Under the pieces are notes generated by a model. That model saw nothing but the letters and a program-made list of their open reading frames with translations, had not been told where the DNA came from and did not search any database. The translations under genes and the position numbers were made by a program. Below, in pieces: positions 1 to 29,248 of a stretch of DNA of 29,248 nucleotides. Every line of letters starts with the position of its first letter. Within the stretch, counting starts at the first letter, position 1. The stretch spans positions 1 through 29,248 of the forward strand of contig CAZFEA010000001.1 of NCBI GenBank assembly GCA_964518085.1, read 5' to 3'. This DNA comes from an uncultured Dehalococcoidia bacterium. Lineage in GTDB: Bacteria > Chloroflexota > Dehalococcoidia > JACQUA01.

Positions 1-2
1 TT

Positions 3-1679
3 GAATTCAGGATAGACCGGCCCGGCCTACTCGACCACCCCTCGAACTTTCCCATTTCGCGGGAACTGCTGCCGGCTGCCCTCAAAGAAAGAATAGACGG
101 CAAACTCGAGGCCCGGGAGAACAAACTCAAGACTTCACTGGCCGTCCCCGGCGGCTTCTGCCTTATCTGGGAGCAAATTCCCGGCCTCGGGGCTTTCGAA
201 AGACGGCAGGAAGCGGTCCTGGACAACGCCAGGAAGGCCGCCGCGGGAGGCAAGGTCTGCGCCATAAGCGTTACCGATAACCCTGGCGGCAACCCCGCCA
301 TAGCCACCGAGGTATTGTCCCAGGAAATCCACCGGATGGGAATCGAGCCTCTGGTACATGTGGCCTTCCGGGATAAGAGCCGCAACCAGGTTGAAAGCCT
401 GCTGTACCAGTTGGCGGCCATGGGCATCAATAATCTCCTGGTCTTGACCGGCGACTATCCCGCCAATACCGGCTTTACCGGGACGTCGCGGCCGGTGTTC
501 GACCTGGACGCGGTTAACGGTCTGCAGCTTATTTCCGAGATGAACCGGGGCATGGAGCACGAGATCCTGCGCCGGCGGACTACCCTGGCGCCGACCAGTT
601 TCTTTTGCGCCGTGGCTTTCTCACCGTTCAAGAAAGAGGAAGCCGAGGTCATGGGGCAATATTACAAGCTGCTAAAGAAGGTCCGGGCGGGCGCCGATTT
701 TCTCATCACCCAGGTCGGCTACGACGTCCGCAAATGGCACGAATTACAACTCTGGTTGAAGGCCCGCAACCTGAAGATTCCGGCCCTGGTCAGCATTTAT
801 GTGCTTTCGGAAGGGACCGCCCGGGCGATGCACGCCAACCGGGTGCCCGGCTGCGTGGTTACCGACAAGCTGATGGCCGAGGTGTCGCGCGACTCGGGCC
901 GGGCCGATAGGGGACGGCAAGCCCGGCTCGACCGGGCGGCGAAGATGTATGCCATTGCCCGGGGAATGGGCTTCGCCGGGGCCAGCATCAGCGGGCTGGG
1001 CGAGCCTTACGAAAGTGTGGAGTACATTATCGGCAAGGGAGAGGAACTGGCCGCTAACTGGCGGGAGCTTGTTCCCGAGTTTGATTATCCCCAGGAAGAT
1101 GGCTTTTATCTATTCCAAAGGGACGCTAAAACCGGTTTGAACGTGGAGATTCTGGCGCCCAGGCAACAGGCGCCGTCCCACCCACCGGTCTACTACCTGT
1201 CGCGGGCGGTGCACTATTCGGTGTTCGAGCCGCGAGGCCCGTTTTTCAGGATAATGCGGCGGCTGGCTGCCTTCGTGGATGGCTCGCGGACTATTGCCAG
1301 GATGCTTGGCTCATTTGAGTTCTGGACCAAGGCGGTGCTTTACGGCTGCATGAACTGCGGCGACTGCGCCCTGTTTGATGTCGCCTTTCTCTGCCCGGTG
1401 TCCCAGTGTCCCAAGAACCAGAGGAACGGCCCCTGTGGTGGAAGCCATGACGGCTGGTGCGAGATCTACGAAAAAGAGAAGAAATGCATCTGGGTCCGGG
1501 CTTACCGGCGCTTGAAGGCCCAGCACAGAGAGGACAGCATTGCGGTCAATATCGTGCCGCCCTGCAACTGGGAACTATGGAATACTTCATCCTGGTTGAA
1601 CTACTTCATGGGCAGGGACCACATCTCGCGGAGACTGGGCGTCAATGCACCACCTCCCCCTTTGAAAAAGGCAGACTGA
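3..1679 (+). CDS. metF: Methylenetetrahydrofolate reductase (MetF) fused to a C-terminal 8-Cys MetV/MTHFR_C domain; 5' end lies upstream of the window
   Basis: Frame +3 is open from nt 3 to TGA at 1677-1679 with no ATG/GTG/TTG before the track's TTG315. MetF motifs WEQIP, SVTDNPGG (upstream of 315), HVAFRD, LTGDYP, ITQVGYD. C-terminal CMNCGDC...CPVSQCPK...NGPCGG...CEI...CIW is MetV-like. Confidence 0.85.
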   Translation, partial: EFRIDRPGLLDHPSNFPISRELLPAALKERIDGKLEARENKLKTSLAVPGGFCLIWEQIPGLGAFERRQEAVLDNARKAAAGGKVCAISVTDNPGGNPAIATEVLSQEIHRMGIEPLVHVAFRDKSRNQVESLLYQLAAMGINNLLVLTGDYPANTGFTGTSRPVFDLDAVNGLQLISEMNRGMEHEILRRRTTLAPTSFFCAVAFSPFKKEEAEVMGQYYKLLKKVRAGADFLITQVGYDVRKWHELQLWLKARNLKIPALVSIYVLSEGTARAMHANRVPGCVVTDKLMAEVSRDSGRADRGRQARLDRAAKMYAIARGMGFAGASISGLGEPYESVEYIIGKGEELAANWRELVPEFDYPQEDGFYLFQRDAKTGLNVEILAPRQQAPSHPPVYYLSRAVHYSVFEPRGPFFRIMRRLAAFVDGSRTIARMLGSFEFWTKAVLYGCMNCGDCALFDVAFLCPVSQCPKNQRNGPCGGSHDGWCEIYEKEKKCIWVRAYRRLKAQHREDSIAVNIVPPCNWELWNTSSWLNYFMGRDHISRRLGVNAPPPPLKKAD

Positions 1680-1726
1680 GGGGAATTTAACCTCCCCCTT
1701 TGAAAAAGGGGGATTGAGGGGGATTT
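1652..1726 (+). repeat. Two tandem 37-bp REP-like elements (family 1: CCTCCCCCTTTGAAAAAGGGGGATTGAGGGGGATTT)
   Basis: 1652-1688 and 1690-1726 are identical at 33/37. Internal palindrome TCCCCCTTT-GAA-AAAGGGGGA. Further copies at 19331-19365 and 19386-19419. Confidence 0.85.
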
Positions 1727-1799
1727 ATCCAAAATCAAAATGCAAAATTCAAAATGGACAGACCAAAATACAATAAGACTGGAATTGCGAATGAACCGG

Positions 1800-1822
1800 G
1801 TAGCACAGGCCTCCGTTCTGTG
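1800..1822 (+). repeat. GTAG-type REP-like palindrome
   Basis: GTAG followed by CACAG-N9-CTGTG; a GTAG tetranucleotide 5' of a hairpin is the established REP signature. Only one copy here, and the stem is short. Confidence 0.45.
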
Positions 1823-1853
1823 GGTGGTGATCGTACCCCGGCGAGCAAGAGGA

Positions 1854-1883
1854 ATTCGCGTTGATTCGTGTTAATTCGTGGTT
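1854..1883 (+). repeat. Three tandem decamers ATTCGYGKTD
   Basis: ATTCGCGTTG-ATTCGTGTTA-ATTCGTGGTT. Confidence 0.7.
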
Positions 1884-1964
1884 CCTCATTACCTTATTTT
1901 TGCATTCTTAACTGTCATCTTGAGTTTTACACTTTGATTTTTGATTTGAGCTGGGAGAGTTCGA

Positions 1965-3194
1965 ATGAACAGGCTGGTACAAATTGAAGACTACGAGCCG
2001 CTGGTTGGGCCGGAGGTGATCGAACGCATCAGACGCAAAGCCTGGCCATTGCGTGACCTTCATGTTGTCAATTTCAACTCCACGTATCATGGCGGCGGCG
2101 TGGCCCAGCTTCTTTCATCTCTGACGCTTCTCATGAACTGCCTGGAAATTAAGACCGGGTGGCGGGCTGTTTTCGGCCCTCCGGACTTCTACAGCGTTAC
2201 CAAAAAGATTCACAATGCCTTGCAGGGCGCGGATATGAATCTGAGTGAACGGAAGATGCAGATCTACGAGGAGGTGATATACGAGAACTCGGTGAGGAAT
2301 CATCTCGATCACGACATAGTAGTCGTGCACGACCCGCAACCGCTTCCGTTAATAAATCACTATCGGAAAGATTCGCCCTGGGTCTGGCGCTGCCACGTCG
2401 ACCTGACCAACCCAAACCCGCAGGTATGGGATTACCTGGTCCGGTTCGTCGAAAAATATGATGCCGTGATCCTGAGCAGCAGGGATTATGCCCGGAAGTT
2501 GAAAACACCCCAGTTGTTTTTTATGCCGGCCATTGACCCGTTCTCCATTACCAACAAGGAACTGAGTGACGGCGAGATGACCGAGCGCCTGAATCACTAC
2601 AGCATTCCCACGGATCTTCCACTGGTGGTGCAAATATCCCGTTTTGACCGCTGGAAAGACCCGGAAGGGGTCATCAAGGCTTTCAAGCTGGTGAGGCAAC
2701 ACATCGAGGCCACCCTGGTGCTGGTAGGAAATGTGGCCGACGACGATCCCGAGGGGCAGGCGGTCTATAAGTCACTGCTTGAACATTGTGGCGAACGCAT
2801 CATCATGCTTAGCGTCCAGGATGGCGCCCTGGTGAATGCCCTTCAGCGGCGTGCTGCCGTGGTGCTGCAGAAATCAATTCGCGAGGGTTTTGGCTTGACG
2901 GTGGCCGAGGCCATGTGGAAAGGAACGCCGGTTATTGGCGGCAACGCCGGGGGCATACGGTACCAGATACAGGATGGGGTAAACGGCTTTCTGGTGTCCT
3001 CGATTGAAGACGCGGCGCAAAGGATTGTCCAGGTTGTCAGGGACAAAGATTTGCGGATGCGGTTGGGGCAAAAAGCCCGTGAAACGGTCAGGGCCAACTT
3101 CTTGCTGACTCGCTACCTGGAACAGTATCTCGACCTGTTCAGCGCCTTCGAGCCACAATTCGGGCTATCCAACAAGATACGGGCTTACCGGTGA
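1965..3194 (+). CDS. treT: GT4 glycosyltransferase, TreT-type trehalose synthase
   Basis: Motifs NSTYHGGGVA, HNALQG, HDPQP, WRCHVD, SRFDRWKD, QKSIREGFGLTVAEAMWK. RBS GGGAGAG. Confidence 0.8.
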   Translation: MNRLVQIEDYEPLVGPEVIERIRRKAWPLRDLHVVNFNSTYHGGGVAQLLSSLTLLMNCLEIKTGWRAVFGPPDFYSVTKKIHNALQGADMNLSERKMQIYEEVIYENSVRNHLDHDIVVVHDPQPLPLINHYRKDSPWVWRCHVDLTNPNPQVWDYLVRFVEKYDAVILSSRDYARKLKTPQLFFMPAIDPFSITNKELSDGEMTERLNHYSIPTDLPLVVQISRFDRWKDPEGVIKAFKLVRQHIEATLVLVGNVADDDPEGQAVYKSLLEHCGERIIMLSVQDGALVNALQRRAAVVLQKSIREGFGLTVAEAMWKGTPVIGGNAGGIRYQIQDGVNGFLVSSIEDAAQRIVQVVRDKDLRMRLGQKARETVRANFLLTRYLEQYLDLFSAFEPQFGLSNKIRAYR

Positions 3195-3197
3195 CTC

Positions 3198-4484
3198 TCA
3201 ATTCAGCTTTTGCGCCAGTATTCCGGTTAACCCCAGGTCGTCGATTCGTTTTCTGATGTCACTGACGGTTTGCGGGTAAAGTCCCAGCCTTATCATCCGC
3301 TCAAGATAGTCCCCCTGGCCGGGACGGCAAAGCTGGTTCAGTCCCTCCTGGGTCCGGTTTAACTCACCCGTGAAACTGATGTAGTCCCCTATCGCGGTGG
3401 TGGCAGGCAAAACGGGTGGTCCGGTGCCGGCCACTTTTCTTGAGGCGTTATGTCCGGCAATGACACCCATGATCATACAGGTGTCCACGCCGCCGATCGG
3501 CCCGATCTTTTCACCACCGACAAAAAGGTTGTCGAAACCTGGCACCCTCAGGCTGTCGTCCCGGTGATGGATGGATACCTCTTTGACGAAGGTATGGACA
3601 CCGCCGCCCATGGGGTCTTCGATCATGGCTGTCTCAAAACCGGGTATGGTGCGCAGGTCGGCCACAGACATATAGCCCATTTTCGAACACTTGGCCATAG
3701 AGCCTATGTCGGAAAGGTTGACGTGCTCGACTTCCTCGTGGGACGAGATATTGGCCATCTTGCCGGCTTTCGAGTAGTCTACGAGGTGTTTGGGAAGGGG
3801 AATCTTCATCTGTCCTTTTTGCTCGAGCTCTTCCCTCAACTCCTTGCCCAGGCTGGCTTTGCTCAAACAGACCGCCAGGCCGAGGAGACCCCTGGTGCCG
3901 TCGGCCCTTCTCTGACTCAACTCCCTGGCCCCGGCTTTGGTGGCGATGCTTACCCGGTTGCCGAACGTGGGACACCTGAAGCTTCCGCACATGACGCATC
4001 CCAGGCCGTAGCGCCGGCAGATGTCCATCCCGCCGGTGGTGCCGGTGCAATCGACAAAGGCGCCGCCTCGCAGGACTTCGCCGCTGGCGAGCCGGACCGC
4101 CTCCAACCGTCCATCCTCTGTCAGCACATCAACCGCCCGGCTCATGAATCGTATGTCGACTCCACAGTCCAGGACCAGTTTCTTGACCGCTGGCTCCGCC
4201 AGGGCGCAATTGTAGATGTATCCGTATTCCATGTCCGGCTCATATAGCCGGTGAAGAATGATGGCGTCCAGTACATCCAGGATATCGCCGCCGGCCATGG
4301 CCCTGAGCTCTTCATTCTGGACCATCCGCCCGGTCATGTTGTAATGTCCGGCTCGGTTTCCTCCGGCCAGAAGCATGTCGGTCCGTTCCAGCAAAATCGC
4401 CTTGAGTCCGGCCCTGGCCACGGCGATGGCCGCGCCACAGCCGGCAAATCCGCCCCCTATGACTATGACAGTGTCTTTAGACAA
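3198..4484 (-). CDS. FAD-dependent oxidoreductase, GidA/TrmFO-related uncharacterised family, with a Cys4 motif
   Basis: VIGGGFAGCGAA Rossmann motif; C-x6-C-x2-C-x4-C (CRRYGLGCVMCGSFRC); C-terminal LFVGGEK...AGHNA. AGGAGG overlaps GTG4490, so TTG4484 (5 nt after the RBS) is the likelier start. Confidence 0.75.
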   Translation of the reverse strand: MSKDTVIVIGGGFAGCGAAIAVARAGLKAILLERTDMLLAGGNRAGHYNMTGRMVQNEELRAMAGGDILDVLDAIILHRLYEPDMEYGYIYNCALAEPAVKKLVLDCGVDIRFMSRAVDVLTEDGRLEAVRLASGEVLRGGAFVDCTGTTGGMDICRRYGLGCVMCGSFRCPTFGNRVSIATKAGARELSQRRADGTRGLLGLAVCLSKASLGKELREELEQKGQMKIPLPKHLVDYSKAGKMANISSHEEVEHVNLSDIGSMAKCSKMGYMSVADLRTIPGFETAMIEDPMGGGVHTFVKEVSIHHRDDSLRVPGFDNLFVGGEKIGPIGGVDTCMIMGVIAGHNASRKVAGTGPPVLPATTAIGDYISFTGELNRTQEGLNQLCRPGQGDYLERMIRLGLYPQTVSDIRKRIDDLGLTGILAQKLN

Positions 4485-4513
4485 ATGCACCTCCTGGGAG
4501 TATTGGCTATCTC

Positions 4514-5074
4514 TCAGGCGAACTGGATCATCCCCAACTTGGTGAACTGAATAGGAACAGTGACCTCGGGCGGAAGTGCCCCGAGTTGATGGAGGGCATA
4601 TTCCTGCTCGTATTTTGTCATGGCCATGACCCCATCTATCGGGATGATGGTCTCATAGCGATAGATGCGCGCTGAGGCGGTAGCGGTGTAAAGCACCGCC
4701 ATGTTGGTGGCCGCCCCGACGATGACCAGGTTCTCTGTCTGCTTGTCCTTCAACAGGCCGTCGAGTTCGCCGCCGGTGAATTTGTCGAAGCCGTTGGGGT
4801 GGATGACTGGCTCGGTTTCCCGTTTCTTCAGGGAGGAGGCAGGCTCTCCCCCGGGTGTGCCCTTGTGGATAAGGGAGATGGTGTAAATAACCGGCACAGC
4901 CAAGGCCCGCGCCCTTTCCAGGAACTCGCTTACACCTGGAAGGAGCAAAGAGCAAAAGACCCTGGGGTCCTGGCATCTGGCGCTCAGATCGAGCACAATA
5001 ATGGCGGTCTTGTTCCGGGCGAGGGTGACTGGCTTTGGCTCCGGTTTGCGGGGTCCACCGTCTTCTATGATCAT
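4514..5074 (-). CDS. Isochorismatase/cysteine-hydrolase fold protein lacking the catalytic Cys
   Basis: TAIIVLDL (Asp), FDKFTGGELDGLLK, LVIVGAATNMAVLYTA, IPIDG. RBS AAGGA. Confidence 0.8.
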   Translation of the reverse strand: MIIEDGGPRKPEPKPVTLARNKTAIIVLDLSARCQDPRVFCSLLLPGVSEFLERARALAVPVIYTISLIHKGTPGGEPASSLKKRETEPVIHPNGFDKFTGGELDGLLKDKQTENLVIVGAATNMAVLYTATASARIYRYETIIPIDGVMAMTKYEQEYALHQLGALPPEVTVPIQFTKLGMIQFA

Positions 5075-5101
5075 TGCTTTCCTTCTTTTATAATCATGCC
5101 A

Positions 5102-7258
5102 CTACGGGACCGGTATCAGTTCGGTATCCAGCAAAATACCGCACGATGGGCAGCAGGTCTGTTCCAGCAAGAAATAACCGGTCAGGTCCGCCATGAGCGC
5201 TCCGGCTTCAGTAGGGGGCAGGAGTTTCACGGTACATGCTTCCTTCCATTTTCTTGGCTCGCTGGAAAGCACGGCCAGGCACCGCTGGCAACGTATGGCC
5301 GAACGGTTCCGGTTAACTATGATCTCCATGTTTCCCCGAAACGGGCGGGTCTTTTCCGTTGTGGGGCGCCTGCCATGGCCGACGGCGCCGCTTTGGGATG
5401 CTCGCGCCGGCTTGAGGCGCGTTGCTGGCCGGCCGTTGAGACGCTGGCGGATAAGGGCCGTCCGTAAGTGGCGCGTGTCATCAAGATTCAATTTGCCTCG
5501 ATCAACGACTACGCCGTAGTACTGTTCGGCCGCCGCGGAGGAAACAAGTCCATTCCTCAGATCTTGCACTACGATCTGCGGGTCCCTTTCCAGGGGGTCC
5601 CCGTAACCGCCTCCGCAGGCCATCCTGAGATAAAGGACATCGTTGACCTGCAGATCGATGTCCTGGTAGGCCAGAGCCATTTTTCTTCCCTTGAGTTCAG
5701 CAAGGTCAACCGGAGGGCGGTTTTGGGCGAAAAACGCCTCCAGCTTCGTACTTTCAAACAAGTTGAGAAGACTGGGCGCTCCGGGGTAACCGCCGAAAAG
5801 ACCCTTCCCCGAGTTCTTCAGCCCGGCCACTCCGAGGGCAACTACCTTGATTTTTCCTTCCGCGGGCTTATAGGGGGCAAGGGCTACCTCGGTCCCTGCG
5901 CCGCCCCGGTACTTTCCGGCGCCGGCGCCATCCACAATATGCCGTCGGAAAAGGTAGATGACGGGGAAGTTGAGCTCAACCCACTCCACGTTGTGGCATG
6001 TCATCCCGATGCTGCCGGCGCTGGACGAGTTCATACCATCCTTACAGGATGTTGCCCCGCTGCCTCCTGATTCCAGCAAGGTGGAGACGTAATATTTTCC
6101 GTACTGGCTGATGCCGGCGTGCCTGGCGAAGCGGCCCATCAAGGTCGGCGCCATGACCTCGCGTTTCCACTTTTCGCTTGCCGCCACTGCCTGCATCAGT
6201 ACCGAAGCGGCAAGGTGTTTGACGGCCTGGGCGCCGGAGGTGGTGTTCAGGGATACCGGGGCCGGGTTCTGGACATTGACCACGCACCCTTCAGGTGCGC
6301 TCACCTCCATCGGGCCGAAGGCGCCCTGGTTGCGCGGGATGTCATAGGCGAAAGTGCACAGGACTTCCTGGAAGCAACAACCGAAGGTGGCATGATAGGG
6401 CAGGTTGATGCCTTTTTCGGCCTGCCTGTCCGTCCCGGCAAAATCGAAAATCAGCCGGTCGCCTTTCTTGTTCAACGTCAGCTTTACCTTCCAGGATTTG
6501 TCGGCCTGGATGGACAGAGAATCAGTCCACGAACCGTCGGGAATTTCAGCTATCCTCTTCCGTAAGATAGATTCCGAATAGCGGATCATCTGGGCCGAAA
6601 CGGCCTGGATCAGTTCCAGCCCGTACTGCTTGATCATATCCTGCATTCTGGCCTTGGCGACGTTGTTGGCCGCAATTTCACATTTCAGGTCCAGGCCCAC
6701 CATCACCGGTTGCCGGGTCATGTTGACCACTGTCCTGAAAACGTCGTTTCGCGTCTGCCCCCGCTCGACCAGCTTGATCCCCGGGATCCTGATACCCTCG
6801 TGGCATATTTCGGTTGCCCCGGGGGAGTTCCCTCCGGGTGACATGGCACCAATGTCCATTACATGGACAAATGTGGCGCTCCAGCCGACGAGGCGGCCTT
6901 GGTAGTGAATCGGGGATACGACATACATGTCTGACTGGTGAATCGCGGCCAGATAGGGGTCATTCAGCAAGAACATGTCGTCGGGATAAATGTTGCCGTC
7001 CTTTCCGAACTGGTCGATAATCTTCTTCACGGCAAACCCGGCGCAAACGGCGTGCATTCCCATCATCGCCTGGCCCACCGATAGCACCTCGCCGGAAGGT
7101 GTGTACAGCGCCGCCAGGTAGTCTTTGAGCTGCGTGGTATTAACCGTGCCCCCCACGTGTTCCAGGGTAATAGCAATTTCCTTGGTGATCTGGTAGAGGC
7201 GATGAGACAGTATTTCAAAAGTAATGGGATCGACAGTTGACACCGGCGGCGCCTTCAT
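5102..7258 (-). CDS. Hydantoinase B/oxoprolinase/acetone-carboxylase-alpha family subunit fused to an acetone-carboxylase-gamma-like Cys4 domain
   Basis: DPITFEI, NDPYLAAIHQSD, HVMDIG, EGIRIP, GAGKYRGG, GGGYGDPLERD; C-terminal CQRC...WK...CCPSCGILLDTE. RBS AGGAG overlaps the upstream TAG. Confidence 0.88.
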   Translation of the reverse strand: MKAPPVSTVDPITFEILSHRLYQITKEIAITLEHVGGTVNTTQLKDYLAALYTPSGEVLSVGQAMMGMHAVCAGFAVKKIIDQFGKDGNIYPDDMFLLNDPYLAAIHQSDMYVVSPIHYQGRLVGWSATFVHVMDIGAMSPGGNSPGATEICHEGIRIPGIKLVERGQTRNDVFRTVVNMTRQPVMVGLDLKCEIAANNVAKARMQDMIKQYGLELIQAVSAQMIRYSESILRKRIAEIPDGSWTDSLSIQADKSWKVKLTLNKKGDRLIFDFAGTDRQAEKGINLPYHATFGCCFQEVLCTFAYDIPRNQGAFGPMEVSAPEGCVVNVQNPAPVSLNTTSGAQAVKHLAASVLMQAVAASEKWKREVMAPTLMGRFARHAGISQYGKYYVSTLLESGGSGATSCKDGMNSSSAGSIGMTCHNVEWVELNFPVIYLFRRHIVDGAGAGKYRGGAGTEVALAPYKPAEGKIKVVALGVAGLKNSGKGLFGGYPGAPSLLNLFESTKLEAFFAQNRPPVDLAELKGRKMALAYQDIDLQVNDVLYLRMACGGGYGDPLERDPQIVVQDLRNGLVSSAAAEQYYGVVVDRGKLNLDDTRHLRTALIRQRLNGRPATRLKPARASQSGAVGHGRRPTTEKTRPFRGNMEIIVNRNRSAIRCQRCLAVLSSEPRKWKEACTVKLLPPTEAGALMADLTGYFLLEQTCCPSCGILLDTELIPVP

Positions 7259-7267
7259 GACTATCTC

Positions 7268-9370
7268 CTACGACCGCAGAAAGATGACGATATTGCGAAA
7301 TTCATCCATGGTTGCTCGTGTGCCGGGGTTTACCACGACCGTGGTTACGGGTGTCTCGATTATGGCCGGGCCGGGCGCTTCGAATCCGGGTTGCATTCGT
7401 TCGAAATCGTAAATGTCTGTCGGTATAAACCCCCGGTGTTCTTCGAAGTATACCTCTCTACTGCCTTTTCGCGACCGTTCAGCCGGCGCCTTCTTGATGG
7501 CTTCTCTCTTGATATTGGGTTTTCTCAGGCGACCGATGGCGTCAATACGGAAGGTGGTGATCTCTTTTCCTGCCTCGGCATAGCCCGACCCTTTGCCATA
7601 GGACTTTTCATACAGTTCATCGAACAGAGAGTACAGCTTCTCCATGTCCCCCGGACTAATATCAGTCATTCCCGCCGGAAAGGGCACGTTCAACTCGTGG
7701 ACCTGGAACCGGTATCTCATATCTACGCTGCGAACGATTTCGATATCGTCGTTTCCAAACCCCGCGGCATGGAGTTGCTCCAGCGCCTGTGCGCACAGGC
7801 TGGAGAAGTTGGCATTGACGCGGTCAACATCTACCGGGACCATCAGCCTGTCTGACCTGGCAAATTGATGGACTACGTCGGAACTTATCAGCCCCATCGC
7901 CCCCTGGACGGAGGCGGTCATGGGGACGACGATCTTTTTGATCCCGAGTTCCGCCGCGAACCTTCCGGCGTGCACCGGTCCGGCGCCGCCGTAAGCAAAA
8001 AGGGCGAAGTTCCGCGGATCGTTGCCTCTCTCGACCGTGGCGCGGCGCACGAGATCACACATATGAGCATTGGCTATGCGAAAGATGCCGTTGGCGGCCT
8101 CAGTTTCGCCCAGGTTCAGCGGGTGGGCAATCTTCTCTCTAATGGCTTGCAGCGCTGCCTGTTTGTCCAGCCTCATTCGTCCACCCAGGAAATAGTCCTC
8201 GTTGAGATAACCCAGCACCAGGTCGGCGTCAGAGACGGTGGGTTCCGTCCCTCCCATCCCGTAGCAGACCGGTCCCGGTTTCGCCCCGGCGCCTTGAGGT
8301 CCCACTTTCAGCAAGCCTGTCTCGGAATCGATCCAGGCGATGCTTCCCCCGCCGGCTCCAATCGATTCGATCCATATTTTCGGCGACAAAATGTTATAGC
8401 GCAGGATAACCGGTGCATATTCCCTTTCGCACGTGCCATCCCGGATTATGCCAACCTTGAAGGTAGTGCCACCCATATCCGTAGCCAGGATGTTGCGTTC
8501 GCCGCTCAGGTCACCAAGGAACTTGCTGCCCAGCACTCCGGCGGCGGGCCCGGACTCAATGGTACCGATGGCGTTCCGGCTGGTCGCCCGCATGCTCAGG
8601 ACGCCGCCGTAGGCCTGCATTACCATAGGTTCTTCCCGCAACCCCCTGGAGTGCAACGCTTTCAAAAGGTCCTGAAGGTAAGAAGAAATTTCGGGGCCGA
8701 TATAGGCGCTGAAAATGGTGGTGGCAGTGCGCTCATATTCGCCAAGGAGAGGGGCCACCTCGCTCGAAATGGCTACATGCACCGATGGGTGATTCGCTTT
8801 CAGTATGCCGGCCAGCGCCTTTTCGTGGCGGTCATTGGCGAGGGACCATAGGAGGCAGATGGCGACCGAGTCCACCCCCTTTTCGATTAACTCTTTGACA
8901 ACCCGGGCAGCATCCGCCGTGTCGAGGCTAATCAGGACGTCACCCTTGTAGTCGATACGCTCATTCACTTCTGTGATGAGAGGCCTGGTAACCAGGGGTT
9001 CTGGCTTGGTAAGGGCTGACAGGTGAGACGCCTCGGTTTCCGTCAGTCCTTCGGTCACCTTGCTTCGCATTATGAGGATGGTGTCCGCGAAGCCCCTGGT
9101 GGTTATAAGGCCGGTCCTGGCCCCGGAACGCGTTATGAGGATGTTTTCTCCCACCGTGCAGGCATGGAAAAAGTACTTTGTCCGCCGGATGAGCTCATCT
9201 TCGCTGGCCAAACCAAGTTTTTCTGACAGGTCGCGAACCGAGTCGATGACGCCGATAGAGAAGTCGCCGGGCGTGGACAATGCTTTTCCCAGGGACAACC
9301 GGCCGTGTTCATCGACTCCTACACAGTCGGTAAATGTCCCGCCAATGTCCACCCCTATTATGTATTCCAT
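7268..9370 (-). CDS. Hydantoinase A/oxoprolinase (ATP-binding, acetone-carboxylase-beta family) subunit
   Basis: IGVDIGGTFTD, SGPAAG, DMGGTTF, IGAGGGSIAW, GPVCYGMGGTEPTVSDA, GGAGPVH, DMRY. Confidence 0.92.
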   Translation of the reverse strand: MEYIIGVDIGGTFTDCVGVDEHGRLSLGKALSTPGDFSIGVIDSVRDLSEKLGLASEDELIRRTKYFFHACTVGENILITRSGARTGLITTRGFADTILIMRSKVTEGLTETEASHLSALTKPEPLVTRPLITEVNERIDYKGDVLISLDTADAARVVKELIEKGVDSVAICLLWSLANDRHEKALAGILKANHPSVHVAISSEVAPLLGEYERTATTIFSAYIGPEISSYLQDLLKALHSRGLREEPMVMQAYGGVLSMRATSRNAIGTIESGPAAGVLGSKFLGDLSGERNILATDMGGTTFKVGIIRDGTCEREYAPVILRYNILSPKIWIESIGAGGGSIAWIDSETGLLKVGPQGAGAKPGPVCYGMGGTEPTVSDADLVLGYLNEDYFLGGRMRLDKQAALQAIREKIAHPLNLGETEAANGIFRIANAHMCDLVRRATVERGNDPRNFALFAYGGAGPVHAGRFAAELGIKKIVVPMTASVQGAMGLISSDVVHQFARSDRLMVPVDVDRVNANFSSLCAQALEQLHAAGFGNDDIEIVRSVDMRYRFQVHELNVPFPAGMTDISPGDMEKLYSLFDELYEKSYGKGSGYAEAGKEITTFRIDAIGRLRKPNIKREAIKKAPAERSRKGSREVYFEEHRGFIPTDIYDFERMQPGFEAPGPAIIETPVTTVVVNPGTRATMDEFRNIVIFLRS

Positions 9371-9400
9371 GTCGCTGAGGTCCTCGCTCTCTGGTTGGGC

Positions 9401-10570
9401 TTACTTTTGCATCACCGGCCTGAATATTTCTTTAGCTAGCTGGATCAGCTTGGGTCTCTCGATCATTTGCTCTTCACTGTCAGTCGATATCAGTTTGGCC
9501 CCTTCCTGGGGCACGTATGCCGGATCGATTCCTGAAGTGTCTACGTCGGCCCGGGCGCTGGGAGGTCCGTAGTTCTTCTGAAACAGGGCTTGCGTGTCTT
9601 TAGTCAGTAGCCAGTTGACGAACACTATGGCCGCATTGGGGTTGGCAGGCCGGTCGATGAGGGATACCACGCCGCCGCTGTAGGTCAAGCCAATTCCCTC
9701 ATGGGCGGCCTTCCATTTTATGGGAGCCCCGGCCCTCTTGAACTCGTCGAAGGTCTGGACATCCGGAGCAATAGACAAGGGGTATTTGTTTCTGGCCAGC
9801 CACTCAACCTGCTGGCGCTTGTCGGCGATCAGTAGCGGCTCTTGCTTTACAAACTGCTGCAGGTAGTCTTTGCCTCCATCTTGACCAAAAATGGCAAACA
9901 TCAACGCCACCCAATAGCTACCTCCCCCCGATATGGTTGGGTCCATTGTGGTTATCTTGCCTTTCCACTTGGGGTCGAGGAGGTCGCGGTAAGACTTAAT
10001 TTCGGCTTCCTGGACCGCGTCGGAATTCGCAGCCAGAAAACTGGCAGTCCGATGAACGAATGCCAGGGACAGTCCTGTTTGATCGACCAAGGGGAGTTCC
10101 TTGCCGCGCCATTTGGTAGCATCGGTAACCTCCGGCAAGATCAGGGCAGGCTTCAACGGTTGTAACACGCCCTGTGGCTTCATGATCAGCAGCAGTGTCG
10201 AAGTTCCCGCGATCACGGCATCAGCCAGGTATAGCCCGGCCCTTCTTTCGGCCTGGATGCGGGCCATGGACTCCTCACCTCTGCCAACGATAAAATCGAT
10301 ATTGATGCCGAACTGTTGCCTGAACGCTTCTTTTAGAGCCTGAGTGGTCGCCGGGTTGGCCGAGGTGTGGACCACCACCGTACCTTCGGTCCTGGCTTTG
10401 GCGACGGTGCTGTCCCACCGGGCTTGCCACGAGGATTTTTCCGGGCCGGTTTGCGCCGCCGTGGTTGGTTTGGTTGGACCAGGCGACAAAGGAGCCGCCG
10501 GCCCCCCACAGGCAACAGCTATGGTGAGAAGAATACCGGCAAAAGGCAATAATAGATGACTGGCTTTCAT
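9401..10570 (-). CDS. Extracellular solute-binding lipoprotein (Fe3+/thiamine/polyamine-type, COG1840-like), no cognate permease nearby
   Basis: Signal peptide with lipobox IAVAC, Pro/Thr-rich linker, WKGKITTMDP, NPNAAIVFVNWLLTKDTQ. ATGA overlap with the upstream gene. Confidence 0.85.
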   Translation of the reverse strand: MKASHLLLPFAGILLTIAVACGGPAAPLSPGPTKPTTAAQTGPEKSSWQARWDSTVAKARTEGTVVVHTSANPATTQALKEAFRQQFGINIDFIVGRGEESMARIQAERRAGLYLADAVIAGTSTLLLIMKPQGVLQPLKPALILPEVTDATKWRGKELPLVDQTGLSLAFVHRTASFLAANSDAVQEAEIKSYRDLLDPKWKGKITTMDPTISGGGSYWVALMFAIFGQDGGKDYLQQFVKQEPLLIADKRQQVEWLARNKYPLSIAPDVQTFDEFKRAGAPIKWKAAHEGIGLTYSGGVVSLIDRPANPNAAIVFVNWLLTKDTQALFQKNYGPPSARADVDTSGIDPAYVPQEGAKLISTDSEEQMIERPKLIQLAKEIFRPVMQK

Positions 10571-12168
10571 TTGACCTCCATTCTCAATTTGACACAGTCG
10601 ACATTCAAGGGCTTTTCGTCACGGTCCAGTTGTACTCTGGTAGTTTTATAAAACAAAGGGTCTTTGGTCGGGTAGTCTTCACGATAGTGGGGACCCCGGC
10701 TTTCCTTCCGGAATTCAGCGGACCTGAGCAGGGCTTCGGCCAGCAGTAACATGTTCTCCACTTCAATAGCTTCCTTCAAGTCGGGGGTATTATCTGCACT
10801 CAGATTCTTCTTTTCTTCTTTTATCCGCGTCAGCTCATCGATACCGGCGAGCAATGAAGGTCCACTCCTTACCGGGCTCATGCGTTTATTGACCAGCTCG
10901 CGAATCTTCTTTCTTAGCTCCAGCGGCCGCCTTTTTCCGTTCTTCAGCGATATTTCTTGTAGAAACTCCTTTTGCCTGTCAGTCAGCCCGGTTCTCTCTT
11001 GTTCCAACTCCTTGCATGTTTGGGCCGCGTTCTTTCCAGCTTCGATCCCCATGACCAGGCACCTGGTCAAATGGTTTACACTATTCTCCCCGGCGTAGGT
11101 ACCGCTGACCATTTCTCCCGCGGCGAAAAGCCCGCGCAGTTGGGTCTCCCCTGTCTTGTCGGTGGTAACCCCTCCCAGGTATGTGTGCCCGATGGGAATC
11201 ATTTCCACCGGAAATCGCTTCACATCGCGGGGACATTTTGCCAGTTTCATTCTGGTACGAGGGTGCATCTTGGACCAGTCGGCGGACGATATCCCGGTCA
11301 TGTCCAGGAAAACGGGTCCCCCTTCCATCTCCATGATCTTCTCCGACTCTTCAAACTTGAAAGAAGCATAGCGGCATACCTGTTCCCATCTTAGACCTAG
11401 ATACTTTCGCACCAGGTCTTCACCCTTCTTGTTCACCAGACGGACGCCCTTGACCGTTATGATTTCGCTGATTATGTCCCCTTGCCAGGGGAAGGCCACC
11501 CCCACAAAACCGACTTCAAACTGTATGAATTCCATATTGGTTAAGGGTAAGCCTGCTCTCAAAGCCATGGCATATCCGTCGCCGACGAGCGACCTGGGGC
11601 TGGAGGTCTCTTTGAACAGCGATGCCCCTCCGCCCGTCGCCAGAATGGTGCATCCCGCTCTGAGGACCAGGACGTCCCCGTTCTGATCAAGGCCTGCAGC
11701 GCCAATACATTGTCCTTCCCGGACCAGTAAATCTACTATGAGGCAGTTGCCGATGGCGCCAGTCCCCGATTCCTTGAGTTTTTTCCTGAGAGCCTCAACT
11801 ACGGTGACCCCGTCCTCTTCGTCCTCTCTCCTTGGTGTCAAATACCACTCTCCGTAGGCCTCCAGGGGAACGCCGAGGTTTTTGAGCCATAGAATACCCT
11901 CTTTTGCCCGTTCAAGATGCATTTTGACCTGTTGCTCGTCAAAAATGTATCTTTGGGGACTTGAATCGTATCCGGGTAAGTTAAGCTCTTGAGTGGTGTA
12001 TTTGAACCAGGCGCCGGAAAAGTAAGTGGCGCTCTGTTTGCCGATGCCGGCTTTCGATACCAGAAGAACATCACGCCCTTCCTCTCTGGCTCTTATAGCG
12101 GCAGCCAGCCCGGCTATTCCGGAACCGATAACCAGCACGTCCGTGTTTCGTTCTTTGGAATCCAGCAT
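10567..12168 (-). CDS. SdhA/FrdA/NadB-family flavoprotein with a non-canonical active site
   Basis: DVLVIGSGIAG, LATGG, GDGYAMA, NMEFIQF, HTYLGGV, LFAAGE, RKESRGPHYREDYP. ATG12168 preceded by AAGGGA is preferred over the track start at 12210. Confidence 0.85.
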   Translation of the reverse strand: MLDSKERNTDVLVIGSGIAGLAAAIRAREEGRDVLLVSKAGIGKQSATYFSGAWFKYTTQELNLPGYDSSPQRYIFDEQQVKMHLERAKEGILWLKNLGVPLEAYGEWYLTPRREDEEDGVTVVEALRKKLKESGTGAIGNCLIVDLLVREGQCIGAAGLDQNGDVLVLRAGCTILATGGGASLFKETSSPRSLVGDGYAMALRAGLPLTNMEFIQFEVGFVGVAFPWQGDIISEIITVKGVRLVNKKGEDLVRKYLGLRWEQVCRYASFKFEESEKIMEMEGGPVFLDMTGISSADWSKMHPRTRMKLAKCPRDVKRFPVEMIPIGHTYLGGVTTDKTGETQLRGLFAAGEMVSGTYAGENSVNHLTRCLVMGIEAGKNAAQTCKELEQERTGLTDRQKEFLQEISLKNGKRRPLELRKKIRELVNKRMSPVRSGPSLLAGIDELTRIKEEKKNLSADNTPDLKEAIEVENMLLLAEALLRSAEFRKESRGPHYREDYPTKDPLFYKTTRVQLDRDEKPLNVDCVKLRMEVK

Positions 12169-12261
12169 CTGTCTGTTTCCCTTAAAGCAGGTTTGAGAAT
12201 TGTACTGCAATTGCTTATGGAGTGTGACTGTCGGCCAGGATGTTCATGACCTGGTCCGAAC

Positions 12262-12282
12262 GATAATTAACCGGTCATTATC
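12262..12282. promoter_or_regulatory. Palindromic operator candidate GATAATTA-N5-TCATTATC
   Basis: 8-5-8 inverted repeat with one mismatch, in the predicted leader of operon A. Confidence 0.4.
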
Positions 12283-12336
12283 AATAAAGGGAAACTGCCT
12301 GCCTACCCACGCCCTGGGGCGCAACGGCGATAAAGG

Positions 12337-12366
12337 ATAATAGATTATTGGCGCTGTCTGTGTCAA
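12337..12366 (-). promoter_or_regulatory. Sigma70-type promoter for operon A
   Basis: Minus strand TTGACA (12366-12361), 18 nt, TATTAT (12342-12337). Confidence 0.55.
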
Positions 12367-12487
12367 ACAGTTTTTTGTCTCCAGGATTTGTTTTCGTTAG
12401 CCTCTTGACGCCCGTGATATGATTTTCTGATTAGTCTGTCTGGCATGACTCTCGTTCGGTGAGGAACCGGCGCAGCAGAAAGGTACC

Positions 12488-12994
12488 ATGAAGCGGGACA
12501 CCAGTCCACAAACTGTAAAGTTCAGGGTTAACGGAAAGCCGTTTGAGCTTTTGCTCGGCTACCAGGTGACCGAGTGGGACACATTGGCCGAGACCCTGAG
12601 GAAAACCCTGGGGCTTACGGGGACGAAGATTGGCTGCGACAGTGGCGAGTGCGGCGCCTGTACTGTCATCATGAATGGGCAGTCTGTGCTTTCCTGCACC
12701 ACTCTGACGGTGGAATGTGATGGGAAAGATATTACTACCATTGAGGGATTGAGAGACCCGGTAACGGGGAAACTGCATGCCCTTCAGCAGGCATTCATCG
12801 ACCACGATGGAATGCAGTGTGGTTTCTGTACCCCGGGAATGATCATGCAGGCTAAAGTCCTGCTTGATAAGAACCCCAGTCCCACTGAAAAGCAAGTCAA
12901 AGAGGCACTGTCCGGGAACCTGTGCCGCTGCGGCTCTTATCAGAAGATCGTCGGGTCGGTGTTAGCCGCCGCATCCCTGATCAAACGCAATTAA
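12488..12994 (+). CDS. Xanthine dehydrogenase/CoxS-family small subunit (2x[2Fe-2S])
   Basis: GTKIGCDSGECGACTV...SC; QCGFCTPGM; NLCRCGSY. Confidence 0.95.
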   Translation: MKRDTSPQTVKFRVNGKPFELLLGYQVTEWDTLAETLRKTLGLTGTKIGCDSGECGACTVIMNGQSVLSCTTLTVECDGKDITTIEGLRDPVTGKLHALQQAFIDHDGMQCGFCTPGMIMQAKVLLDKNPSPTEKQVKEALSGNLCRCGSYQKIVGSVLAAASLIKRN

Positions 12995-12997
12995 AAG

Positions 12998-15343
12998 ATG
13001 CAAGAGCAACTTTCCTTCATAGGAAAACGTCTGCCCCGGTTTGGCGCTATCGATATCGTCACCGGAAGCGCCCGATTTACCCAGGATGTGTTCCTGCCGG
13101 GAATGCTCCACGGCACTCTGCTGTGCAGCCCGCACCCGCATGCAAAGATTGTTAGTATCGAGACCGGCGAAGCCGAAGCTCTGCCCGGTGTGAGGGCGAT
13201 CATAACCCATAAAGACACGGAGCATTTCCCGGATGCCGCATCCACCCGTGACGTTGAGCCGCTGAGAATTCTAGGCGGCACGCTTTATTTTGTAGGGGAC
13301 TATGTGGCGGCGATAGCGGCCGAAACCGAAGAGATAGCTGAGCAAGCGGCGCAGCTCATACAGGTGCAATACCAGCTACTGCCGTCTATTTTCGATACTG
13401 ATGGGGCGATGAAGCCCGAAGCCGCCGTCCAGTACGGTTGCTGGCCGTGGAACGTATGGAACTCCAGGGAACGCGGCGCACCCTCGCTGGAGATCGACAA
13501 GACAAAGCTGACCGGCGGCAATGTGGAGAAAGGCTTCGAAAATTCACATGCCATCGCAGAGGAGGAAGTTCACACCCAGGTTGGGCTTCATGCCCCGCTC
13601 GAGACAGAGACCATCATCGTGGTATGGGATGCCAATGGCATCTGCAACGTATGGTCCAAGGAAAGTCCCCATCGCCTGGTCGAGTGGTTCTGGCCGATCC
13701 TCTCCAGGGTTTACGGGACGCCCATGAACAAGGTCAGGGCTATCTGCCACCATGCCGGGGGACGCTTTGGAAAGCACGTGGATTTGCGAATCCTGGCAAT
13801 GGCCACGGAGTTGGCCAGGAAGACCGGCAGGCCGGTCCGGTTCTGTAATTTGAGGGATTGGGAATATCACTGGGCTCGAGCCATGACCCACAGCCTGGTA
13901 AGAATGGGCGGCAAACAAGACGGCACAATCACTGCCATCGACATGAAGACCATCACCAACTTCGGCATGGCCCATCGTTCTGCCCGCATTGAGCTGGGGA
14001 ATATCGGGCGAGCCCCGAACTGGACGTGGAAATGTCCTGATACCCGTTATGTGAACTACGGGGTATTCACTAATTCCGTCGGCACCGGCTCATTCCGCGG
14101 CTTTGGGTCAACCCAGGGGCATTATGCAGTCTCCCAGGCGTGCGATGTGCTGATAGAGAAGTTAGGGGTTGATCCTGCCGAGTTTTATTTGAAAAACCAC
14201 TCGGGCGCCGGGGACTGGTGGGAACACCAGAAACAGACGCCGAGCGGACTCGACGAGTGCATCGGTAAGGCCACCGACGCCATAGGCTGGAAGCAGAAGC
14301 GGCACAAGCCCGGGGAGAAGACGCTTTCCGACGGAAGAAAGCACGGGATCGGCATGGCGATTGCTGTCCATAGCGGAGGTGGCTCCACCACCCCCGGGGC
14401 GGCCCTGGTCGAAGTTAATCGGGACGGCTCCGTTCAACTATTTGCTGCCGGTGATGAAACGGGGCAGGGAGTTTACACTGTCGAGGCTGCCATTTGCGCC
14501 GAGGAACTGGGGGTGAGATTTGAAGATGTGAGGGTGGTGCGCGCCGATACCGAGTCGGCGCCGCTGGCATCTTTCTCGGCGCACAGTCAGAATACCTGCA
14601 ACATGGGAGGTGCAGTGCAGCTTGCGGCCAGAGACGCTAAGAAAAAGCTTCTGGCCCTGGCGGCCAGTGAGCTGGGTGTCCAACCGGAAGAACTGCAGGC
14701 GAGGGAAGGATGGGTCTATGTCATCGCCGATCCGGTCAGGCGAATCGAGATCAGCGCGGTCACGGCGAAGTACGTCGGTTCCCGGGCAGTTGTCAATTCG
14801 AAGCCAATTGGATGTCGGATTGATGGGTACGGCTGGTACGCACAGTGGGAGAACGTACCGTGGACGCCAGAGGGGCCGGAAGGTTCGCTGGTACCCAAGA
14901 CCTGGATGTGTCACATAGCAGAGGTAGCTGTGGACACGGAGACCGGAGAAGTGGAGATATTGAAATACGTAAATGCCCAGGATGTTGGCAGGGCCATAAG
15001 CCTCAATACGGCTGAGAATCAATTACTTGGATCAGCCTTGATGGGTATCGGCTATGCGCTCAAAGAGGACTTTGTGCGCGACCCGAAAAATGGACAGGGA
15101 CTCAACCCGGGGTATCTGGACTACAAGATACTGACCCACCTCGACGTGCCTCCCACCACAGCCATCCTTGTCGAGTCTGTCAACCCGAACACCCCGTTCG
15201 GGGCCAAGGGAATTGGCGAGGGGTCCCTGATTCCCGGCGCTCCAGCCGTTGCCCATGCTATTTACAATGCAATCGGTGTGCGCCTGAACAGTTTGCCGAT
15301 GACGCCCGATAAGGTGCTCAGGGCGCTGGGTAAGATTAGCTAA
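12998..15343 (+). CDS. Xanthine dehydrogenase/aldehyde oxidoreductase-family molybdopterin-binding large subunit
   Basis: SPHPHAKI, HAPLE, GGRFG, GSFRGFG, ETGQG, VDTETGEV, Y-K-I, GAKGIGE (catalytic Glu). No AYxCSFR CO dehydrogenase motif. Confidence 0.93.
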   Translation: MQEQLSFIGKRLPRFGAIDIVTGSARFTQDVFLPGMLHGTLLCSPHPHAKIVSIETGEAEALPGVRAIITHKDTEHFPDAASTRDVEPLRILGGTLYFVGDYVAAIAAETEEIAEQAAQLIQVQYQLLPSIFDTDGAMKPEAAVQYGCWPWNVWNSRERGAPSLEIDKTKLTGGNVEKGFENSHAIAEEEVHTQVGLHAPLETETIIVVWDANGICNVWSKESPHRLVEWFWPILSRVYGTPMNKVRAICHHAGGRFGKHVDLRILAMATELARKTGRPVRFCNLRDWEYHWARAMTHSLVRMGGKQDGTITAIDMKTITNFGMAHRSARIELGNIGRAPNWTWKCPDTRYVNYGVFTNSVGTGSFRGFGSTQGHYAVSQACDVLIEKLGVDPAEFYLKNHSGAGDWWEHQKQTPSGLDECIGKATDAIGWKQKRHKPGEKTLSDGRKHGIGMAIAVHSGGGSTTPGAALVEVNRDGSVQLFAAGDETGQGVYTVEAAICAEELGVRFEDVRVVRADTESAPLASFSAHSQNTCNMGGAVQLAARDAKKKLLALAASELGVQPEELQAREGWVYVIADPVRRIEISAVTAKYVGSRAVVNSKPIGCRIDGYGWYAQWENVPWTPEGPEGSLVPKTWMCHIAEVAVDTETGEVEILKYVNAQDVGRAISLNTAENQLLGSALMGIGYALKEDFVRDPKNGQGLNPGYLDYKILTHLDVPPTTAILVESVNPNTPFGAKGIGEGSLIPGAPAVAHAIYNAIGVRLNSLPMTPDKVLRALGKIS

Positions 15344-15344
15344 G

Positions 15345-16328
15345 ATGAGGCCGTTTGAGCACGTCAATGCCCCGACGCTGGAAGATGCGATTGCGGCGGC
15401 GCAGGGGAACTCCAGAATCATTGCCGGCGGCACAGATTGCTTGAGCATCTTGAAAAACGGCCTCCTTCCCGTCTATCCTGAGGTCCTGGTCAATATCAAG
15501 ACCATCCCCGAGCTGGAATATATTCGCCCGGACTCCGACGGGCTCAGGATAGGGTCCATGACCAGGCTTGTCGCTGTGGAAGATTCTTCCGTTATTAAGA
15601 CTGAATACCCGGCCCTGGCCGAGGCGGCGCGGTTGATAGCCTCACCGCAAATACGAAACATGGCTACCGTTGGCGGCAATTTGTGCCAGGAAGTGCGCTG
15701 CTGGTACTACCGGCGTTCCCCGCGCACCGGGAGAGACTATGTGTGCTTTCGGAAGGGGGGAAAGGTATGCTTTGCCGTTGACGGAGACAACCGGTACCAT
15801 GCTATTATCGGAGGCAAACGTTGTTTTGCTGCCTGCCCCTCAGACCTGGCCGTTGTCCTGACAGCCCTGGATGGCAGGATTATCGTTCAAGGGAAGGCCG
15901 GAGAAAAGAGCATTTCCATGTCTGATTTCTACAGCCCCATGGGAAATGTCCTGAGTCCTGATGAGATAATAAAAGAAATTAGAGTTCCCACCCCTCCGAG
16001 GGGGTCCAGGCAGGCTTTCATCAAATTCCGGTTGCGTAAGGCCATCGATTTTGCGGTGGTCAGCGTGGCTTCGGTCGCTGTGATCGACAATGGTGTCTGC
16101 CGCGACGCGAGGATTGCCCTTGGGGCAGTAGCGCCTGGTCCCCTGCGGGCAACCCGAGCGGAAGAAACCATCAGAGGCAAGACCGTAGAAATTGCGACAG
16201 CAGAGGCGGCGGCAACGGCTGCGGTGAAAGGCGCGAAACCGCTGTCTATGAACGCCTATAAAGTCGAGATAGCAAAGGCGCTGGTGAAGAGAGCCTTGCT
16301 CTCAGCAACGTCAGCCGTGACGAAATAA
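15345..16328 (+). CDS. FAD-binding medium subunit with a PaoB/HcrB-type Cys insertion
   Basis: IAGGTD, IRNMATVGGNLCQ, RCWYY...CFRKGGKVC...RCFAACPSD, RKAIDFA, LGAVAP, NAYKV. Confidence 0.9.
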   Translation: MRPFEHVNAPTLEDAIAAAQGNSRIIAGGTDCLSILKNGLLPVYPEVLVNIKTIPELEYIRPDSDGLRIGSMTRLVAVEDSSVIKTEYPALAEAARLIASPQIRNMATVGGNLCQEVRCWYYRRSPRTGRDYVCFRKGGKVCFAVDGDNRYHAIIGGKRCFAACPSDLAVVLTALDGRIIVQGKAGEKSISMSDFYSPMGNVLSPDEIIKEIRVPTPPRGSRQAFIKFRLRKAIDFAVVSVASVAVIDNGVCRDARIALGAVAPGPLRATRAEETIRGKTVEIATAEAAATAAVKGAKPLSMNAYKVEIAKALVKRALLSATSAVTK

Positions 16329-16350
16329 GTGGCTTGCCTGCTTTCAGATG

Positions 16351-17787
16351 TTAAAGCGCAGGATGCCTGGTATGCCAGGGGGTAGCTTGCTCATAGGCGT
16401 GTGCGACGCGCATAACCGTCGTTTCCTCAAACGGCCGTCCGGCAAGCTGCAGTCCGATGGGGAGGCCGTTCCTGGCAAACCCGCAGGGAACTGAAAGCGC
16501 CGGCATTCCTGTCAGGTTGTACACAATTCCGTAAGCCATATCGGGCGGCCCGGCTACTACCTGGCCGTCTACGTGGATCACTCCTGCGGCGGCTTCCTTC
16601 AAGGTCTGGCCGGCGACGGGCTTCATGGGCGTCGCAATCACATCGACTTTGCGCAGAGCTTCATCAAATTCGCGGATCAGTATCCGCCTTGCCTTTTGGG
16701 CGTCAATATAAAACGACGCCGGCATTACCCTTGCCACCAGGTACCTTACAACTATGTCTGCACCCAAGTCTCTGATCGAACCATTGTAGCGTCTGAGCAG
16801 ATCGCGCAGCCGGGTGGCGTGCCCCTCGGCCATCAAGATCGGCGACTCCATTGCCGCGGTGTACTCCGCCTTAGCATGGGGCAAAGACACCTCATCCACC
16901 GCCATTCCCAGGCTTTCCAGGACACAGACAGCCTCGCTGATTGCTCTACTTACCTCGGTTGATACAGAAGTATAAGGCTCTCTTGGTATCCCAACCCGCA
17001 ACCCCTTGACATTGCCGTTCAGACCGGCCCTGAAATCATGCACGGGCATGCGGGCACTGCCAGGGTCCCTTTCATCGTAGCCGGACAGGATGGCGAGGAC
17101 GATGGCGCAGTCTTCTACCGTCCGGGTAAGGGGGCCGGTGTGGTCCACCGATGACTGGGGAGCGAAGACCAGTCCATACCGGCTGACCCGTCCGTATGTC
17201 GGTTTGAGCCCGACGATGCCGCAGGCCTGGGCAGGGTATCTGATAGACCCGGCCCCATCGGTTCCCAGCGCGGCGGCGCATAAGCCGGCAGCTACTGCTG
17301 CTCCCGAACCGCCGCTGGAACCCCCGGGGGTGTAGTCGCGGTTCCAGGGATTGAGGGTTGTCCCGAAGTGCGGGTTGATGGTGGAGCCGCCATACGCCAG
17401 TTCATGCAAATTCAGCTTGCCGGTGATAATCGCGCCGGCCCTTTTGAGGCTCTCCACAGAGGCGGCATCGTGGTCGGGGATAAAGTCCTTCAAAAGCTTG
17501 GAACCTCCAGCAGATCGCACCCCCTTCATGCCCAGATTGTCTTTAATGCCGACGGGGATGCCGTGCAAAGGGCCCTTATATCCTCCACGGGCTATTTCGC
17601 CCTCGGCGACTATCGCCGCCCGCCGGCTTTCCTCTTCGAGCAAGTTCACGTAGCAATGCAAAGTAGGGTCTACGGCTTTGATCCGGGCCAGGTGGGCCTC
17701 GCAGACTTCCCGGGGAGAAACGGCCCTGCGGGCAATGAGACCAGAAAGGGCGGCAATGGAAGAGTAGACCAATTCTGGCTGGTTCAT
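16351..17787 (-). CDS. Amidase signature family (GatA/AtzE-like) amidase
   Basis: Lys in GIKDN, GKLNLHE, PGGSSGGSGAAVAAG, GTDGAGSIRYPA, GLKPTYG, LPIGLQL. Confidence 0.93.
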   Translation of the reverse strand: MNQPELVYSSIAALSGLIARRAVSPREVCEAHLARIKAVDPTLHCYVNLLEEESRRAAIVAEGEIARGGYKGPLHGIPVGIKDNLGMKGVRSAGGSKLLKDFIPDHDAASVESLKRAGAIITGKLNLHELAYGGSTINPHFGTTLNPWNRDYTPGGSSGGSGAAVAAGLCAAALGTDGAGSIRYPAQACGIVGLKPTYGRVSRYGLVFAPQSSVDHTGPLTRTVEDCAIVLAILSGYDERDPGSARMPVHDFRAGLNGNVKGLRVGIPREPYTSVSTEVSRAISEAVCVLESLGMAVDEVSLPHAKAEYTAAMESPILMAEGHATRLRDLLRRYNGSIRDLGADIVVRYLVARVMPASFYIDAQKARRILIREFDEALRKVDVIATPMKPVAGQTLKEAAAGVIHVDGQVVAGPPDMAYGIVYNLTGMPALSVPCGFARNGLPIGLQLAGRPFEETTVMRVAHAYEQATPWHTRHPAL

Positions 17788-17963
17788 GTTCCCGTCTCCC
17801 TCGAAAACCTGACAACGGGCTCTTCATCAGCAATAGGCATTTCATTCAGTCTCTTGTTGGCCTCTACCATTTCATGGAACCGCCTGGTCACCAGCTCTAA
17901 CTCTTCCTGGCTGAGTTGCACACCAACCATATCTTCCATCAATCGCTGTACCATTTCCTTCAT
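17784..17963 (-). CDS. Small GatC/AtzG-like partner of the amidase
   Basis: About 59 aa with pattern LSQEEL...L..M..ADEEPV; ATGA overlap with the amidase start. ATG17963 after AAGGA; TTG17978 is the alternative start. Confidence 0.6.
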   Translation of the reverse strand: MKEMVQRLMEDMVGVQLSQEELELVTRRFHEMVEANKRLNEMPIADEEPVVRFSRETGT

Positions 17964-17999
17964 CCTATTTTCCTTCAATCCGAAGTCGGTATGCTATCA

Positions 18000-18082
18000 T
18001 CCGCCTCCAGGACCAGGATTTCGCAGACCAAAGGTAAACGATAAGCCCTTACCATTTCTAGCAGCAAAAGTCCTGGAGCGGA
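18000..18082. other. Long imperfect inverted repeat / stem-loop in the intergenic region
   Basis: TCCGC(C)TCCAGGAC at 18000-18013 pairs with GTCCTGGAGCGGA at 18070-18082 (13 bp, one bulge); inner GGTAA/TTACC hairpin. Confidence 0.55.
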
Positions 18083-18084
18083 CT

Positions 18085-19220
18085 TCATTTACGCAGGGCG
18101 GAGAAAATCTCGCCTACCCTGTCGCGGATCGCCGCCTGGGTGCGCAGGTAGGCTTCATCGGGAACGCTCGCCCCCGCGGGTGGCAGCACCAGCGGATCGA
18201 AACTGTCGGTGGGAACATCCACTCGCTGCGACGGGAAGCCCTGGGCCGGGGCCCACACCGAGGCGCCTTCCTTGCTCACCAGCCAGTTGACAAAGAGTTT
18301 TACCGCGTTGGGGTGAGGGGCCTTATCGAAAACGAAGAGATTACCGGCGCCCGAAGCCAGGAAAGGCGGCTCCTTCAAAATGGTGAAAGCTATCGGGGCG
18401 CCCAATTTCTTGAACTCGGTGAACATGGCCGAGCTCTGTCCGATGCCTACAGGGTATTTCCCGCGGGCCACCCATTCCAGCATCATGCGCTGGTCCCTGG
18501 TCATGACCGGTTCATTGGCCGCCAACTGGCGCAGTATTTCCAGCGTCCCGTCGACGCCGAAGATTTCCTTGGCCATGAGGGTGATGAAGCTGAGGGATGC
18601 GCCGGGGACGGCCGGGTCCGACAGCACCATCTTGCCCTTCCACTTCGGCCCGACGTAATCCAGGAAGGAGGTTATTTCTCCTTCCCTTATTATGTCGGTG
18701 TTGTGGATAGAGGGCCGGTTGGCCATGGCCACAGTTACCAGGAGATGGCGGTCTTCGTCCAGGTAGGGAATCTTCCCGTTGCGCCACCTGCCCGGGTCGG
18801 TGACCTCGGGCAAGACCAGCAGTTCCGGCAGGGGAACAGTGATCGCCATGGGCTTGATGTCAACAAAAAATGGACCGTTTCCGGTCAGGCCGGCGTCGGC
18901 CCAGTAGAGTCCGGCCCTTCTCTCGGCCTTGATCTTGGCAATGACCTCGGTGGCGCGTCCCTCAGTGGCTTCGATGTCTATGCCGAATTTTGCCTTGAAG
19001 GCCCGCTGGATGGCGGCTTTGGCCGGGCCCCAGTCCGAGCCAACAGGTTCACCGTGCCCTCCTTCTGGGCGGCCTTGACCAGCTCGTCCCACGAGTTGGC
19101 CGGGGGCGCCGGCGCCCTGACCGGCGGCGTGGGGGCGCCCGTGGGCTGGGCCGGCGCCGCGCAGGCGACGATCAGGACCATCAGAAACGCTGCACCAATC
19201 AAACTTGAACACTTTTTCAT
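18085..19220 (-). pseudogene. Solute-binding lipoprotein paralog split by a 1-nt deletion at about 19039-19041
   Basis: ATG19220 (RBS AGGAG) gives MKKCSS...IVAC...QKEGTVNLL in one frame; the homologous remainder SDWGPAKAAIQRAFKAKFGIDIE...FSALRK is in the -1 frame. Junction: GTG AAC CTG TTG GC TCG GAC TGG. Confidence 0.8.
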
Positions 19221-19328
19221 CGTATCTCTCCTTGCCTCGCAGATTAACAACGAATGGATCGGGTCATGCGCCTGAGGCGTACCATCAAGGACGAAAATTG
19301 GCCTATCAACGCGAGGAGGCCCGATTTC

Positions 19329-19420
19329 CCTCCCCCTTTCGCAAAAGGGGGATACAGGGGGATTTGCCCTGGACAGCTTTTTTTCAAATCCCCCTTAGTC
19401 CCCCTTTTTCAAAGGGGGAG
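19329..19420. repeat. Inverted pair of family-1 REP-like elements (REPIN/BIME-like)
   Basis: 19331-19365 forward and 19386-19419 reverse, 20-nt spacer; the reverse copy matches 1693-1726 at 32/34. Confidence 0.85.
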
Positions 19421-19430
19421 AGCAGATAGC

Positions 19431-19479
19431 TGTCACCTGTTGCCTGTTACCTGTTGCCTTTTTCCTTTCGCCTTTTACC
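19431..19479. repeat. Seven degenerate tandem heptamers TKTYDCC
   Basis: TGTCACC TGTTGCC TGTTACC TGTTGCC TTTTTCC TTTCGCC TTTTACC; the last base overlaps the stop codon of the 19479-20237 gene. Confidence 0.8.
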
Positions 19480-20237
19480 TATTGATACAGCGTCCGGAAA
19501 ATCCTCCCCCAGGCCTTGACCGGCTCTTTGATACCCAGCGCCTTGAGTCCGGCCCAGATGGTGACCTGCCGGCTGTGAATGGCCGGGACGCCGCAGTCCT
19601 GTTCCAGACGATCAATGACCCACGGGGGACACCAGGCGCCGCAAGGGAGATATATGGCTTCCGCCTGAGGCGCCTCCAGGAACGCCTGCCTGCCCACGGC
19701 ATAAGCCGCGCTCCGCGGCAGGTCGTCGATATCGCGGTTCAGCGTCAGGTTGAGACTCTTTATATGGATTACCTCGAAGCCGCTGGACTCCAGGAATCTT
19801 TTGGTCCGCTGGTCCGATTCCTGGTTCATGGGCGAAGCGATAACCAGCTTTTTAACTTTCAAGGTGCGAAGGGCATCGACGGCGGCAGTCAGAGAGGTGG
19901 TTGCCGGGACCCTGGCCACCTCTTTCACGCGCCGGATGATTTGCTGGTCAGCCCCCGGTCCCTGCATCGAGACCAGCGGCGTCCCTTCGACGAAAATGAA
20001 TTGGGAGCCGGCCGCGGCCAGTCGCTTGACGGCATCGTCCAGCTTGGACAGGGCCGTTTCCACCTGGTCGTCGGTGAGGGAGGTTATTCCCAGGGTGGCA
20101 ATCTTCAGTTCCAGGCCGTCGGGCACGGCGGAATGGAAGTCCACCAGGGCCAGAGACGATGGGGTGGCGGGGCAGACCCAGCCCAGTTTTCCCCTCCATC
20201 CGGCTACGCCGTCGGTTGCTGGTATGTCAGCAGGCAT
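19479..20237 (-). CDS. Asp/Glu racemase superfamily, maleate isomerase/arylmalonate decarboxylase-like protein with a single catalytic Cys
   Basis: KLGWVCP, FVEGTPL, VPATTSLTAAVDALRTL, IYLPCGAW, GVPAIHS...WAGLKALG. RBS AAGGAG. Confidence 0.85.
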   Translation of the reverse strand: MPADIPATDGVAGWRGKLGWVCPATPSSLALVDFHSAVPDGLELKIATLGITSLTDDQVETALSKLDDAVKRLAAAGSQFIFVEGTPLVSMQGPGADQQIIRRVKEVARVPATTSLTAAVDALRTLKVKKLVIASPMNQESDQRTKRFLESSGFEVIHIKSLNLTLNRDIDDLPRSAAYAVGRQAFLEAPQAEAIYLPCGAWCPPWVIDRLEQDCGVPAIHSRQVTIWAGLKALGIKEPVKAWGRIFRTLYQ

Positions 20238-20255
20238 TTCAAGTCTCCTTCAGAG

Positions 20256-20284
20256 TGTCATTGCGAGCGCAGCGAAGCAATCCC
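20256..20284 (+). repeat. REP-like palindrome TGTCATTGCGAGCGCAGCGAAGCAATCCC
   Basis: ATTGC...GCAAT arms around a GCGCAGCGA core; resembles a widespread GTCATTGCGAG...GCAATC intergenic repeat type (recalled, not searched). Confidence 0.55.
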
Positions 20285-20287
20285 GTC

Positions 20288-20323
20288 CCCCTCACCTTAA
20301 TCCTCTCCCTCAAGGGGAGAGGA
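20288..20323 (-). repeat. REP-like element family 2 (TCCTCTCCCC-TTGA-GGGAGAGGATTAAGGTGAGGGG)
   Basis: Matches 24192-24227 at 34/36 in inverted orientation; contains the TAA stop of the 20297-21997 gene. Confidence 0.85.
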
Positions 20324-21997
20324 AACCGATGTCACGCCATAGATGCTTTTCGCCGCTTCGGCGGTGATGTACCCGTTCTCCAGGTCCGCCAGCACTTTGC
20401 TTCTCCCCCGCTCATGCGGGTCGCCGACTCCGCCGCCGCCGCACAGCTCGAGCCGCAGGATGTCACCCGATTTCAAGATAACATCCCCGACGCGGGCGGG
20501 CAACCGCCGCTCGGTGGGAGAATCCGGGTTAACTATCGCCGCCCCCCTTCTGCCCGCCATGCCTCCCCCGACCCCCCAGGGCTCCATGACAAACTTGTCG
20601 CTCCGGGTGCTCAGCCGGGTCTCTTCGCCAAGCATGAGATATTCCCGGACATAGCCCGGGCCACCCCGGAATTTGCCCGGACCGCCTGAATCGGGAATGA
20701 GGTGAAATTGCAGGAACCTCACCGGGAACTCTGCTTCCAGTATCTCCAGCGGGGCCAGTTTTATCGCCTGGTTGCTGCACCTCAGGCCGGCCCCGAATCC
20801 CCCGTCGTCCCCGTCCACCGCCCCGGCGCCGGAGCGGAGTATTTCGTATTGCACGTAGGACTGCCCCGCTTCGGTCCTGCCGCCCATGGCCATGGTCTGG
20901 CCGCCACCGCTGCAGGCGATGGCTTTTCGTCCGGCCAGTTTGGCCAGGGTGGCCACGACCATTTCGGTGGCCAGTATCAGCGTTTGGGCGTAGCAGTTGA
21001 CCGGCGCCGGAAGGGCAGGGTTGGTAACTGTCTTCTCGCCGCAGTTAACCGCGATGCAGCGGTGCAGCCCGTAGTTATTGGGCAGCCTGGGGTCGACCAT
21101 GGCAATCACGCCGTAGTAGCAGGCCGCCCTCACCAGGGGCGGACGGAGATTCACCGGCCCCTTGCATTGCGGCGCGCTGCCGGAGAAATCGAAAAGGACC
21201 CGGTCTTGTTCCTTGACCACGGAAAGGTGAAGCCTGACCGGCCTTTCCAGGTCAATGCCGTCGTTGTCCAGGAAAGCCTCCATTTCAGCCCGGCCGTCCG
21301 GCCACCGGGCGATCTCGGACCTGACCCTCTTTTCAGTGATGTCGAACAGTTCTTCGAAACAGCCCAGAACCAGTCCCTTGCCGTACTTGTTCATCAGGTT
21401 TTCGACCCGCATCTCCCCCAGGCGGCAGGTGCCTATCTGGCCCTGGATATCGCCCAGCACCACGTCGGGCGTTCTGCTGTTGGCCCTTATGATTGCCTCG
21501 ATTTCTTTCGACAGCTTCTGCCCGCGGGCGCATTTTACCGGTGGAAAGTGAATCCCCTCGTGAAATATTTCCCGCGCCTGGCCGGACCCGCTGCCGGGGA
21601 CCAGTCCGCCCAGGTCGCTCTTATGGGCCATGCTACCGCAAAAACCCACCAGTTCGCTGTCATGGAAGACGGGGGTAATTACCGCCATGTCCATGGCGTG
21701 CGGGCTTCCTCCGAGATAGGGATGGTTTACCAGAAAGGCGTCGCCGGGGGCGATTTCTTCATAGGGATAGCTTTGCAGGAGGGATTCTATGATCGCCGGA
21801 AACGACCCGATATGGAAGTAAATGGTGATGTGCTGGCCAACCAGCCTGCCCTTCCGGTCGAGGATGGCGCAACTGGCGTCTTGAGACTCGCGGATAATAG
21901 TCGAATAGCCGGTCCGGAACAGCGACGTCTCCATCTCCCGGACTATTCCCGAAAGACTGCTGCTTATTACTTCAAGGGTTATGGGGTCAATGGCCAT
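20297..21997 (-). CDS. Hydantoinase B/oxoprolinase family subunit (second paralog, no gamma fusion)
   Basis: DPITLEV, STIIRESQDASCA, NHPYLGGSPHAMD, AHKSDLGG, HEGIHFPPV, GPGKFRGG, GGGGVGDPHER. Confidence 0.92.
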   Translation of the reverse strand: MAIDPITLEVISSSLSGIVREMETSLFRTGYSTIIRESQDASCAILDRKGRLVGQHITIYFHIGSFPAIIESLLQSYPYEEIAPGDAFLVNHPYLGGSPHAMDMAVITPVFHDSELVGFCGSMAHKSDLGGLVPGSGSGQAREIFHEGIHFPPVKCARGQKLSKEIEAIIRANSRTPDVVLGDIQGQIGTCRLGEMRVENLMNKYGKGLVLGCFEELFDITEKRVRSEIARWPDGRAEMEAFLDNDGIDLERPVRLHLSVVKEQDRVLFDFSGSAPQCKGPVNLRPPLVRAACYYGVIAMVDPRLPNNYGLHRCIAVNCGEKTVTNPALPAPVNCYAQTLILATEMVVATLAKLAGRKAIACSGGGQTMAMGGRTEAGQSYVQYEILRSGAGAVDGDDGGFGAGLRCSNQAIKLAPLEILEAEFPVRFLQFHLIPDSGGPGKFRGGPGYVREYLMLGEETRLSTRSDKFVMEPWGVGGGMAGRRGAAIVNPDSPTERRLPARVGDVILKSGDILRLELCGGGGVGDPHERGRSKVLADLENGYITAEAAKSIYGVTSVSSPLEGED

Positions 21998-24077
21998 GCT
22001 TATTCAAATCCGCTTCCTTCACTGTAATGATAATGTTTCCATACCGGTCGACCCGCCCCGACTGGCCGGGACAGATGACCGTGGACGAGTCCATCTGCTC
22101 AATGACACAGGGCCCCGGGATCAGGTGACCGGGCCCCAGCAAATCCCTTTCATAGATAGGACATCCGGCGTCGCCGCCGAACTCGCCGAAGTATAAATGC
22201 CTGTGGCCCTTGACCGCGGCCTCCGGGCCGCGGGCTGCCGGTGAGGATTCTTTGATAGCCAGTTTGGGTACCTTGACCTGCGACACCACGCGGTAGTTGA
22301 CGATGTCCACCGGGGCCGCCTCGGCCTTGTGGCCAAAGAGTTTTTCGTGCATTTCGTCAAACCGTGACCTTATCAACGCCAGGTCCGGCTGCTCAAGATG
22401 TCCGCCCGGTGCGGGTACGATAAGCTCATATCCCTGGCCGGAATAGCGCAGGTCCAGGTAGAACGTCAGATCCACCTCAACCTCGGAGAAGCCCTCATCC
22501 AGCAATTCGCGCACTGCCTGGCTCTTCAGGTCATCGAACTGGGCGTTGACTCCATCAACACGCGTTTTGGCCAGGGACTGGAGTCGTGACCGGGCATAAT
22601 CATGCCTGACGTCCGACATGAGCAGACCCATGGCCGAGGTCAACCCCGGCGCCGGGGGAACGAGGACTGTCGGAATTCCCAGGGCAGCCGCCAGCATGCC
22701 GCCGTGGACCGGCCCGGCGCCGCCAAAGGCCACCAGGGCAAACTGGCGCAGGTCGTAGCCCCTTTCCGAGGAAACCGCCTTTATGGCCTGCTCCATGTTC
22801 ACATTTACGATTCTCAGGATGCCCTCGGCCGCCTTGACTGTGTCGATACCAAGAGGAATCCCGATCTTTTGCCTGATGGCTTCTTCTGCCCGCTGCCTGT
22901 TCAGCTTTATCTTGCCGCCCAGGAAATTTTCGGCATTGAGGTATCCCAGCACCAGGTTGGCATCGGTGACCGTCGGATCGGTCCCGCCCTTGTCATAGCA
23001 GGCCGGGCCGGGGTCGGCGCCGGCGCTTCGCGGCCCCACTTTGGGTACCCCCAGGTTGTCGATCCAGGCGATGCTGCCGCCCCCCGCCCCGATGGTGTTG
23101 ATGTCTATCAGCGGAGTGGCCGCTTCCCATTTCCCGACCTGTCCGGTTGTTACCTGTACCGCTTCGCCGTCTTCCAACAAGGCGATGTCCGAGCTGGTGC
23201 CGCCAACATCGAAAGTGATGGCATTTCGAAAACCCGCCCGCACCGCCAGTTCCCTCCCGGCGATGACCCCCGCTGCCGGTCCCGACAGGATGGCGGGCAC
23301 CGCTTTGGTTGAGGCCATGCCGAAGGTTGACACCCCCCCGTTGCATTGCATTACATAACGTTCGTTGGTGACCACCCCAGCCTGTACCAGCTTCTGCTGT
23401 ATATTGCCCAGGTACCGGGCCAGAACGGGGGCGATGGAAGCGTTCACCAGCGTCGTGGAAAGTCGCAGGTATTCGCGGATTTGGGGGATCACTTCCGTGG
23501 ACAGAGAGACCGATATTGCCGGATATTGCTCCTTGATGATCGCTTTGAGCCGGGTTTCATGCTCCGGGTTCATGAAGGAATGCAACAGGCATACCGCTAT
23601 GGACTCGACATTCCTGTTCACCAGCCGGGCCACGGCCTCCCGGGCCTGTCGCTGGTCGAGAGGGGTCAGTACTTTTCCTCGGAAATCTATCCTCTCATGG
23701 ATATCCTCGCAGAAACGTGGTTCGAGCAGGCCTTTCGGCATCTCGGCATAAAGGTCGTAAAGGCTGGGACCGGTCATGGCCCCCTGGTAGATGTCGTTGA
23801 TCCCGCGAAGGCCCCCGGTCACCAGGGCGCCGACCCTGGCGCCCCTGTCCTGGAGCAGGGCATTGGTGCCCACGGTAGTGCCGTGGGAAAAGAAGGCGAC
23901 ATCCGCCGGTCTCACCTTTTTCTGGAACAACTGCTTCATCCCTGCATCCACTGCTTCCGAGGGGTCCCTGGGCACCGAAGGCACCTTGATGTGAAGTACG
24001 TCGCTCGTCTCCTCGTTGAAGATGACGAAGTCGGTGAAGGTGCCGCCGACATCGACTCCGATTCTGTAGCGTGCTAT
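21987..24077 (-). CDS. Hydantoinase A/oxoprolinase family subunit (second paralog); apparent ATA start codon
   Basis: Frame extends 31 codons upstream of the track's GTG23984 and includes RIGVDVGGTFTD. AGGAG is 7 nt before ATA24077; in-frame TGA at 24095-24093. Motifs HGTTVGTN, SGPAAG, DVGGTS, GAGGGSIAW. Confidence 0.88.
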   Translation of the reverse strand: MARYRIGVDVGGTFTDFVIFNEETSDVLHIKVPSVPRDPSEAVDAGMKQLFQKKVRPADVAFFSHGTTVGTNALLQDRGARVGALVTGGLRGINDIYQGAMTGPSLYDLYAEMPKGLLEPRFCEDIHERIDFRGKVLTPLDQRQAREAVARLVNRNVESIAVCLLHSFMNPEHETRLKAIIKEQYPAISVSLSTEVIPQIREYLRLSTTLVNASIAPVLARYLGNIQQKLVQAGVVTNERYVMQCNGGVSTFGMASTKAVPAILSGPAAGVIAGRELAVRAGFRNAITFDVGGTSSDIALLEDGEAVQVTTGQVGKWEAATPLIDINTIGAGGGSIAWIDNLGVPKVGPRSAGADPGPACYDKGGTDPTVTDANLVLGYLNAENFLGGKIKLNRQRAEEAIRQKIGIPLGIDTVKAAEGILRIVNVNMEQAIKAVSSERGYDLRQFALVAFGGAGPVHGGMLAAALGIPTVLVPPAPGLTSAMGLLMSDVRHDYARSRLQSLAKTRVDGVNAQFDDLKSQAVRELLDEGFSEVEVDLTFYLDLRYSGQGYELIVPAPGGHLEQPDLALIRSRFDEMHEKLFGHKAEAAPVDIVNYRVVSQVKVPKLAIKESSPAARGPEAAVKGHRHLYFGEFGGDAGCPIYERDLLGPGHLIPGPCVIEQMDSSTVICPGQSGRVDRYGNIIITVKEADLNKHGH

Positions 24078-24109
24078 TGGCCGTCTCCTGACTCAAATGA
24101 GGGTAGGGC

Positions 24110-24139
24110 ATAGTAGCACGCTGAATTTTGTGTTGTCAA
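24110..24139 (-). promoter_or_regulatory. Sigma70-type promoter for operon C
   Basis: Minus strand TTGACA (24139-24134), 18 nt ending in TGc, TACTAT (24115-24110). Confidence 0.65.
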
Positions 24140-24153
24140 ACGCTGAAAAGCTG

Positions 24154-24174
24154 GCAGCATGATATAATTGCTGC
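24154..24174 (+). promoter_or_regulatory. Extended -10 promoter (TGaTATAAT) framed by the inverted repeat GCAGCA-N9-TGCTGC
   Basis: TATAAT at 24163-24168 with TG at 24160-24161; arms at 24154-24159 and 24169-24174; upstream of the toxin-antitoxin pair. Confidence 0.55.
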
Positions 24175-24191
24175 AAAAATACCACGCTGTC

Positions 24192-24227
24192 TCCTCTCCC
24201 CCTGCGGGAGAGGATTAAGGTGAGGGG
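24192..24227 (+). repeat. REP-like element family 2, second copy
   Basis: TCCTCTCCCCCTGCGGGAGAGGATTAAGGTGAGGGG; both differences from 20288-20323 fall in the hairpin loop region. Confidence 0.85.
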
Positions 24228-24286
24228 ACGTCATTTCACCAGTATCACGGTACAAACGATCATCCCAAAGTGCGGGAGAGGAACCC

Positions 24287-24502
24287 ATGGTAACACAGGA
24301 CGCGACTGTTGAAGTATTCTGGCGAGCTTATGAAGCGCTGAAACCGGCGCAAAGGCGAAAGCTGGCGGAACGGATCCTGAGGGACAGCCAACTATTGGAA
24401 GACCTGGGTGACCATCTGCTAATCGAAAGAGCGAAGCGGCTGAAGGGAAAAGCTCTTACTCTTGACGAGTACAGGTCCCAACGCCGTCTTGCAGATGGAT
24501 AG
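24287..24502 (+). CDS. Putative type II antitoxin
   Basis: 71-aa helical protein 2 nt upstream of a RelE-like toxin; C-terminal ...ALTLDEY pattern typical of RelE partners. Confidence 0.65.
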   Translation: MVTQDATVEVFWRAYEALKPAQRRKLAERILRDSQLLEDLGDHLLIERAKRLKGKALTLDEYRSQRRLADG

Positions 24503-24504
24503 CT

Positions 24505-24759
24505 GTGTTTACGGTACTTCTGGAGCCATCCGCCCAGCGTGATCTGAAGAAGCTAAGCAAGTCAACCGGGGATAGAGTGGAGGCCGAACTGGTCAGGCTC
24601 CAAGCAGACCCACGGCATCAAGGCGTGAAAAAGCTAACAGGCTTCGAAAACCAGTGGCGGTCGAGGGTTGGCCAATACCGAATTCTGTACGAAATAGAGG
24701 ACAATGCGTCTAAGGTTCATGTCTACCGGGTAGCCCACCGGAGCGAAGTGTATCGGTAG
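24505..24759 (+). CDS. relE: Type II toxin, RelE/ParE family
   Basis: 84 aa; AQRDLKKL, KKLTG, WRSRVGQYRILYEI, VAHRSEVYR. Confidence 0.88.
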   Translation: MFTVLLEPSAQRDLKKLSKSTGDRVEAELVRLQADPRHQGVKKLTGFENQWRSRVGQYRILYEIEDNASKVHVYRVAHRSEVYR

Positions 24760-24800
24760 CGGGCAAGGTGCCCGGGCCTGGTTGCCTGCGATACCGGCCG

Positions 24801-26285
24801 ATGGCCTATTCCGGAATTCAAATGCAACCTATCAGGTTCGTTGACACTACCATAAGGGACGGCGACCAGAGCCTGTGGGGCTGGCGGTTGAGGACCGGCA
24901 TGATCTTGCCCATCGCCGCAGAGATGGACCAGGTCGGGTTCGAAGCTATAGACGTCGATACCTTCGCCCCGTTCAAGACGCGGGTCCGCGAACACCGGGA
25001 AGAGCCCTGGGAAAGGCTCCGGCTGTTATCGGCGATAATCACCCGGACGCCGTTGAGCATGATGGGGGGTTGCACCGTGGGACAATTTGGCGTCTCCCCT
25101 TTGTCGCTGCTGGACCTGCGCTGCCAGCGCCAGGCAGCGCACGGAATCAAGCGGCTGACAATCAACGGACTGCTCAACGACATGAATTTCCGCATGCCCG
25201 AAATCGTCCGCTACTGCCAACAGGCCGGCATGCAGGCAATCGTGTCCCTTACTTATTCGGTGTCGCCGAAGCATACCGATGAGTATTATGCCGGGAAGAC
25301 CCGGGATGCCCTGAAGCTGAAGCCGGACCGGCTGTACATAAAGGACCCCGGGGGACTGTTGACCCCGGACCGTGTTCGCACCCTGGCGCCGGCGGTCAAG
25401 GCCAACTGCAACGGTCTCGCCATCGAACTCCACAGCCACTGCACCACCGGGCTGGCGCCCCTGTGCTATCTTGAAGCCATGAAGCTGGGAATAAATATTT
25501 TGCATACCGGCATTCCACCGCTGGCCAACGGCACTGCCCAGCCTTCGATATTCAACATAATTAACAATGCCAGGTTGCTCGGCTATTCAACCGATATCTC
25601 GGAAGAGCCCCTCAAATCTATAGCGGGACACTTTGCCCGTGTTGCCCGAAAAGAGGGCTTTCCACCGGGGTCCCCGTTAGAGTATGACTGGGCCCAGTAC
25701 GTTCACCAAGTACCGGGAGGCGTGATCTCCAACCTCAGGCGGCAGCTTGCCATCATCCATGCCGAACAACGCCTGGCAGAAGTCCTGGATGAGGTGGTGC
25801 AGGTCCGCCGGGACCTGGGATATCCCATCATGGTCACGCCGTTCTCGCAACTGGTGGTTACCCAGGCAACCATGAACGTGCTGCTCGGAGAACGCTACAA
25901 AGAAGTCCCGGATGAAATAATACAATACGCCCTGGGATATTTTGGAGAAGAAGCCATGGCTGGGGTAGTTCCCGGGGTGCAAGCCAGGATAGTTGACCGT
26001 CCCCGCGCCCCCGAGCTGGCCGCGCAACTGGGATATGAGCCATCCATCGAAGAGATCAGGCAAAAACTGGGCGGCCCGGGGATATCCGATGACGAACTCA
26101 TGGCGCGCTACGTGATGGGCGGCGACGAAGAACTCAAAGCCATGCGTCCCGCTGCACCGGTAAGGAGCTATGTCACCGCCTCCCATCCGCTGATGGCGTT
26201 AATACCGGAATTGCTCAAGAGAAAAGATACCCGGCGGATTCAGGTAACCAAAAGCGACTGGGCGTTGACCATTGAGAGAAAGTAG
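24801..26285 (+). CDS. Pyruvate/oxaloacetate carboxyltransferase (PycB/OadA/transcarboxylase 5S-like) without a biotinyl domain
   Basis: DTTIRDGDQSL, YIKDPGG, LHSHCTTG, HQVPGGVISNL, YPIMVTPFSQ; no AMKM motif. Start is ATG24801 or ATG24822 (no clear RBS). Confidence 0.88.
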   Translation: MAYSGIQMQPIRFVDTTIRDGDQSLWGWRLRTGMILPIAAEMDQVGFEAIDVDTFAPFKTRVREHREEPWERLRLLSAIITRTPLSMMGGCTVGQFGVSPLSLLDLRCQRQAAHGIKRLTINGLLNDMNFRMPEIVRYCQQAGMQAIVSLTYSVSPKHTDEYYAGKTRDALKLKPDRLYIKDPGGLLTPDRVRTLAPAVKANCNGLAIELHSHCTTGLAPLCYLEAMKLGINILHTGIPPLANGTAQPSIFNIINNARLLGYSTDISEEPLKSIAGHFARVARKEGFPPGSPLEYDWAQYVHQVPGGVISNLRRQLAIIHAEQRLAEVLDEVVQVRRDLGYPIMVTPFSQLVVTQATMNVLLGERYKEVPDEIIQYALGYFGEEAMAGVVPGVQARIVDRPRAPELAAQLGYEPSIEEIRQKLGGPGISDDELMARYVMGGDEELKAMRPAAPVRSYVTASHPLMALIPELLKRKDTRRIQVTKSDWALTIERK

Positions 26286-26348
26286 ACAGTAGTCAGTAGC
26301 CGCACGTTGCACGTGCGGTAGCCAGTAGCGGCATCCGCCAGAGGCGGA
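26281..26348 (+). repeat. Heptamer array RGTAGNS interrupted by a GTAG-type palindrome, followed by the palindrome TCCGCC-AGA-GGCGGA
   Basis: AGTAGAC AGTAGTC AGTAGCC ... GGTAGCC AGTAGCG; CCGCACGT-TGC-ACGTGCGG (8-bp stem); lies between convergent genes. Confidence 0.75.
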
Positions 26349-26402
26349 CCGCGTGCCCGGGGGGTGCGCCGTGGCCGCCAGTGGCTGGCTTATGACCTGG
26401 TA

Positions 26403-26735
26403 TCAGTCGGCGCCGGCGGCGAATCTCACCGCCAGGTCTTTGATGAGGGGACGGTTTGGCACCGGCTCGATGCACATCTCTTGTGTCGCCGGGGTGTCAC
26501 AGGCCAGGACCACCTTCTTGTTCACCGAGACGGAGCAGATGGAGCACACGATCTTGCAGCGGCACGACTCGCGAAAGGAAAGACTGCCGTCCAGGTGGCT
26601 GTAGATGTAGCGGATGGTGTCCAGTACGCTGCGGTTTTGCCAGCCCTCGGGTGGGACGACGTATGTCTCATACCTGGGTTCCTTATCAAGTTCCGGGTCA
26701 AAACGACGTATGGTTACCCTGGCCTCAGTTGCCAC
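26403..26735 (-). CDS. SdhB/FrdB N-terminal [2Fe-2S] domain-only protein
   Basis: IRRFDPELDKEPRYETY, SVLDTIRYI, LSFRESCRCKIVCSIC...LAC, IEPV..RPLIKDLAV then stop. GTG start 6 nt after GGAGGA. Confidence 0.85.
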   Translation of the reverse strand: MATEARVTIRRFDPELDKEPRYETYVVPPEGWQNRSVLDTIRYIYSHLDGSLSFRESCRCKIVCSICSVSVNKKVVLACDTPATQEMCIEPVPNRPLIKDLAVRFAAGAD

Positions 26736-28479
26736 GGCTTTCCTCCACTCCTTCTTCCTCCGGCGGCTGCATCCGGTGGGCCACCACGGGGACCTGGCTG
26801 AAAACGGCTTCGCCGTTCACCTTTTTGACGCATATGTTCCTGAGCCACTCCTTGTTGTTAGCCGCGGGGAAATCGGTGCGGTAGTGTGACCTGCGACTCT
26901 CCCTGCGTATCAGGGCGGCCCGGATGGTCAATTCCGCCACGGTTACCATGTTCCGGGCCTCCAGGGCGTCTATCAGGCCCACGTTGAAGCGGCGGGACGC
27001 CCCTGGAACACAGAGGCGGGGCAAGTCGTTCTGCTTGACATCCAGAATTGCTTTCAGCGCTTCTTCGAGGCCGGCCTGGTTCCTCACCAGGCCGCACTTT
27101 TCCCACATGACGTCTTTTACCTTTTCTTTGACGTCGAAGCCGGTAATGCCCTGCCTGCGGGAAAGGAGCGTCTCGATCTGGCGCTGTTCCGCTTCCACCT
27201 GTCCCGTGTCCACCGGTAGCCAGTCCAGGTCTCTAGCCCTGGCGGCGGCGTTCTCGCCCCCGATGAGGCCCATGGTCAGGCACCAGCAGATGGCCGGGCC
27301 GGCGTCTATTCTTTCCGCGCCGTCCATGCCTCCGGCATTCTCCCCGATGGCAACCAGGCGTGGTATGTTGGTATCGCACTCCACGTCTACGCGGATGCCG
27401 CCGATGGTGTAGTGGACCGCCGGGCCGACTTCGAAGGCCTCTTTGGTCAGGTCTATGCCGGCTTTCTTCACCTTGGTCAGGAACCGGGGATTGAAGCCCT
27501 TCACTGTGTTCTCGACCATGTTGAGCGGCAGATGTGAGACCGAGAGGTAGGCCCCCCCCCTGGGGCTGCCCCGGCCGGCCAGGTTTTCCAGGTAGATGGC
27601 CCGGGAGGTAGGGTCGCGCAGGCCCCATGCCTTGCTCGAAGGGAGGTACTTCTCCAGGAACTCTTCGCCATGGGAGTTGAACAGCTTCCCCCGCAGCGCG
27701 TACCGGAGCGAGGCGCAGGAAATCTGCTCGCGGCCGGGTGGGCCGTAGCAGTGATAGGGGAAGCACTGGTGGAACTCCATGTCCATTAGTTCGGCGCCGG
27801 CTTCGTAGGCCAGGGCATAGCCATCCCCGGTAGCGCCGGAGGGCATGTCGGTGCGCCGGAACAACTGGCCGCAGCCACCTGTGGCCAGGATGGTGGTCTT
27901 GCTGCGCAGCACCATGGGCCGGCCGTCGGCAATGGAGACGCCCACCGCCCCCGCCACCTGTCCCCGGGACATGAGCAGCCTGGTGACGAAGAAGTCCTCC
28001 ATGGGCGCGATGCCCCGGCGCTTGAACTCGGCGCGGAAGGCCCTGCGCCACTGGACGCCGCCGCTGATGACCACCAGCGAGCGGGGATAGGTGGATCCCG
28101 GCCCCTGGTGCTGAACGAACCGGCCGTCTCTGGTCCTGGCGAAGGCGGCGCCCCATTGGTTTACCTTGAGTACTTCGCTGCTGGCCAGGTTGACCAGCCG
28201 TTCCAGCAGCTTCTGGTTATTCAGGAAAGCCCCGCCCCGGACAACATCGGAAAAGAACACGTCAGCGTTGTCCCGCGGGTCACCGTGTCCCAGGGGGGCC
28301 TGCACCCCCGCGCCCGCCATGACCGTAGAACCGCTGTAGCCCATGGCGCCTTTGGTTACCACCAGGACGCTGGCTCCCCGGGCATGGGCTTCGATGGCGG
28401 CCTTGGCGCCCGCGGCCTCGGTGCCGATGATAAGCACATCGGCCTTTAATTCAGTTACAGGGTCCAACGAATTCCTCAT
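26725..28479 (-). CDS. SdhA/FrdA-family flavoprotein (second paralog)
   Basis: DVLIIGTEAAG, LATGGCG, TGDGYALA, DMEFHQ, LRDPTSRAI, HYTIGG, GAERI, RRESRRSHYRTDFP. ATGA overlap with the upstream gene. Confidence 0.88.
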   Translation of the reverse strand: MRNSLDPVTELKADVLIIGTEAAGAKAAIEAHARGASVLVVTKGAMGYSGSTVMAGAGVQAPLGHGDPRDNADVFFSDVVRGGAFLNNQKLLERLVNLASSEVLKVNQWGAAFARTRDGRFVQHQGPGSTYPRSLVVISGGVQWRRAFRAEFKRRGIAPMEDFFVTRLLMSRGQVAGAVGVSIADGRPMVLRSKTTILATGGCGQLFRRTDMPSGATGDGYALAYEAGAELMDMEFHQCFPYHCYGPPGREQISCASLRYALRGKLFNSHGEEFLEKYLPSSKAWGLRDPTSRAIYLENLAGRGSPRGGAYLSVSHLPLNMVENTVKGFNPRFLTKVKKAGIDLTKEAFEVGPAVHYTIGGIRVDVECDTNIPRLVAIGENAGGMDGAERIDAGPAICWCLTMGLIGGENAAARARDLDWLPVDTGQVEAEQRQIETLLSRRQGITGFDVKEKVKDVMWEKCGLVRNQAGLEEALKAILDVKQNDLPRLCVPGASRRFNVGLIDALEARNMVTVAELTIRAALIRRESRRSHYRTDFPAANNKEWLRNICVKKVNGEAVFSQVPVVAHRMQPPEEEGVEESRGN

Positions 28480-29246
28480 CTGGCAAGAGACGCGGCAAAG
28501 ATATCCTTGAACCTTCTCAATCTCTCGGACTCTCCCCTCAGGTATTCCTCGGTCCCTGAATTGAAGTACTTCATTCCTTCCCGGCGCAGCACATCGGGGT
28601 CGAGGTGGTCAACGGGAACATCAACCCTGGCGCTCGGATTTCCAAAAGCCCTGGAAATAACCGTTTGCCCTTCCCTGGTGAGCATCCAGTTGACAAAAAG
28701 CCTGGCGGCGCTGGGATGCGGCGCTTTGCTCACCACGGCGAGACCGCCATTGCCTGCTGTTACGTGGGCTCCGTCCGAGGGTGTCAACCATTTGACCGGG
28801 ACCCGTGCCCTCGCCAGTTCGGTGCGAGTGGAGTCATTCATCCCGAGCCCGATGGGGTATTTACCCCGCGCCACCCACTCTCCCAGCAGCCGACGGTCTC
28901 TGGTGACTTCCACCTCTTGTTTTGCCAGGGCGCGAATGTAGTCCGCACCCAGGACTTCCAGGGCAACACCGAGGACCGAGGCGCCTGTGCCGGTCACCGA
29001 GGGGTCGTCCAGGATTATTTTCCCTTTCCAGCGGGGATGCAGGAGGTCCCGCCAACCCGTTATCTCCGTTGGACCGATTATCTCGGTATTGATGGCTATG
29101 GACTTTTGCACCAGGACGATGGAAGAGATGATAGTCCGGTCACTATCCACCCACGGTAATGCTCCTTGCCACCACACATCGGGTTTGAGCACTTCGGGAA
29201 GAATGAGCATTTTGTCCATCGGTTCCAGAAAGCCCGGCGGCTTGAG
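28476..29246 (-). CDS. Solute-binding protein paralog 3; 5' end beyond the window
   Basis: Frame is open to the window edge (LKPPGFLEPMDKMLILPEV); WKGKIILDDP, EWVARGKYP, APHPSAARLFVNWMLTREGQ. Confidence 0.85.
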   Translation of the reverse strand, partial: LKPPGFLEPMDKMLILPEVLKPDVWWQGALPWVDSDRTIISSIVLVQKSIAINTEIIGPTEITGWRDLLHPRWKGKIILDDPSVTGTGASVLGVALEVLGADYIRALAKQEVEVTRDRRLLGEWVARGKYPIGLGMNDSTRTELARARVPVKWLTPSDGAHVTAGNGGLAVVSKAPHPSAARLFVNWMLTREGQTVISRAFGNPSARVDVPVDHLDPDVLRREGMKYFNSGTEEYLRGESERLRRFKDIFAASLAR

Positions 29247-29248
29247 CA

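Follow-up and report, generated by a model that had tools for sequence, protein, structure and literature searches.

Introduction

Acetone (Acx) and acetophenone (Apc) carboxylases share a gamma subunit that is absent from all Hyd complexes (PMC5214803), and Weidenweber et al. caution that architecture within this family is no guide to function. In the indoleacetate route, the iaa partner genes encode a CoA ligase, a CoA transferase, a B12 mutase and an acyl-CoA dehydrogenase (PMC8360864). Here we compare these and related systems with a locus of an uncultured groundwater bacterium of the Dehalococcoidia (Chloroflexota). The window, by which we mean the whole 29,248-nt stretch analysed (contig CAZFEA010000001.1, assembly GCA_964518085.1), carries two HyuA-HyuB pairs together with a molybdenum (Mo) hydroxylase, an amidase and a decarboxylase-like protein. 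With a probability of about 0.6, we read this locus as a real, densely packed catabolic island, a patchwork whose modules were inherited separately and not one conserved N-heterocycle/lactam pathway.

Layout of the locus

Pfam and NCBIfam profile searches found every gene family that a preliminary description of the sequence had named at 3198-24077, bearing out its gene content and coordinates (Table 1). The proteins had been called uncharacterised members of these families, and none of those encoded at 3198-24077 reaches an NCBIfam orthologue cut-off. The Mo hydroxylase had also been placed between two operons. The left one (module 1) stands: g8, g7, HyuA1, HyuB1, g4 and g3 follow one another on the minus strand from 12210 to 3198 with gaps of -4 to 30 nt. 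Across a 277-nt divergent control region common to both operons lie the plus-strand genes for the 2Fe-2S, Mo and FAD subunits (module 2, 12488-16328). The right-hand "operon" is less secure. Its minus-strand genes, running from 24077 to 16351 as HyuA2, HyuB2 (module 5), g15, the solute-binding protein (SBP) g14 (module 4), the 64-aa ORF g13 and the amidase g12 (module 3), are broken up by gaps of 59, 261 and 106 nt, two of them containing very high-copy REP-like hairpin repeats, and probably belong to at least three transcription units.

The left-operon/Mo junction (11218-14037) is bridged by independent contigs from groundwater metagenome runs, as is the Mo/amidase/SBP junction (15313-19345), where 22 nt lie between the end of g12 and the Mo operon. 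The divergent region and this close spacing, both at confirmed junctions, count against a patchwork.

At the repeats, every independent contig breaks and none spans (19345-19393, 20284-20294 and 24114-24212). Could these very high-copy repeats have joined g15 and the HyuA2-HyuB2 cassette, which R2 and its inverted copy bracket, to a part of the genome where they do not belong? The repeats exceed their flanks in word depth by a factor of hundreds to thousands (for R1, ~740-12,400x against 2-40x), and in two runs an isolated contig of 892 nt carries g15. Against this, the depth of unique segments covaries over four runs on both sides of the repeats (~34-38x, 21-24x, 3-6x and 2-6x), which fits one genome, and the original 29-kb contig was presumably built with read pairs. 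Such an assembly artefact is distinctly improbable.

Two reading frames call for comment. Runs X1 and X4 contain a variant of g14 in which one extra T gives an uninterrupted frame of 378 aa. Where HyuA2 homologues start with ATG or GTG, this window has ATA (end coordinate 24077), and the first canonical start codon of HyuA2 comes only after its ASKHA phosphate-1 motif.

Table 1. Features of the locus in window coordinates.
Feature	Position	Strand	Remarks
g3, GidA/TrmFO-like FAD protein	3198..4490	-	conserved Cys motif C158, C165, C168, C173
g4, isochorismatase-fold protein	4514..5074	-	without Cys and Lys of cysteine-hydrolase triad
HyuB1, beta subunit, 718 aa	5102..7258	-	C-terminal fusion; best PDB sequence match ApcD (5l9w_A)
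Gamma-subunit-like four-Cys domain of HyuB1	5105..5365	-	~aa 632-718; presumed Zn-binding
HyuA1	7268..9370	-	80% identity to L030 orthologue
g7, lipoprotein solute-binding protein	9401..10570	-	SBP_bac_8/11/6, weakly PhnS-like; overlaps g8 by 4 nt
g8, SdhA/NadB/TfrA-like FAD flavoprotein	10567..12210	-	first gene of left operon; profile match
Candidate sigma-70-like promoter	12337..12366	-	TTGACA-18-TATTAT, 11/12; upstream of g8, within the 277-nt divergent region; consensus match only
g9, [2Fe-2S] small subunit of Mo hydroxylase	12488..12994	+	
g10, Mo-binding large subunit, xanthine-dehydrogenase family	12998..15343	+	best PDB match 4-hydroxybenzoyl-CoA reductase (4-HBCR) alpha, 243 bits
g11, FAD medium subunit	15345..16328	+	Cys-rich insertion C119, C134, C142, C160
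g12, amidase-signature amidase	16351..17787	-	triad K82/S157/S181 intact; convergent with g11
g13, partner ORF, 59-64 aa	17784..17978	-	weakly GatC-like; 4-nt overlap with amidase start
g14, lipoprotein SBP	18085..19220	-	frameshifted near 19042 in this window
R1, REP-like hairpin repeat as inverted pair	19329..19420	no strand	also at 1652-1727
g15, arylmalonate-decarboxylase (AMDase)-like	19479..20237	-	Asp/Glu-racemase fold
R2, 39-nt REP-like repeat	20288..20326	no strand	overlaps last codons of HyuB2
HyuB2, beta subunit, 566 aa	20297..21997	-	without gamma domain; 26% identity to HyuB1
HyuA2, alpha subunit, 696 aa	21987..24077	-	read from ATA codon preceded by AGGAGA
R2, inverted copy	24189-24227	no strand	upstream of HyuA2

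A HyuA-HyuB module with carboxylase-like architecture

The HyuA1-HyuB1 module encodes an unusual enzyme, predicted to be driven by ATP, that has the build of a ketone carboxylase, and the main new point is the gamma domain fused to HyuB1. The cysteines of this domain (Cys657, 660, 703 and 706) are invariant in 26 homologues, 21 of which match PF08882. Its AF2 model (pLDDT 93.9) retrieves Acx/Apc gamma subunits as the top five Foldseek hits, with TM scores of 0.72-0.77 ahead of a cliff to 0.33, and these are its sole strong fold matches. Pair 1 had been described as an ATP-dependent hydantoinase A/B pair but is not a plain one: its B subunit is fused to a domain known so far from acetone and acetophenone carboxylases alone (PMC5214803). 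HyuA1 would phosphorylate a carbonyl substrate in its enol or iminol form at the expense of ATP, and the metal site of HyuB1 would process the product. Given where gamma subunits are known from, carboxylation of an enolisable carbonyl would be at least as likely as lactam hydrolysis, although the gamma domain has no known catalytic role and the inference of a carboxylase is a weak one.

The D-K-C triad of isochorismatase-like hydrolases reads D-P-A in g4. Judged from its sequence, g4 cannot act as a cysteine amidohydrolase through a Cys-thioester mechanism, because the Cys is replaced by Ala and the Lys by Pro, and both are missing from all three orthologues compared (Ala at the Cys position in 3/3). 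It is probably an accessory subunit or a non-nucleophilic hydrolase, and it adjoins HyuB1 also in a related MAG (72%) and a Binatia MAG (55%). By alignment, three of the four FrdA/SdhA substrate-site positions are substituted in g8 (HPT to EVG, the catalytic Arg to Thr and a second Arg to Ser). Of two relatives' loci screened for g8, L030 and L031, neither contains it; in L030 a 76% orthologue of g3 lies within the same module. The earlier statement that most enzymes have altered active sites was too broad: it holds clearly for g4 and g8 and partly for g15, while the amidase has an intact triad, the Mo subunit retains its conserved Glu and the HyuA proteins retain their ATP motifs.

HyuA/B proteins beside an isochorismatase-fold protein and FAD proteins also recall, superficially and by family, a creatinine/N-methylhydantoin-type route, in which module 1 would supply an N-methylhydantoinase dependent on ATP, an N-carbamoylsarcosine amidase of the isochorismatase family and a flavoprotein that oxidises sarcosine. 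Among the PDB matches of HyuB1, the N-methylhydantoinase 7hk5 does rank second. However, the loss of the catalytic Cys and Lys of g4 extends to every orthologue compared, a gamma domain has never been reported in hydantoinases, the flavoproteins are GidA/TrmFO-like and SdhA-like and not of the sarcosine-oxidase/DAO type, and a creatinine deaminase gene is absent. This route is barely credible.

The molybdenum enzyme and conservation in relatives

From its sequence, module 2 is a Mo enzyme of the PaoABC/4-hydroxybenzoyl-CoA-reductase type with an extra Cys-rich, presumed [4Fe-4S], insertion. Its large subunit, g10, belongs to a sharply bounded group of ~25 orthologues from MAGs, with identities of 61-82% followed by a drop to 40%. 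Genomic contexts were inspected for six orthologues of the Mo enzyme, three of g15 and three of HyuB1. In the six Mo-enzyme contexts (71-81% identity), nothing recurs except the 2Fe2S-Mo-FAD trio, and three of the FAD subunits carry a GltD-like NAD(P)H module as an insertion. The neighbours are UbiD decarboxylases, TctC and other binding proteins, aldehyde:ferredoxin oxidoreductases (AFOR), cupins, an OYE-like protein and NAPRTase; since the first three of these types point to such substrates, the enzyme may hydroxylate or reductively dehydroxylate an imported (hetero)aromatic carboxylate.

In the closest MAG, GCA_041642995.1, each of the three modules tested is present, so the modules may co-occur at the level of whole genomes, but each lies on a contig of its own (69-106 kb): contig 29 has the left module (HyuA1 80%, HyuB1 71%, g4 72%, g3 76%), contig 83 the Mo trio (81%) and contig 67 a g15 orthologue (69%). 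HyuB1 and g4 recur together in the Binatia MAG. Orthologues of g15 adjoin binding-protein paralogues in all three contexts, one of which has a pair-2-like Hyu pair nearby. Among 17 metagenome loci with relatives of pair 2, only the A/B pair is held in common with this stretch, and no pair 2 orthologue above 60% identity was found. No amidase homologue occurs in the 31 loci fetched for the other modules.

The preliminary description had proposed a candidate anaerobic N-heterocycle/lactam degradation system. Spelled out, this model joins all 17 genes in one N-heterocycle pathway. The Mo enzyme would produce the lactam (2-oxo) tautomer, the hydantoinase pairs would spend ATP on ring opening, the linear product would pass to the amidase and to the decarboxylase-like protein, the flavoproteins would catalyse redox steps and the binding proteins would import the substrate. 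Tight clustering, with the shared divergent region and both confirmed junctions, favours this scheme, as does the lactamase-type make-up of pair 2, and the chemistry fits the indoleacetate and nicotinate precedents (in part PMC5214803). Nevertheless, a hydantoinase or amidase accompanies the Mo enzyme in 0/6 contexts, the modules are dispersed over three contigs in the closest MAG, and the other genes are missing beside pair 2 relatives. The architecture of pair 1 is of the carboxylase type, g4 is no cysteine amidohydrolase, and the dissimilarity of the three binding proteins suggests that three ligands are imported. As the genes for the most part do not co-occur in the other genomes inspected, a single system is unlikely.

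The patchwork of independent breakdown modules is suggested by the way in which relatives carry the genes, namely as separate blocks. The conserved blocks are HyuA1-HyuB1 with the isochorismatase-like protein and the GidA-like flavoprotein, the Mo trio, the decarboxylase-like gene with binding proteins, and HyuA2-HyuB2. A lipoprotein binding protein belongs to, or adjoins, each of three modules. The three binding proteins are mutually distant (34-40% identity), as are the two Hyu pairs (B subunits 26%, A subunits 39%). There is no support for a juxtaposition beyond chance expectation: relatives do not conserve the arrangement, and their genomes are rich in paralogues of these families. The modules may still cooperate in this one organism, a lack of conserved synteny being no proof against it.

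The right-hand modules

The amidase g12 is more GatA-like (310 bits) than AtzE-like (214 bits) and forms a block with its GatC-like partner, to which it is translationally coupled in this window. The partner family is rare, with only two other cluster representatives, and GatC provides the top two PDB matches of its profile at a marginal E of 0.017. Together they would free ammonia from a linear amide in an AtzE-AtzG build. Beside a binding-protein paralogue, here as in relatives, g15 would be an AMDase-type single-Cys decarboxylase, with Gly74 and Cys188 in AMDase numbering; it is not a two-Cys isomerase or racemase. HyuA2-HyuB2 would be a canonical alpha-beta enzyme of lactam-opening make-up, set between inverted REP-like repeats.

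The Mo operon and the right-hand genes could also be read together as the "oxidative" pyrimidine/barbiturate route in a form that needs no O2. The Rhodococcus pyrimidine pathway comprises uracil dehydrogenase, barbiturase and ureidomalonase. Here the Mo enzyme would hydroxylate a pyrimidine-like ring, ATP-dependent ring opening would replace barbiturase, the amidase-signature enzyme would cleave the ureido/amide product and the AMDase-like protein would decarboxylate the (substituted) malonate. Only the families match: a Mo hydroxylase, an amidase of the amidase-signature family and a decarboxylase fold of malonate type that shows the single-Cys AMDase pattern. The route fails on synteny in the same way as the single pathway, the UbiD, TctC and AFOR genes beside Mo-enzyme orthologues point to aromatic carboxylates rather than pyrimidines, g15 retains just part of the dioxyanion hole (S76 replaced by P, Y126 by M), and urease or urea-handling genes are absent from the window. 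We regard it as very improbable, and retain the patchwork of modules.

Comparison with known systems

Anaerobic indoleacetate degradation had been named as the known precedent for the locus, with caprolactamase CapAB sharing parts of its logic. Among lactam-opening enzymes, IaaCE of that route and CapAB do match the alpha-beta make-up of pair 2 (696 + 566 aa, against 696 + 581 in CapAB and 707 + 564 in IaaCE; PMC8453981), which has the ATP phosphate-1 motif. The remaining genes that define the indoleacetate route are missing, none of the iaa partner genes being found in the window by profile searches. Pair 2 scores 552 and 263 against the CapA and CapB models (cut-offs of 1000), and unlike CapAB, N-methylhydantoinase and IaaCE it starts with ATA.

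Translational coupling to a ~60-aa protein with GatC as best profile match likens g12 to the 1-carboxybiuret hydrolase AtzE-AtzG and to GatA-GatC, but its NCBIfam scores are under the cut-offs (AtzE 295 against 426 bits, GatA 355 against 481) and no GatB accompanies g12-g13. With AMDase and the maleate isomerase NicE, g15 shares the fold, and Gly74 and Cys188 are as in AMDase, but it scores 95.6 bits (cut-off 225) and two dioxyanion-hole residues are replaced. Similarly, g4 has the fold and triad Asp of N-carbamoylsarcosine amidase, BiuH, NicF, RutB and PncA without their Cys and Lys.

The Mo hydroxylase is a three-subunit 2Fe2S/Mo/FAD enzyme like HcrABC and PaoABC, and the insertion of g11 is as in PaoB, 5y6q_B and 4-HBCR beta. 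Yet 4-HBCR alpha, also the best NCBIfam match of g10, gives 396 bits against a cut-off of 994.6, and the enzyme belongs to a separate orthologue group. In a further difference from HcrABC, a CoA ligase is not adjacent.

Module 1 resembles Acx in its gene order (HyuA-like, HyuB-like, gamma), and both Acx and Apc in the four conserved Cys and the fold of its gamma domain; the best structural sequence match of HyuB1 likewise comes from Apc. The ApcC and ApcD scores are 439 and 208 against a cut-off of 1500. The HyuB1 core (~605-630 aa) is closer to the Hyd type (~564-594 aa) than to ApcD (684 aa) or to the HyuB-like subunit of acetone carboxylase (776 aa). Unlike Apc, module 1 has no alpha-prime or epsilon subunit. 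In contrast to both AcxABC and ApcABCDE, its gamma is fused to beta instead of forming a separate subunit, and it adds a triad-less isochorismatase-fold partner and a GidA-like flavoprotein.

Organization and assembly of the locus

The gene inventory that the preliminary description gave for 3198-24077 is borne out by an ORF listing and by Pfam and NCBIfam scans, and no protein of this interval reaches an NCBIfam equivalog cut-off. The left operon comprises six tightly packed genes (gaps of -4 to 30 nt) running from 12210 down to 3198. The 277-nt divergent region between g8 and the molybdenum (Mo) enzyme trio contains an 11/12 sigma-70-like match facing g8; a promoter and terminator scan of the window was not above shuffled expectation save for one 11/12 promoter match. 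No Rfam family, Moco riboswitch included, and no tRNA was detected in the window, and searches found no RNA-seq runs containing the locus.

Features of the locus and its flanks (SBP, lipoprotein solute-binding protein)
Feature	Position	Strand	Description
MTHFR gene	315-1679		MTHFR domain fused to the MTHFR C-terminal zinc-ribbon domain (DUF5981)
Repeat	1652-1727		REP-like hairpin repeat
g8	left operon, gene 1	-	SdhA/NadB-like flavoprotein
g7	left operon, gene 2	-	lipoprotein SBP
HyuA1	left operon, gene 3	-	700 aa
HyuB1	left operon, gene 4	-	718 aa
g4	left operon, gene 5	-	isochorismatase-fold protein, 186 aa
g3	left operon, gene 6	-	GidA/TrmFO-like FAD protein, 430 aa
2Fe2S-Mo-FAD trio (g9-g10-g11)	12488-16328	+	divergent from g8
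Right-hand genes	24077 down to 16351	-	HyuA2, HyuB2, g15, SBP g14, g13, amidase g12; convergent with the Mo trio
g14	18085-19220	-	SBP gene, frameshifted at about 19042
R1	19329-19420		REP-like hairpin repeat
R2	20288-20326		REP-like hairpin repeat
R2, inverted copy	24189-24227		REP-like hairpin repeat
Toxin and putative antitoxin	24287-24759		RelE/ParE-type toxin (84 aa) with upstream 71-aa putative antitoxin
Three-gene group	24768-29219		carboxyltransferase, flavoprotein, SBP

The locus derives from groundwater metagenomes, and its nearest named relatives are Chloroflexi/Chloroflexota MAGs. Since single independent contigs cross 11218-14037 and 15313-19345, the Mo operon truly adjoins the gene sets on both sides. 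The right-hand “operon” is interrupted by REP-like hairpin repeats, with the two R2 copies bracketing HyuA2-HyuB2. Words of these repeats occur at depths of hundreds to ~12,000x in the groundwater runs vs 2-40x in unique flanks, and every independent contig ends at them, so the placement of g15 and of the HyuA2-HyuB2 pair (pair 2) rests on the original assembly. Depth varies in parallel in the four runs, consistent with one genome.

The repeats are GC-rich, intergenic and fall into two families; the first R2 copy overlaps the HyuB2 3' end, such that the last few HyuB2 codons are repeat sequence. The toxin (PF05016, E 3.9e-13) and its putative antitoxin lie between the right-hand genes and the next gene. 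Beyond them are a PycB/OadA-like carboxyltransferase of 505 aa without a biotin-carrier domain and a second flavoprotein, SdhA/TfrA-like and of 584 aa, whose gene overlaps by 4 nt an SBP gene that runs past the window edge; these three genes may be a further module. At the other end of the window, the true start of the MTHFR gene is probably upstream of the listed TTG, because the Pfam match begins at profile position 67.

Conserved blocks, probably not one pathway

The genes of 3198-24077 had been proposed to form a single anaerobic system for the degradation of N-heterocycles or lactams. The gene content of related genomes largely contradicts this for the whole set. Six contexts of Mo-enzyme orthologues were inspected, reaching as far as 10 kb to either side; the trio is intact in all six, and in none does a hydantoinase A or B gene or an amidase lie beside it. 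Its neighbors differ between contexts: a Chloroflexi locus (L007) has three UbiD decarboxylases, SBPs and a cupin, TctC receptors occur in three contexts and aldehyde:ferredoxin oxidoreductases in two, and an OYE-like reductase and an NAPRTase are also seen. The clearest case is the related MAG GCA_041642995.1, which has the parts on three contigs of 69-106 kb: contig 29 carries an SBP, HyuA1 (80%), HyuB1 (71%), g4 (72%), two SBPs and g3 (76%), contig 83 the Mo trio (81%), and contig 67 an orthologue of the arylmalonate decarboxylase (AMDase)-like g15 (69%). In the three contexts available, orthologues of g15 (~25, at 53-71%) are always accompanied by SBP paralogues and often by additional AMDase paralogues; one of the three has a pair-2-like hydantoinase pair (51%) 7 kb away, and none has an amidase. 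Seventeen metagenome loci with relatives of pair 2 (mostly 44-54%) have only the A/B pair in common, and no homologue of the amidase occurs in the 31 fetched loci. The two hydantoinase pairs of the stretch are distant paralogues that share 26% identity in the B and 39% in the A subunits, and the three SBPs are 34-40% identical to one another, a divergence which suggests that they bind different ligands.

Smaller blocks are conserved in relatives, and the comparative evidence does not support a unifying pathway. We therefore favor, at a probability of roughly 60%, reading 3198-24077 as a patchwork island whose catabolic modules were inherited independently of one another but may still cooperate in this single organism. 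What looked like an appealing 21-kb “pathway” thus lacks support and resolves into smaller, separately testable units, a caution that in such paralogue-rich genomes the adjacency of genes is by itself weak evidence that they share a pathway.

The HyuA1-HyuB1 module

The block most worth pursuing comprises HyuA1, HyuB1, g4 and g3 (module 1), in which a beta-gamma-fused hydantoinase/ketone-carboxylase unit is joined by an isochorismatase-fold partner without its triad. HyuB1 belongs to a clade of more than 1,200 proteins (E <= 1e-40) with long (~700-745 aa) and short (~600-610 aa) forms, and its best PDB sequence match is ApcD. The C-terminal extension of the long form, ~87 aa, is a domain equivalent to the gamma subunit of acetone and acetophenone carboxylases (Acx/Apc). 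All 26 homologues compared keep its four Cys (CxxC ... CPxC), and 21 of them match PF08882 (acetone carboxylase gamma subunit; best E 3.8e-8). An AlphaFold model built on the homologue alignment (pLDDT 93.9) finds strong Foldseek matches only in acetone carboxylase gamma (5m45_C, 5svc_C, 5svb_C/F) and acetophenone carboxylase gamma (5l9w_C), at TM 0.72-0.77 before a cliff to 0.33.

In addition to GCA_041642995.1, g4 adjoins HyuB1 in a Binatia MAG (55%). Its Asp-Lys-Cys triad reads D-P-A, a departure from the isochorismatase-like cysteine hydrolases (CSHase, BiuH, NicF, RutB). Because Ala occupies the position of the nucleophilic Cys in all three orthologues, roles as an N-carbamoylsarcosine, biuret or maleamate amidase are ruled out, and loss of the triad likewise excludes a creatinine-type route for module 1; g4 more likely has an accessory function or one that needs no nucleophile. 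The flavoprotein g3, found in the related MAG at 76%, keeps a four-Cys motif, and a single-sequence AlphaFold model of this protein (pLDDT 35) was too low in confidence for a fold search. Fumarate reductase, succinate dehydrogenase and L-aspartate oxidase need dicarboxylate-binding and catalytic His/Arg residues; g8, at the head of the operon, has EVG for HPT, Thr for the catalytic Arg and Ser for the second Arg, with one His kept, and so is neither a fumarate reductase nor an aspartate oxidase.

A scan of genome contigs with HyuB1 returned a single locus, in Binatia. There the HyuB1-isochorismatase-like pair occurs twice within 8 kb (L009, 2199-4673 and 9884-12427), with HyuA truncated, amid integrase and AAA-ATPase genes, which indicates a duplication tied to mobile elements.

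The Mo enzyme

The Mo large subunit falls in a sharply bounded orthologue group of ~25 proteins at 61-82% identity, followed by a drop to 40%; an exact-match search with the window's own subunit gave no match. Its best matches are the alpha subunit of 4-hydroxybenzoyl-CoA reductase (4-HBCR; 243 bits, PDB) and 6-hydroxypseudooxynicotine dehydrogenase, and the conserved C-terminal Glu is intact. In the FAD subunit g11, the four residues C119, C134, C142 and C160 line up with the cysteines that PaoB and 5y6q_B have in their Cys-rich insertion, and may ligate a putative [4Fe-4S] cluster; 4-HBCR beta (1rm6_B) also matches g11 across this region.

The FAD subunit of three of the six orthologues carries, after the Cys-rich insertion, an inserted GltD-like module of ~450 aa (Fer4_20 + Pyr_redox_2), seen in loci L003 (12343-14709) and L008 (12343-14682) and in the context of P0019. 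This suggests that the enzyme of those lineages is coupled to NAD(P)(H), and we know of no earlier description of such a module within an FAD subunit of the xanthine dehydrogenase (XDH) family. Because orthologue contexts hold TctC, UbiD and AFOR, we infer that the substrate may be an imported (hetero)aromatic carboxylate. The clade, in which some members have this NAD(P)H module inserted, offers a second well-defined target for study.

Amidase, decarboxylase-like protein and binding proteins

Amidase g12 matches GatA at 310 bits vs 214 for AtzE (6c62_A) in the PDB, and its catalytic triad (K82/S157/S181) is intact. A housekeeping GatA is ruled out by a score below cut-off and by the lack of GatB. 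The start of g12 is overlapped by 4 nt by g13, a 64-aa ORF from a rare family: 1.84 billion proteins yielded just two further cluster representatives. Alone, g13 has no Pfam, NCBIfam or PDB match; the top two PDB matches of a three-sequence profile are GatC, at marginal E-values of 0.017 and 0.062, lending weak support to an AtzE-AtzG-like arrangement.

AMDase uses a single catalytic Cys188 with Gly74 and a dioxyanion hole of T75, S76, Y126 and G189. Of these, g15 keeps G74, T75, C188 and G189 and has P for S76 and M for Y126. Since the single-Cys pattern is kept, g15 is predicted to be of decarboxylase rather than racemase or isomerase type, and the single Cys excludes a maleate isomerase or racemase. 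The earlier statement that most enzymes here have altered active sites thus holds for g4 and g8 and in part for g15, but not for g12, the Mo subunit or the HyuA proteins, whose ATP motifs are intact.

Beside g15, an extra T in contigs of runs X1 and X4 restores g14 to a 378-aa lipoprotein, whereas contigs of X2 and X3 lack the insertion (X3 and X4 are at only ~3-5x); this one-base indel polymorphism reflects either strain-level pseudogenisation or an assembly error. Related Chloroflexi contigs (L007, L027, L028, L029 and L030) show paralogue expansions within 20 kb, with up to ten such SBP genes, three or four AMDase-like genes and several UbiD genes, and no ABC permease or ATPase gene lies beside those SBPs.

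The second hydantoinase pair

Pair 2 (696 and 566 aa) lacks gamma, a make-up that it shares with CapAB and IaaCE (PMC8453981), and by this analogy is the only part of the locus for which ATP-dependent lactam opening would be the default reading. A metagenome scan with HyuB2 gave relatives at 44-54% over most of the protein and one 145-residue fragment at 59%, and yielded no close orthologue context for the pair.

HyuA2 has no canonical start. A TGA stop precedes, in the same frame, its conserved N-terminus (ARYRIGVDVGGTFTD, the ATP phosphate-1 motif); the reading begins at an ATA codon (24075-24077, minus strand) preceded by AGGAGA, a good Shine-Dalgarno sequence, with the stop six codons upstream. 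Homologues have ATG or GTG at the aligned position, save one in L029 (17302) with ATC, again just past a stop codon. A truncated pseudogene is ruled out, as three independent runs agree on the ATA and the L029 homologue has its ATC at the same position; initiation at a non-canonical (AUH) codon may instead be conserved in this lineage.

Significance

The core of module 1 (HyuA1-HyuB1::gamma-isochorismatase-like-flavoprotein) blurs the sole architectural rule proposed for these enzymes, by which ATP-dependent carboxylases have gamma and lactamases do not. The HyuB1 clade is large and has no characterized member, and a function for it would improve the annotation of more than 1,000 “N-methylhydantoinase B” genes in subsurface MAGs. 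Assigning module 1 a function could also bring to light a new reaction by which anaerobes activate carbonyls with ATP. A bolder and rather improbable proposal is that the beta-gamma fusion, a catalytically re-purposed isochorismatase-fold subunit and the GidA-like flavoprotein carry out such a reaction, perhaps by carboxylating a cyclic ketone or lactam or processing it reductively, and that the module may also have been recruited here beside a new Mo hydroxylase, the two forming a new anaerobic pathway for some aromatic or N-heteroaromatic acid.

Comparison with characterized systems

No paper on this combination of genes turned up in literature searches, and each module appears to depart from its characterized enzyme relatives. 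Orthologues of CapAB, Apc, 4-HBCR, AtzE and AMDase are ruled out, all scores being below cut-off. Against the CapAB models NF050156/NF050157 (cut-off 1000 bits), HyuA1 and HyuB1 score 567 and 211, and HyuA2 and HyuB2 552 and 263. The Mo trio scores 396 vs 994.6, 174 vs 404.6 and 180 vs 257.8 with the 4-HBCR models TIGR03194/03195/03193; g12 reaches 294.6 with the AtzE model TIGR02715 (cut-off 425.75 bits) and g15 95.6 with the AMDase equivalog NF052327 (cut-off 225 bits).

The iaa cluster includes a CoA ligase (IaaB), a CoA transferase (IaaL), a B12 mutase (IaaGH) and an acyl-CoA dehydrogenase (IaaF) (PMC8360864). No AMP-binding, CoA-transferase, B12-mutase or acyl-CoA dehydrogenase domain occurs in the window ORFs scanned, and the absence of these four partner functions rules out an iaa cluster. 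Pair 2 agrees with its hydantoinase-like pair (IaaCE, ~707 and 564 aa, no gamma) at family level only.

By analogy with the ketone carboxylases, module 1 might be an ATP- and bicarbonate-dependent ketone carboxylase. To our knowledge gamma has no known catalytic role, one reason for holding this reading tentatively; the other is the caution that such features do not allow function to be inferred (Weidenweber et al., PMC5214803). Pair 1 (HyuA1-HyuB1) scores 439 and 208 bits with the ApcC and ApcD models, vs a cut-off of 1500, and Apc has alpha-prime and epsilon subunits, whereas no second HyuA-like gene adjoins pair 1. Gamma, with its four conserved Cys, is found in Acx and Apc and in no Hyd (lactamase) complex, and the acx gene order is alpha-beta-gamma (Weidenweber et al., PMC5214803). 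Module 1 is therefore of carboxylase-type make-up, with gamma carried as a C-terminal fusion to beta.

Follow-up and report, generated by a model that had tools for sequence, protein, structure and literature searches.

The gene at positions 5102 to 7258 (minus strand) of the window, i.e. of the whole 29,248-nucleotide stretch of DNA analysed here, from an uncultured Dehalococcoidia bacterium, encodes a HyuB-type (beta) subunit of the ATP-dependent hydantoinase/ketone-carboxylase family, whose last ~83 residues form a Cys4 zinc ribbon homologous, in sequence and in fold, to the gamma subunit of two carboxylases, acetone carboxylase (Acx) and acetophenone carboxylase (Apc). The B part is joined to gamma by a disordered, basic linker of ~30 residues. 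Gamma is ordinarily a separate, translationally coupled gene, and is fused to the C-terminus of B in the subclade to which 5102-7258 belongs. Judging from their sequences, the HyuA-type protein encoded next to it (7268-9370) and the B-gamma protein correspond to an alpha-beta-gamma protomer made of two polypeptides.

Domain architecture of the B-gamma protein

According to the ORF list and its translation, 5102-7258 is an intact open reading frame of 718 codons, running from an ATG start to a TAG stop. Its features are as follows.

5102..7258, minus strand: complete B-gamma fusion gene (46 full-length fused homologs, 54-71% identity)
5594..7231, minus strand: Hydantoinase_B domain, beta-type metal-site subunit, aa 10-555 (PF02538 and Foldseek)
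7121..7123, minus strand: Asp46, first metal ligand, after the invariant T41-T42-Q43 (HMMER alignments; invariant in fused homologs)
6929..6940, minus strand: metal ligands His107-x2-Asp110, in IHQSD (alignment; invariant)
6863..6865, minus strand: His132, fourth metal ligand, in FVHVMD (alignment; invariant)
5354..5437, minus strand: basic low-complexity linker, aa 608-635, missing in split relatives (AF2 pLDDT and alignment)
5105..5353, minus strand: gamma-like Cys4 zinc-ribbon domain, aa 636-718 (PF08882, PDB profile matches and fold match)
5279..5290, minus strand: first zinc knuckle, C657-x2-C660 (sequence; invariant; equivalent to Cys22/Cys25 of Apc gamma)
5141..5152, minus strand: second zinc knuckle, C703-x2-C706, CPSC (sequence; invariant; equivalent to Cys75/Cys78 of Apc gamma)

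The 718-aa protein matches PF02538 with 388.5 bits, against a gathering threshold of 26.8 (E 5.5e-116), over profile positions 1-519 of 519, and its B part, which is ~600 aa long, retrieves 5l9w_A (5e-44) in Foldseek, as well as 9h03_A, 5m45_A and 6yra_B. The full-length AF2 model has a pTM of 0.88, with a confident gamma domain.

An earlier note, made from the sequence alone, had proposed that the C-terminal ~80 residues are gamma-like, and this is borne out by both profile and fold comparisons. When the tail alone is compared with PF08882 (Acetone_carb_G), a check that the note had suggested, it scores 19.3-20.0 bits (E 0.0013 and 8e-4), the 21-bit cut-off lying just above; 25 of the 33 homologous tails match the same profile (E<=0.01, best 2.7e-8), and other fused lineages score 35.8-39 bits. 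As a single phmmer query against PDB and NCBIfam the 99-aa tail gives no match, and a profile of homologous tails is needed; the top PDB matches of that profile are gamma chains only (5svb_C, 2.4e-4; 5m45_C, 3.7e-4; 5l9w_C, 0.041). The AF2 model of the 84-aa tail has a pLDDT of 94.5 and its five best Foldseek matches are all gamma chains (5m45_C, 5svb_F, 5svb_C, 5svc_C and 5l9w_C; TM 0.67-0.76, probability 1.00), the sixth match having a probability of only 0.08. Residues C657, C660, W671, G686, C703 and C706 are invariant across the 46 fused homologs.

The tail had also been said to follow a basic, low-complexity linker. This is indeed the case: residues 614-630 of the linker have a pLDDT below 50 in the AF2 model and are disordered, and no linker consensus can be drawn from the 46 aligned fused homologs. 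In split relatives, B ends at the position of the linker and gamma begins with MNxPLRENLE.

Metal site of the B part

The metal-ligand tetrad D46/H107/D110/H132 is complete and all four residues are invariant in the alignment of the 46 homologs. In HMMER alignments, their counterparts are D65/H123/D126/H148 in ApcD, D41/H99/D102/H124 in CapB and E89/H150/D153/H175 in Acx alpha, the ligand numbering of these reference enzymes being taken from PMC8453981. The H-x2-D and H ligands that the earlier note had read by eye are thus present, as H107-x2-D110 and H132. Its second reading, i.e. a Glu replaced by Gln within TQLKD, is right as to the residue: Gln43 stands where the RESxD motif has Glu. However, no ligand is lost by this replacement, as the ligand is the retained Asp46. 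The same position is occupied by Leu in CapB, a proven hydrolase, by Val in ApcD and by Gln86 in Acx alpha.

Separate, fused and lost gamma among relatives

Using domain coordinates, we classed the 88 B genes of the main clade as split (46), fused (14) or without gamma (28). The separate gamma genes of relatives encode 85-96 aa and overlap the stop codon of B; they are 40-41% identical to the tail of 5102-7258, and the B proteins of split relatives are 59-68% identical. In a rough NJ tree of the clade, the fused genes, including 5102-7258, form one subclade and the gamma-less genes another, and the basal Chloroflexota members are split. The gamma-less subclade retains an unchanged operon of HyuA, HyuB and an isochorismatase-like (IHL) protein. 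Fusions also occur in at least two other lineages, which are deeply divergent.

Among the best 150 database representatives carrying the gamma domain, at least 40 are B-gamma fusions, so that the fusion is common in metagenomes, where it occurs in Binatia, Thermodesulfobacteriota and Chloroflexota; three others of these 150 are gamma-IHL fusions. Gamma is fused to B in some proteins and to IHL in others. The B-gamma fusion was seen in no solved structure in our PDB searches, our literature searches found no paper on it, and those on the enzyme in Binatia and on NMHase structures returned nothing relevant; public records call the relatives just "hydantoinase B/oxoprolinase family protein" or "N-methylhydantoinase B". 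The fusion, which is known from no characterised enzyme, is not rare, as it characterises a whole subclade and further lineages.

The operon and its isochorismatase-like member

The B-gamma gene lies in an apparent operon (3198-12210), whose other members are as follows.

10567-12210, minus strand: FRD/SDH-like flavoprotein, upstream in the apparent operon (Pfam, NCBIfam)
9401-10570, minus strand: solute-binding protein, overlapping the flavoprotein gene by 4 nt (Pfam, NCBIfam)
7268..9370, minus strand: HyuA-type ATP-binding partner, 700 aa (Hydant_A_N, Hydantoinase_A and Hydant_A_C domains)
4514..5074, minus strand: isochorismatase-like protein, 27 nt downstream of B-gamma (PF00857)
3198..4490, minus strand: FAD oxidoreductase of GIDA/FAD_oxidored type, 430 aa, last gene of the apparent operon (Pfam)

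The stop codon of HyuA precedes the start of B-gamma by 9 nt, and in 81 of the 86 related loci HyuA likewise comes directly before B. The operon contains a single HyuA, the other HyuA of the window pairing with a second B paralog (HyuB2) ~13 kb away. As first proposed, the enzyme would be made from two genes, 7268-9370 and 5102-7258, which between them code for what corresponds to an alpha-beta-gamma protomer. A gamma domain is missing from the second B paralog (20297-21997, 566 aa), as had been noticed, and no further gamma-like ORF was found in the window.

Part of the operon is shared with the locus of the closest homolog, which has a solute-binding protein upstream of HyuA, a 428-aa equivalent of the FAD oxidoreductase and an IHL gene downstream of B. 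An amidase and an XDH-type Mo hydroxylase are also encoded in the window, together with a second hydantoinase cluster that includes a racemase-family gene. In the fused Binatia subclade, the B-gamma gene follows genes for Amidohydro_1, Amidase and CN_hydrolase proteins, the Amidohydro_1 and CN_hydrolase neighbours being limited to this subclade rather than clade-wide. As neighbourhoods vary among subclades, substrates probably differ between them too.

IHL lies downstream of B in 30 of 46 split and 20 of 28 gamma-less loci, often overlapping the preceding gamma or B gene. It is missing from 11 of the 12 fused B-gamma loci covered by a genome scan. We considered whether IHL could act as an amidase of the N-carbamoylsarcosine-amidase type, in a hydantoinase-then-amidase pathway, and rejected this candidate: the nucleophilic Cys is Ala in 4514-5074 and in 46 of 50 partners, Asp and Lys being conserved in the alignments. 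Without a Cys nucleophile, IHL does not qualify as an amidase acting downstream, and what seemed the best argument for hydrolysis within the operon is thereby gone. No link between IHL and Apc epsilon was found in the Apc paper or in NCBIfam.

Comparison with characterised enzymes

AcxABC of Xanthobacter autotrophicus (5M45, 5SVB, 5SVC) is likewise built from an ATP subunit of HyuA type, a metal subunit of HyuB type and a small gamma with a Cys4 Zn site, and its acxABC gene order, A-B-gamma, is the one found here (PMC5214803). Its gamma matches the fold of the tail (TM 0.67-0.68), the His-Asp-His ligands are shared and Gln86 of Acx alpha aligns with Gln43. In contrast, Acx gamma is a chain of its own, 168 aa long and extended at the N-terminus; the HyuB-type subunit, of 776 aa, has terminal extensions (5m45_A; 116 bits, 21% identity); Glu89 takes the place of Asp46 as first ligand; the active-site metal is Mn and the substrate is acetone.

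The ApcABCD core of Aromatoleum aromaticum (5L9W) comes closest, ApcD being the best match of B (191.7 bits; Foldseek 5e-44, TM 0.76) and Apc gamma the best fold match of the tail (TM 0.76), with Cys22/25/75/78 equivalent to C657/660/703/706. However, Apc requires a second, HyuA-like alpha-prime and an epsilon subunit, neither of which is present in the operon; its genes are arranged as apcABCDE, gamma coming ahead of alpha, and its gamma is a separate 129-aa chain. Against the NCBIfam equivalog cut-off of 1500, B scores only 208 bits with ApcD and HyuA 439 bits with ApcC. The identity of the B part to ApcD and Acx alpha is 20-25%.

CapAB, the caprolactamase of Pseudomonas jessenii (6YRA), is a two-gene A/B enzyme with the same tetrad, D41/H99/D102/H124, and CapB also lacks the RESxD Glu. 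It differs in having no gamma subunit or domain, as do other two-subunit ATP-dependent lactamases, hydantoinases and oxoprolinases, and its B is ~580 aa long. The B part scores 164 bits with CapB; against the equivalog cut-off of 1000, the NCBIfam scores are 211 bits for CapB and 567 bits for CapA, the latter being the highest NCBIfam score of HyuA. In PDB, HyuA is about equally close to Apc alpha (5l9w_B, 396 bits) and CapA (6yra_A, 385 bits).

The uncharacterised split relatives, from Binatia, Thermodesulfobacteriota and Chloroflexota MAGs, have the same order of genes in the operon and likewise an IHL partner without the Cys, and differ in that gamma is a gene of its own over the B stop codon and in that the linker is absent. 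Weidenweber et al. defined a Hyd branch by a hydAB cluster without a gamma ortholog (PMC5214803); the gamma domain places 5102-7258 outside such a definition, whereas the gamma-less sister subclade falls within it. In characterised enzymes, gamma is known from carboxylases only and is used as their marker (PMC5214803, PMC4959651). The hydrolase CapAB nevertheless needs bicarbonate as well (PMC8453981), so that the carboxylase and hydrolase chemistries share machinery.

Possible function

We give about an even chance to a hydrolase that uses ATP to open the ring of a stable cyclic amide, imide or ureide (N-heterocyclic lactam). By analogy with the structures of Apc, Acx and CapAB, ATP bound at the ASKHA-type site of HyuA would activate the substrate, bicarbonate or both, and an internal tunnel would lead the activated species to the metal site of B (D46/H107/D110/H132); gamma would bind a structural Zn and clamp B away from both active sites. 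The lactam could be made or used by the neighbouring oxidoreductases or hydrolases, after uptake via the adjacent solute-binding protein. Hydrolysis is in agreement with the first ligand, which is Asp as in CapB and Apc and not Glu as in Acx, with the C-N hydrolase and Mo hydroxylase neighbours, and with the neighbourhoods of related loci, in which no conserved CoA ligase, CoA transferase or thiolase was found beside the clade genes. It is at odds with the ranking of ApcD as the best match of B in both sequence and fold, while the paralog B2 (20297-21997) ranks hydrolases first by bit score.

As for gamma itself, we lean towards a structural brace. In Apc, gamma wraps beta at a distance from the active sites and was judged inessential for core integrity (PMC5214803), and the persistence of the operon in the gamma-less subclade argues for a similarly structural role here. 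With gamma far from both active sites, the fusion would thus set stoichiometry and assembly and leave the chemistry unchanged.

A possible, though less probable, reading is that the two genes encode a carboxylase of the same type as Acx and Apc, which would depend on ATP and bicarbonate and be marked by gamma. An enolisable, ketone-like substrate and bicarbonate would be phosphorylated at HyuA and joined at the metal site of B. This reading draws on the homology and fold of gamma, found solely in carboxylases among characterised enzymes, on ApcD as the best PDB match, on the acxABC-like gene order, on the correspondence of Gln43 with Gln86 of Acx alpha and on the ~600-aa B part, which exceeds a typical Hyd beta. 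It is weakened by the distance to ApcD (208 bits against 1500) and the 20-25% identity to ApcD and Acx alpha, by the lack of alpha-prime and epsilon subunits and of the Acx-type Glu ligand, and by the loss of gamma in a sister subclade with an unchanged operon; moreover, genes for beta-keto-acid activation are not conserved nearby, the neighbours being amidohydrolases, amidase, CN_hydrolase, Mo hydroxylase and solute-binding proteins. As operons that are otherwise identical have a split gamma, a fused one or none, and as their contexts point to C-N catabolism and away from ketone carboxylation, the presence of gamma is no proof of a carboxylase. The earlier description as a carboxylase-like enzyme of two genes therefore stands for the fusion of B to an Acx/Apc gamma homolog, but carboxylase chemistry, gamma being dispensable in the clade, is not established.

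It is unlikely, although conceivable, that gamma is a docking module recruiting the Cys-less IHL, and that an alpha-beta-gamma-IHL machine performs an undescribed ATP-dependent transformation of N-heterocycles, gamma then being no marker of carboxylases. More doubtful still is a four-component machine in which IHL is an accessory or second catalytic subunit, docked via gamma, its Asp/Lys pair hydrolysing e.g. an enol, imidate or vinyl-type activated intermediate, a chemistry that would be new to the family. IHL does come directly after gamma or B, both in the window and in 50 of the 74 loci with split or missing gamma, gamma-IHL fusions exist beside B-gamma fusions in a Rosetta-stone pattern, and the Cys-to-Ala change with retained Asp and Lys (46 of 50) fits a role other than that of an amidase. 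However, adjacent overlapping genes readily fuse without physical interaction, gamma-IHL fusions number just 3 among 150 representatives, and 11 of 12 fused loci have no IHL gene.

Finally, an assembly or sequencing artefact, in which the B and gamma genes would be falsely merged by a frameshift or by loss of a stop codon, could in principle arise by a single indel, as the two genes overlap by 4 nt in most relatives, but it is hardly credible and was rejected, since the fused form has an extra linker of ~30 residues missing from split forms, the three closest homologs are fused too (68-71% identity, independent assemblies) and 46 full-length fused proteins align end to end, some of them from complete MAG chromosomes.

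Significance of the B-gamma fusion

Annotators and the primary literature use gamma to tell ketone carboxylases from ATP-dependent hydantoinases and lactamases. Yet, within one tight clade, gamma may be a separate gene, may be joined to B or to the gene that follows, or may be lost, in operons that resemble those of C-N catabolism. If these enzymes are hydrolases, the gamma marker fails, and gamma-based calls of "acetone carboxylase" in metagenomes would need review. If they are carboxylases, Binatia and their relatives would contain a large group of CO2-fixing enzymes that has so far gone unstudied. Either way, B-gamma occurs naturally as a single chain, which makes it a handy construct for expression and crystallisation in a poorly sampled family and offers a direct route to testing the role of gamma.

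A HyuB subunit fused to a gamma-like domain

The B-gamma gene is an intact ORF, running from ATG to TAG and encoding 718 aa, and lies fourth in a tight minus-strand row of genes separated by -4 to 30 nt.

Minus-strand row containing the B-gamma gene
10567-12210, -, FRD/SDH-like flavoprotein, first in the row
9401-10570, -, solute-binding protein, second
7268-9370, -, HyuA, third
5102-7258, -, HyuB-gamma fusion (Pfam Hydantoinase_B plus tail), fourth
4514-5074, -, isochorismatase-like protein (IHL), fifth, just downstream of B-gamma
3198-4490, -, FAD oxidoreductase, sixth

The closest homolog (71% identity) lies in a locus with the same order of solute-binding protein, HyuA, HyuB-gamma, IHL and FAD oxidoreductase. 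Hydantoinase_B is matched end to end at residues 10-555 of the fusion protein (388.5 bits). As for the tail, its resemblance to gamma, the small Cys4 zinc-ribbon subunit (PF08882) of acetone carboxylase (Acx) and acetophenone carboxylase (Apc), falls, for the window's own sequence, just short of the PF08882 cut-off (19.3-20.0 bits, E about 1e-3, against 21 bits), and a single-sequence search of the PDB with it gives no match. The question is settled by the homologs. The same tail is present in 46 full-length proteins with 54-71% identity to the window protein, C657, C660, W671, G686, C703 and C706 being invariant across these fused homologs, and PF08882 is matched by 25 of 33 homologous tails (best 2.7e-8). 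When a profile built from the homologous tails is compared with the PDB, acetone carboxylase gamma comes first (5svb_C, 2.4e-4; 5m45_C, 3.7e-4), followed, again above all other entries, by the small subunit of acetophenone carboxylase (5l9w_C, 0.041).

The predicted fold is in agreement. The AlphaFold2 model of the 84-residue tail (pLDDT 94.5) retrieves with Foldseek the five Acx and Apc gamma chains as its top five matches (TM 0.67-0.76, prob 1.00), the sixth having a prob of 0.08. In the full-length model (pLDDT 85.2, pTM 0.88), residues 614-630 are disordered and 636-716 well folded, and an Acx gamma chain is the only confident PDB match besides B-type chains. The four Cys of the tail are the counterparts of Apc gamma Cys22/25/75/78, which have been proposed to hold a structural Zn (PMC5214803). 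The C-terminal domain is thus gamma-like; the fusion proposed in the earlier note is borne out by homolog profiles and predicted fold, and the two-gene architecture (HyuA plus B-gamma) holds.

D46, H107, D110 and H132, the predicted metal ligands, are all invariant in the clade and align by HMMER with D65/H123/D126/H148 of ApcD, with D41/H99/D102/H124 of CapB, the B subunit of caprolactamase (CapAB), and with E89/H150/D153/H175 of Acx alpha. The Glu-to-Gln change to which the earlier note had drawn attention does exist when the comparison is with the RESxD motif found in N-methylhydantoinase-type proteins and in the second paralog of the window, but this Glu is not the ligand. As the same position is occupied by Leu in CapB, Val in ApcD and Gln in Acx alpha, the residue carries little information on chemistry.

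Gamma is split, fused or lost among relatives

Relatives of about 600-611 aa end where the linker of the window protein starts. In two of them, gamma is a separate gene of 90 or 96 aa, which begins 4 nt ahead of the B stop codon, is 40-41% identical to the window tail and is followed by an isochorismatase-like gene; a third locus (L040) has the same layout with an 85-aa gamma gene. Across 185,579 species genomes, a scan recovered 78 loci, almost all of which belong to MAGs of Candidatus Binatia, Thermodesulfobacteriota/Syntrophobacterales ("Deltaproteobacteria") and Chloroflexota/Dehalococcoidia; a genome often has several paralogs of the locus. Together with four other loci and the window, they provided 88 main-clade B genes, in which local HMMs find gamma split in 46, fused in 14 (of which one is the window's gene and three are copies of a single locus) and absent in 28. 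In a rough NJ tree, the fused genes, including that of the window, form one subclade and the gamma-less genes another, and gamma is a separate gene in the basal Chloroflexota members. One gene of the split type, L018, falls within the fused group.

Two far more distant fused lineages pass Pfam's own PF08882 threshold: P0255 (29% identity to the window protein, 39 bits) and L021:19622-21886 (35.8 bits). Searched with a profile, 1.84 billion representative proteins yielded 555 with a gamma domain (E <= 0.001); the best 150 of these comprise 86 stand-alone proteins, at least 40 B-gamma fusions, many of them cut off by contig ends, and 3 gamma-isochorismatase fusions. In the latter (P0132, 272 aa; P0158, 275 aa; P0173, a fragment), gamma lies at the N-terminus of the isochorismatase-like domain, showing that it can be joined to either neighbour. 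Both sets of counts show that the B-gamma fusion is common in environmental genomes. PDB searches returned no solved structure with this fusion, no description of it was found in the literature searched, and public records name these proteins just hydantoinase B or N-methylhydantoinase B.

The gamma-less sister subclade (L021, L026, L031, L033, L036, L037, L038, L044, L048, L051, L055, L056, L058, L059, L061, L064, L072) has its B gene near 9750-11820 in most loci, directly followed by the IHL gene. At a distance of about 3-5 kb, most gamma-less loci have a hydantoinase pair of the B2 type, and some have, at about 8 kb, a distant B-gamma fusion. Single Binatia genomes can contain at least three paralogous loci (L026/L030/L011 in OZ253480.1, L017/L044/L046 in OX638375.1, L025/L043/L059 in OY282432.1), a lineage-specific expansion suggestive of many different substrates. 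In one split relative (L001, 5826-7978), HyuA is called in four pieces, reflecting either long-read assembly frameshifts or a decaying gene.

Role of gamma and of the isochorismatase-like partner

The small subunit of Apc is wrapped around beta and embraced by the C-terminal arm of beta; it sits well away from the proposed active sites, and was judged not essential to core integrity (PMC5214803). The whole subclade without gamma retains the HyuA-HyuB-isochorismatase-like operon. This position and dispensability, together with the loss of gamma in a subclade, point to gamma probably being a structural zinc-ribbon brace. The B-gamma fusion would fix stoichiometry and assembly, and would create no new activity.

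The IHL (4514-5074, -) has Ala at the position of the nucleophile Cys (GAATNMAVLYTA versus GVCTDICVLHTA in 6kua), as do 46 of 50 IHL partners in related loci, Asp and Lys being conserved. A cysteine amidase was therefore dropped: IHL is not a classical amidase, and judging from its residues it could be either a hydrolase of the vinyl-ether type or a subunit with no catalytic role.

Other genes in the window

Other genes in the window
12488-16328, +, three-subunit XDH-type molybdenum hydroxylase (2Fe-2S, Mo-binding and FAD subunits), xanthine-dehydrogenase family
16351-17787, strand not given, amidase, near the second hydantoinase system
18085-19212, strand not given, solute-binding protein, near the second hydantoinase system
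19479-20237, -, Amdase/Asp-Glu/hydantoin-racemase-family gene, after HyuB2
20297-21997, -, HyuB2, 566 aa, hydrolase-type by PDB ranking, overlapping HyuA2
21987-23984, -, HyuA2, second hydantoinase system

The Mo hydroxylase, transcribed divergently from the B-gamma operon, is consistent with N-heterocycle hydroxylation to a lactam. The second hydantoinase system (19479-23984, -), followed by a solute-binding protein and an amidase, probably extends to 24077. The listed HyuA2 ORF begins past the essential GVDVGGTFTD ATP-binding motif, which is encoded upstream in the same frame and is not preceded by any ATG, GTG or TTG. A perfect AGGAGA (24084-24089) is followed 6 nt later by an ATA codon (24075-24077, -), pointing to a non-canonical ATA start or to an erroneous base. 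Twice in the window, an FRD/SDH-like flavoprotein is paired with a similar solute-binding protein (9401-12210 and 26725-29219, both -). As no membrane-anchor or Fe-S subunit genes are seen beside either pair, these flavoproteins are probably soluble, substrate-specific oxidoreductases.

Hydrolase or carboxylase

The reading we favour, with roughly even confidence, is that the enzyme uses ATP to open a cyclic amide or ureide by hydrolysis. In 8-9 of the 12 loci of the fused Binatia subclade, B-gamma comes after Amidohydro_1, amidase and CN_hydrolase genes, and the window has, besides B-gamma, the Mo hydroxylase, an amidase and the second hydantoinase A/B pair with its racemase-family gene. CapAB, a hydrolase, also requires bicarbonate (PMC8453981), indicating that hydrolase and carboxylase chemistries use shared machinery, and the Apc authors likewise consider that sequence alone cannot tell the two apart (PMC5214803).

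The carboxylase proposed in the earlier note is a more doubtful candidate. Among studied enzymes gamma is found only in carboxylases, of which it serves as a marker (PMC5214803, PMC4959651), the operon shares the gene order of acxABC, and the B part has ApcD as its best match in both sequence and fold, whereas paralog B2 ranks hydrolases first. However, the B part is just 20-25% identical to ApcD and Acx alpha, the NCBIfam equivalog scores are far below cut-off (ApcD, 208 versus 1500; CapB, 211 versus 1000), the operon has no counterpart of the Apc alpha-prime and epsilon subunits, the first ligand is Asp instead of the Glu of Acx, and the neighbourhood shows no conserved CoA ligase, CoA transferase or thiolase that would handle a beta-keto-acid product. 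With gamma dispensable within the clade and C-N hydrolase genes as neighbours, carboxylase identity does not follow from the two-gene fusion architecture. The remaining, smaller share of probability covers other possibilities, among them a four-component machine using the Cys-less isochorismatase-like protein.

Whether the chemistry is the favoured hydrolysis or not, the natural B-gamma fusion belongs to a large, unstudied clade whose members carry gamma as a separate gene, fused to one or the other neighbour, or have lost it. This clade weakens gamma as a functional marker, and the single-chain B-gamma is a handy construct for probing the role of gamma.

Follow-up and report, generated by a model that had tools for sequence, protein, structure and literature searches.

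To our knowledge, all characterised enzymes of the complex II flavoprotein fold that carry a Succ_DH_flav_C domain act either on carboxylic acids, which they hold through one conserved arginine, or on sulfite, as in APS reductase. L-Aspartate oxidase (NadB) is the example of this fold oxidising C-N bonds, and its Glu121 is required for amine oxidation. Urocanate reductase (UrdA) is an FMN-linked, periplasmic enzyme with no Succ_DH_flav_C domain. In the Shewanella UrdA the histidine of the QFHP motif is replaced and acidic residues, Asp388 and Glu177, bind the N-H groups of the imidazole; the pocket is remodelled at its far end for an N-heterocycle while the carboxylate clamp, Arg560/His520/Arg411, stays (PMC7921117). 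All characterised members that reduce carboxylates share the clamp arginine (PMC7921117).

Here we describe a relative of these enzymes, P0001, that has no counterpart of this arginine. It is encoded in a window of 29,248 nucleotides (the whole stretch of DNA that was analysed) from an uncultured Dehalococcoidia bacterium. The sequences related to the binding proteins and GidA-like proteins of this genome point to Chloroflexota or Dehalococcoidia. The gene (10567..12168, minus strand) codes for 533 aa in an intact frame, from an ATG at 12168 to a TGA stop at 10569-10567, with AAGGGA 9 nt upstream of the ATG. A putative sigma-70-like promoter (12337..12366, minus strand) lies in the divergent intergenic region and combines TTGACA, an 18 nt spacer and TATTAT, with 11 of 12 matches to the consensus. 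Both Pfam domains of the SdhA/FrdA/NadB superfamily score above their gathering thresholds (FAD_binding_2, 132.8 bits against 20.4; Succ_DH_flav_C, 68.8 bits against 20.8), and the AF2 model (pLDDT 86.9) matches SdhA/FrdA chains at TM 0.8-0.86 in Foldseek, so that membership of the superfamily is established by domains and fold alike. The flavin motifs GSGIAG, ATGG, GLFAAGE and ESRGPHYR are all kept. Protein atlas look-ups returned generic names only.

Membership of any known family within this superfamily is another matter. The best profile match, TfrA (NF004900), reaches 243.1 bits against a cut-off of 718, and the others also fall far short: 206 bits against 567.3 for sdhA_frdA (TIGR01812), 195.6 against 452.75 for nadB (TIGR00551) and 119.7 against 557 for AprA, the alpha subunit of APS reductase (NF005331). 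The same genome holds a genuine nadB on contig C15 (557.3 bits, passing TIGR00551), adjoined by nadA (396 bits), and a genuine sdhA/frdA on contig C216 (755.8 bits, passing TIGR01812). With scores so far under the cut-offs and authentic copies elsewhere, a nadB or sdhA label for P0001 would be wrong, as the first-pass annotation had warned, and the case would guard against a predictable misannotation. That annotation had also seen no Fe-S or membrane partner, and indeed neither an SdhB-type gene nor an anchor gene is present in the operon or next to P0001 in the window. No TfrB-like gene was found in the window and no nadA or nadC near P0001, where the operon comprises the genes for a binding protein, hydantoinase A and B subunits and other catabolic proteins; our search identified no electron partner.

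TfrA and the TfrA-like 'QFYP' proteins of anaerobes have the length and two-domain layout of P0001 and also lack the covalent-FAD histidine. However, P0001 has no TfrB-type Fe-S partner, its GANR arginine and RD motif are altered, and TfrA itself (P0101) retains QFHP where P0001 reads QFEV. E. coli SdhA and FrdA (PDB 1NEK, 1KF6, 5VPN) share with P0001 the fold, the FAD motifs, the HxxxGG histidine and ESRGxH, but they are only 22-25% identical to it; P0001 comes without SdhB, SdhC or SdhD, and its RD motif reads KFE after an insertion. E. coli NadB (PDB 1CHU, 1KNP, 5KXJ; 26% identity) resembles P0001 in standing alone, in being soluble and in having no covalent-FAD histidine, but its substrate residues His244 and Arg386 are lost in P0001, the former being Glu218 and the latter having no counterpart. 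As for UrdA, whose full clamp is kept, and the acrylate and cinnamate reductases, which are likewise enoate reductases of the FAD_binding_2 fold with this clamp conserved, P0001 lacks the counterpart of Arg560, has that of His520 and has an uncertain one for Arg411 (UrdA numbering).

We examined the substrate site residue by residue against authentic E. coli SdhA, FrdA and NadB (NC_000913) and PDB 1NEK. Residues 216-219 read QFEV where SdhA and NadB have QFHP, which puts Glu218 (codon 11515..11517, minus strand) at the position of His242 of SdhA and His244 of NadB. The HxxxGG histidine, His354 of SdhA, is retained as His328 (codon 11185..11187, minus strand) within HTYLGG, residues 328-333. 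The GANR arginine (Arg399 of SdhA, Arg386 of NadB) is without counterpart: the segment reads AGENS at residues 359-363, with Glu361-Asn362 (codons 11083..11088, minus strand) replacing Asn-Arg, and no lysine or arginine occurs between Gly351 and Arg369. The lost arginine falls opposite Ser363, Asn362, a gap or Glu361 across four alignments. Since some members of the P0001 clade read GER or AER here, it probably pairs with Asn362, and Glu361 with the asparagine of GANR, in which case the side chain of Glu361 could point away from the substrate.

The last residue of the dicarboxylate set, the proton-shuttle Arg286 of SdhA, is matched to Arg266, Lys271 or a gap depending on the alignment. Clade conservation of a [K/R]-F motif points to Lys271 (codon 11356..11358, minus strand) as its probable counterpart. 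The set in P0001 would thus consist of His354 kept, His242 replaced by Glu, Arg399 absent and Arg286 possibly represented by Lys271. At the other functional landmark, RSHT of SdhA aligns with KQSAT, so that Ser46 (codon 12031..12033, minus strand) coincides with the site of the covalent-FAD histidine or is its direct neighbour; as this histidine is missing, the flavin is probably bound non-covalently.

These alignments are the comparison that the first-pass annotation had set as able to refute it. Glu218 stays and the GANR arginine is not restored, and its readings of QFHP as QFEV, of HTYLGG as kept and of the covalent-FAD histidine as absent are all sustained. Its statement that the arginine of GANRL had turned into glutamate holds in part: the arginine is lost and an acidic residue stands in the segment, but the equivalence of the two is probably off by one.

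Are these changes a peculiarity of one protein or the mark of a lineage? The GANR arginine is kept in 248 of the 260 nearest relatives (95%), and nine of the twelve without it fall in the P0001 clade, a pattern beyond chance. Glutamate at the QFHP-histidine position is less distinctive, occurring in ten of the 260, and the two changes come together only in P0001 and its sister P0002, 46% identical, which are also the only clade members with Glu218. In the tree these two are sisters (support 99) inside a clade of ten members (support 99), itself nested in the QFYP TfrA-like group (98); the large SdhA-like expansions of the genome itself are placed elsewhere. Glu361, Phe272 and His328 are invariant in seven aligned clade sequences, position 271 being Lys or Arg, and a basic residue stands at that position in all clade members. 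His328 is also invariant in alignments A1-A3 and A6; it is Gln in clade members P0124 and P0125 (A4), and Glu361 is absent from P0122 and P0124. The pocket is otherwise hypervariable across the clade (E/Y/H/F at position 218, N/E/S/R/L at position 362), hence the glutamates may not represent a shared mechanism.

The clade is also exceedingly small. Across 1.84 billion proteins, searched exhaustively, only about seven representatives stand clear of the score continuum, and the clade amounts to about ten. Nothing above 33% identity to P0001 was found in 185,579 species genomes, and neither a genome of the same genus (G001, best 34%) nor one of the same family (G002, best 32%) holds an ortholog. 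No paper was found in the literature on such a clade, nor on a cassette joining an SdhA-like gene to a hydantoinase. P0001 is in a very rare, unstudied branch of the family.

The neighbours that recur with clade members are an orphan binding protein and a Cys4 GidA-like flavoprotein. The stop codon of P0001 overlaps (ATGA) the start of a gene for a lipoprotein solute-binding protein (9401..10570, minus strand; Pfam SBP_bac_8/11/6/1, lipobox IAVAC), whose nearest solved relatives bind anions, namely pyridoxal phosphate and ferric iron, the match being weak at 45 bits. There follow, all on the minus strand, a hydantoinase/oxoprolinase A subunit (7268..9370; Pfam), a hydantoinase B subunit (5102..7258; Pfam Hydantoinase_B, 388.5 bits), an isochorismatase-fold protein (4514..5074; Pfam) and a GidA-like flavoprotein with an invariant C-x6-C-x2-C-x4-C (3198..4490; alignment A5). 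The A subunit resembles acetophenone carboxylase, caprolactamase, N-methylhydantoinase and acetone carboxylase about equally, its best NCBIfam match being caprolactamase alpha (567 bits). The isochorismatase-fold protein was considered as an amidase of the carbamoylsarcosine, biuret or maleamate type and, in that form, rejected: in alignment to 5HA8 and 6KUA the cysteine nucleophile is replaced by alanine (NMAV) and the lysine of the triad by proline. A simple pathway of ring opening followed by amide hydrolysis is weakened accordingly. Divergently from P0001 lies a three-subunit molybdoenzyme of the xanthine dehydrogenase family (2Fe-2S, MoCo and FAD subunits; 12488..16328, plus strand; Pfam and NCBIfam). 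Ureide-type genes are found among the neighbours as well, encoding an AtzE-like amidase (294.6-298.4 bits), an arylmalonate decarboxylase-like protein and two hydantoinase pairs.

The locus of P0002 carries the same cassette. In two further loci, L009 and L097, clade members adjoin GidA-like flavoproteins and binding proteins, the one in L097 being accompanied by a MoCo subunit, a RidA imine deaminase and a TRAP transporter. The GidA-like gene adjoins clade members in four loci and is the best-conserved gene of the cassette, at 70-76% identity to its orthologs in L001 and L100; the two related genomes G001 and G002 have no ortholog of it (best 46-48%). Complex prediction for P0001 with the GidA-like flavoprotein gave a score of 0.01 (mark 0.32), a value that tells neither way on binding.

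The nearest orthologous cassette is that of L100. The hydantoinase A and B subunits, the isochorismatase-like protein and the GidA-like protein are present there at 71-80% identity (80% for the A subunit, 71% for the B subunit and 72% for the isochorismatase-fold protein), and the front of the cassette consists of a Cupin_2 gene and a binding-protein gene, with no SdhA-like gene. As a cupin stands where P0001 sits and the back end is orthologous, P0001 and the binding-protein gene that overlaps it have the look of a front end that can be exchanged. P0001 as an obligatory subunit of the hydantoinase module was rejected, the orthologous module having no counterpart of it. Since that back end works without an SdhA-like enzyme, the link of P0001 to hydantoinase chemistry is indirect.

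What, then, might P0001 do? Judging from the residues it has lost, those that grip a dicarboxylate, it is neither a succinate dehydrogenase nor an aspartate oxidase. Taken as a whole, the interpretation towards which we lean, with moderate confidence, is that P0001 belongs to the SdhA/FrdA/NadB/TfrA superfamily as a soluble FAD enzyme, keeps its redox core but not its carboxylate clamp, would act on a nitrogen compound and would be part of an exchangeable front end. The core comprises the FAD-binding motifs, His328 of HxxxGG, the C-terminal ESRGxHYR and the basic Lys271, probable counterpart of the proton-shuttle arginine; what has gone is the set of clamping residues, with the GANR arginine absent beside Glu361 and the QFHP histidine turned into Glu218. 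With the former kept and the latter lost, hydride and proton chemistry may be expected to persist on a substrate other than succinate, fumarate or aspartate. Hydride transfer at flavin N5, coupled to proton transfer, would bring about a two-electron oxidation or reduction of a CH-CH or CH-NH bond, Lys271 presumably taking part in the proton transfer. Our best guess for the substrate is a nitrogen-bearing compound that is not a dicarboxylate, for example a cyclic amine or imine, a lactam or a ureide, whose N-H or cationic group may be held by the glutamates and whose carbonyl, if any, by His328. P0001 and the binding protein would form a substrate-specific front end feeding a conserved back end, made up of an ATP-dependent hydantoinase A/B-type enzyme, the isochorismatase-fold protein and the Cys4 GidA-like flavoprotein.

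Two more specific versions of this proposal can be considered, both of which we regard as doubtful. The first would make P0001 a C=C reductase, or a C-C desaturase, working beside an amide, imide or ketone carbonyl, with an unsaturated lactam, a pyrimidine-like or hydantoin-like ring or an enone as candidate substrates; the parallel is fumarate reduction, except that a C=O/N-H pair, and no carboxylate, would be recognised by His328 and the glutamates. TfrA-like enzymes are the nearest relatives of P0001, the basic residue 271 and His328 fit the proton-transfer and polarising machinery of fumarate reductase, and the ureide-type neighbours agree with such substrates. Precedent comes from the 3-ketosteroid dehydrogenases, of the FAD_binding_2 fold, which introduce a double bond beside a ketone and have no arginine clamp. 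Yet we know of no characterised member with a Succ_DH_flav_C domain that acts on amides, the role given to the glutamates is conjectural, and the neighbouring protein of isochorismatase fold is no cysteine amidase.

The second version, a little less probable still, casts P0001 as an amine or cyclic-amine dehydrogenase that, like NadB, takes a C-N bond to the imine level while its glutamates bind the protonated amine. Hydrolysis of this imine would follow, or else the adjacent molybdoenzyme would hydroxylate it to a lactam, to be opened by the ATP-dependent hydantoinase-type enzyme. A cationic or amine/imine substrate, as the first-pass annotation had suggested from the charge reversal, is a reasonable hypothesis. 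NadB sets the precedent for C-N oxidation in this fold and UrdA one for acidic residues at ring N-H groups, a molybdenum hydroxylase is divergent at P0001 and another lies near the clade member in L097, together with RidA, and the match of the A subunit to caprolactamase alpha would suit a lactam intermediate. Nevertheless, the clade branches with TfrA-like C=C enzymes and not with NadB, the molybdoenzyme is missing from the P0002 locus and from L100, and structurally the A subunit fits caprolactamase no better than it does acetophenone carboxylase or N-methylhydantoinase. The amine/imine idea is weakened further if Glu361, as is probable, substitutes for the asparagine of GANR and not for its arginine, and by the resemblance of the co-encoded binding protein to anion binders.

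That same resemblance counts in favour of a reading in which the substrate is still a carboxylic acid, such as a mono-acid enoate or a hydroxy or amino acid, held in another way, for example by Lys271, His328 or Arg369, the glutamates being structural or second-shell. TRAP transporters usually carry organic acids, and one adjoins the clade member in L097; an arginine is moreover found at position 362 in those clade members that read GER or AER. We nonetheless find this unlikely: no characterised member that reduces carboxylates is without the clamp arginine (PMC7921117), 95% of the nearest relatives have it, and a carboxylate would be repelled by two acidic residues lying in the pocket or close to it. 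Finally, family-level similarity, the presence of nadB and sdhA models among the NCBIfam matches and a genome in which some of many paralogues might be decaying would allow P0001 to be a genuine L-aspartate oxidase, a genuine SDH/fumarate reductase flavoprotein or an inactive remnant, but this is most improbable given equivalog scores all under half their cut-offs, a true nadB-nadA pair and sdhA elsewhere in the genome, an intact frame, conserved flavin motifs and clade positions, and synteny with the 46%-identical sister.

If the proposal of a nitrogen-bearing substrate is followed to its end, the [K/R]F clade would be a new functional class of SdhA-fold enzymes that has moved off carboxylates entirely, P0001 with its own binding protein would open an undescribed anaerobic route for N-heterocycles or cyclic amines into a conserved module, and the organism would hold dozens of interchangeable front ends, each pairing an enzyme with a binding protein; we offer this extension as speculation that could well prove wrong. 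A conserved, syntenic clade that has lost the clamp arginine and gained acidic residues would extend the range of reactions known for the complex II flavoprotein fold, and P0001 offers a tractable entry point into a striking genome. This genome holds 44 SdhA-like paralogues, about 170-200 paralogous lipoprotein binding proteins, some 31 molybdenum hydroxylase matches and some 20 hydantoinase pairs, a content that suggests modular degradation of many small nitrogenous or recalcitrant compounds.

The flavoprotein is encoded on the minus strand, from an ATG at 12168 to a TGA at 10569-10567 (533 residues). AAGGGA lies 9 nt 5' of this ATG; an alternative TTG start at 12210 would add 14 residues, and homologues begin at the ATG position. 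A near-consensus sigma-70-like promoter (12366-12337, 11/12 consensus match) is present in the divergent intergenic region. The stop codon overlaps, as ATGA, the start of the next gene in line, which encodes a lipoprotein solute-binding protein and is preceded by GGAGG.

The protein contains the Pfam domains FAD_binding_2 (132.8 bits) and Succ_DH_flav_C (68.8 bits), and its AlphaFold2 model (pLDDT 86.9, pTM 0.90) matches SdhA and FrdA chains with TM scores of 0.8-0.86. It reaches none of the NCBIfam equivalog cut-offs: scores are 243 bits for TfrA (cut-off 718), 206 for sdhA_frdA (567), 196 for nadB (453) and 120 for AprA (557). The genome assembly (3.5 Mb, 517 contigs, 89% complete) holds 43-44 SdhA-like genes, two of them canonical. 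One, at 3859-5430 on contig C15, exceeds the nadB cut-off (557.3 versus 452.75 bits) and forms a genuine nadA-nadB pair (2907-5430; NadA 396 bits). The other, at 1262-2959 on contig C216, exceeds the sdhA_frdA cut-off (755.8 versus 567.3 bits) and possesses the histidine for covalent FAD attachment along with the full set of four substrate residues. The pockets of the remaining SdhA-like proteins are widely diversified. With its own scores below cut-off and genuine nadB and sdhA_frdA genes elsewhere, a nadB or sdhA label would be wrong for the flavoprotein, as the first-pass annotation had supposed.

We aligned the flavoprotein with authentic E. coli SdhA, FrdA and NadB (from NC_000913) and with its relatives, and separately with 1NEK (phmmer) and NadB (BLASTP). 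Glu218, in IQFEV, occupies the position of the QFHP histidine (His242 in SdhA, His244 in NadB). The HxxxGG histidine of SdhA, FrdA and NadB is retained as His328 (HTYLGG), whereas the covalent-FAD motif of SdhA, RSHT, becomes KQSAT, both in agreement with the first-pass annotation. The GANR arginine has no counterpart: depending on the alignment it falls on Ser363, Asn362, Glu361 or a gap, and the stretch between Gly351 and Arg369 lacks basic residues altogether. Since some clade members read GER or AER in this segment, Glu361 most likely stands in for the Asn of GANR, position 362 (N, E, S, R or L across the clade) being that of the arginine. The earlier proposal that two clamp residues had changed to Glu thus stands for the histidine and for the loss of the arginine, but its Arg-to-Glu equivalence is probably one residue off. 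The proton-shuttle RD motif is replaced, after a short insertion, by FKFEE, and its counterpart differs by alignment (Arg266, Lys271 or a gap). We infer that Lys271 takes this role, because, of these positions, 271 alone is basic (Lys or Arg) throughout the clade; the next residue is a near-invariant Phe (Leu in the relative P0122).

Among the 260 nearest relatives, 248 keep the clamp arginine, and nine of the 12 exceptions are clade members. The histidine position holds Tyr in 141, Phe in 35, His in 22 and Glu in 10, so the distinctive change is the missing arginine. Only the flavoprotein and its sister P0002 combine this loss with Glu at the histidine position. When 5.8 billion proteins were searched by word index, four close relatives emerged, P0002 (46% identity) and P0003-5 (35-39%), all others being at or below 34%. 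Searched exhaustively with a profile, 1.84 billion representatives yielded about seven sequences above the continuum, and 185,579 species genomes gave no match above 33% identity. In the tree, the flavoprotein pairs with P0002 (support 99) within a 10-member clade (99) nested in a TfrA-like QFYP group (98); canonical SdhA, FrdA, NadB and TfrA are placed elsewhere. Neither the flavoprotein gene nor the GidA-like gene of its cassette has an ortholog in the same-genus genome or the same-family genome, which makes for a patchy distribution. No equivalent of the clade or cassette is described in the literature or protein atlas searched. We regard the flavoprotein as a variant form of a known type of enzyme; its clade is rare and its modular gene setting unusual.

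Which reaction and substrate would suit such a pocket? With its flavin motifs and His328 retained and a conserved basic residue at 271, the protein fits the chemistry typical of the family, in which proton transfer is coupled to hydride transfer at flavin N5. The Arg-His-Arg clamp is kept by every characterised carboxylate-reducing member, including urocanate reductase, where remodelling is confined to the distal end of the pocket and the imidazole is held by acidic residues (PMC7921117). Unlike urocanate reductase, the flavoprotein lacks the clamp arginine. This loss and the gained glutamates argue for a substrate with no carboxylate at the clamp site and with N-H or cationic groups; a cationic substrate is plausible. 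The great variation of the pocket across the clade tempers this reading. The reaction may be a NadB-like C-N oxidation of amine to imine, which would link well to the neighbouring molybdoenzyme and an ATP-dependent lactam-opening enzyme. Alternatively, it may be C=C reduction, or C-C desaturation, beside an amide, imide or ketone carbonyl.

The minus-strand operon continues from the flavoprotein and binding protein to hydantoinase A, hydantoinase B, an isochorismatase-fold protein and a GidA-like flavoprotein. A three-subunit molybdoenzyme of the xanthine dehydrogenase family is divergent from it, with an AtzE/GatA-like amidase beyond. Three of the operon's products also temper the substrate reading. 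The solved structures closest to the binding protein, a weak match (45 bits), are pyridoxal phosphate or ferric iron binders, and hydantoinase A resembles carboxylases about as closely as it does lactam- or hydantoin-opening enzymes. The isochorismatase-fold protein (4514-5074, minus) has Ala in place of the Cys nucleophile (NMAV versus DFCV/DICV) and Pro in place of the triad Lys, and is probably not an amidase of the nicotinamidase or carbamoylsarcosine amidase type. In the GidA-like flavoprotein (3198-4490, minus) a C-x6-C-x2-C-x4-C motif is invariant, and no other cassette gene is as well conserved (70-76% identity to its L001 and L100 orthologs); the protein family is uncharacterised, with named relatives in Dehalococcoidia/Chloroflexota and Bacillota. 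A Pfam Amdase match (arylmalonate decarboxylase; 19479-20237, minus, 102.5 bits) directly follows a second hydantoinase A/B pair.

The closest version of the cassette, L100 (413-11287, GCA_041642995.1), has the same G+C content and is 80% (hydantoinase A), 71% (hydantoinase B), 72% (isochorismatase-fold protein, also with NMAV) and 76% (GidA-like protein) identical to that in the window. It lacks an SdhA-like gene, and Cupin_2 and binding-protein genes occupy its front; in another locus, L102, cupin, GidA-like and binding-protein units are repeated. These arrangements suggest that front-end modules can be swapped. We read the cassette as a conserved back end joined to interchangeable front ends, each an enzyme plus a binding protein, and take the flavoprotein, with the binding-protein gene that overlaps its own, to be one of these. 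Binding proteins are just 36-40% identical across the loci compared. On its contig, the P0002 gene is accompanied by those for a GidA-like protein (70% identical), a binding protein and hydantoinases A (43%) and B (37%). At locus L009, clade members adjoin GidA-like flavoproteins, in up to five tandem gene copies, and binding proteins. A same-class genome encodes three or more clade members of full length, as well as fragments, at 34-40% identity, and has 10 GidA-like genes. In its locus L097 (contig C54, 636-12427), a clade member (36% identical) is divergent to GidA-like, binding-protein, Amidohydro_2 and MoCo subunit genes; the TRAP transporter genes DctPQM and a gene for RidA (L-PSP) come next.

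Several catabolic enzyme families are expanded in parallel in the 3.5-Mb assembly, with 31 matches to the xanthine-dehydrogenase-family MoCo subunit, 19 to hydantoinase A and 23 to hydantoinase B. SdhA-like matches are also numerous in the same-genus (33) and same-family (14) genomes. The solute-binding lipoprotein family is hugely expanded (207 phmmer matches, 173 of at least 300 aa; for example 9401-10570, 18085-19212 and 28476-29219 in the window), most matches carrying a lipobox and a Pro/Ala-rich linker; BPD_transp_1 permease domains give only 20 matches. For 16 of the 44 SdhA-like genes, a binding-protein gene of this family lies no more than 400 bp away in the same orientation. A second SdhA-like flavoprotein in the window (26403-28479, minus; TfrA model 386 bits; HQCFP, LRDP, HYTIGG and GAERID motifs) has its binding-protein gene upstream (28476-29219, minus) and a small Fer2_3 2Fe-2S partner, and belongs to a group of six paralogues in this genome.

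Follow-up and report, generated by a model that had tools for sequence, protein, structure and literature searches.

Where does translation of hyuA2 begin, and is the codon found there still in use? The window, a stretch of 29,248 nucleotides from an uncultured Dehalococcoidia bacterium, carries on its minus strand a gene for a hydantoinase/oxoprolinase A subunit whose N-terminal motif, DVGGTFTD, includes DxGGT, the phosphate-binding motif of ASKHA-type ATPases. An earlier note observed that this motif (24053-24030) is encoded upstream of the first GTG (23984-23982), as is indeed the case, and proposed that the gene starts instead at an ATA, to be explained as rare AUA initiation, as a recent lesion of an ATG or as a base-call error. 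The features on which the question turns are these, all on the minus strand:

24134-24139, the -35-like hexamer TTGACA, which jointly with the -10 matches consensus at 10/12 positions, with an 18-nt spacer
24110-24115, the -10-like hexamer TACTAT, with TG just upstream (extended -10), from the promoter scan
24093-24095, the in-frame TGA that closes the upstream frame
24085-24089, the Shine-Dalgarno sequence AGGAG, 7 nt before the ATA
24075-24077, ATA, the proposed AUA start of hyuA2, at the homologous Met position and identical in the contigs of four runs
24060-24062, ATC, an alternative near-cognate codon 3 codons before the Asp of DVGGTFTD, without a Shine-Dalgarno sequence and an unlikely start
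24030-24053, DVGGTFTD in translation, the N-terminal phosphate-binding motif of the ASKHA-type ATPase domain
23982-23984, GTG, the first canonical hyuA2 start in the open reading frame listing
21987-24077, hyuA2, hydantoinase/oxoprolinase A subunit, from its Pfam domains and its match to 7hk5
20297-21997, hyuB2, Hydantoinase_B subunit by Pfam, which shares its first 11 nt, ATG included, with the end of hyuA2

Read on the minus strand, the TGA is followed by GTC AGG AGA CGG CCA, by the ATA, and then by GCA CGC TAC AGA ATC GGA GTC GAT GTC GGC GGC ACC TTC ACC GAC; translation across the region gives VRRRP-I-ARYRIGVDVGGTFTD, and from the ATA onwards (I/M)ARYRIGVDVGGTFTD. The hyuA2 frame has no ATG, GTG or TTG from the TGA up to the GTG at 23984-23982. 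That GTG, 31 codons past the ATA and within the Hydant_A_N domain, opens an ORF of 665 aa (21987..23984), and the public gene call begins 3 codons further on, at GTG 23975 (662 aa, beginning MPRDPSEA). From the ATA the frame runs for 696 codons without an internal stop. The claim that ATA is the only start-like codon between the TGA and the motif thus holds for the canonical codons, but it overlooked the ATC at 24062-24060, which has no Shine-Dalgarno sequence (SD).

A misread base is one conceivable answer, and the source MAG is of a kind to invite it, being fragmented and contaminated (3.5 Mb spread over 517 contigs, completeness 89%, contamination 5.9%): the organism itself might have ATG, hidden by a sequencing or assembly error. 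The region is, however, present in four groundwater-metagenome runs, all from one study and one of them possibly the source sample, and in each a Logan contig spans position 24075 with 0 differences from the window: 24027-24210 at depth 30.8 in run X1, 23485-24114 at depth 24 in X2, 23510-24096 at depth 3.2 in X3 and 23778-24163 at depth 3.1 in X4. The sequencing runs listed for the region include no RNA run. The four runs were assembled separately and agree at 24075 in long error-free contigs, two of them at depth 24-31, with no variant or bubble listed there; the sole variant listed in 23400-24800 is an A>G at 24267, which is intergenic. None of the four contig sets has the C at 24075 that would read as ATG, and their concordance effectively refutes the base-call error entertained in the earlier note; we give that explanation almost no credence. 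As far as the contigs show, the organism truly carries ATA at 24077-24075. Rare variants are lost in contigs, so an ATG allele in the minority may have gone unseen at this position.

The encoded protein points to the same codon as the place to begin. HyuA2 matches Hydant_A_N (E 3.9e-45), Hydantoinase_A (E 7.7e-92) and Hydant_A_C (E 1.3e-17), all passing the curated cut-offs, and position 1 of the Hydant_A_N model falls on residue 5 counted from the ATA. In the comparison with the N-methylhydantoinase 7hk5 (E 2.8e-140), RIGVDVGGTFTD matches residues 3-14 of that protein without a difference; because this is the 7hk5 N-terminus, either GTG start would delete the first beta-strand together with the DxGGT motif. 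Only the ATA (or the ATC), and not the first GTG, places DxGGTxxD within ~10 residues of the start. The three-domain architecture is that of the A subunits of N-methylhydantoinase, 5-oxoprolinase and caprolactamase (PDB 7hk5, 6yra), and the gene of a HyuB partner adjoins hyuA2; the best non-self protein match is only 59% identical.

Alignment places the ATA in the column of the first residue in 67 of 116 full-length homologues. At the four nearest loci (two of them paralogues within this genome, the other two from a same-class genome; 52-58% identity) the DNA has ATG exactly at the ATA position, and their N-termini read MNRYRV, MPAYRI, MKRWRI and MARYRV, against (I)ARYRI in hyuA2. A canonical start is found nearby in 18/18 other HyuA loci examined; likewise, among this genome's 16 HyuA paralogues with the N-terminal motif, 15 have an ATG, GTG or TTG 6-9 codons before it, hyuA2 being the sole exception. 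The ATG-to-ATA change that the earlier note had raised as one possibility is therefore well supported, since the ATA lines up with the initiator Met in most homologues and in all four nearest loci: on this comparative evidence, a single G-to-A transition would have turned the family's ancestral ATG into ATA and left the surrounding initiation signals intact. The genome as a whole holds ~19 HyuA-like genes in its 3.5 Mb. The subgroup to which hyuA2 belongs is small, consisting of C32, C330 and two genes in the same-class genome G029, and it was not found in same-genus or same-family genomes.

Translation might instead begin elsewhere, and three sites might be invoked: the ATC at 24062, which is a near-cognate codon; GTG 23984 or GTG 23975, the latter used in the public call, either of which would give a truncated protein; and an out-of-frame ATG (24111-24109) that begins a 138-codon ORF and from which a frameshift could lead into hyuA2. 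Against these, no well-placed SD precedes the ATC or either GTG, and DVGGTFTD is lost with either GTG. The ATG too has no SD, and it overlaps the -10 hexamer, so that it would fall outside the transcript. We therefore hold a start at any of these sites to be highly improbable. Frameshifting from ATG 24111 was rejected, no slippery or stop-stalled shift site being found in the overlap, and so was read-through of the TGA at 24095-24093, as homologues begin at the ATA column.

The signals around the ATA are much as the earlier note described them, with an AGGAG (24089-24085) 7 nt before the codon and a near-consensus promoter further upstream. Across the genome the spacing between AGGAG and start peaks at 5-9 nt, and that of hyuA2 is typical. 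The promoter-like site (24139-24110) comprises TTGACA, an 18-nt spacer and TG-n-TACTAT and matches 10/12 positions of a sigma-70-like consensus; it is the 1 such site found in 23900-24800, where shuffled sequences lead one to expect 0.5. The SD is an ordinary 5-mer, whereas the conserved ATA, ATT and ATC starts of the lineage have extended SDs, which suggests that hyuA2 has undergone no compensating adaptation to its ATA. Folding of the 5' leader is unremarkable (z 0.37), with neither SD nor ATA strongly sequestered. The tRNA scan yielded only 31 tRNAs and one CAU tRNA, a count that reflects an incomplete MAG and is uninformative on the initiator tRNA. At the other end of the gene, hyuB2 (Hydantoinase_B, E 6.1e-150) begins within the 11-nt overlap; its ATG (21997) has no well-spaced SD, the sole SD-like stretch being ~14 nt away, and it is probably translationally coupled to hyuA2.

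Near-cognate starts are also found elsewhere in the lineage. The first is that of infC, whose non-canonical start is the classical IF3 case: no ATG, GTG or TTG precedes the IF3_N domain, and the gene starts ATA TTT AAA GA in this genome (G000), in a same-genus genome (G001) and in a same-family genome (G002), with ATA also in the same-class G029 (G000:C438, minus strand, about 1735-1760, locus L070; also L072, L073 and L074). An acyl-CoA-synthetase-like gene (CoA_binding_2 + Succ_CoA_lig; G000:C311:983-2380, L040:61-1458; also L064 and L065) has ATC, ATC and ATT starts in three genomes that span two genera, the near-cognate codon lying 7-8 nt past AAGGAG(G) in a leader with no canonical start; the first ATG would truncate the CoA-binding domain. 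The third is pnp, for PNPase (G000:C190:1437-3659, L036:61-2283), which has no canonical start before codon 94 and whose product can be aligned with that of E. coli from residue 10 onwards; its start must be an ATT 8 nt past AGGAG or, upstream in the same frame, a CTG 4 nt past GGAGG, as no other is available. In the same-genus genome pnp has ATC at the same spot and an ATG two codons later, and in all other relatives examined it has a canonical start.

These cases are few. A strict scan gave 3 genes with an ATA, ATT or ATC start among ~2,240 long ORFs, infC being a fourth, found separately, and Pfam checks of 17 other candidates left just pnp and the CoA_binding_2 gene in need of a non-canonical start. 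Candidates in PGM, aminotransferase and GrdB genes were rejected, canonical starts sufficing for each. Enrichment of ATA, ATT and ATC in ORF leaders was gauged with A-rich codons as controls: genome-wide, ATA behind a strong SD occurs 9 times against 3.6 expected, and the control ACA 7 times against 2.6, so that the excess is uninformative. To judge from these genes, AUA initiation in the lineage is real but rare, and no genome-wide habit.

The loss of the canonical start codon is by itself a mark of a pseudogene, and hyuA2 bears it. Its body bears no other: the open 696-codon frame and the conserved columns give no sign of further disabling lesions or of relaxed constraint, a result that is blind to recent loss. 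At columns conserved at >=95%, HyuA2 differs in 8 of 170, all conservatively, as compared with 8-9 in its nearest relatives. Searches of proteins, species genomes and contigs brought up no orthologue above 59% identity, the best match in same-genus and same-family genomes being 39-40%, and contigs from metagenomes and genomes, scanned for the exact pattern with the variable base set to N, yielded nothing. The neighbouring frameshift that the earlier note took as a hint of decay is real in the assembly and lies ~2.8 kb downstream, past a REP element and another gene. It affects a solute-binding lipoprotein gene (18085-19330, minus strand; 18085-19220 is also given) in which, as assembled, the signal peptide, lipobox and ~60 codons are in one frame and the remainder in another, the frame changing at about 19000-19060.

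How much initiation an AUA can sustain has been measured in several bacterial settings, with widely differing results. Reporters in E. coli gave 0.02-3% of the AUG level (10.1101/063800). Behind an SD the yield is often higher, at 7-30% of AUG output (PMC5499595, PMC13009471): ~15% in T4 rIIB and 7.5% in HB-3 hydrolase (PMC5499595), and about 10-30% in ccpN and citZ of S. aureus, where infC also has AUA (PMC13009471). The efficiency of the ccpN start varies with growth medium, and the AUA of citZ is confined to one strain lineage, NCTC 8325 (PMC13009471). Among the near parallels to hyuA2 is citZ, each being a metabolic enzyme gene with AUA behind an SD, that of citZ lineage-specific and not family-wide (PMC13009471); initiation at the S. 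aureus starts, however, was demonstrated by Ribo-Ret and luciferase fusions and their SDs are extended, whereas the proposed start of hyuA2 has a plain AGGAG. The rIIB mutant arose by the same AUG-to-AUA transition and is a hypomorph with ~15% translation, not a null (PMC5499595), but it is a laboratory mutant in phage and E. coli, while the hyuA2 ATA is a natural allele of an uncultured groundwater bacterium. In E. coli infC the near-cognate AUU/AUA behind an SD is discriminated by IF3 and serves translational autoregulation (PMC5499595, PMC13009471). This organism's infC has ATA as well; the infC codon, unlike the singleton in hyuA2, is shared between genomes and follows a regulatory logic already understood.

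With moderate confidence we favour a weak AUA start produced by the ATG-to-ATA transition. Ribosomes most likely still initiate at the hyuA2 AUA, given the promoter-like site, the AGGAG and the intact 696-codon frame; near-cognate starts in the lineage, the ATA of infC included, together with the intact gene body, favour a working weak start. Transcription would begin just past the -10 hexamer and yield a leader of ~26 nt, whose AGGAG the 30S subunit would bind. Initiator tRNA would then pair with AUA at the cost of a third-position mismatch, and proofreading by IF3 would reduce initiation, by analogy with the measured cases to roughly 1-30% of that at AUG and in an IF3-sensitive manner. The predicted N-terminal peptide is (M)ARYRIGVDVGGTFTDFVIFNEETSDVLHIK or ARYR.... 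Translation of hyuB2 would rely on ribosomes that finish hyuA2, and both subunits are probably lowered by the weak start, because hyuB2 shares 11 nt with hyuA2 and lacks a properly spaced SD.

The transition might instead have silenced the gene, making hyuA2 a young start-loss pseudogene, with hyuB2 lost through coupling and the ~19 paralogues permitting drift. We take this as a serious rival, though a less probable one. Among 16 paralogues with the N-terminal motif hyuA2 alone lacks a canonical start; with ~19 HyuA-like copies the loss of one is cheap; the want of an orthologue in the same genus or family implies that relatives dispense with the cassette; the SD has not been strengthened; and the solute-binding-protein gene (18085-19220) is frameshifted as assembled. 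The frame is nonetheless open and its conserved columns kept as in the nearest relatives, the promoter and SD are intact, and the ATA allele is seen in all four samples; if the gene is dead, too little time would have elapsed for additional lesions. On translation itself, AUA output can drop to 0.02-3% of AUG in E. coli, whereas the lineage initiates at AUA in infC and starts measured behind an SD often retain 7-30%. Of the alternatives that the earlier note set side by side, the change of an ancestral ATG is well supported and a working weak start is favoured, though such a start is not separable from decay on these data.

Selection may, conversely, keep the weak, IF3-sensitive AUA, holding the ATP-consuming HyuA/HyuB enzyme low or tied to growth as has been proposed for ccpN. 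Conserved ATA, ATT and ATC starts do exist in the lineage, and the medium-dependent efficiency of the ccpN AUA (PMC13009471) offers a precedent. A selected start should nevertheless be looked on as unlikely: no hyuA2 orthologue above 59% identity carrying ATA was found, close relatives and paralogues have ATG or other canonical starts, and the SD is not extended, while the ~19 paralogues, the relatives without the cassette and the frameshifted gene 2.8 kb downstream also argue against it. Were it correct, hyuA2 would join the small set of genes initiated at ATA, ATT or ATC (infC, pnp and the acyl-CoA-synthetase-like gene), and HyuA/HyuB output would be tied to translational state.

Whether it is a working weak start, as we favour, or a dying one, the ATA has a practical consequence. 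Standard gene finders take only ATG, GTG and TTG, so the public hyuA2 call sets in 34 codons too late and cuts off the ATP-binding motif, and HyuA2 seems defective or partial as a result. The same annotation problem affects infC, pnp and the acyl-CoA-synthetase-like gene, here and in relatives, whose starts are conserved or unavoidable. ATA, ATT and ATC starts are already known, and hyuA2 opens no new mechanism; the case is bacterial and sporadic. It shows a natural change of start from ATG to ATA in a single gene out of a very large family of paralogues, and could capture either the tuning of expression or a gene beginning to die.

Two further observations concern sequence near the start. A palindromic REP-like element lies at 24183-24227; its core, CTCTCCCGCAGGGGGAGAGG, has ~186 two-strand matches in the MAG (roughly 90 copies), and in the groundwater runs the element reaches a summed contig depth of ~7000 over many unrelated contigs. 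The DNA coding for DVGGTFTD (24011-24057) is present in many other contigs too, and in the larger two of the four runs its summed depth comes to ~2,800-4,700: this groundwater community is very rich in hydantoinase/oxoprolinase A genes.

Follow-up and report, generated by a model that had tools for sequence, protein, structure and literature searches.

A conserved complex II-like flavoprotein with a [2Fe-2S]-only SdhB-type partner in an uncultured Dehalococcoidia bacterium

The textbook view of complex II is that its catalytic head requires three Fe-S clusters for electrons to reach their acceptor. Near one end of a contig from an uncultured Dehalococcoidia bacterium, however, a gene for an SdhA-like flavoprotein is followed by one that encodes only 110 amino acids and a single domain of SdhB, which raises the question of whether this is a damaged respiratory complex or an enzyme of a different kind. 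The window analysed here, that is, the whole stretch of DNA, is the entire 29,248-bp contig (C1) of a 3.5-Mb metagenome-assembled genome comprising 517 contigs.

Gene layout and the short Fe-S protein

The list of open reading frames placed both genes in a minus-strand chain of three overlapping genes, running from a solute-binding protein (SBP) through the flavoprotein to the Fe-S protein, hereafter termed mini-SdhB:

28476..29246, minus strand: solute-binding protein gene, its 5' end cut by the contig end (Pfam SBP_bac_11/6/1)
26725..28479, minus strand: SdhA/FrdA-superfamily flavoprotein, 584 aa (Pfam PF00890 and PF02910)
26741..26746, minus strand: Shine-Dalgarno-like GGAGGA within the 3' end of the flavoprotein gene (sequence reading)
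26403..26735, minus strand: mini-SdhB, 110 aa, GTG start (PF13085 alone)

The SBP stop codon and the flavoprotein start codon overlap as ATGA, and the flavoprotein stop codon (TGA at 26727-26725) creates an 11-bp overlap with the Fe-S gene. The GGAGGA motif (26746-26741) is separated by 5 nt from the GTG of the Fe-S gene, and the position of this Shine-Dalgarno-like element before the GTG, within the terminal part of the flavoprotein gene, suggests that the two genes are translationally coupled. The good ribosome-binding site, clean end and 11-bp overlap previously ascribed to the Fe-S gene were thus all verified. The SBP gene is probably the first visible member of the operon and is the sole operon neighbour seen in the window, with the contig ending 770 bp upstream; full-length paralogues of this gene bear lipoprotein signal peptides. 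No contig could be linked to the upstream continuation of the operon, since the contig end is unique in sequence and tblastn gave approximately 197 matches for the SBP family. On the 3' side of the Fe-S gene there is a convergent carboxyltransferase gene and nothing else. A scan for consensus terminators gave a single terminator-like match, at 26246-26228, which lies inside that convergent gene.

The sole Pfam domain detected in mini-SdhB was PF13085 (Fer2_3, the SdhB N-terminal [2Fe-2S] domain; 2.7e-19), in keeping with the original prediction that the partner consists of this domain alone. Mini-SdhB corresponds in alignment to E. coli FrdB residues 7-105 and ends 7 residues past the Fer2_3 domain, such that the C-terminal SdhB domain with the [4Fe-4S], [3Fe-4S] and quinone sites is missing. 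Four cysteines (Cys58, Cys64, Cys67 and Cys79) are invariant in 21 homologues and are the predicted [2Fe-2S] ligands; the same four are found in the homologous N-terminal domain of SdhB/FrdB, and the N-termini of the mini-SdhB homologues align from an identical start residue. An extra cysteine had also been pointed out in the motif SCRCKIVCSIC. The motif is present, although this residue (Cys60) is not invariant among the 21 homologues. The model for TfrB, the Fe-S subunit of the methanogen thiol:fumarate reductase TfrAB, matched mini-SdhB with 63.7 bits (cut-off 385), and the match was limited to its N-terminal 97 positions. No Fer4_8 domain was found on the window contig, and neither a Fer4 domain nor a membrane anchor was found downstream, as the first reading of the locus had stated for 4Fe-4S/3Fe-4S domains and anchors. 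The gene order, flavoprotein then Fe-S protein, is that of complex II.

Conservation of the pair

Five further pairs of flavoprotein and short Fe-S protein are carried by the same genome (contigs C33, C68, C323, C380 and C414), with identities to the window pair of 62-69% for the flavoprotein and 58-68% for the Fe-S protein. The genome additionally encodes a pair with a partner of approximately 182 aa containing Fer2_3 and Fer4 domains (C276), and a canonical SdhA with a 266-aa SdhB (C216). No SdhB-C-type Fer4_8 domain was identified on any contig of the genome bearing a pair of flavoprotein and short Fe-S protein.

Family-specific peptides served as seeds for a metagenome scan, in which 80 loci were obtained. 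At all 23 loci that had at least 49% identity and reached past the flavoprotein stop codon, the next open reading frame encoded a protein of 104-128 aa with a Fer2_3 domain only, and across the related loci the short partner either overlaps the flavoprotein stop or begins no more than a few tens of bases after it. The canonical SdhA loci recovered in the same scan (27-31% identity) were all accompanied by an SdhB of 255-312 aa. The short form of the Fe-S protein was retained at 29 of 29 readable loci. It had been proposed that homologous loci carrying a full-length SdhB would mark the gene as recently truncated; the opposite was observed, and the conserved pairings of an sdhA-like gene with a fer2 gene of approximately 110 aa that had been suggested as a search target were found six times in the genome and at 23 metagenomic loci. 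Since the short partner occurs in every readable related locus, mini-SdhB is not a truncation.

Searches of larger protein collections were in accordance with this distribution. A search of 5.8 billion proteins yielded 35 clusters of Fe-S partners of 94-122 aa, and the best 150 Fe-S matches in a library of 1.84 billion representatives comprised 49 of at most 135 aa, 22 of 136-210 aa, 42 that were SdhB-sized and 37 of approximately 510 aa with the architecture of TfrB (Fer2_3, Fer4_8 and two CCG domains). Of the longer relatives of the mini-SdhB domain, these TfrB-architecture proteins are some of the nearest, and the Fer4 and two CCG domains of TfrB are missing from mini-SdhB.

By name, the close homologues appear to come from Dehalococcoidia/Chloroflexota, together with one Hodarchaeota bin, and the window flavoprotein is 47-84% identical to other family members. 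Amongst 300 evenly sampled genomes of the phylum, no family member was detected beyond the window's own genome at E<=1e-140, and within the class, the sampled genomes with short partners all belonged to the window's own genus. When genome contigs were scanned with the flavoprotein alone, the one match obtained was an unrelated archaeal SdhA-like locus. Homologues were also present on complete genomes and long contigs (for example, of 2.97 Mb and 801 kb). Full-text literature searches found no description of a family combining an SdhA-like protein with a mini-SdhB.

As judged from these sequence comparisons, the pair is a member of a conserved, uncharacterised enzyme family rather than a broken respiratory complex II. 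The original view of the Fe-S gene as designed rather than broken is borne out by the conservation of the pair and by its invariant cluster ligands.

The flavoprotein and its altered active site

The flavoprotein contains the Pfam domains PF00890 (FAD_binding_2; 1.2e-49) and PF02910 (Succ_DH_flav_C; 1.3e-28), and its AlphaFold (AF2) model (pLDDT 85.8) superposes over its full length on complex II flavoproteins, with which it shares the four-domain fold. TM scores to SdhA/FrdA chains were 0.81-0.86, and the best fold match was SdhA of Mycobacterium smegmatis Sdh1 (7d6v_A; TM 0.85, 32% identity). Nevertheless, every curated family model scored far under its cut-off. The top NCBIfam match was TfrA, at about half of its cut-off (386.5 bits against 718), and the others were sdhA_frdA (TIGR01812; 319 against 567), TIGR01816 (248 against 727), TIGR01176 (227 against 933), the NadB equivalog (234 against 453) and AprA (107 against 557). 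The pair is homologous to the complex II head, yet falls outside the SdhA/FrdA, SdhB/FrdB, TfrAB, NadB and AprAB families, and is closest by descent to TfrAB-type and actinobacterial Sdh1-type proteins. No signal peptide was found on the flavoprotein and no anchor gene nearby, and the enzyme should therefore be cytoplasmic and soluble.

In fumarate reductases, the proximal carboxylate of the substrate is clamped by the second His and second Arg of the active site. Distal-carboxylate binding and proton delivery fall to three other elements, namely the His of QFHPT, the Thr-Glu pair and the catalytic Arg. These positions were mapped with an L-INS-i alignment of 36 family members and 30 canonical SdhA proteins from outgroup loci. 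The second His and second Arg are retained in the window protein (His356 and Arg390). The His of canonical QFHP is replaced by Phe240, the Thr-Glu pair by Ala255-Ser256, and the column of the catalytic Arg is occupied by the family-invariant Tyr260, with a near-invariant Arg259 one residue before it. The column of the His that carries covalent 8-alpha-FAD holds Ser in the window protein and N, D, S, T or A across the family.

The corresponding motifs are altered in a consistent manner. The family has G(S/T)EAAGAKAA in place of GxGxxG (GTEAAG in the window), EF(Q/H)QFFP in place of QFHPT (QCFP in the window), LRYxL(H/R) in place of TEGxRGEGG and DGAERIDGGPA in place of HGANRLG, and the second Gly of the dinucleotide motif is a near-invariant Glu (GxExxG). 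The window possesses the whole family signature, namely G(S/T)EAAGAKAA, a QFFP-type motif, LRY and DGAERIDGGPA, with a Fer2_3-only gene of approximately 110 aa directly downstream. These deviations from canonical SdhA were constant across 113 related flavoprotein clusters. Distant lineages with a short Fe-S partner (L052), or with one of approximately 185 aa (L049, C276), likewise lack the canonical site, and SdhB-sized partners accompany flavoproteins that possess it.

Of the features originally reported from the sequence, GTEAAG, QCFP and the absence of the covalent-FAD His were confirmed by inspection and alignment. The statement that both arginines and the second His are kept is correct for Arg390 and His356, but not for the catalytic Arg, where Tyr260 stands. 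Similarly, the reading of Thr-Glu as Cys-Ala is reproduced by a pairwise HMMER alignment, but gives way to Ala255-Ser256 in the family alignment.

The proximal-carboxylate pair is kept whilst the residues for the distal carboxylate and the proton are lost, and the substrate pocket has thus been rebuilt, with its replacement residues under constraint. The family-wide conservation of these altered motifs speaks against decay and in favour of a substrate other than succinate, as initially proposed. With the fold and the remaining motifs intact, the protein is assumed to bind FAD in the usual mode despite the GxExxG change.

Relative to complex II, the pair is without the [4Fe-4S]/[3Fe-4S] domain, the membrane anchor and the flavinylation His, and has the substrate His, Thr-Glu and catalytic Arg replaced and a GxExxG dinucleotide motif. 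TfrAB resembles the pair in being soluble and without a quinone site, but the fumarate-binding residues are not retained in the pair. NadB is a stand-alone flavoprotein, whereas that of the window has a dedicated Fe-S partner. In AprAB, a flavoprotein of the same superfamily and a small Fe-S subunit form a soluble alpha-beta heterodimer, which passes electrons to a separate partner. The architecture of AprAB resembles that of the pair, and AprA structures appeared at ranks 41 and 43 of the flavoprotein fold search; AprB, however, is a ferredoxin-type protein with two [4Fe-4S] clusters, unlike the [2Fe-2S] SdhB domain of mini-SdhB.

Genomic neighbours, proposed function and alternatives

The open reading frames of 28 family loci were clustered and the recurrent clusters annotated. 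The commonest neighbour, at 9 of the 28 loci and in both subfamilies, is a protein of approximately 300 aa with eight invariant cysteines arranged as two [4Fe-4S] motifs, often encoded in two tandem copies. These copies precede the flavoprotein and Fe-S genes at L033, L034, L037 and L039, whereas one or two follow them at L022 (C68 of the same genome; copies at 1862-2749 and 956-1858 of the locus), L029 and L031. This protein gave weak matches, far under cut-offs, to the NCBIfam models of reductive dehalogenases (RDH) and QueG, and its structural model (pLDDT 76) matched PceA, QueG, NpRdhA and CblC only (probability 1.0, TM approximately 0.5). Its 144 database relatives are mostly without a Pfam domain and carry the JGI label 'epoxyqueuosine reductase'. 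For at least 12 of them, the longest contig is equal in size to that of pair homologues, including that of a relative 86% identical to the window Fe-S protein. The equal contig sizes, an indirect measure and not a read-out of gene order, suggest that the 8-Cys protein and the pair are often co-located. The 8-Cys protein is absent from the window and from the well-covered loci L021, L036 and L045/L046, and does not adjoin the pair at the TRAP-linked loci.

The other recurrent neighbours were UbiD-type decarboxylases (7 loci), lipoprotein SBPs (7), a CMD/AhpD-family protein (5), TctABC (4), TAXI-TRAP transporters (3) and nitroreductases (3). As the neighbours vary between loci, no single substrate can be deduced. 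UbiD enzymes require an alpha,beta-unsaturated or aromatic acid, and the recurring UbiD and carboxylate-uptake genes therefore fit, by association, a role in the catabolism of aromatic or unsaturated organic acids.

We favour, as a reasonably probable reading, a soluble heterodimer with FAD and [2Fe-2S] centres, which would exchange electrons with a separate partner and whose substrate would be a carboxylate, but not succinate, fumarate or aspartate. Such an enzyme would be a complex II-like catalytic head cut to two redox centres, a non-covalent FAD in the 584-aa subunit and a [2Fe-2S] cluster in the 110-aa subunit. The retained His356 and Arg390 would clamp the proximal carboxylate of the substrate, and the (de)saturation of a C-C bond (or a C-N bond) beside that carboxylate would be the most likely reaction. 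The cluster would split the two-electron chemistry of the flavin into one-electron steps, and electrons would pass to or from a dissociable soluble partner, there being neither a quinone site nor a membrane anchor. Where it is encoded, this partner may be the RDH/QueG-fold protein with its two [4Fe-4S] sites, and otherwise a ferredoxin. Cofactor loading, complex formation, the direction of electron flow and the substrate class are what we infer for the pair from its sequence and context.

The soluble electron acceptor put forward in the original prediction accordingly has a candidate in the RDH/QueG-fold protein beside the pair at 9 loci, and in the related loci this protein of approximately 300 aa is probably the electron partner. 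The window shows no such partner, since its contig breaks off 770 bp upstream. The label 'two-component' may therefore understate the full system.

The roles could also be reversed, with the pair serving as an electron-input/output module and the neighbouring RDH/QueG-fold protein, which may bind a corrinoid, as the catalytic subunit. The chain would then run from FAD through [2Fe-2S] and the two [4Fe-4S] clusters to the active site, as in self-sufficient reductive dehalogenases; in NpRdhA, a flavin/[2Fe-2S] module feeds the reductive dehalogenase. The direct adjacency of the often doubled 8-Cys protein at nine loci of both subfamilies, its exclusive fold matches to PceA, QueG, NpRdhA and CblC, the weak family matches and the equal-size contigs are all consistent with such an arrangement. 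We nonetheless regard it as unlikely, as the protein does not adjoin the pair in the window, at L021, L036 and L045/L046 or at the TRAP-linked loci, its fold match is modest and corrinoid binding putative, and the flavoprotein has kept an entire capping domain together with a conserved clamp for the carboxylate, neither of which would be needed by an electron-entry module. The likeness to NpRdhA-type RDH and QueG moreover concerns the recurrent neighbour only, which is much shorter than these proteins and encoded by a separate gene.

Less likely again is an amino-acid or amine dehydrogenase akin to L-aspartate oxidase, in which C-N oxidation would be coupled to the [2Fe-2S] subunit in place of O2 or fumarate as acceptor. 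The NadB models do score at approximately 234 bits and NadB also holds its FAD non-covalently, but all NadB scores are far under their cut-offs (for example, 234 against 453), and the genes that recur near the family are those for UbiD, CMD-family proteins and carboxylate transporters, with none for RidA, aminotransferases or ammonia handling.

We consider it very unlikely that the pair is a true soluble fumarate reductase or succinate dehydrogenase of TfrA type with a smaller Fe-S subunit. TfrA is the top NCBIfam match, homologues carry the JGI label 'fumarate reductase (CoM/CoB) subunit A', and the TfrB-architecture proteins of approximately 510 aa are found amongst the longer proteins most closely related to the Fe-S domain. 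However, TfrA scores 386.5 bits where 718 are required, the whole family has other residues in place of the substrate His, Thr-Glu and catalytic Arg, and the partner has no CCG domains, whilst six copies of the pair, with a canonical SdhAB encoded elsewhere in the genome, would be ill-suited to one housekeeping reaction.

In Euglenozoa, SdhB is split into SdhB-n and SdhB-c, the former a separate [2Fe-2S] polypeptide with the same domain boundary as mini-SdhB, but there the C-terminal half is made and a normal membrane complex II results (PMC2663770). A recent truncation, a decaying SdhAB remnant or a split SdhB of that kind, for which the short length and the euglenozoan precedent (PMC2663770) speak, was rejected as highly improbable given the short form at 29 of 29 readable loci, the invariant cluster ligands, the conserved, non-random altered motifs, and the finding of no C-terminal half beside any pair and no SdhB-C-type Fer4_8 domain on the pair-bearing contigs.

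The catalytic heterodimer that we favour can be regarded as an incremental variation on a well-known scaffold, a complex II head cut to FAD and one cluster with a redesigned active site, and the family is mis-annotated in public pipelines. Its members are labelled 'FAD-binding protein' in databases, or are given the misleading name 'fumarate reductase (CoM/CoB) subunit A', even though a single small genome has six copies and the metagenomic protein clusters of the family number well over a hundred. A more speculative and doubtful extension is that the pair, the RDH/QueG-fold proteins with two [4Fe-4S] sites, UbiD and carboxylate uptake together make up a soluble redox system of several components, so far unrecognised, in anaerobic Dehalococcoidia and further uncultured lineages. 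Its complex II-derived FAD/[2Fe-2S] head would be connected to a reductase of the corrinoid or Fe-S type for the (de)saturation and (de)carboxylation of aromatic or unsaturated organic acids. Knowledge of the substrate would correct many reconstructions of metabolism in subsurface Chloroflexota in which these genes are taken as markers of the TCA cycle or of fumarate respiration, and would extend the repertoire of flavoenzymes by a new electron-transfer design.

Expansion and variation of the SdhA-like flavoproteins

Residues 19-24 of the flavoprotein encoded at 26725-28479 form a dinucleotide-binding motif of the type GxExxG (G-T-E-A-A-G), the glutamate of which was found to be nearly invariant throughout the flavoproteins of the SdhA-like/mini-SdhB family. 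To our knowledge, GxExxG has no precedent within the SdhA-like flavoprotein superfamily.

The SdhA C-terminal domain (PF02910) was matched 42 times in the 3.5 Mb genome to which the window belongs, versus one or two times in most genomes of the class; elevated counts were obtained from a genome of the same genus (35), a genome of the same family (17) and one further genome of the class comparison, G012 (19). As full SdhB-type Fer2_3 domains numbered only eight in the window's genome, approximately 34 of its SdhA-like flavoproteins lack an SdhB-type partner. The window itself encodes a second SdhA-like copy, for which no alignment to the canonical block TE..RGEGG was obtained:

10567-12210 (-), SdhA-like flavoprotein, substrate His motif QFFP, overlapping a solute-binding protein gene

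One SdhA-like paralogue, present in two genomes of the genus, carries a single in-frame TGA inside the same 559-aa open frame, which could represent either selenocysteine or a shared frame break:

G000 (window's genome), contig C312, 1594-1932, paralogue with in-frame TGA
G001 (second genome), contig C321, 8955-9293, paralogue with in-frame TGA

Two further gene orders were observed. At some loci, as on contig C33 of the window's genome (locus L021, 3219-7189), a second, divergent SdhA-like gene (5495-7189; 27% identical) directly follows the mini-SdhB gene. At loci L045/L046 two family flavoprotein genes stand in tandem, followed by one mini-SdhB gene, a hint that a single Fe-S subunit may be shared between two flavoproteins.

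Solute-binding proteins and the remainder of the contig

Lipoprotein solute-binding protein genes adjoin SdhA-like flavoprotein genes across the genome, including at three positions in the window:

9401-10570 (-), solute-binding protein
18085-19212 (-), solute-binding protein
28476-29246 (-), solute-binding protein

Lipobox signal peptides were found in two members of this paralogue family, which is very large, a probe of 110 N-terminal residues having returned approximately 197 tblastn matches in 3.5 Mb. Many of these were located at contig ends, hence assembly breaks fall in this family.

The remainder of the contig is taken up by two A+B pairs of the hydantoinase/oxoprolinase type, with scores resembling those of caprolactamase or acetophenone carboxylase, and by an amidase, a CoxSML-type molybdoenzyme and a ParE-type toxin pair, none having an obvious functional link to the SdhA-like/mini-SdhB pair. 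Regions noted in this part of the contig:

5102-9370 (-)
20297-23984 (-)
24287-24759 (+)

Compact RDH/QueG-fold proteins

Tandem pairs of proteins with a predicted reductive-dehalogenase/QueG-type fold adjoin SdhA-like/mini-SdhB genes, as on contig C68 (locus L022) of the window's genome:

1862-2749 (-), compact RDH/QueG-fold protein
956-1858 (-), compact RDH/QueG-fold protein

Others were located on contigs C255, C278 and C182. These proteins are approximately 300 aa in length with eight invariant cysteines; most lack a Pfam domain, and the JGI automatic name is ‘epoxyqueuosine reductase’. Within the RDH/QueG superfamily, they may represent a separate branch that is unstudied.
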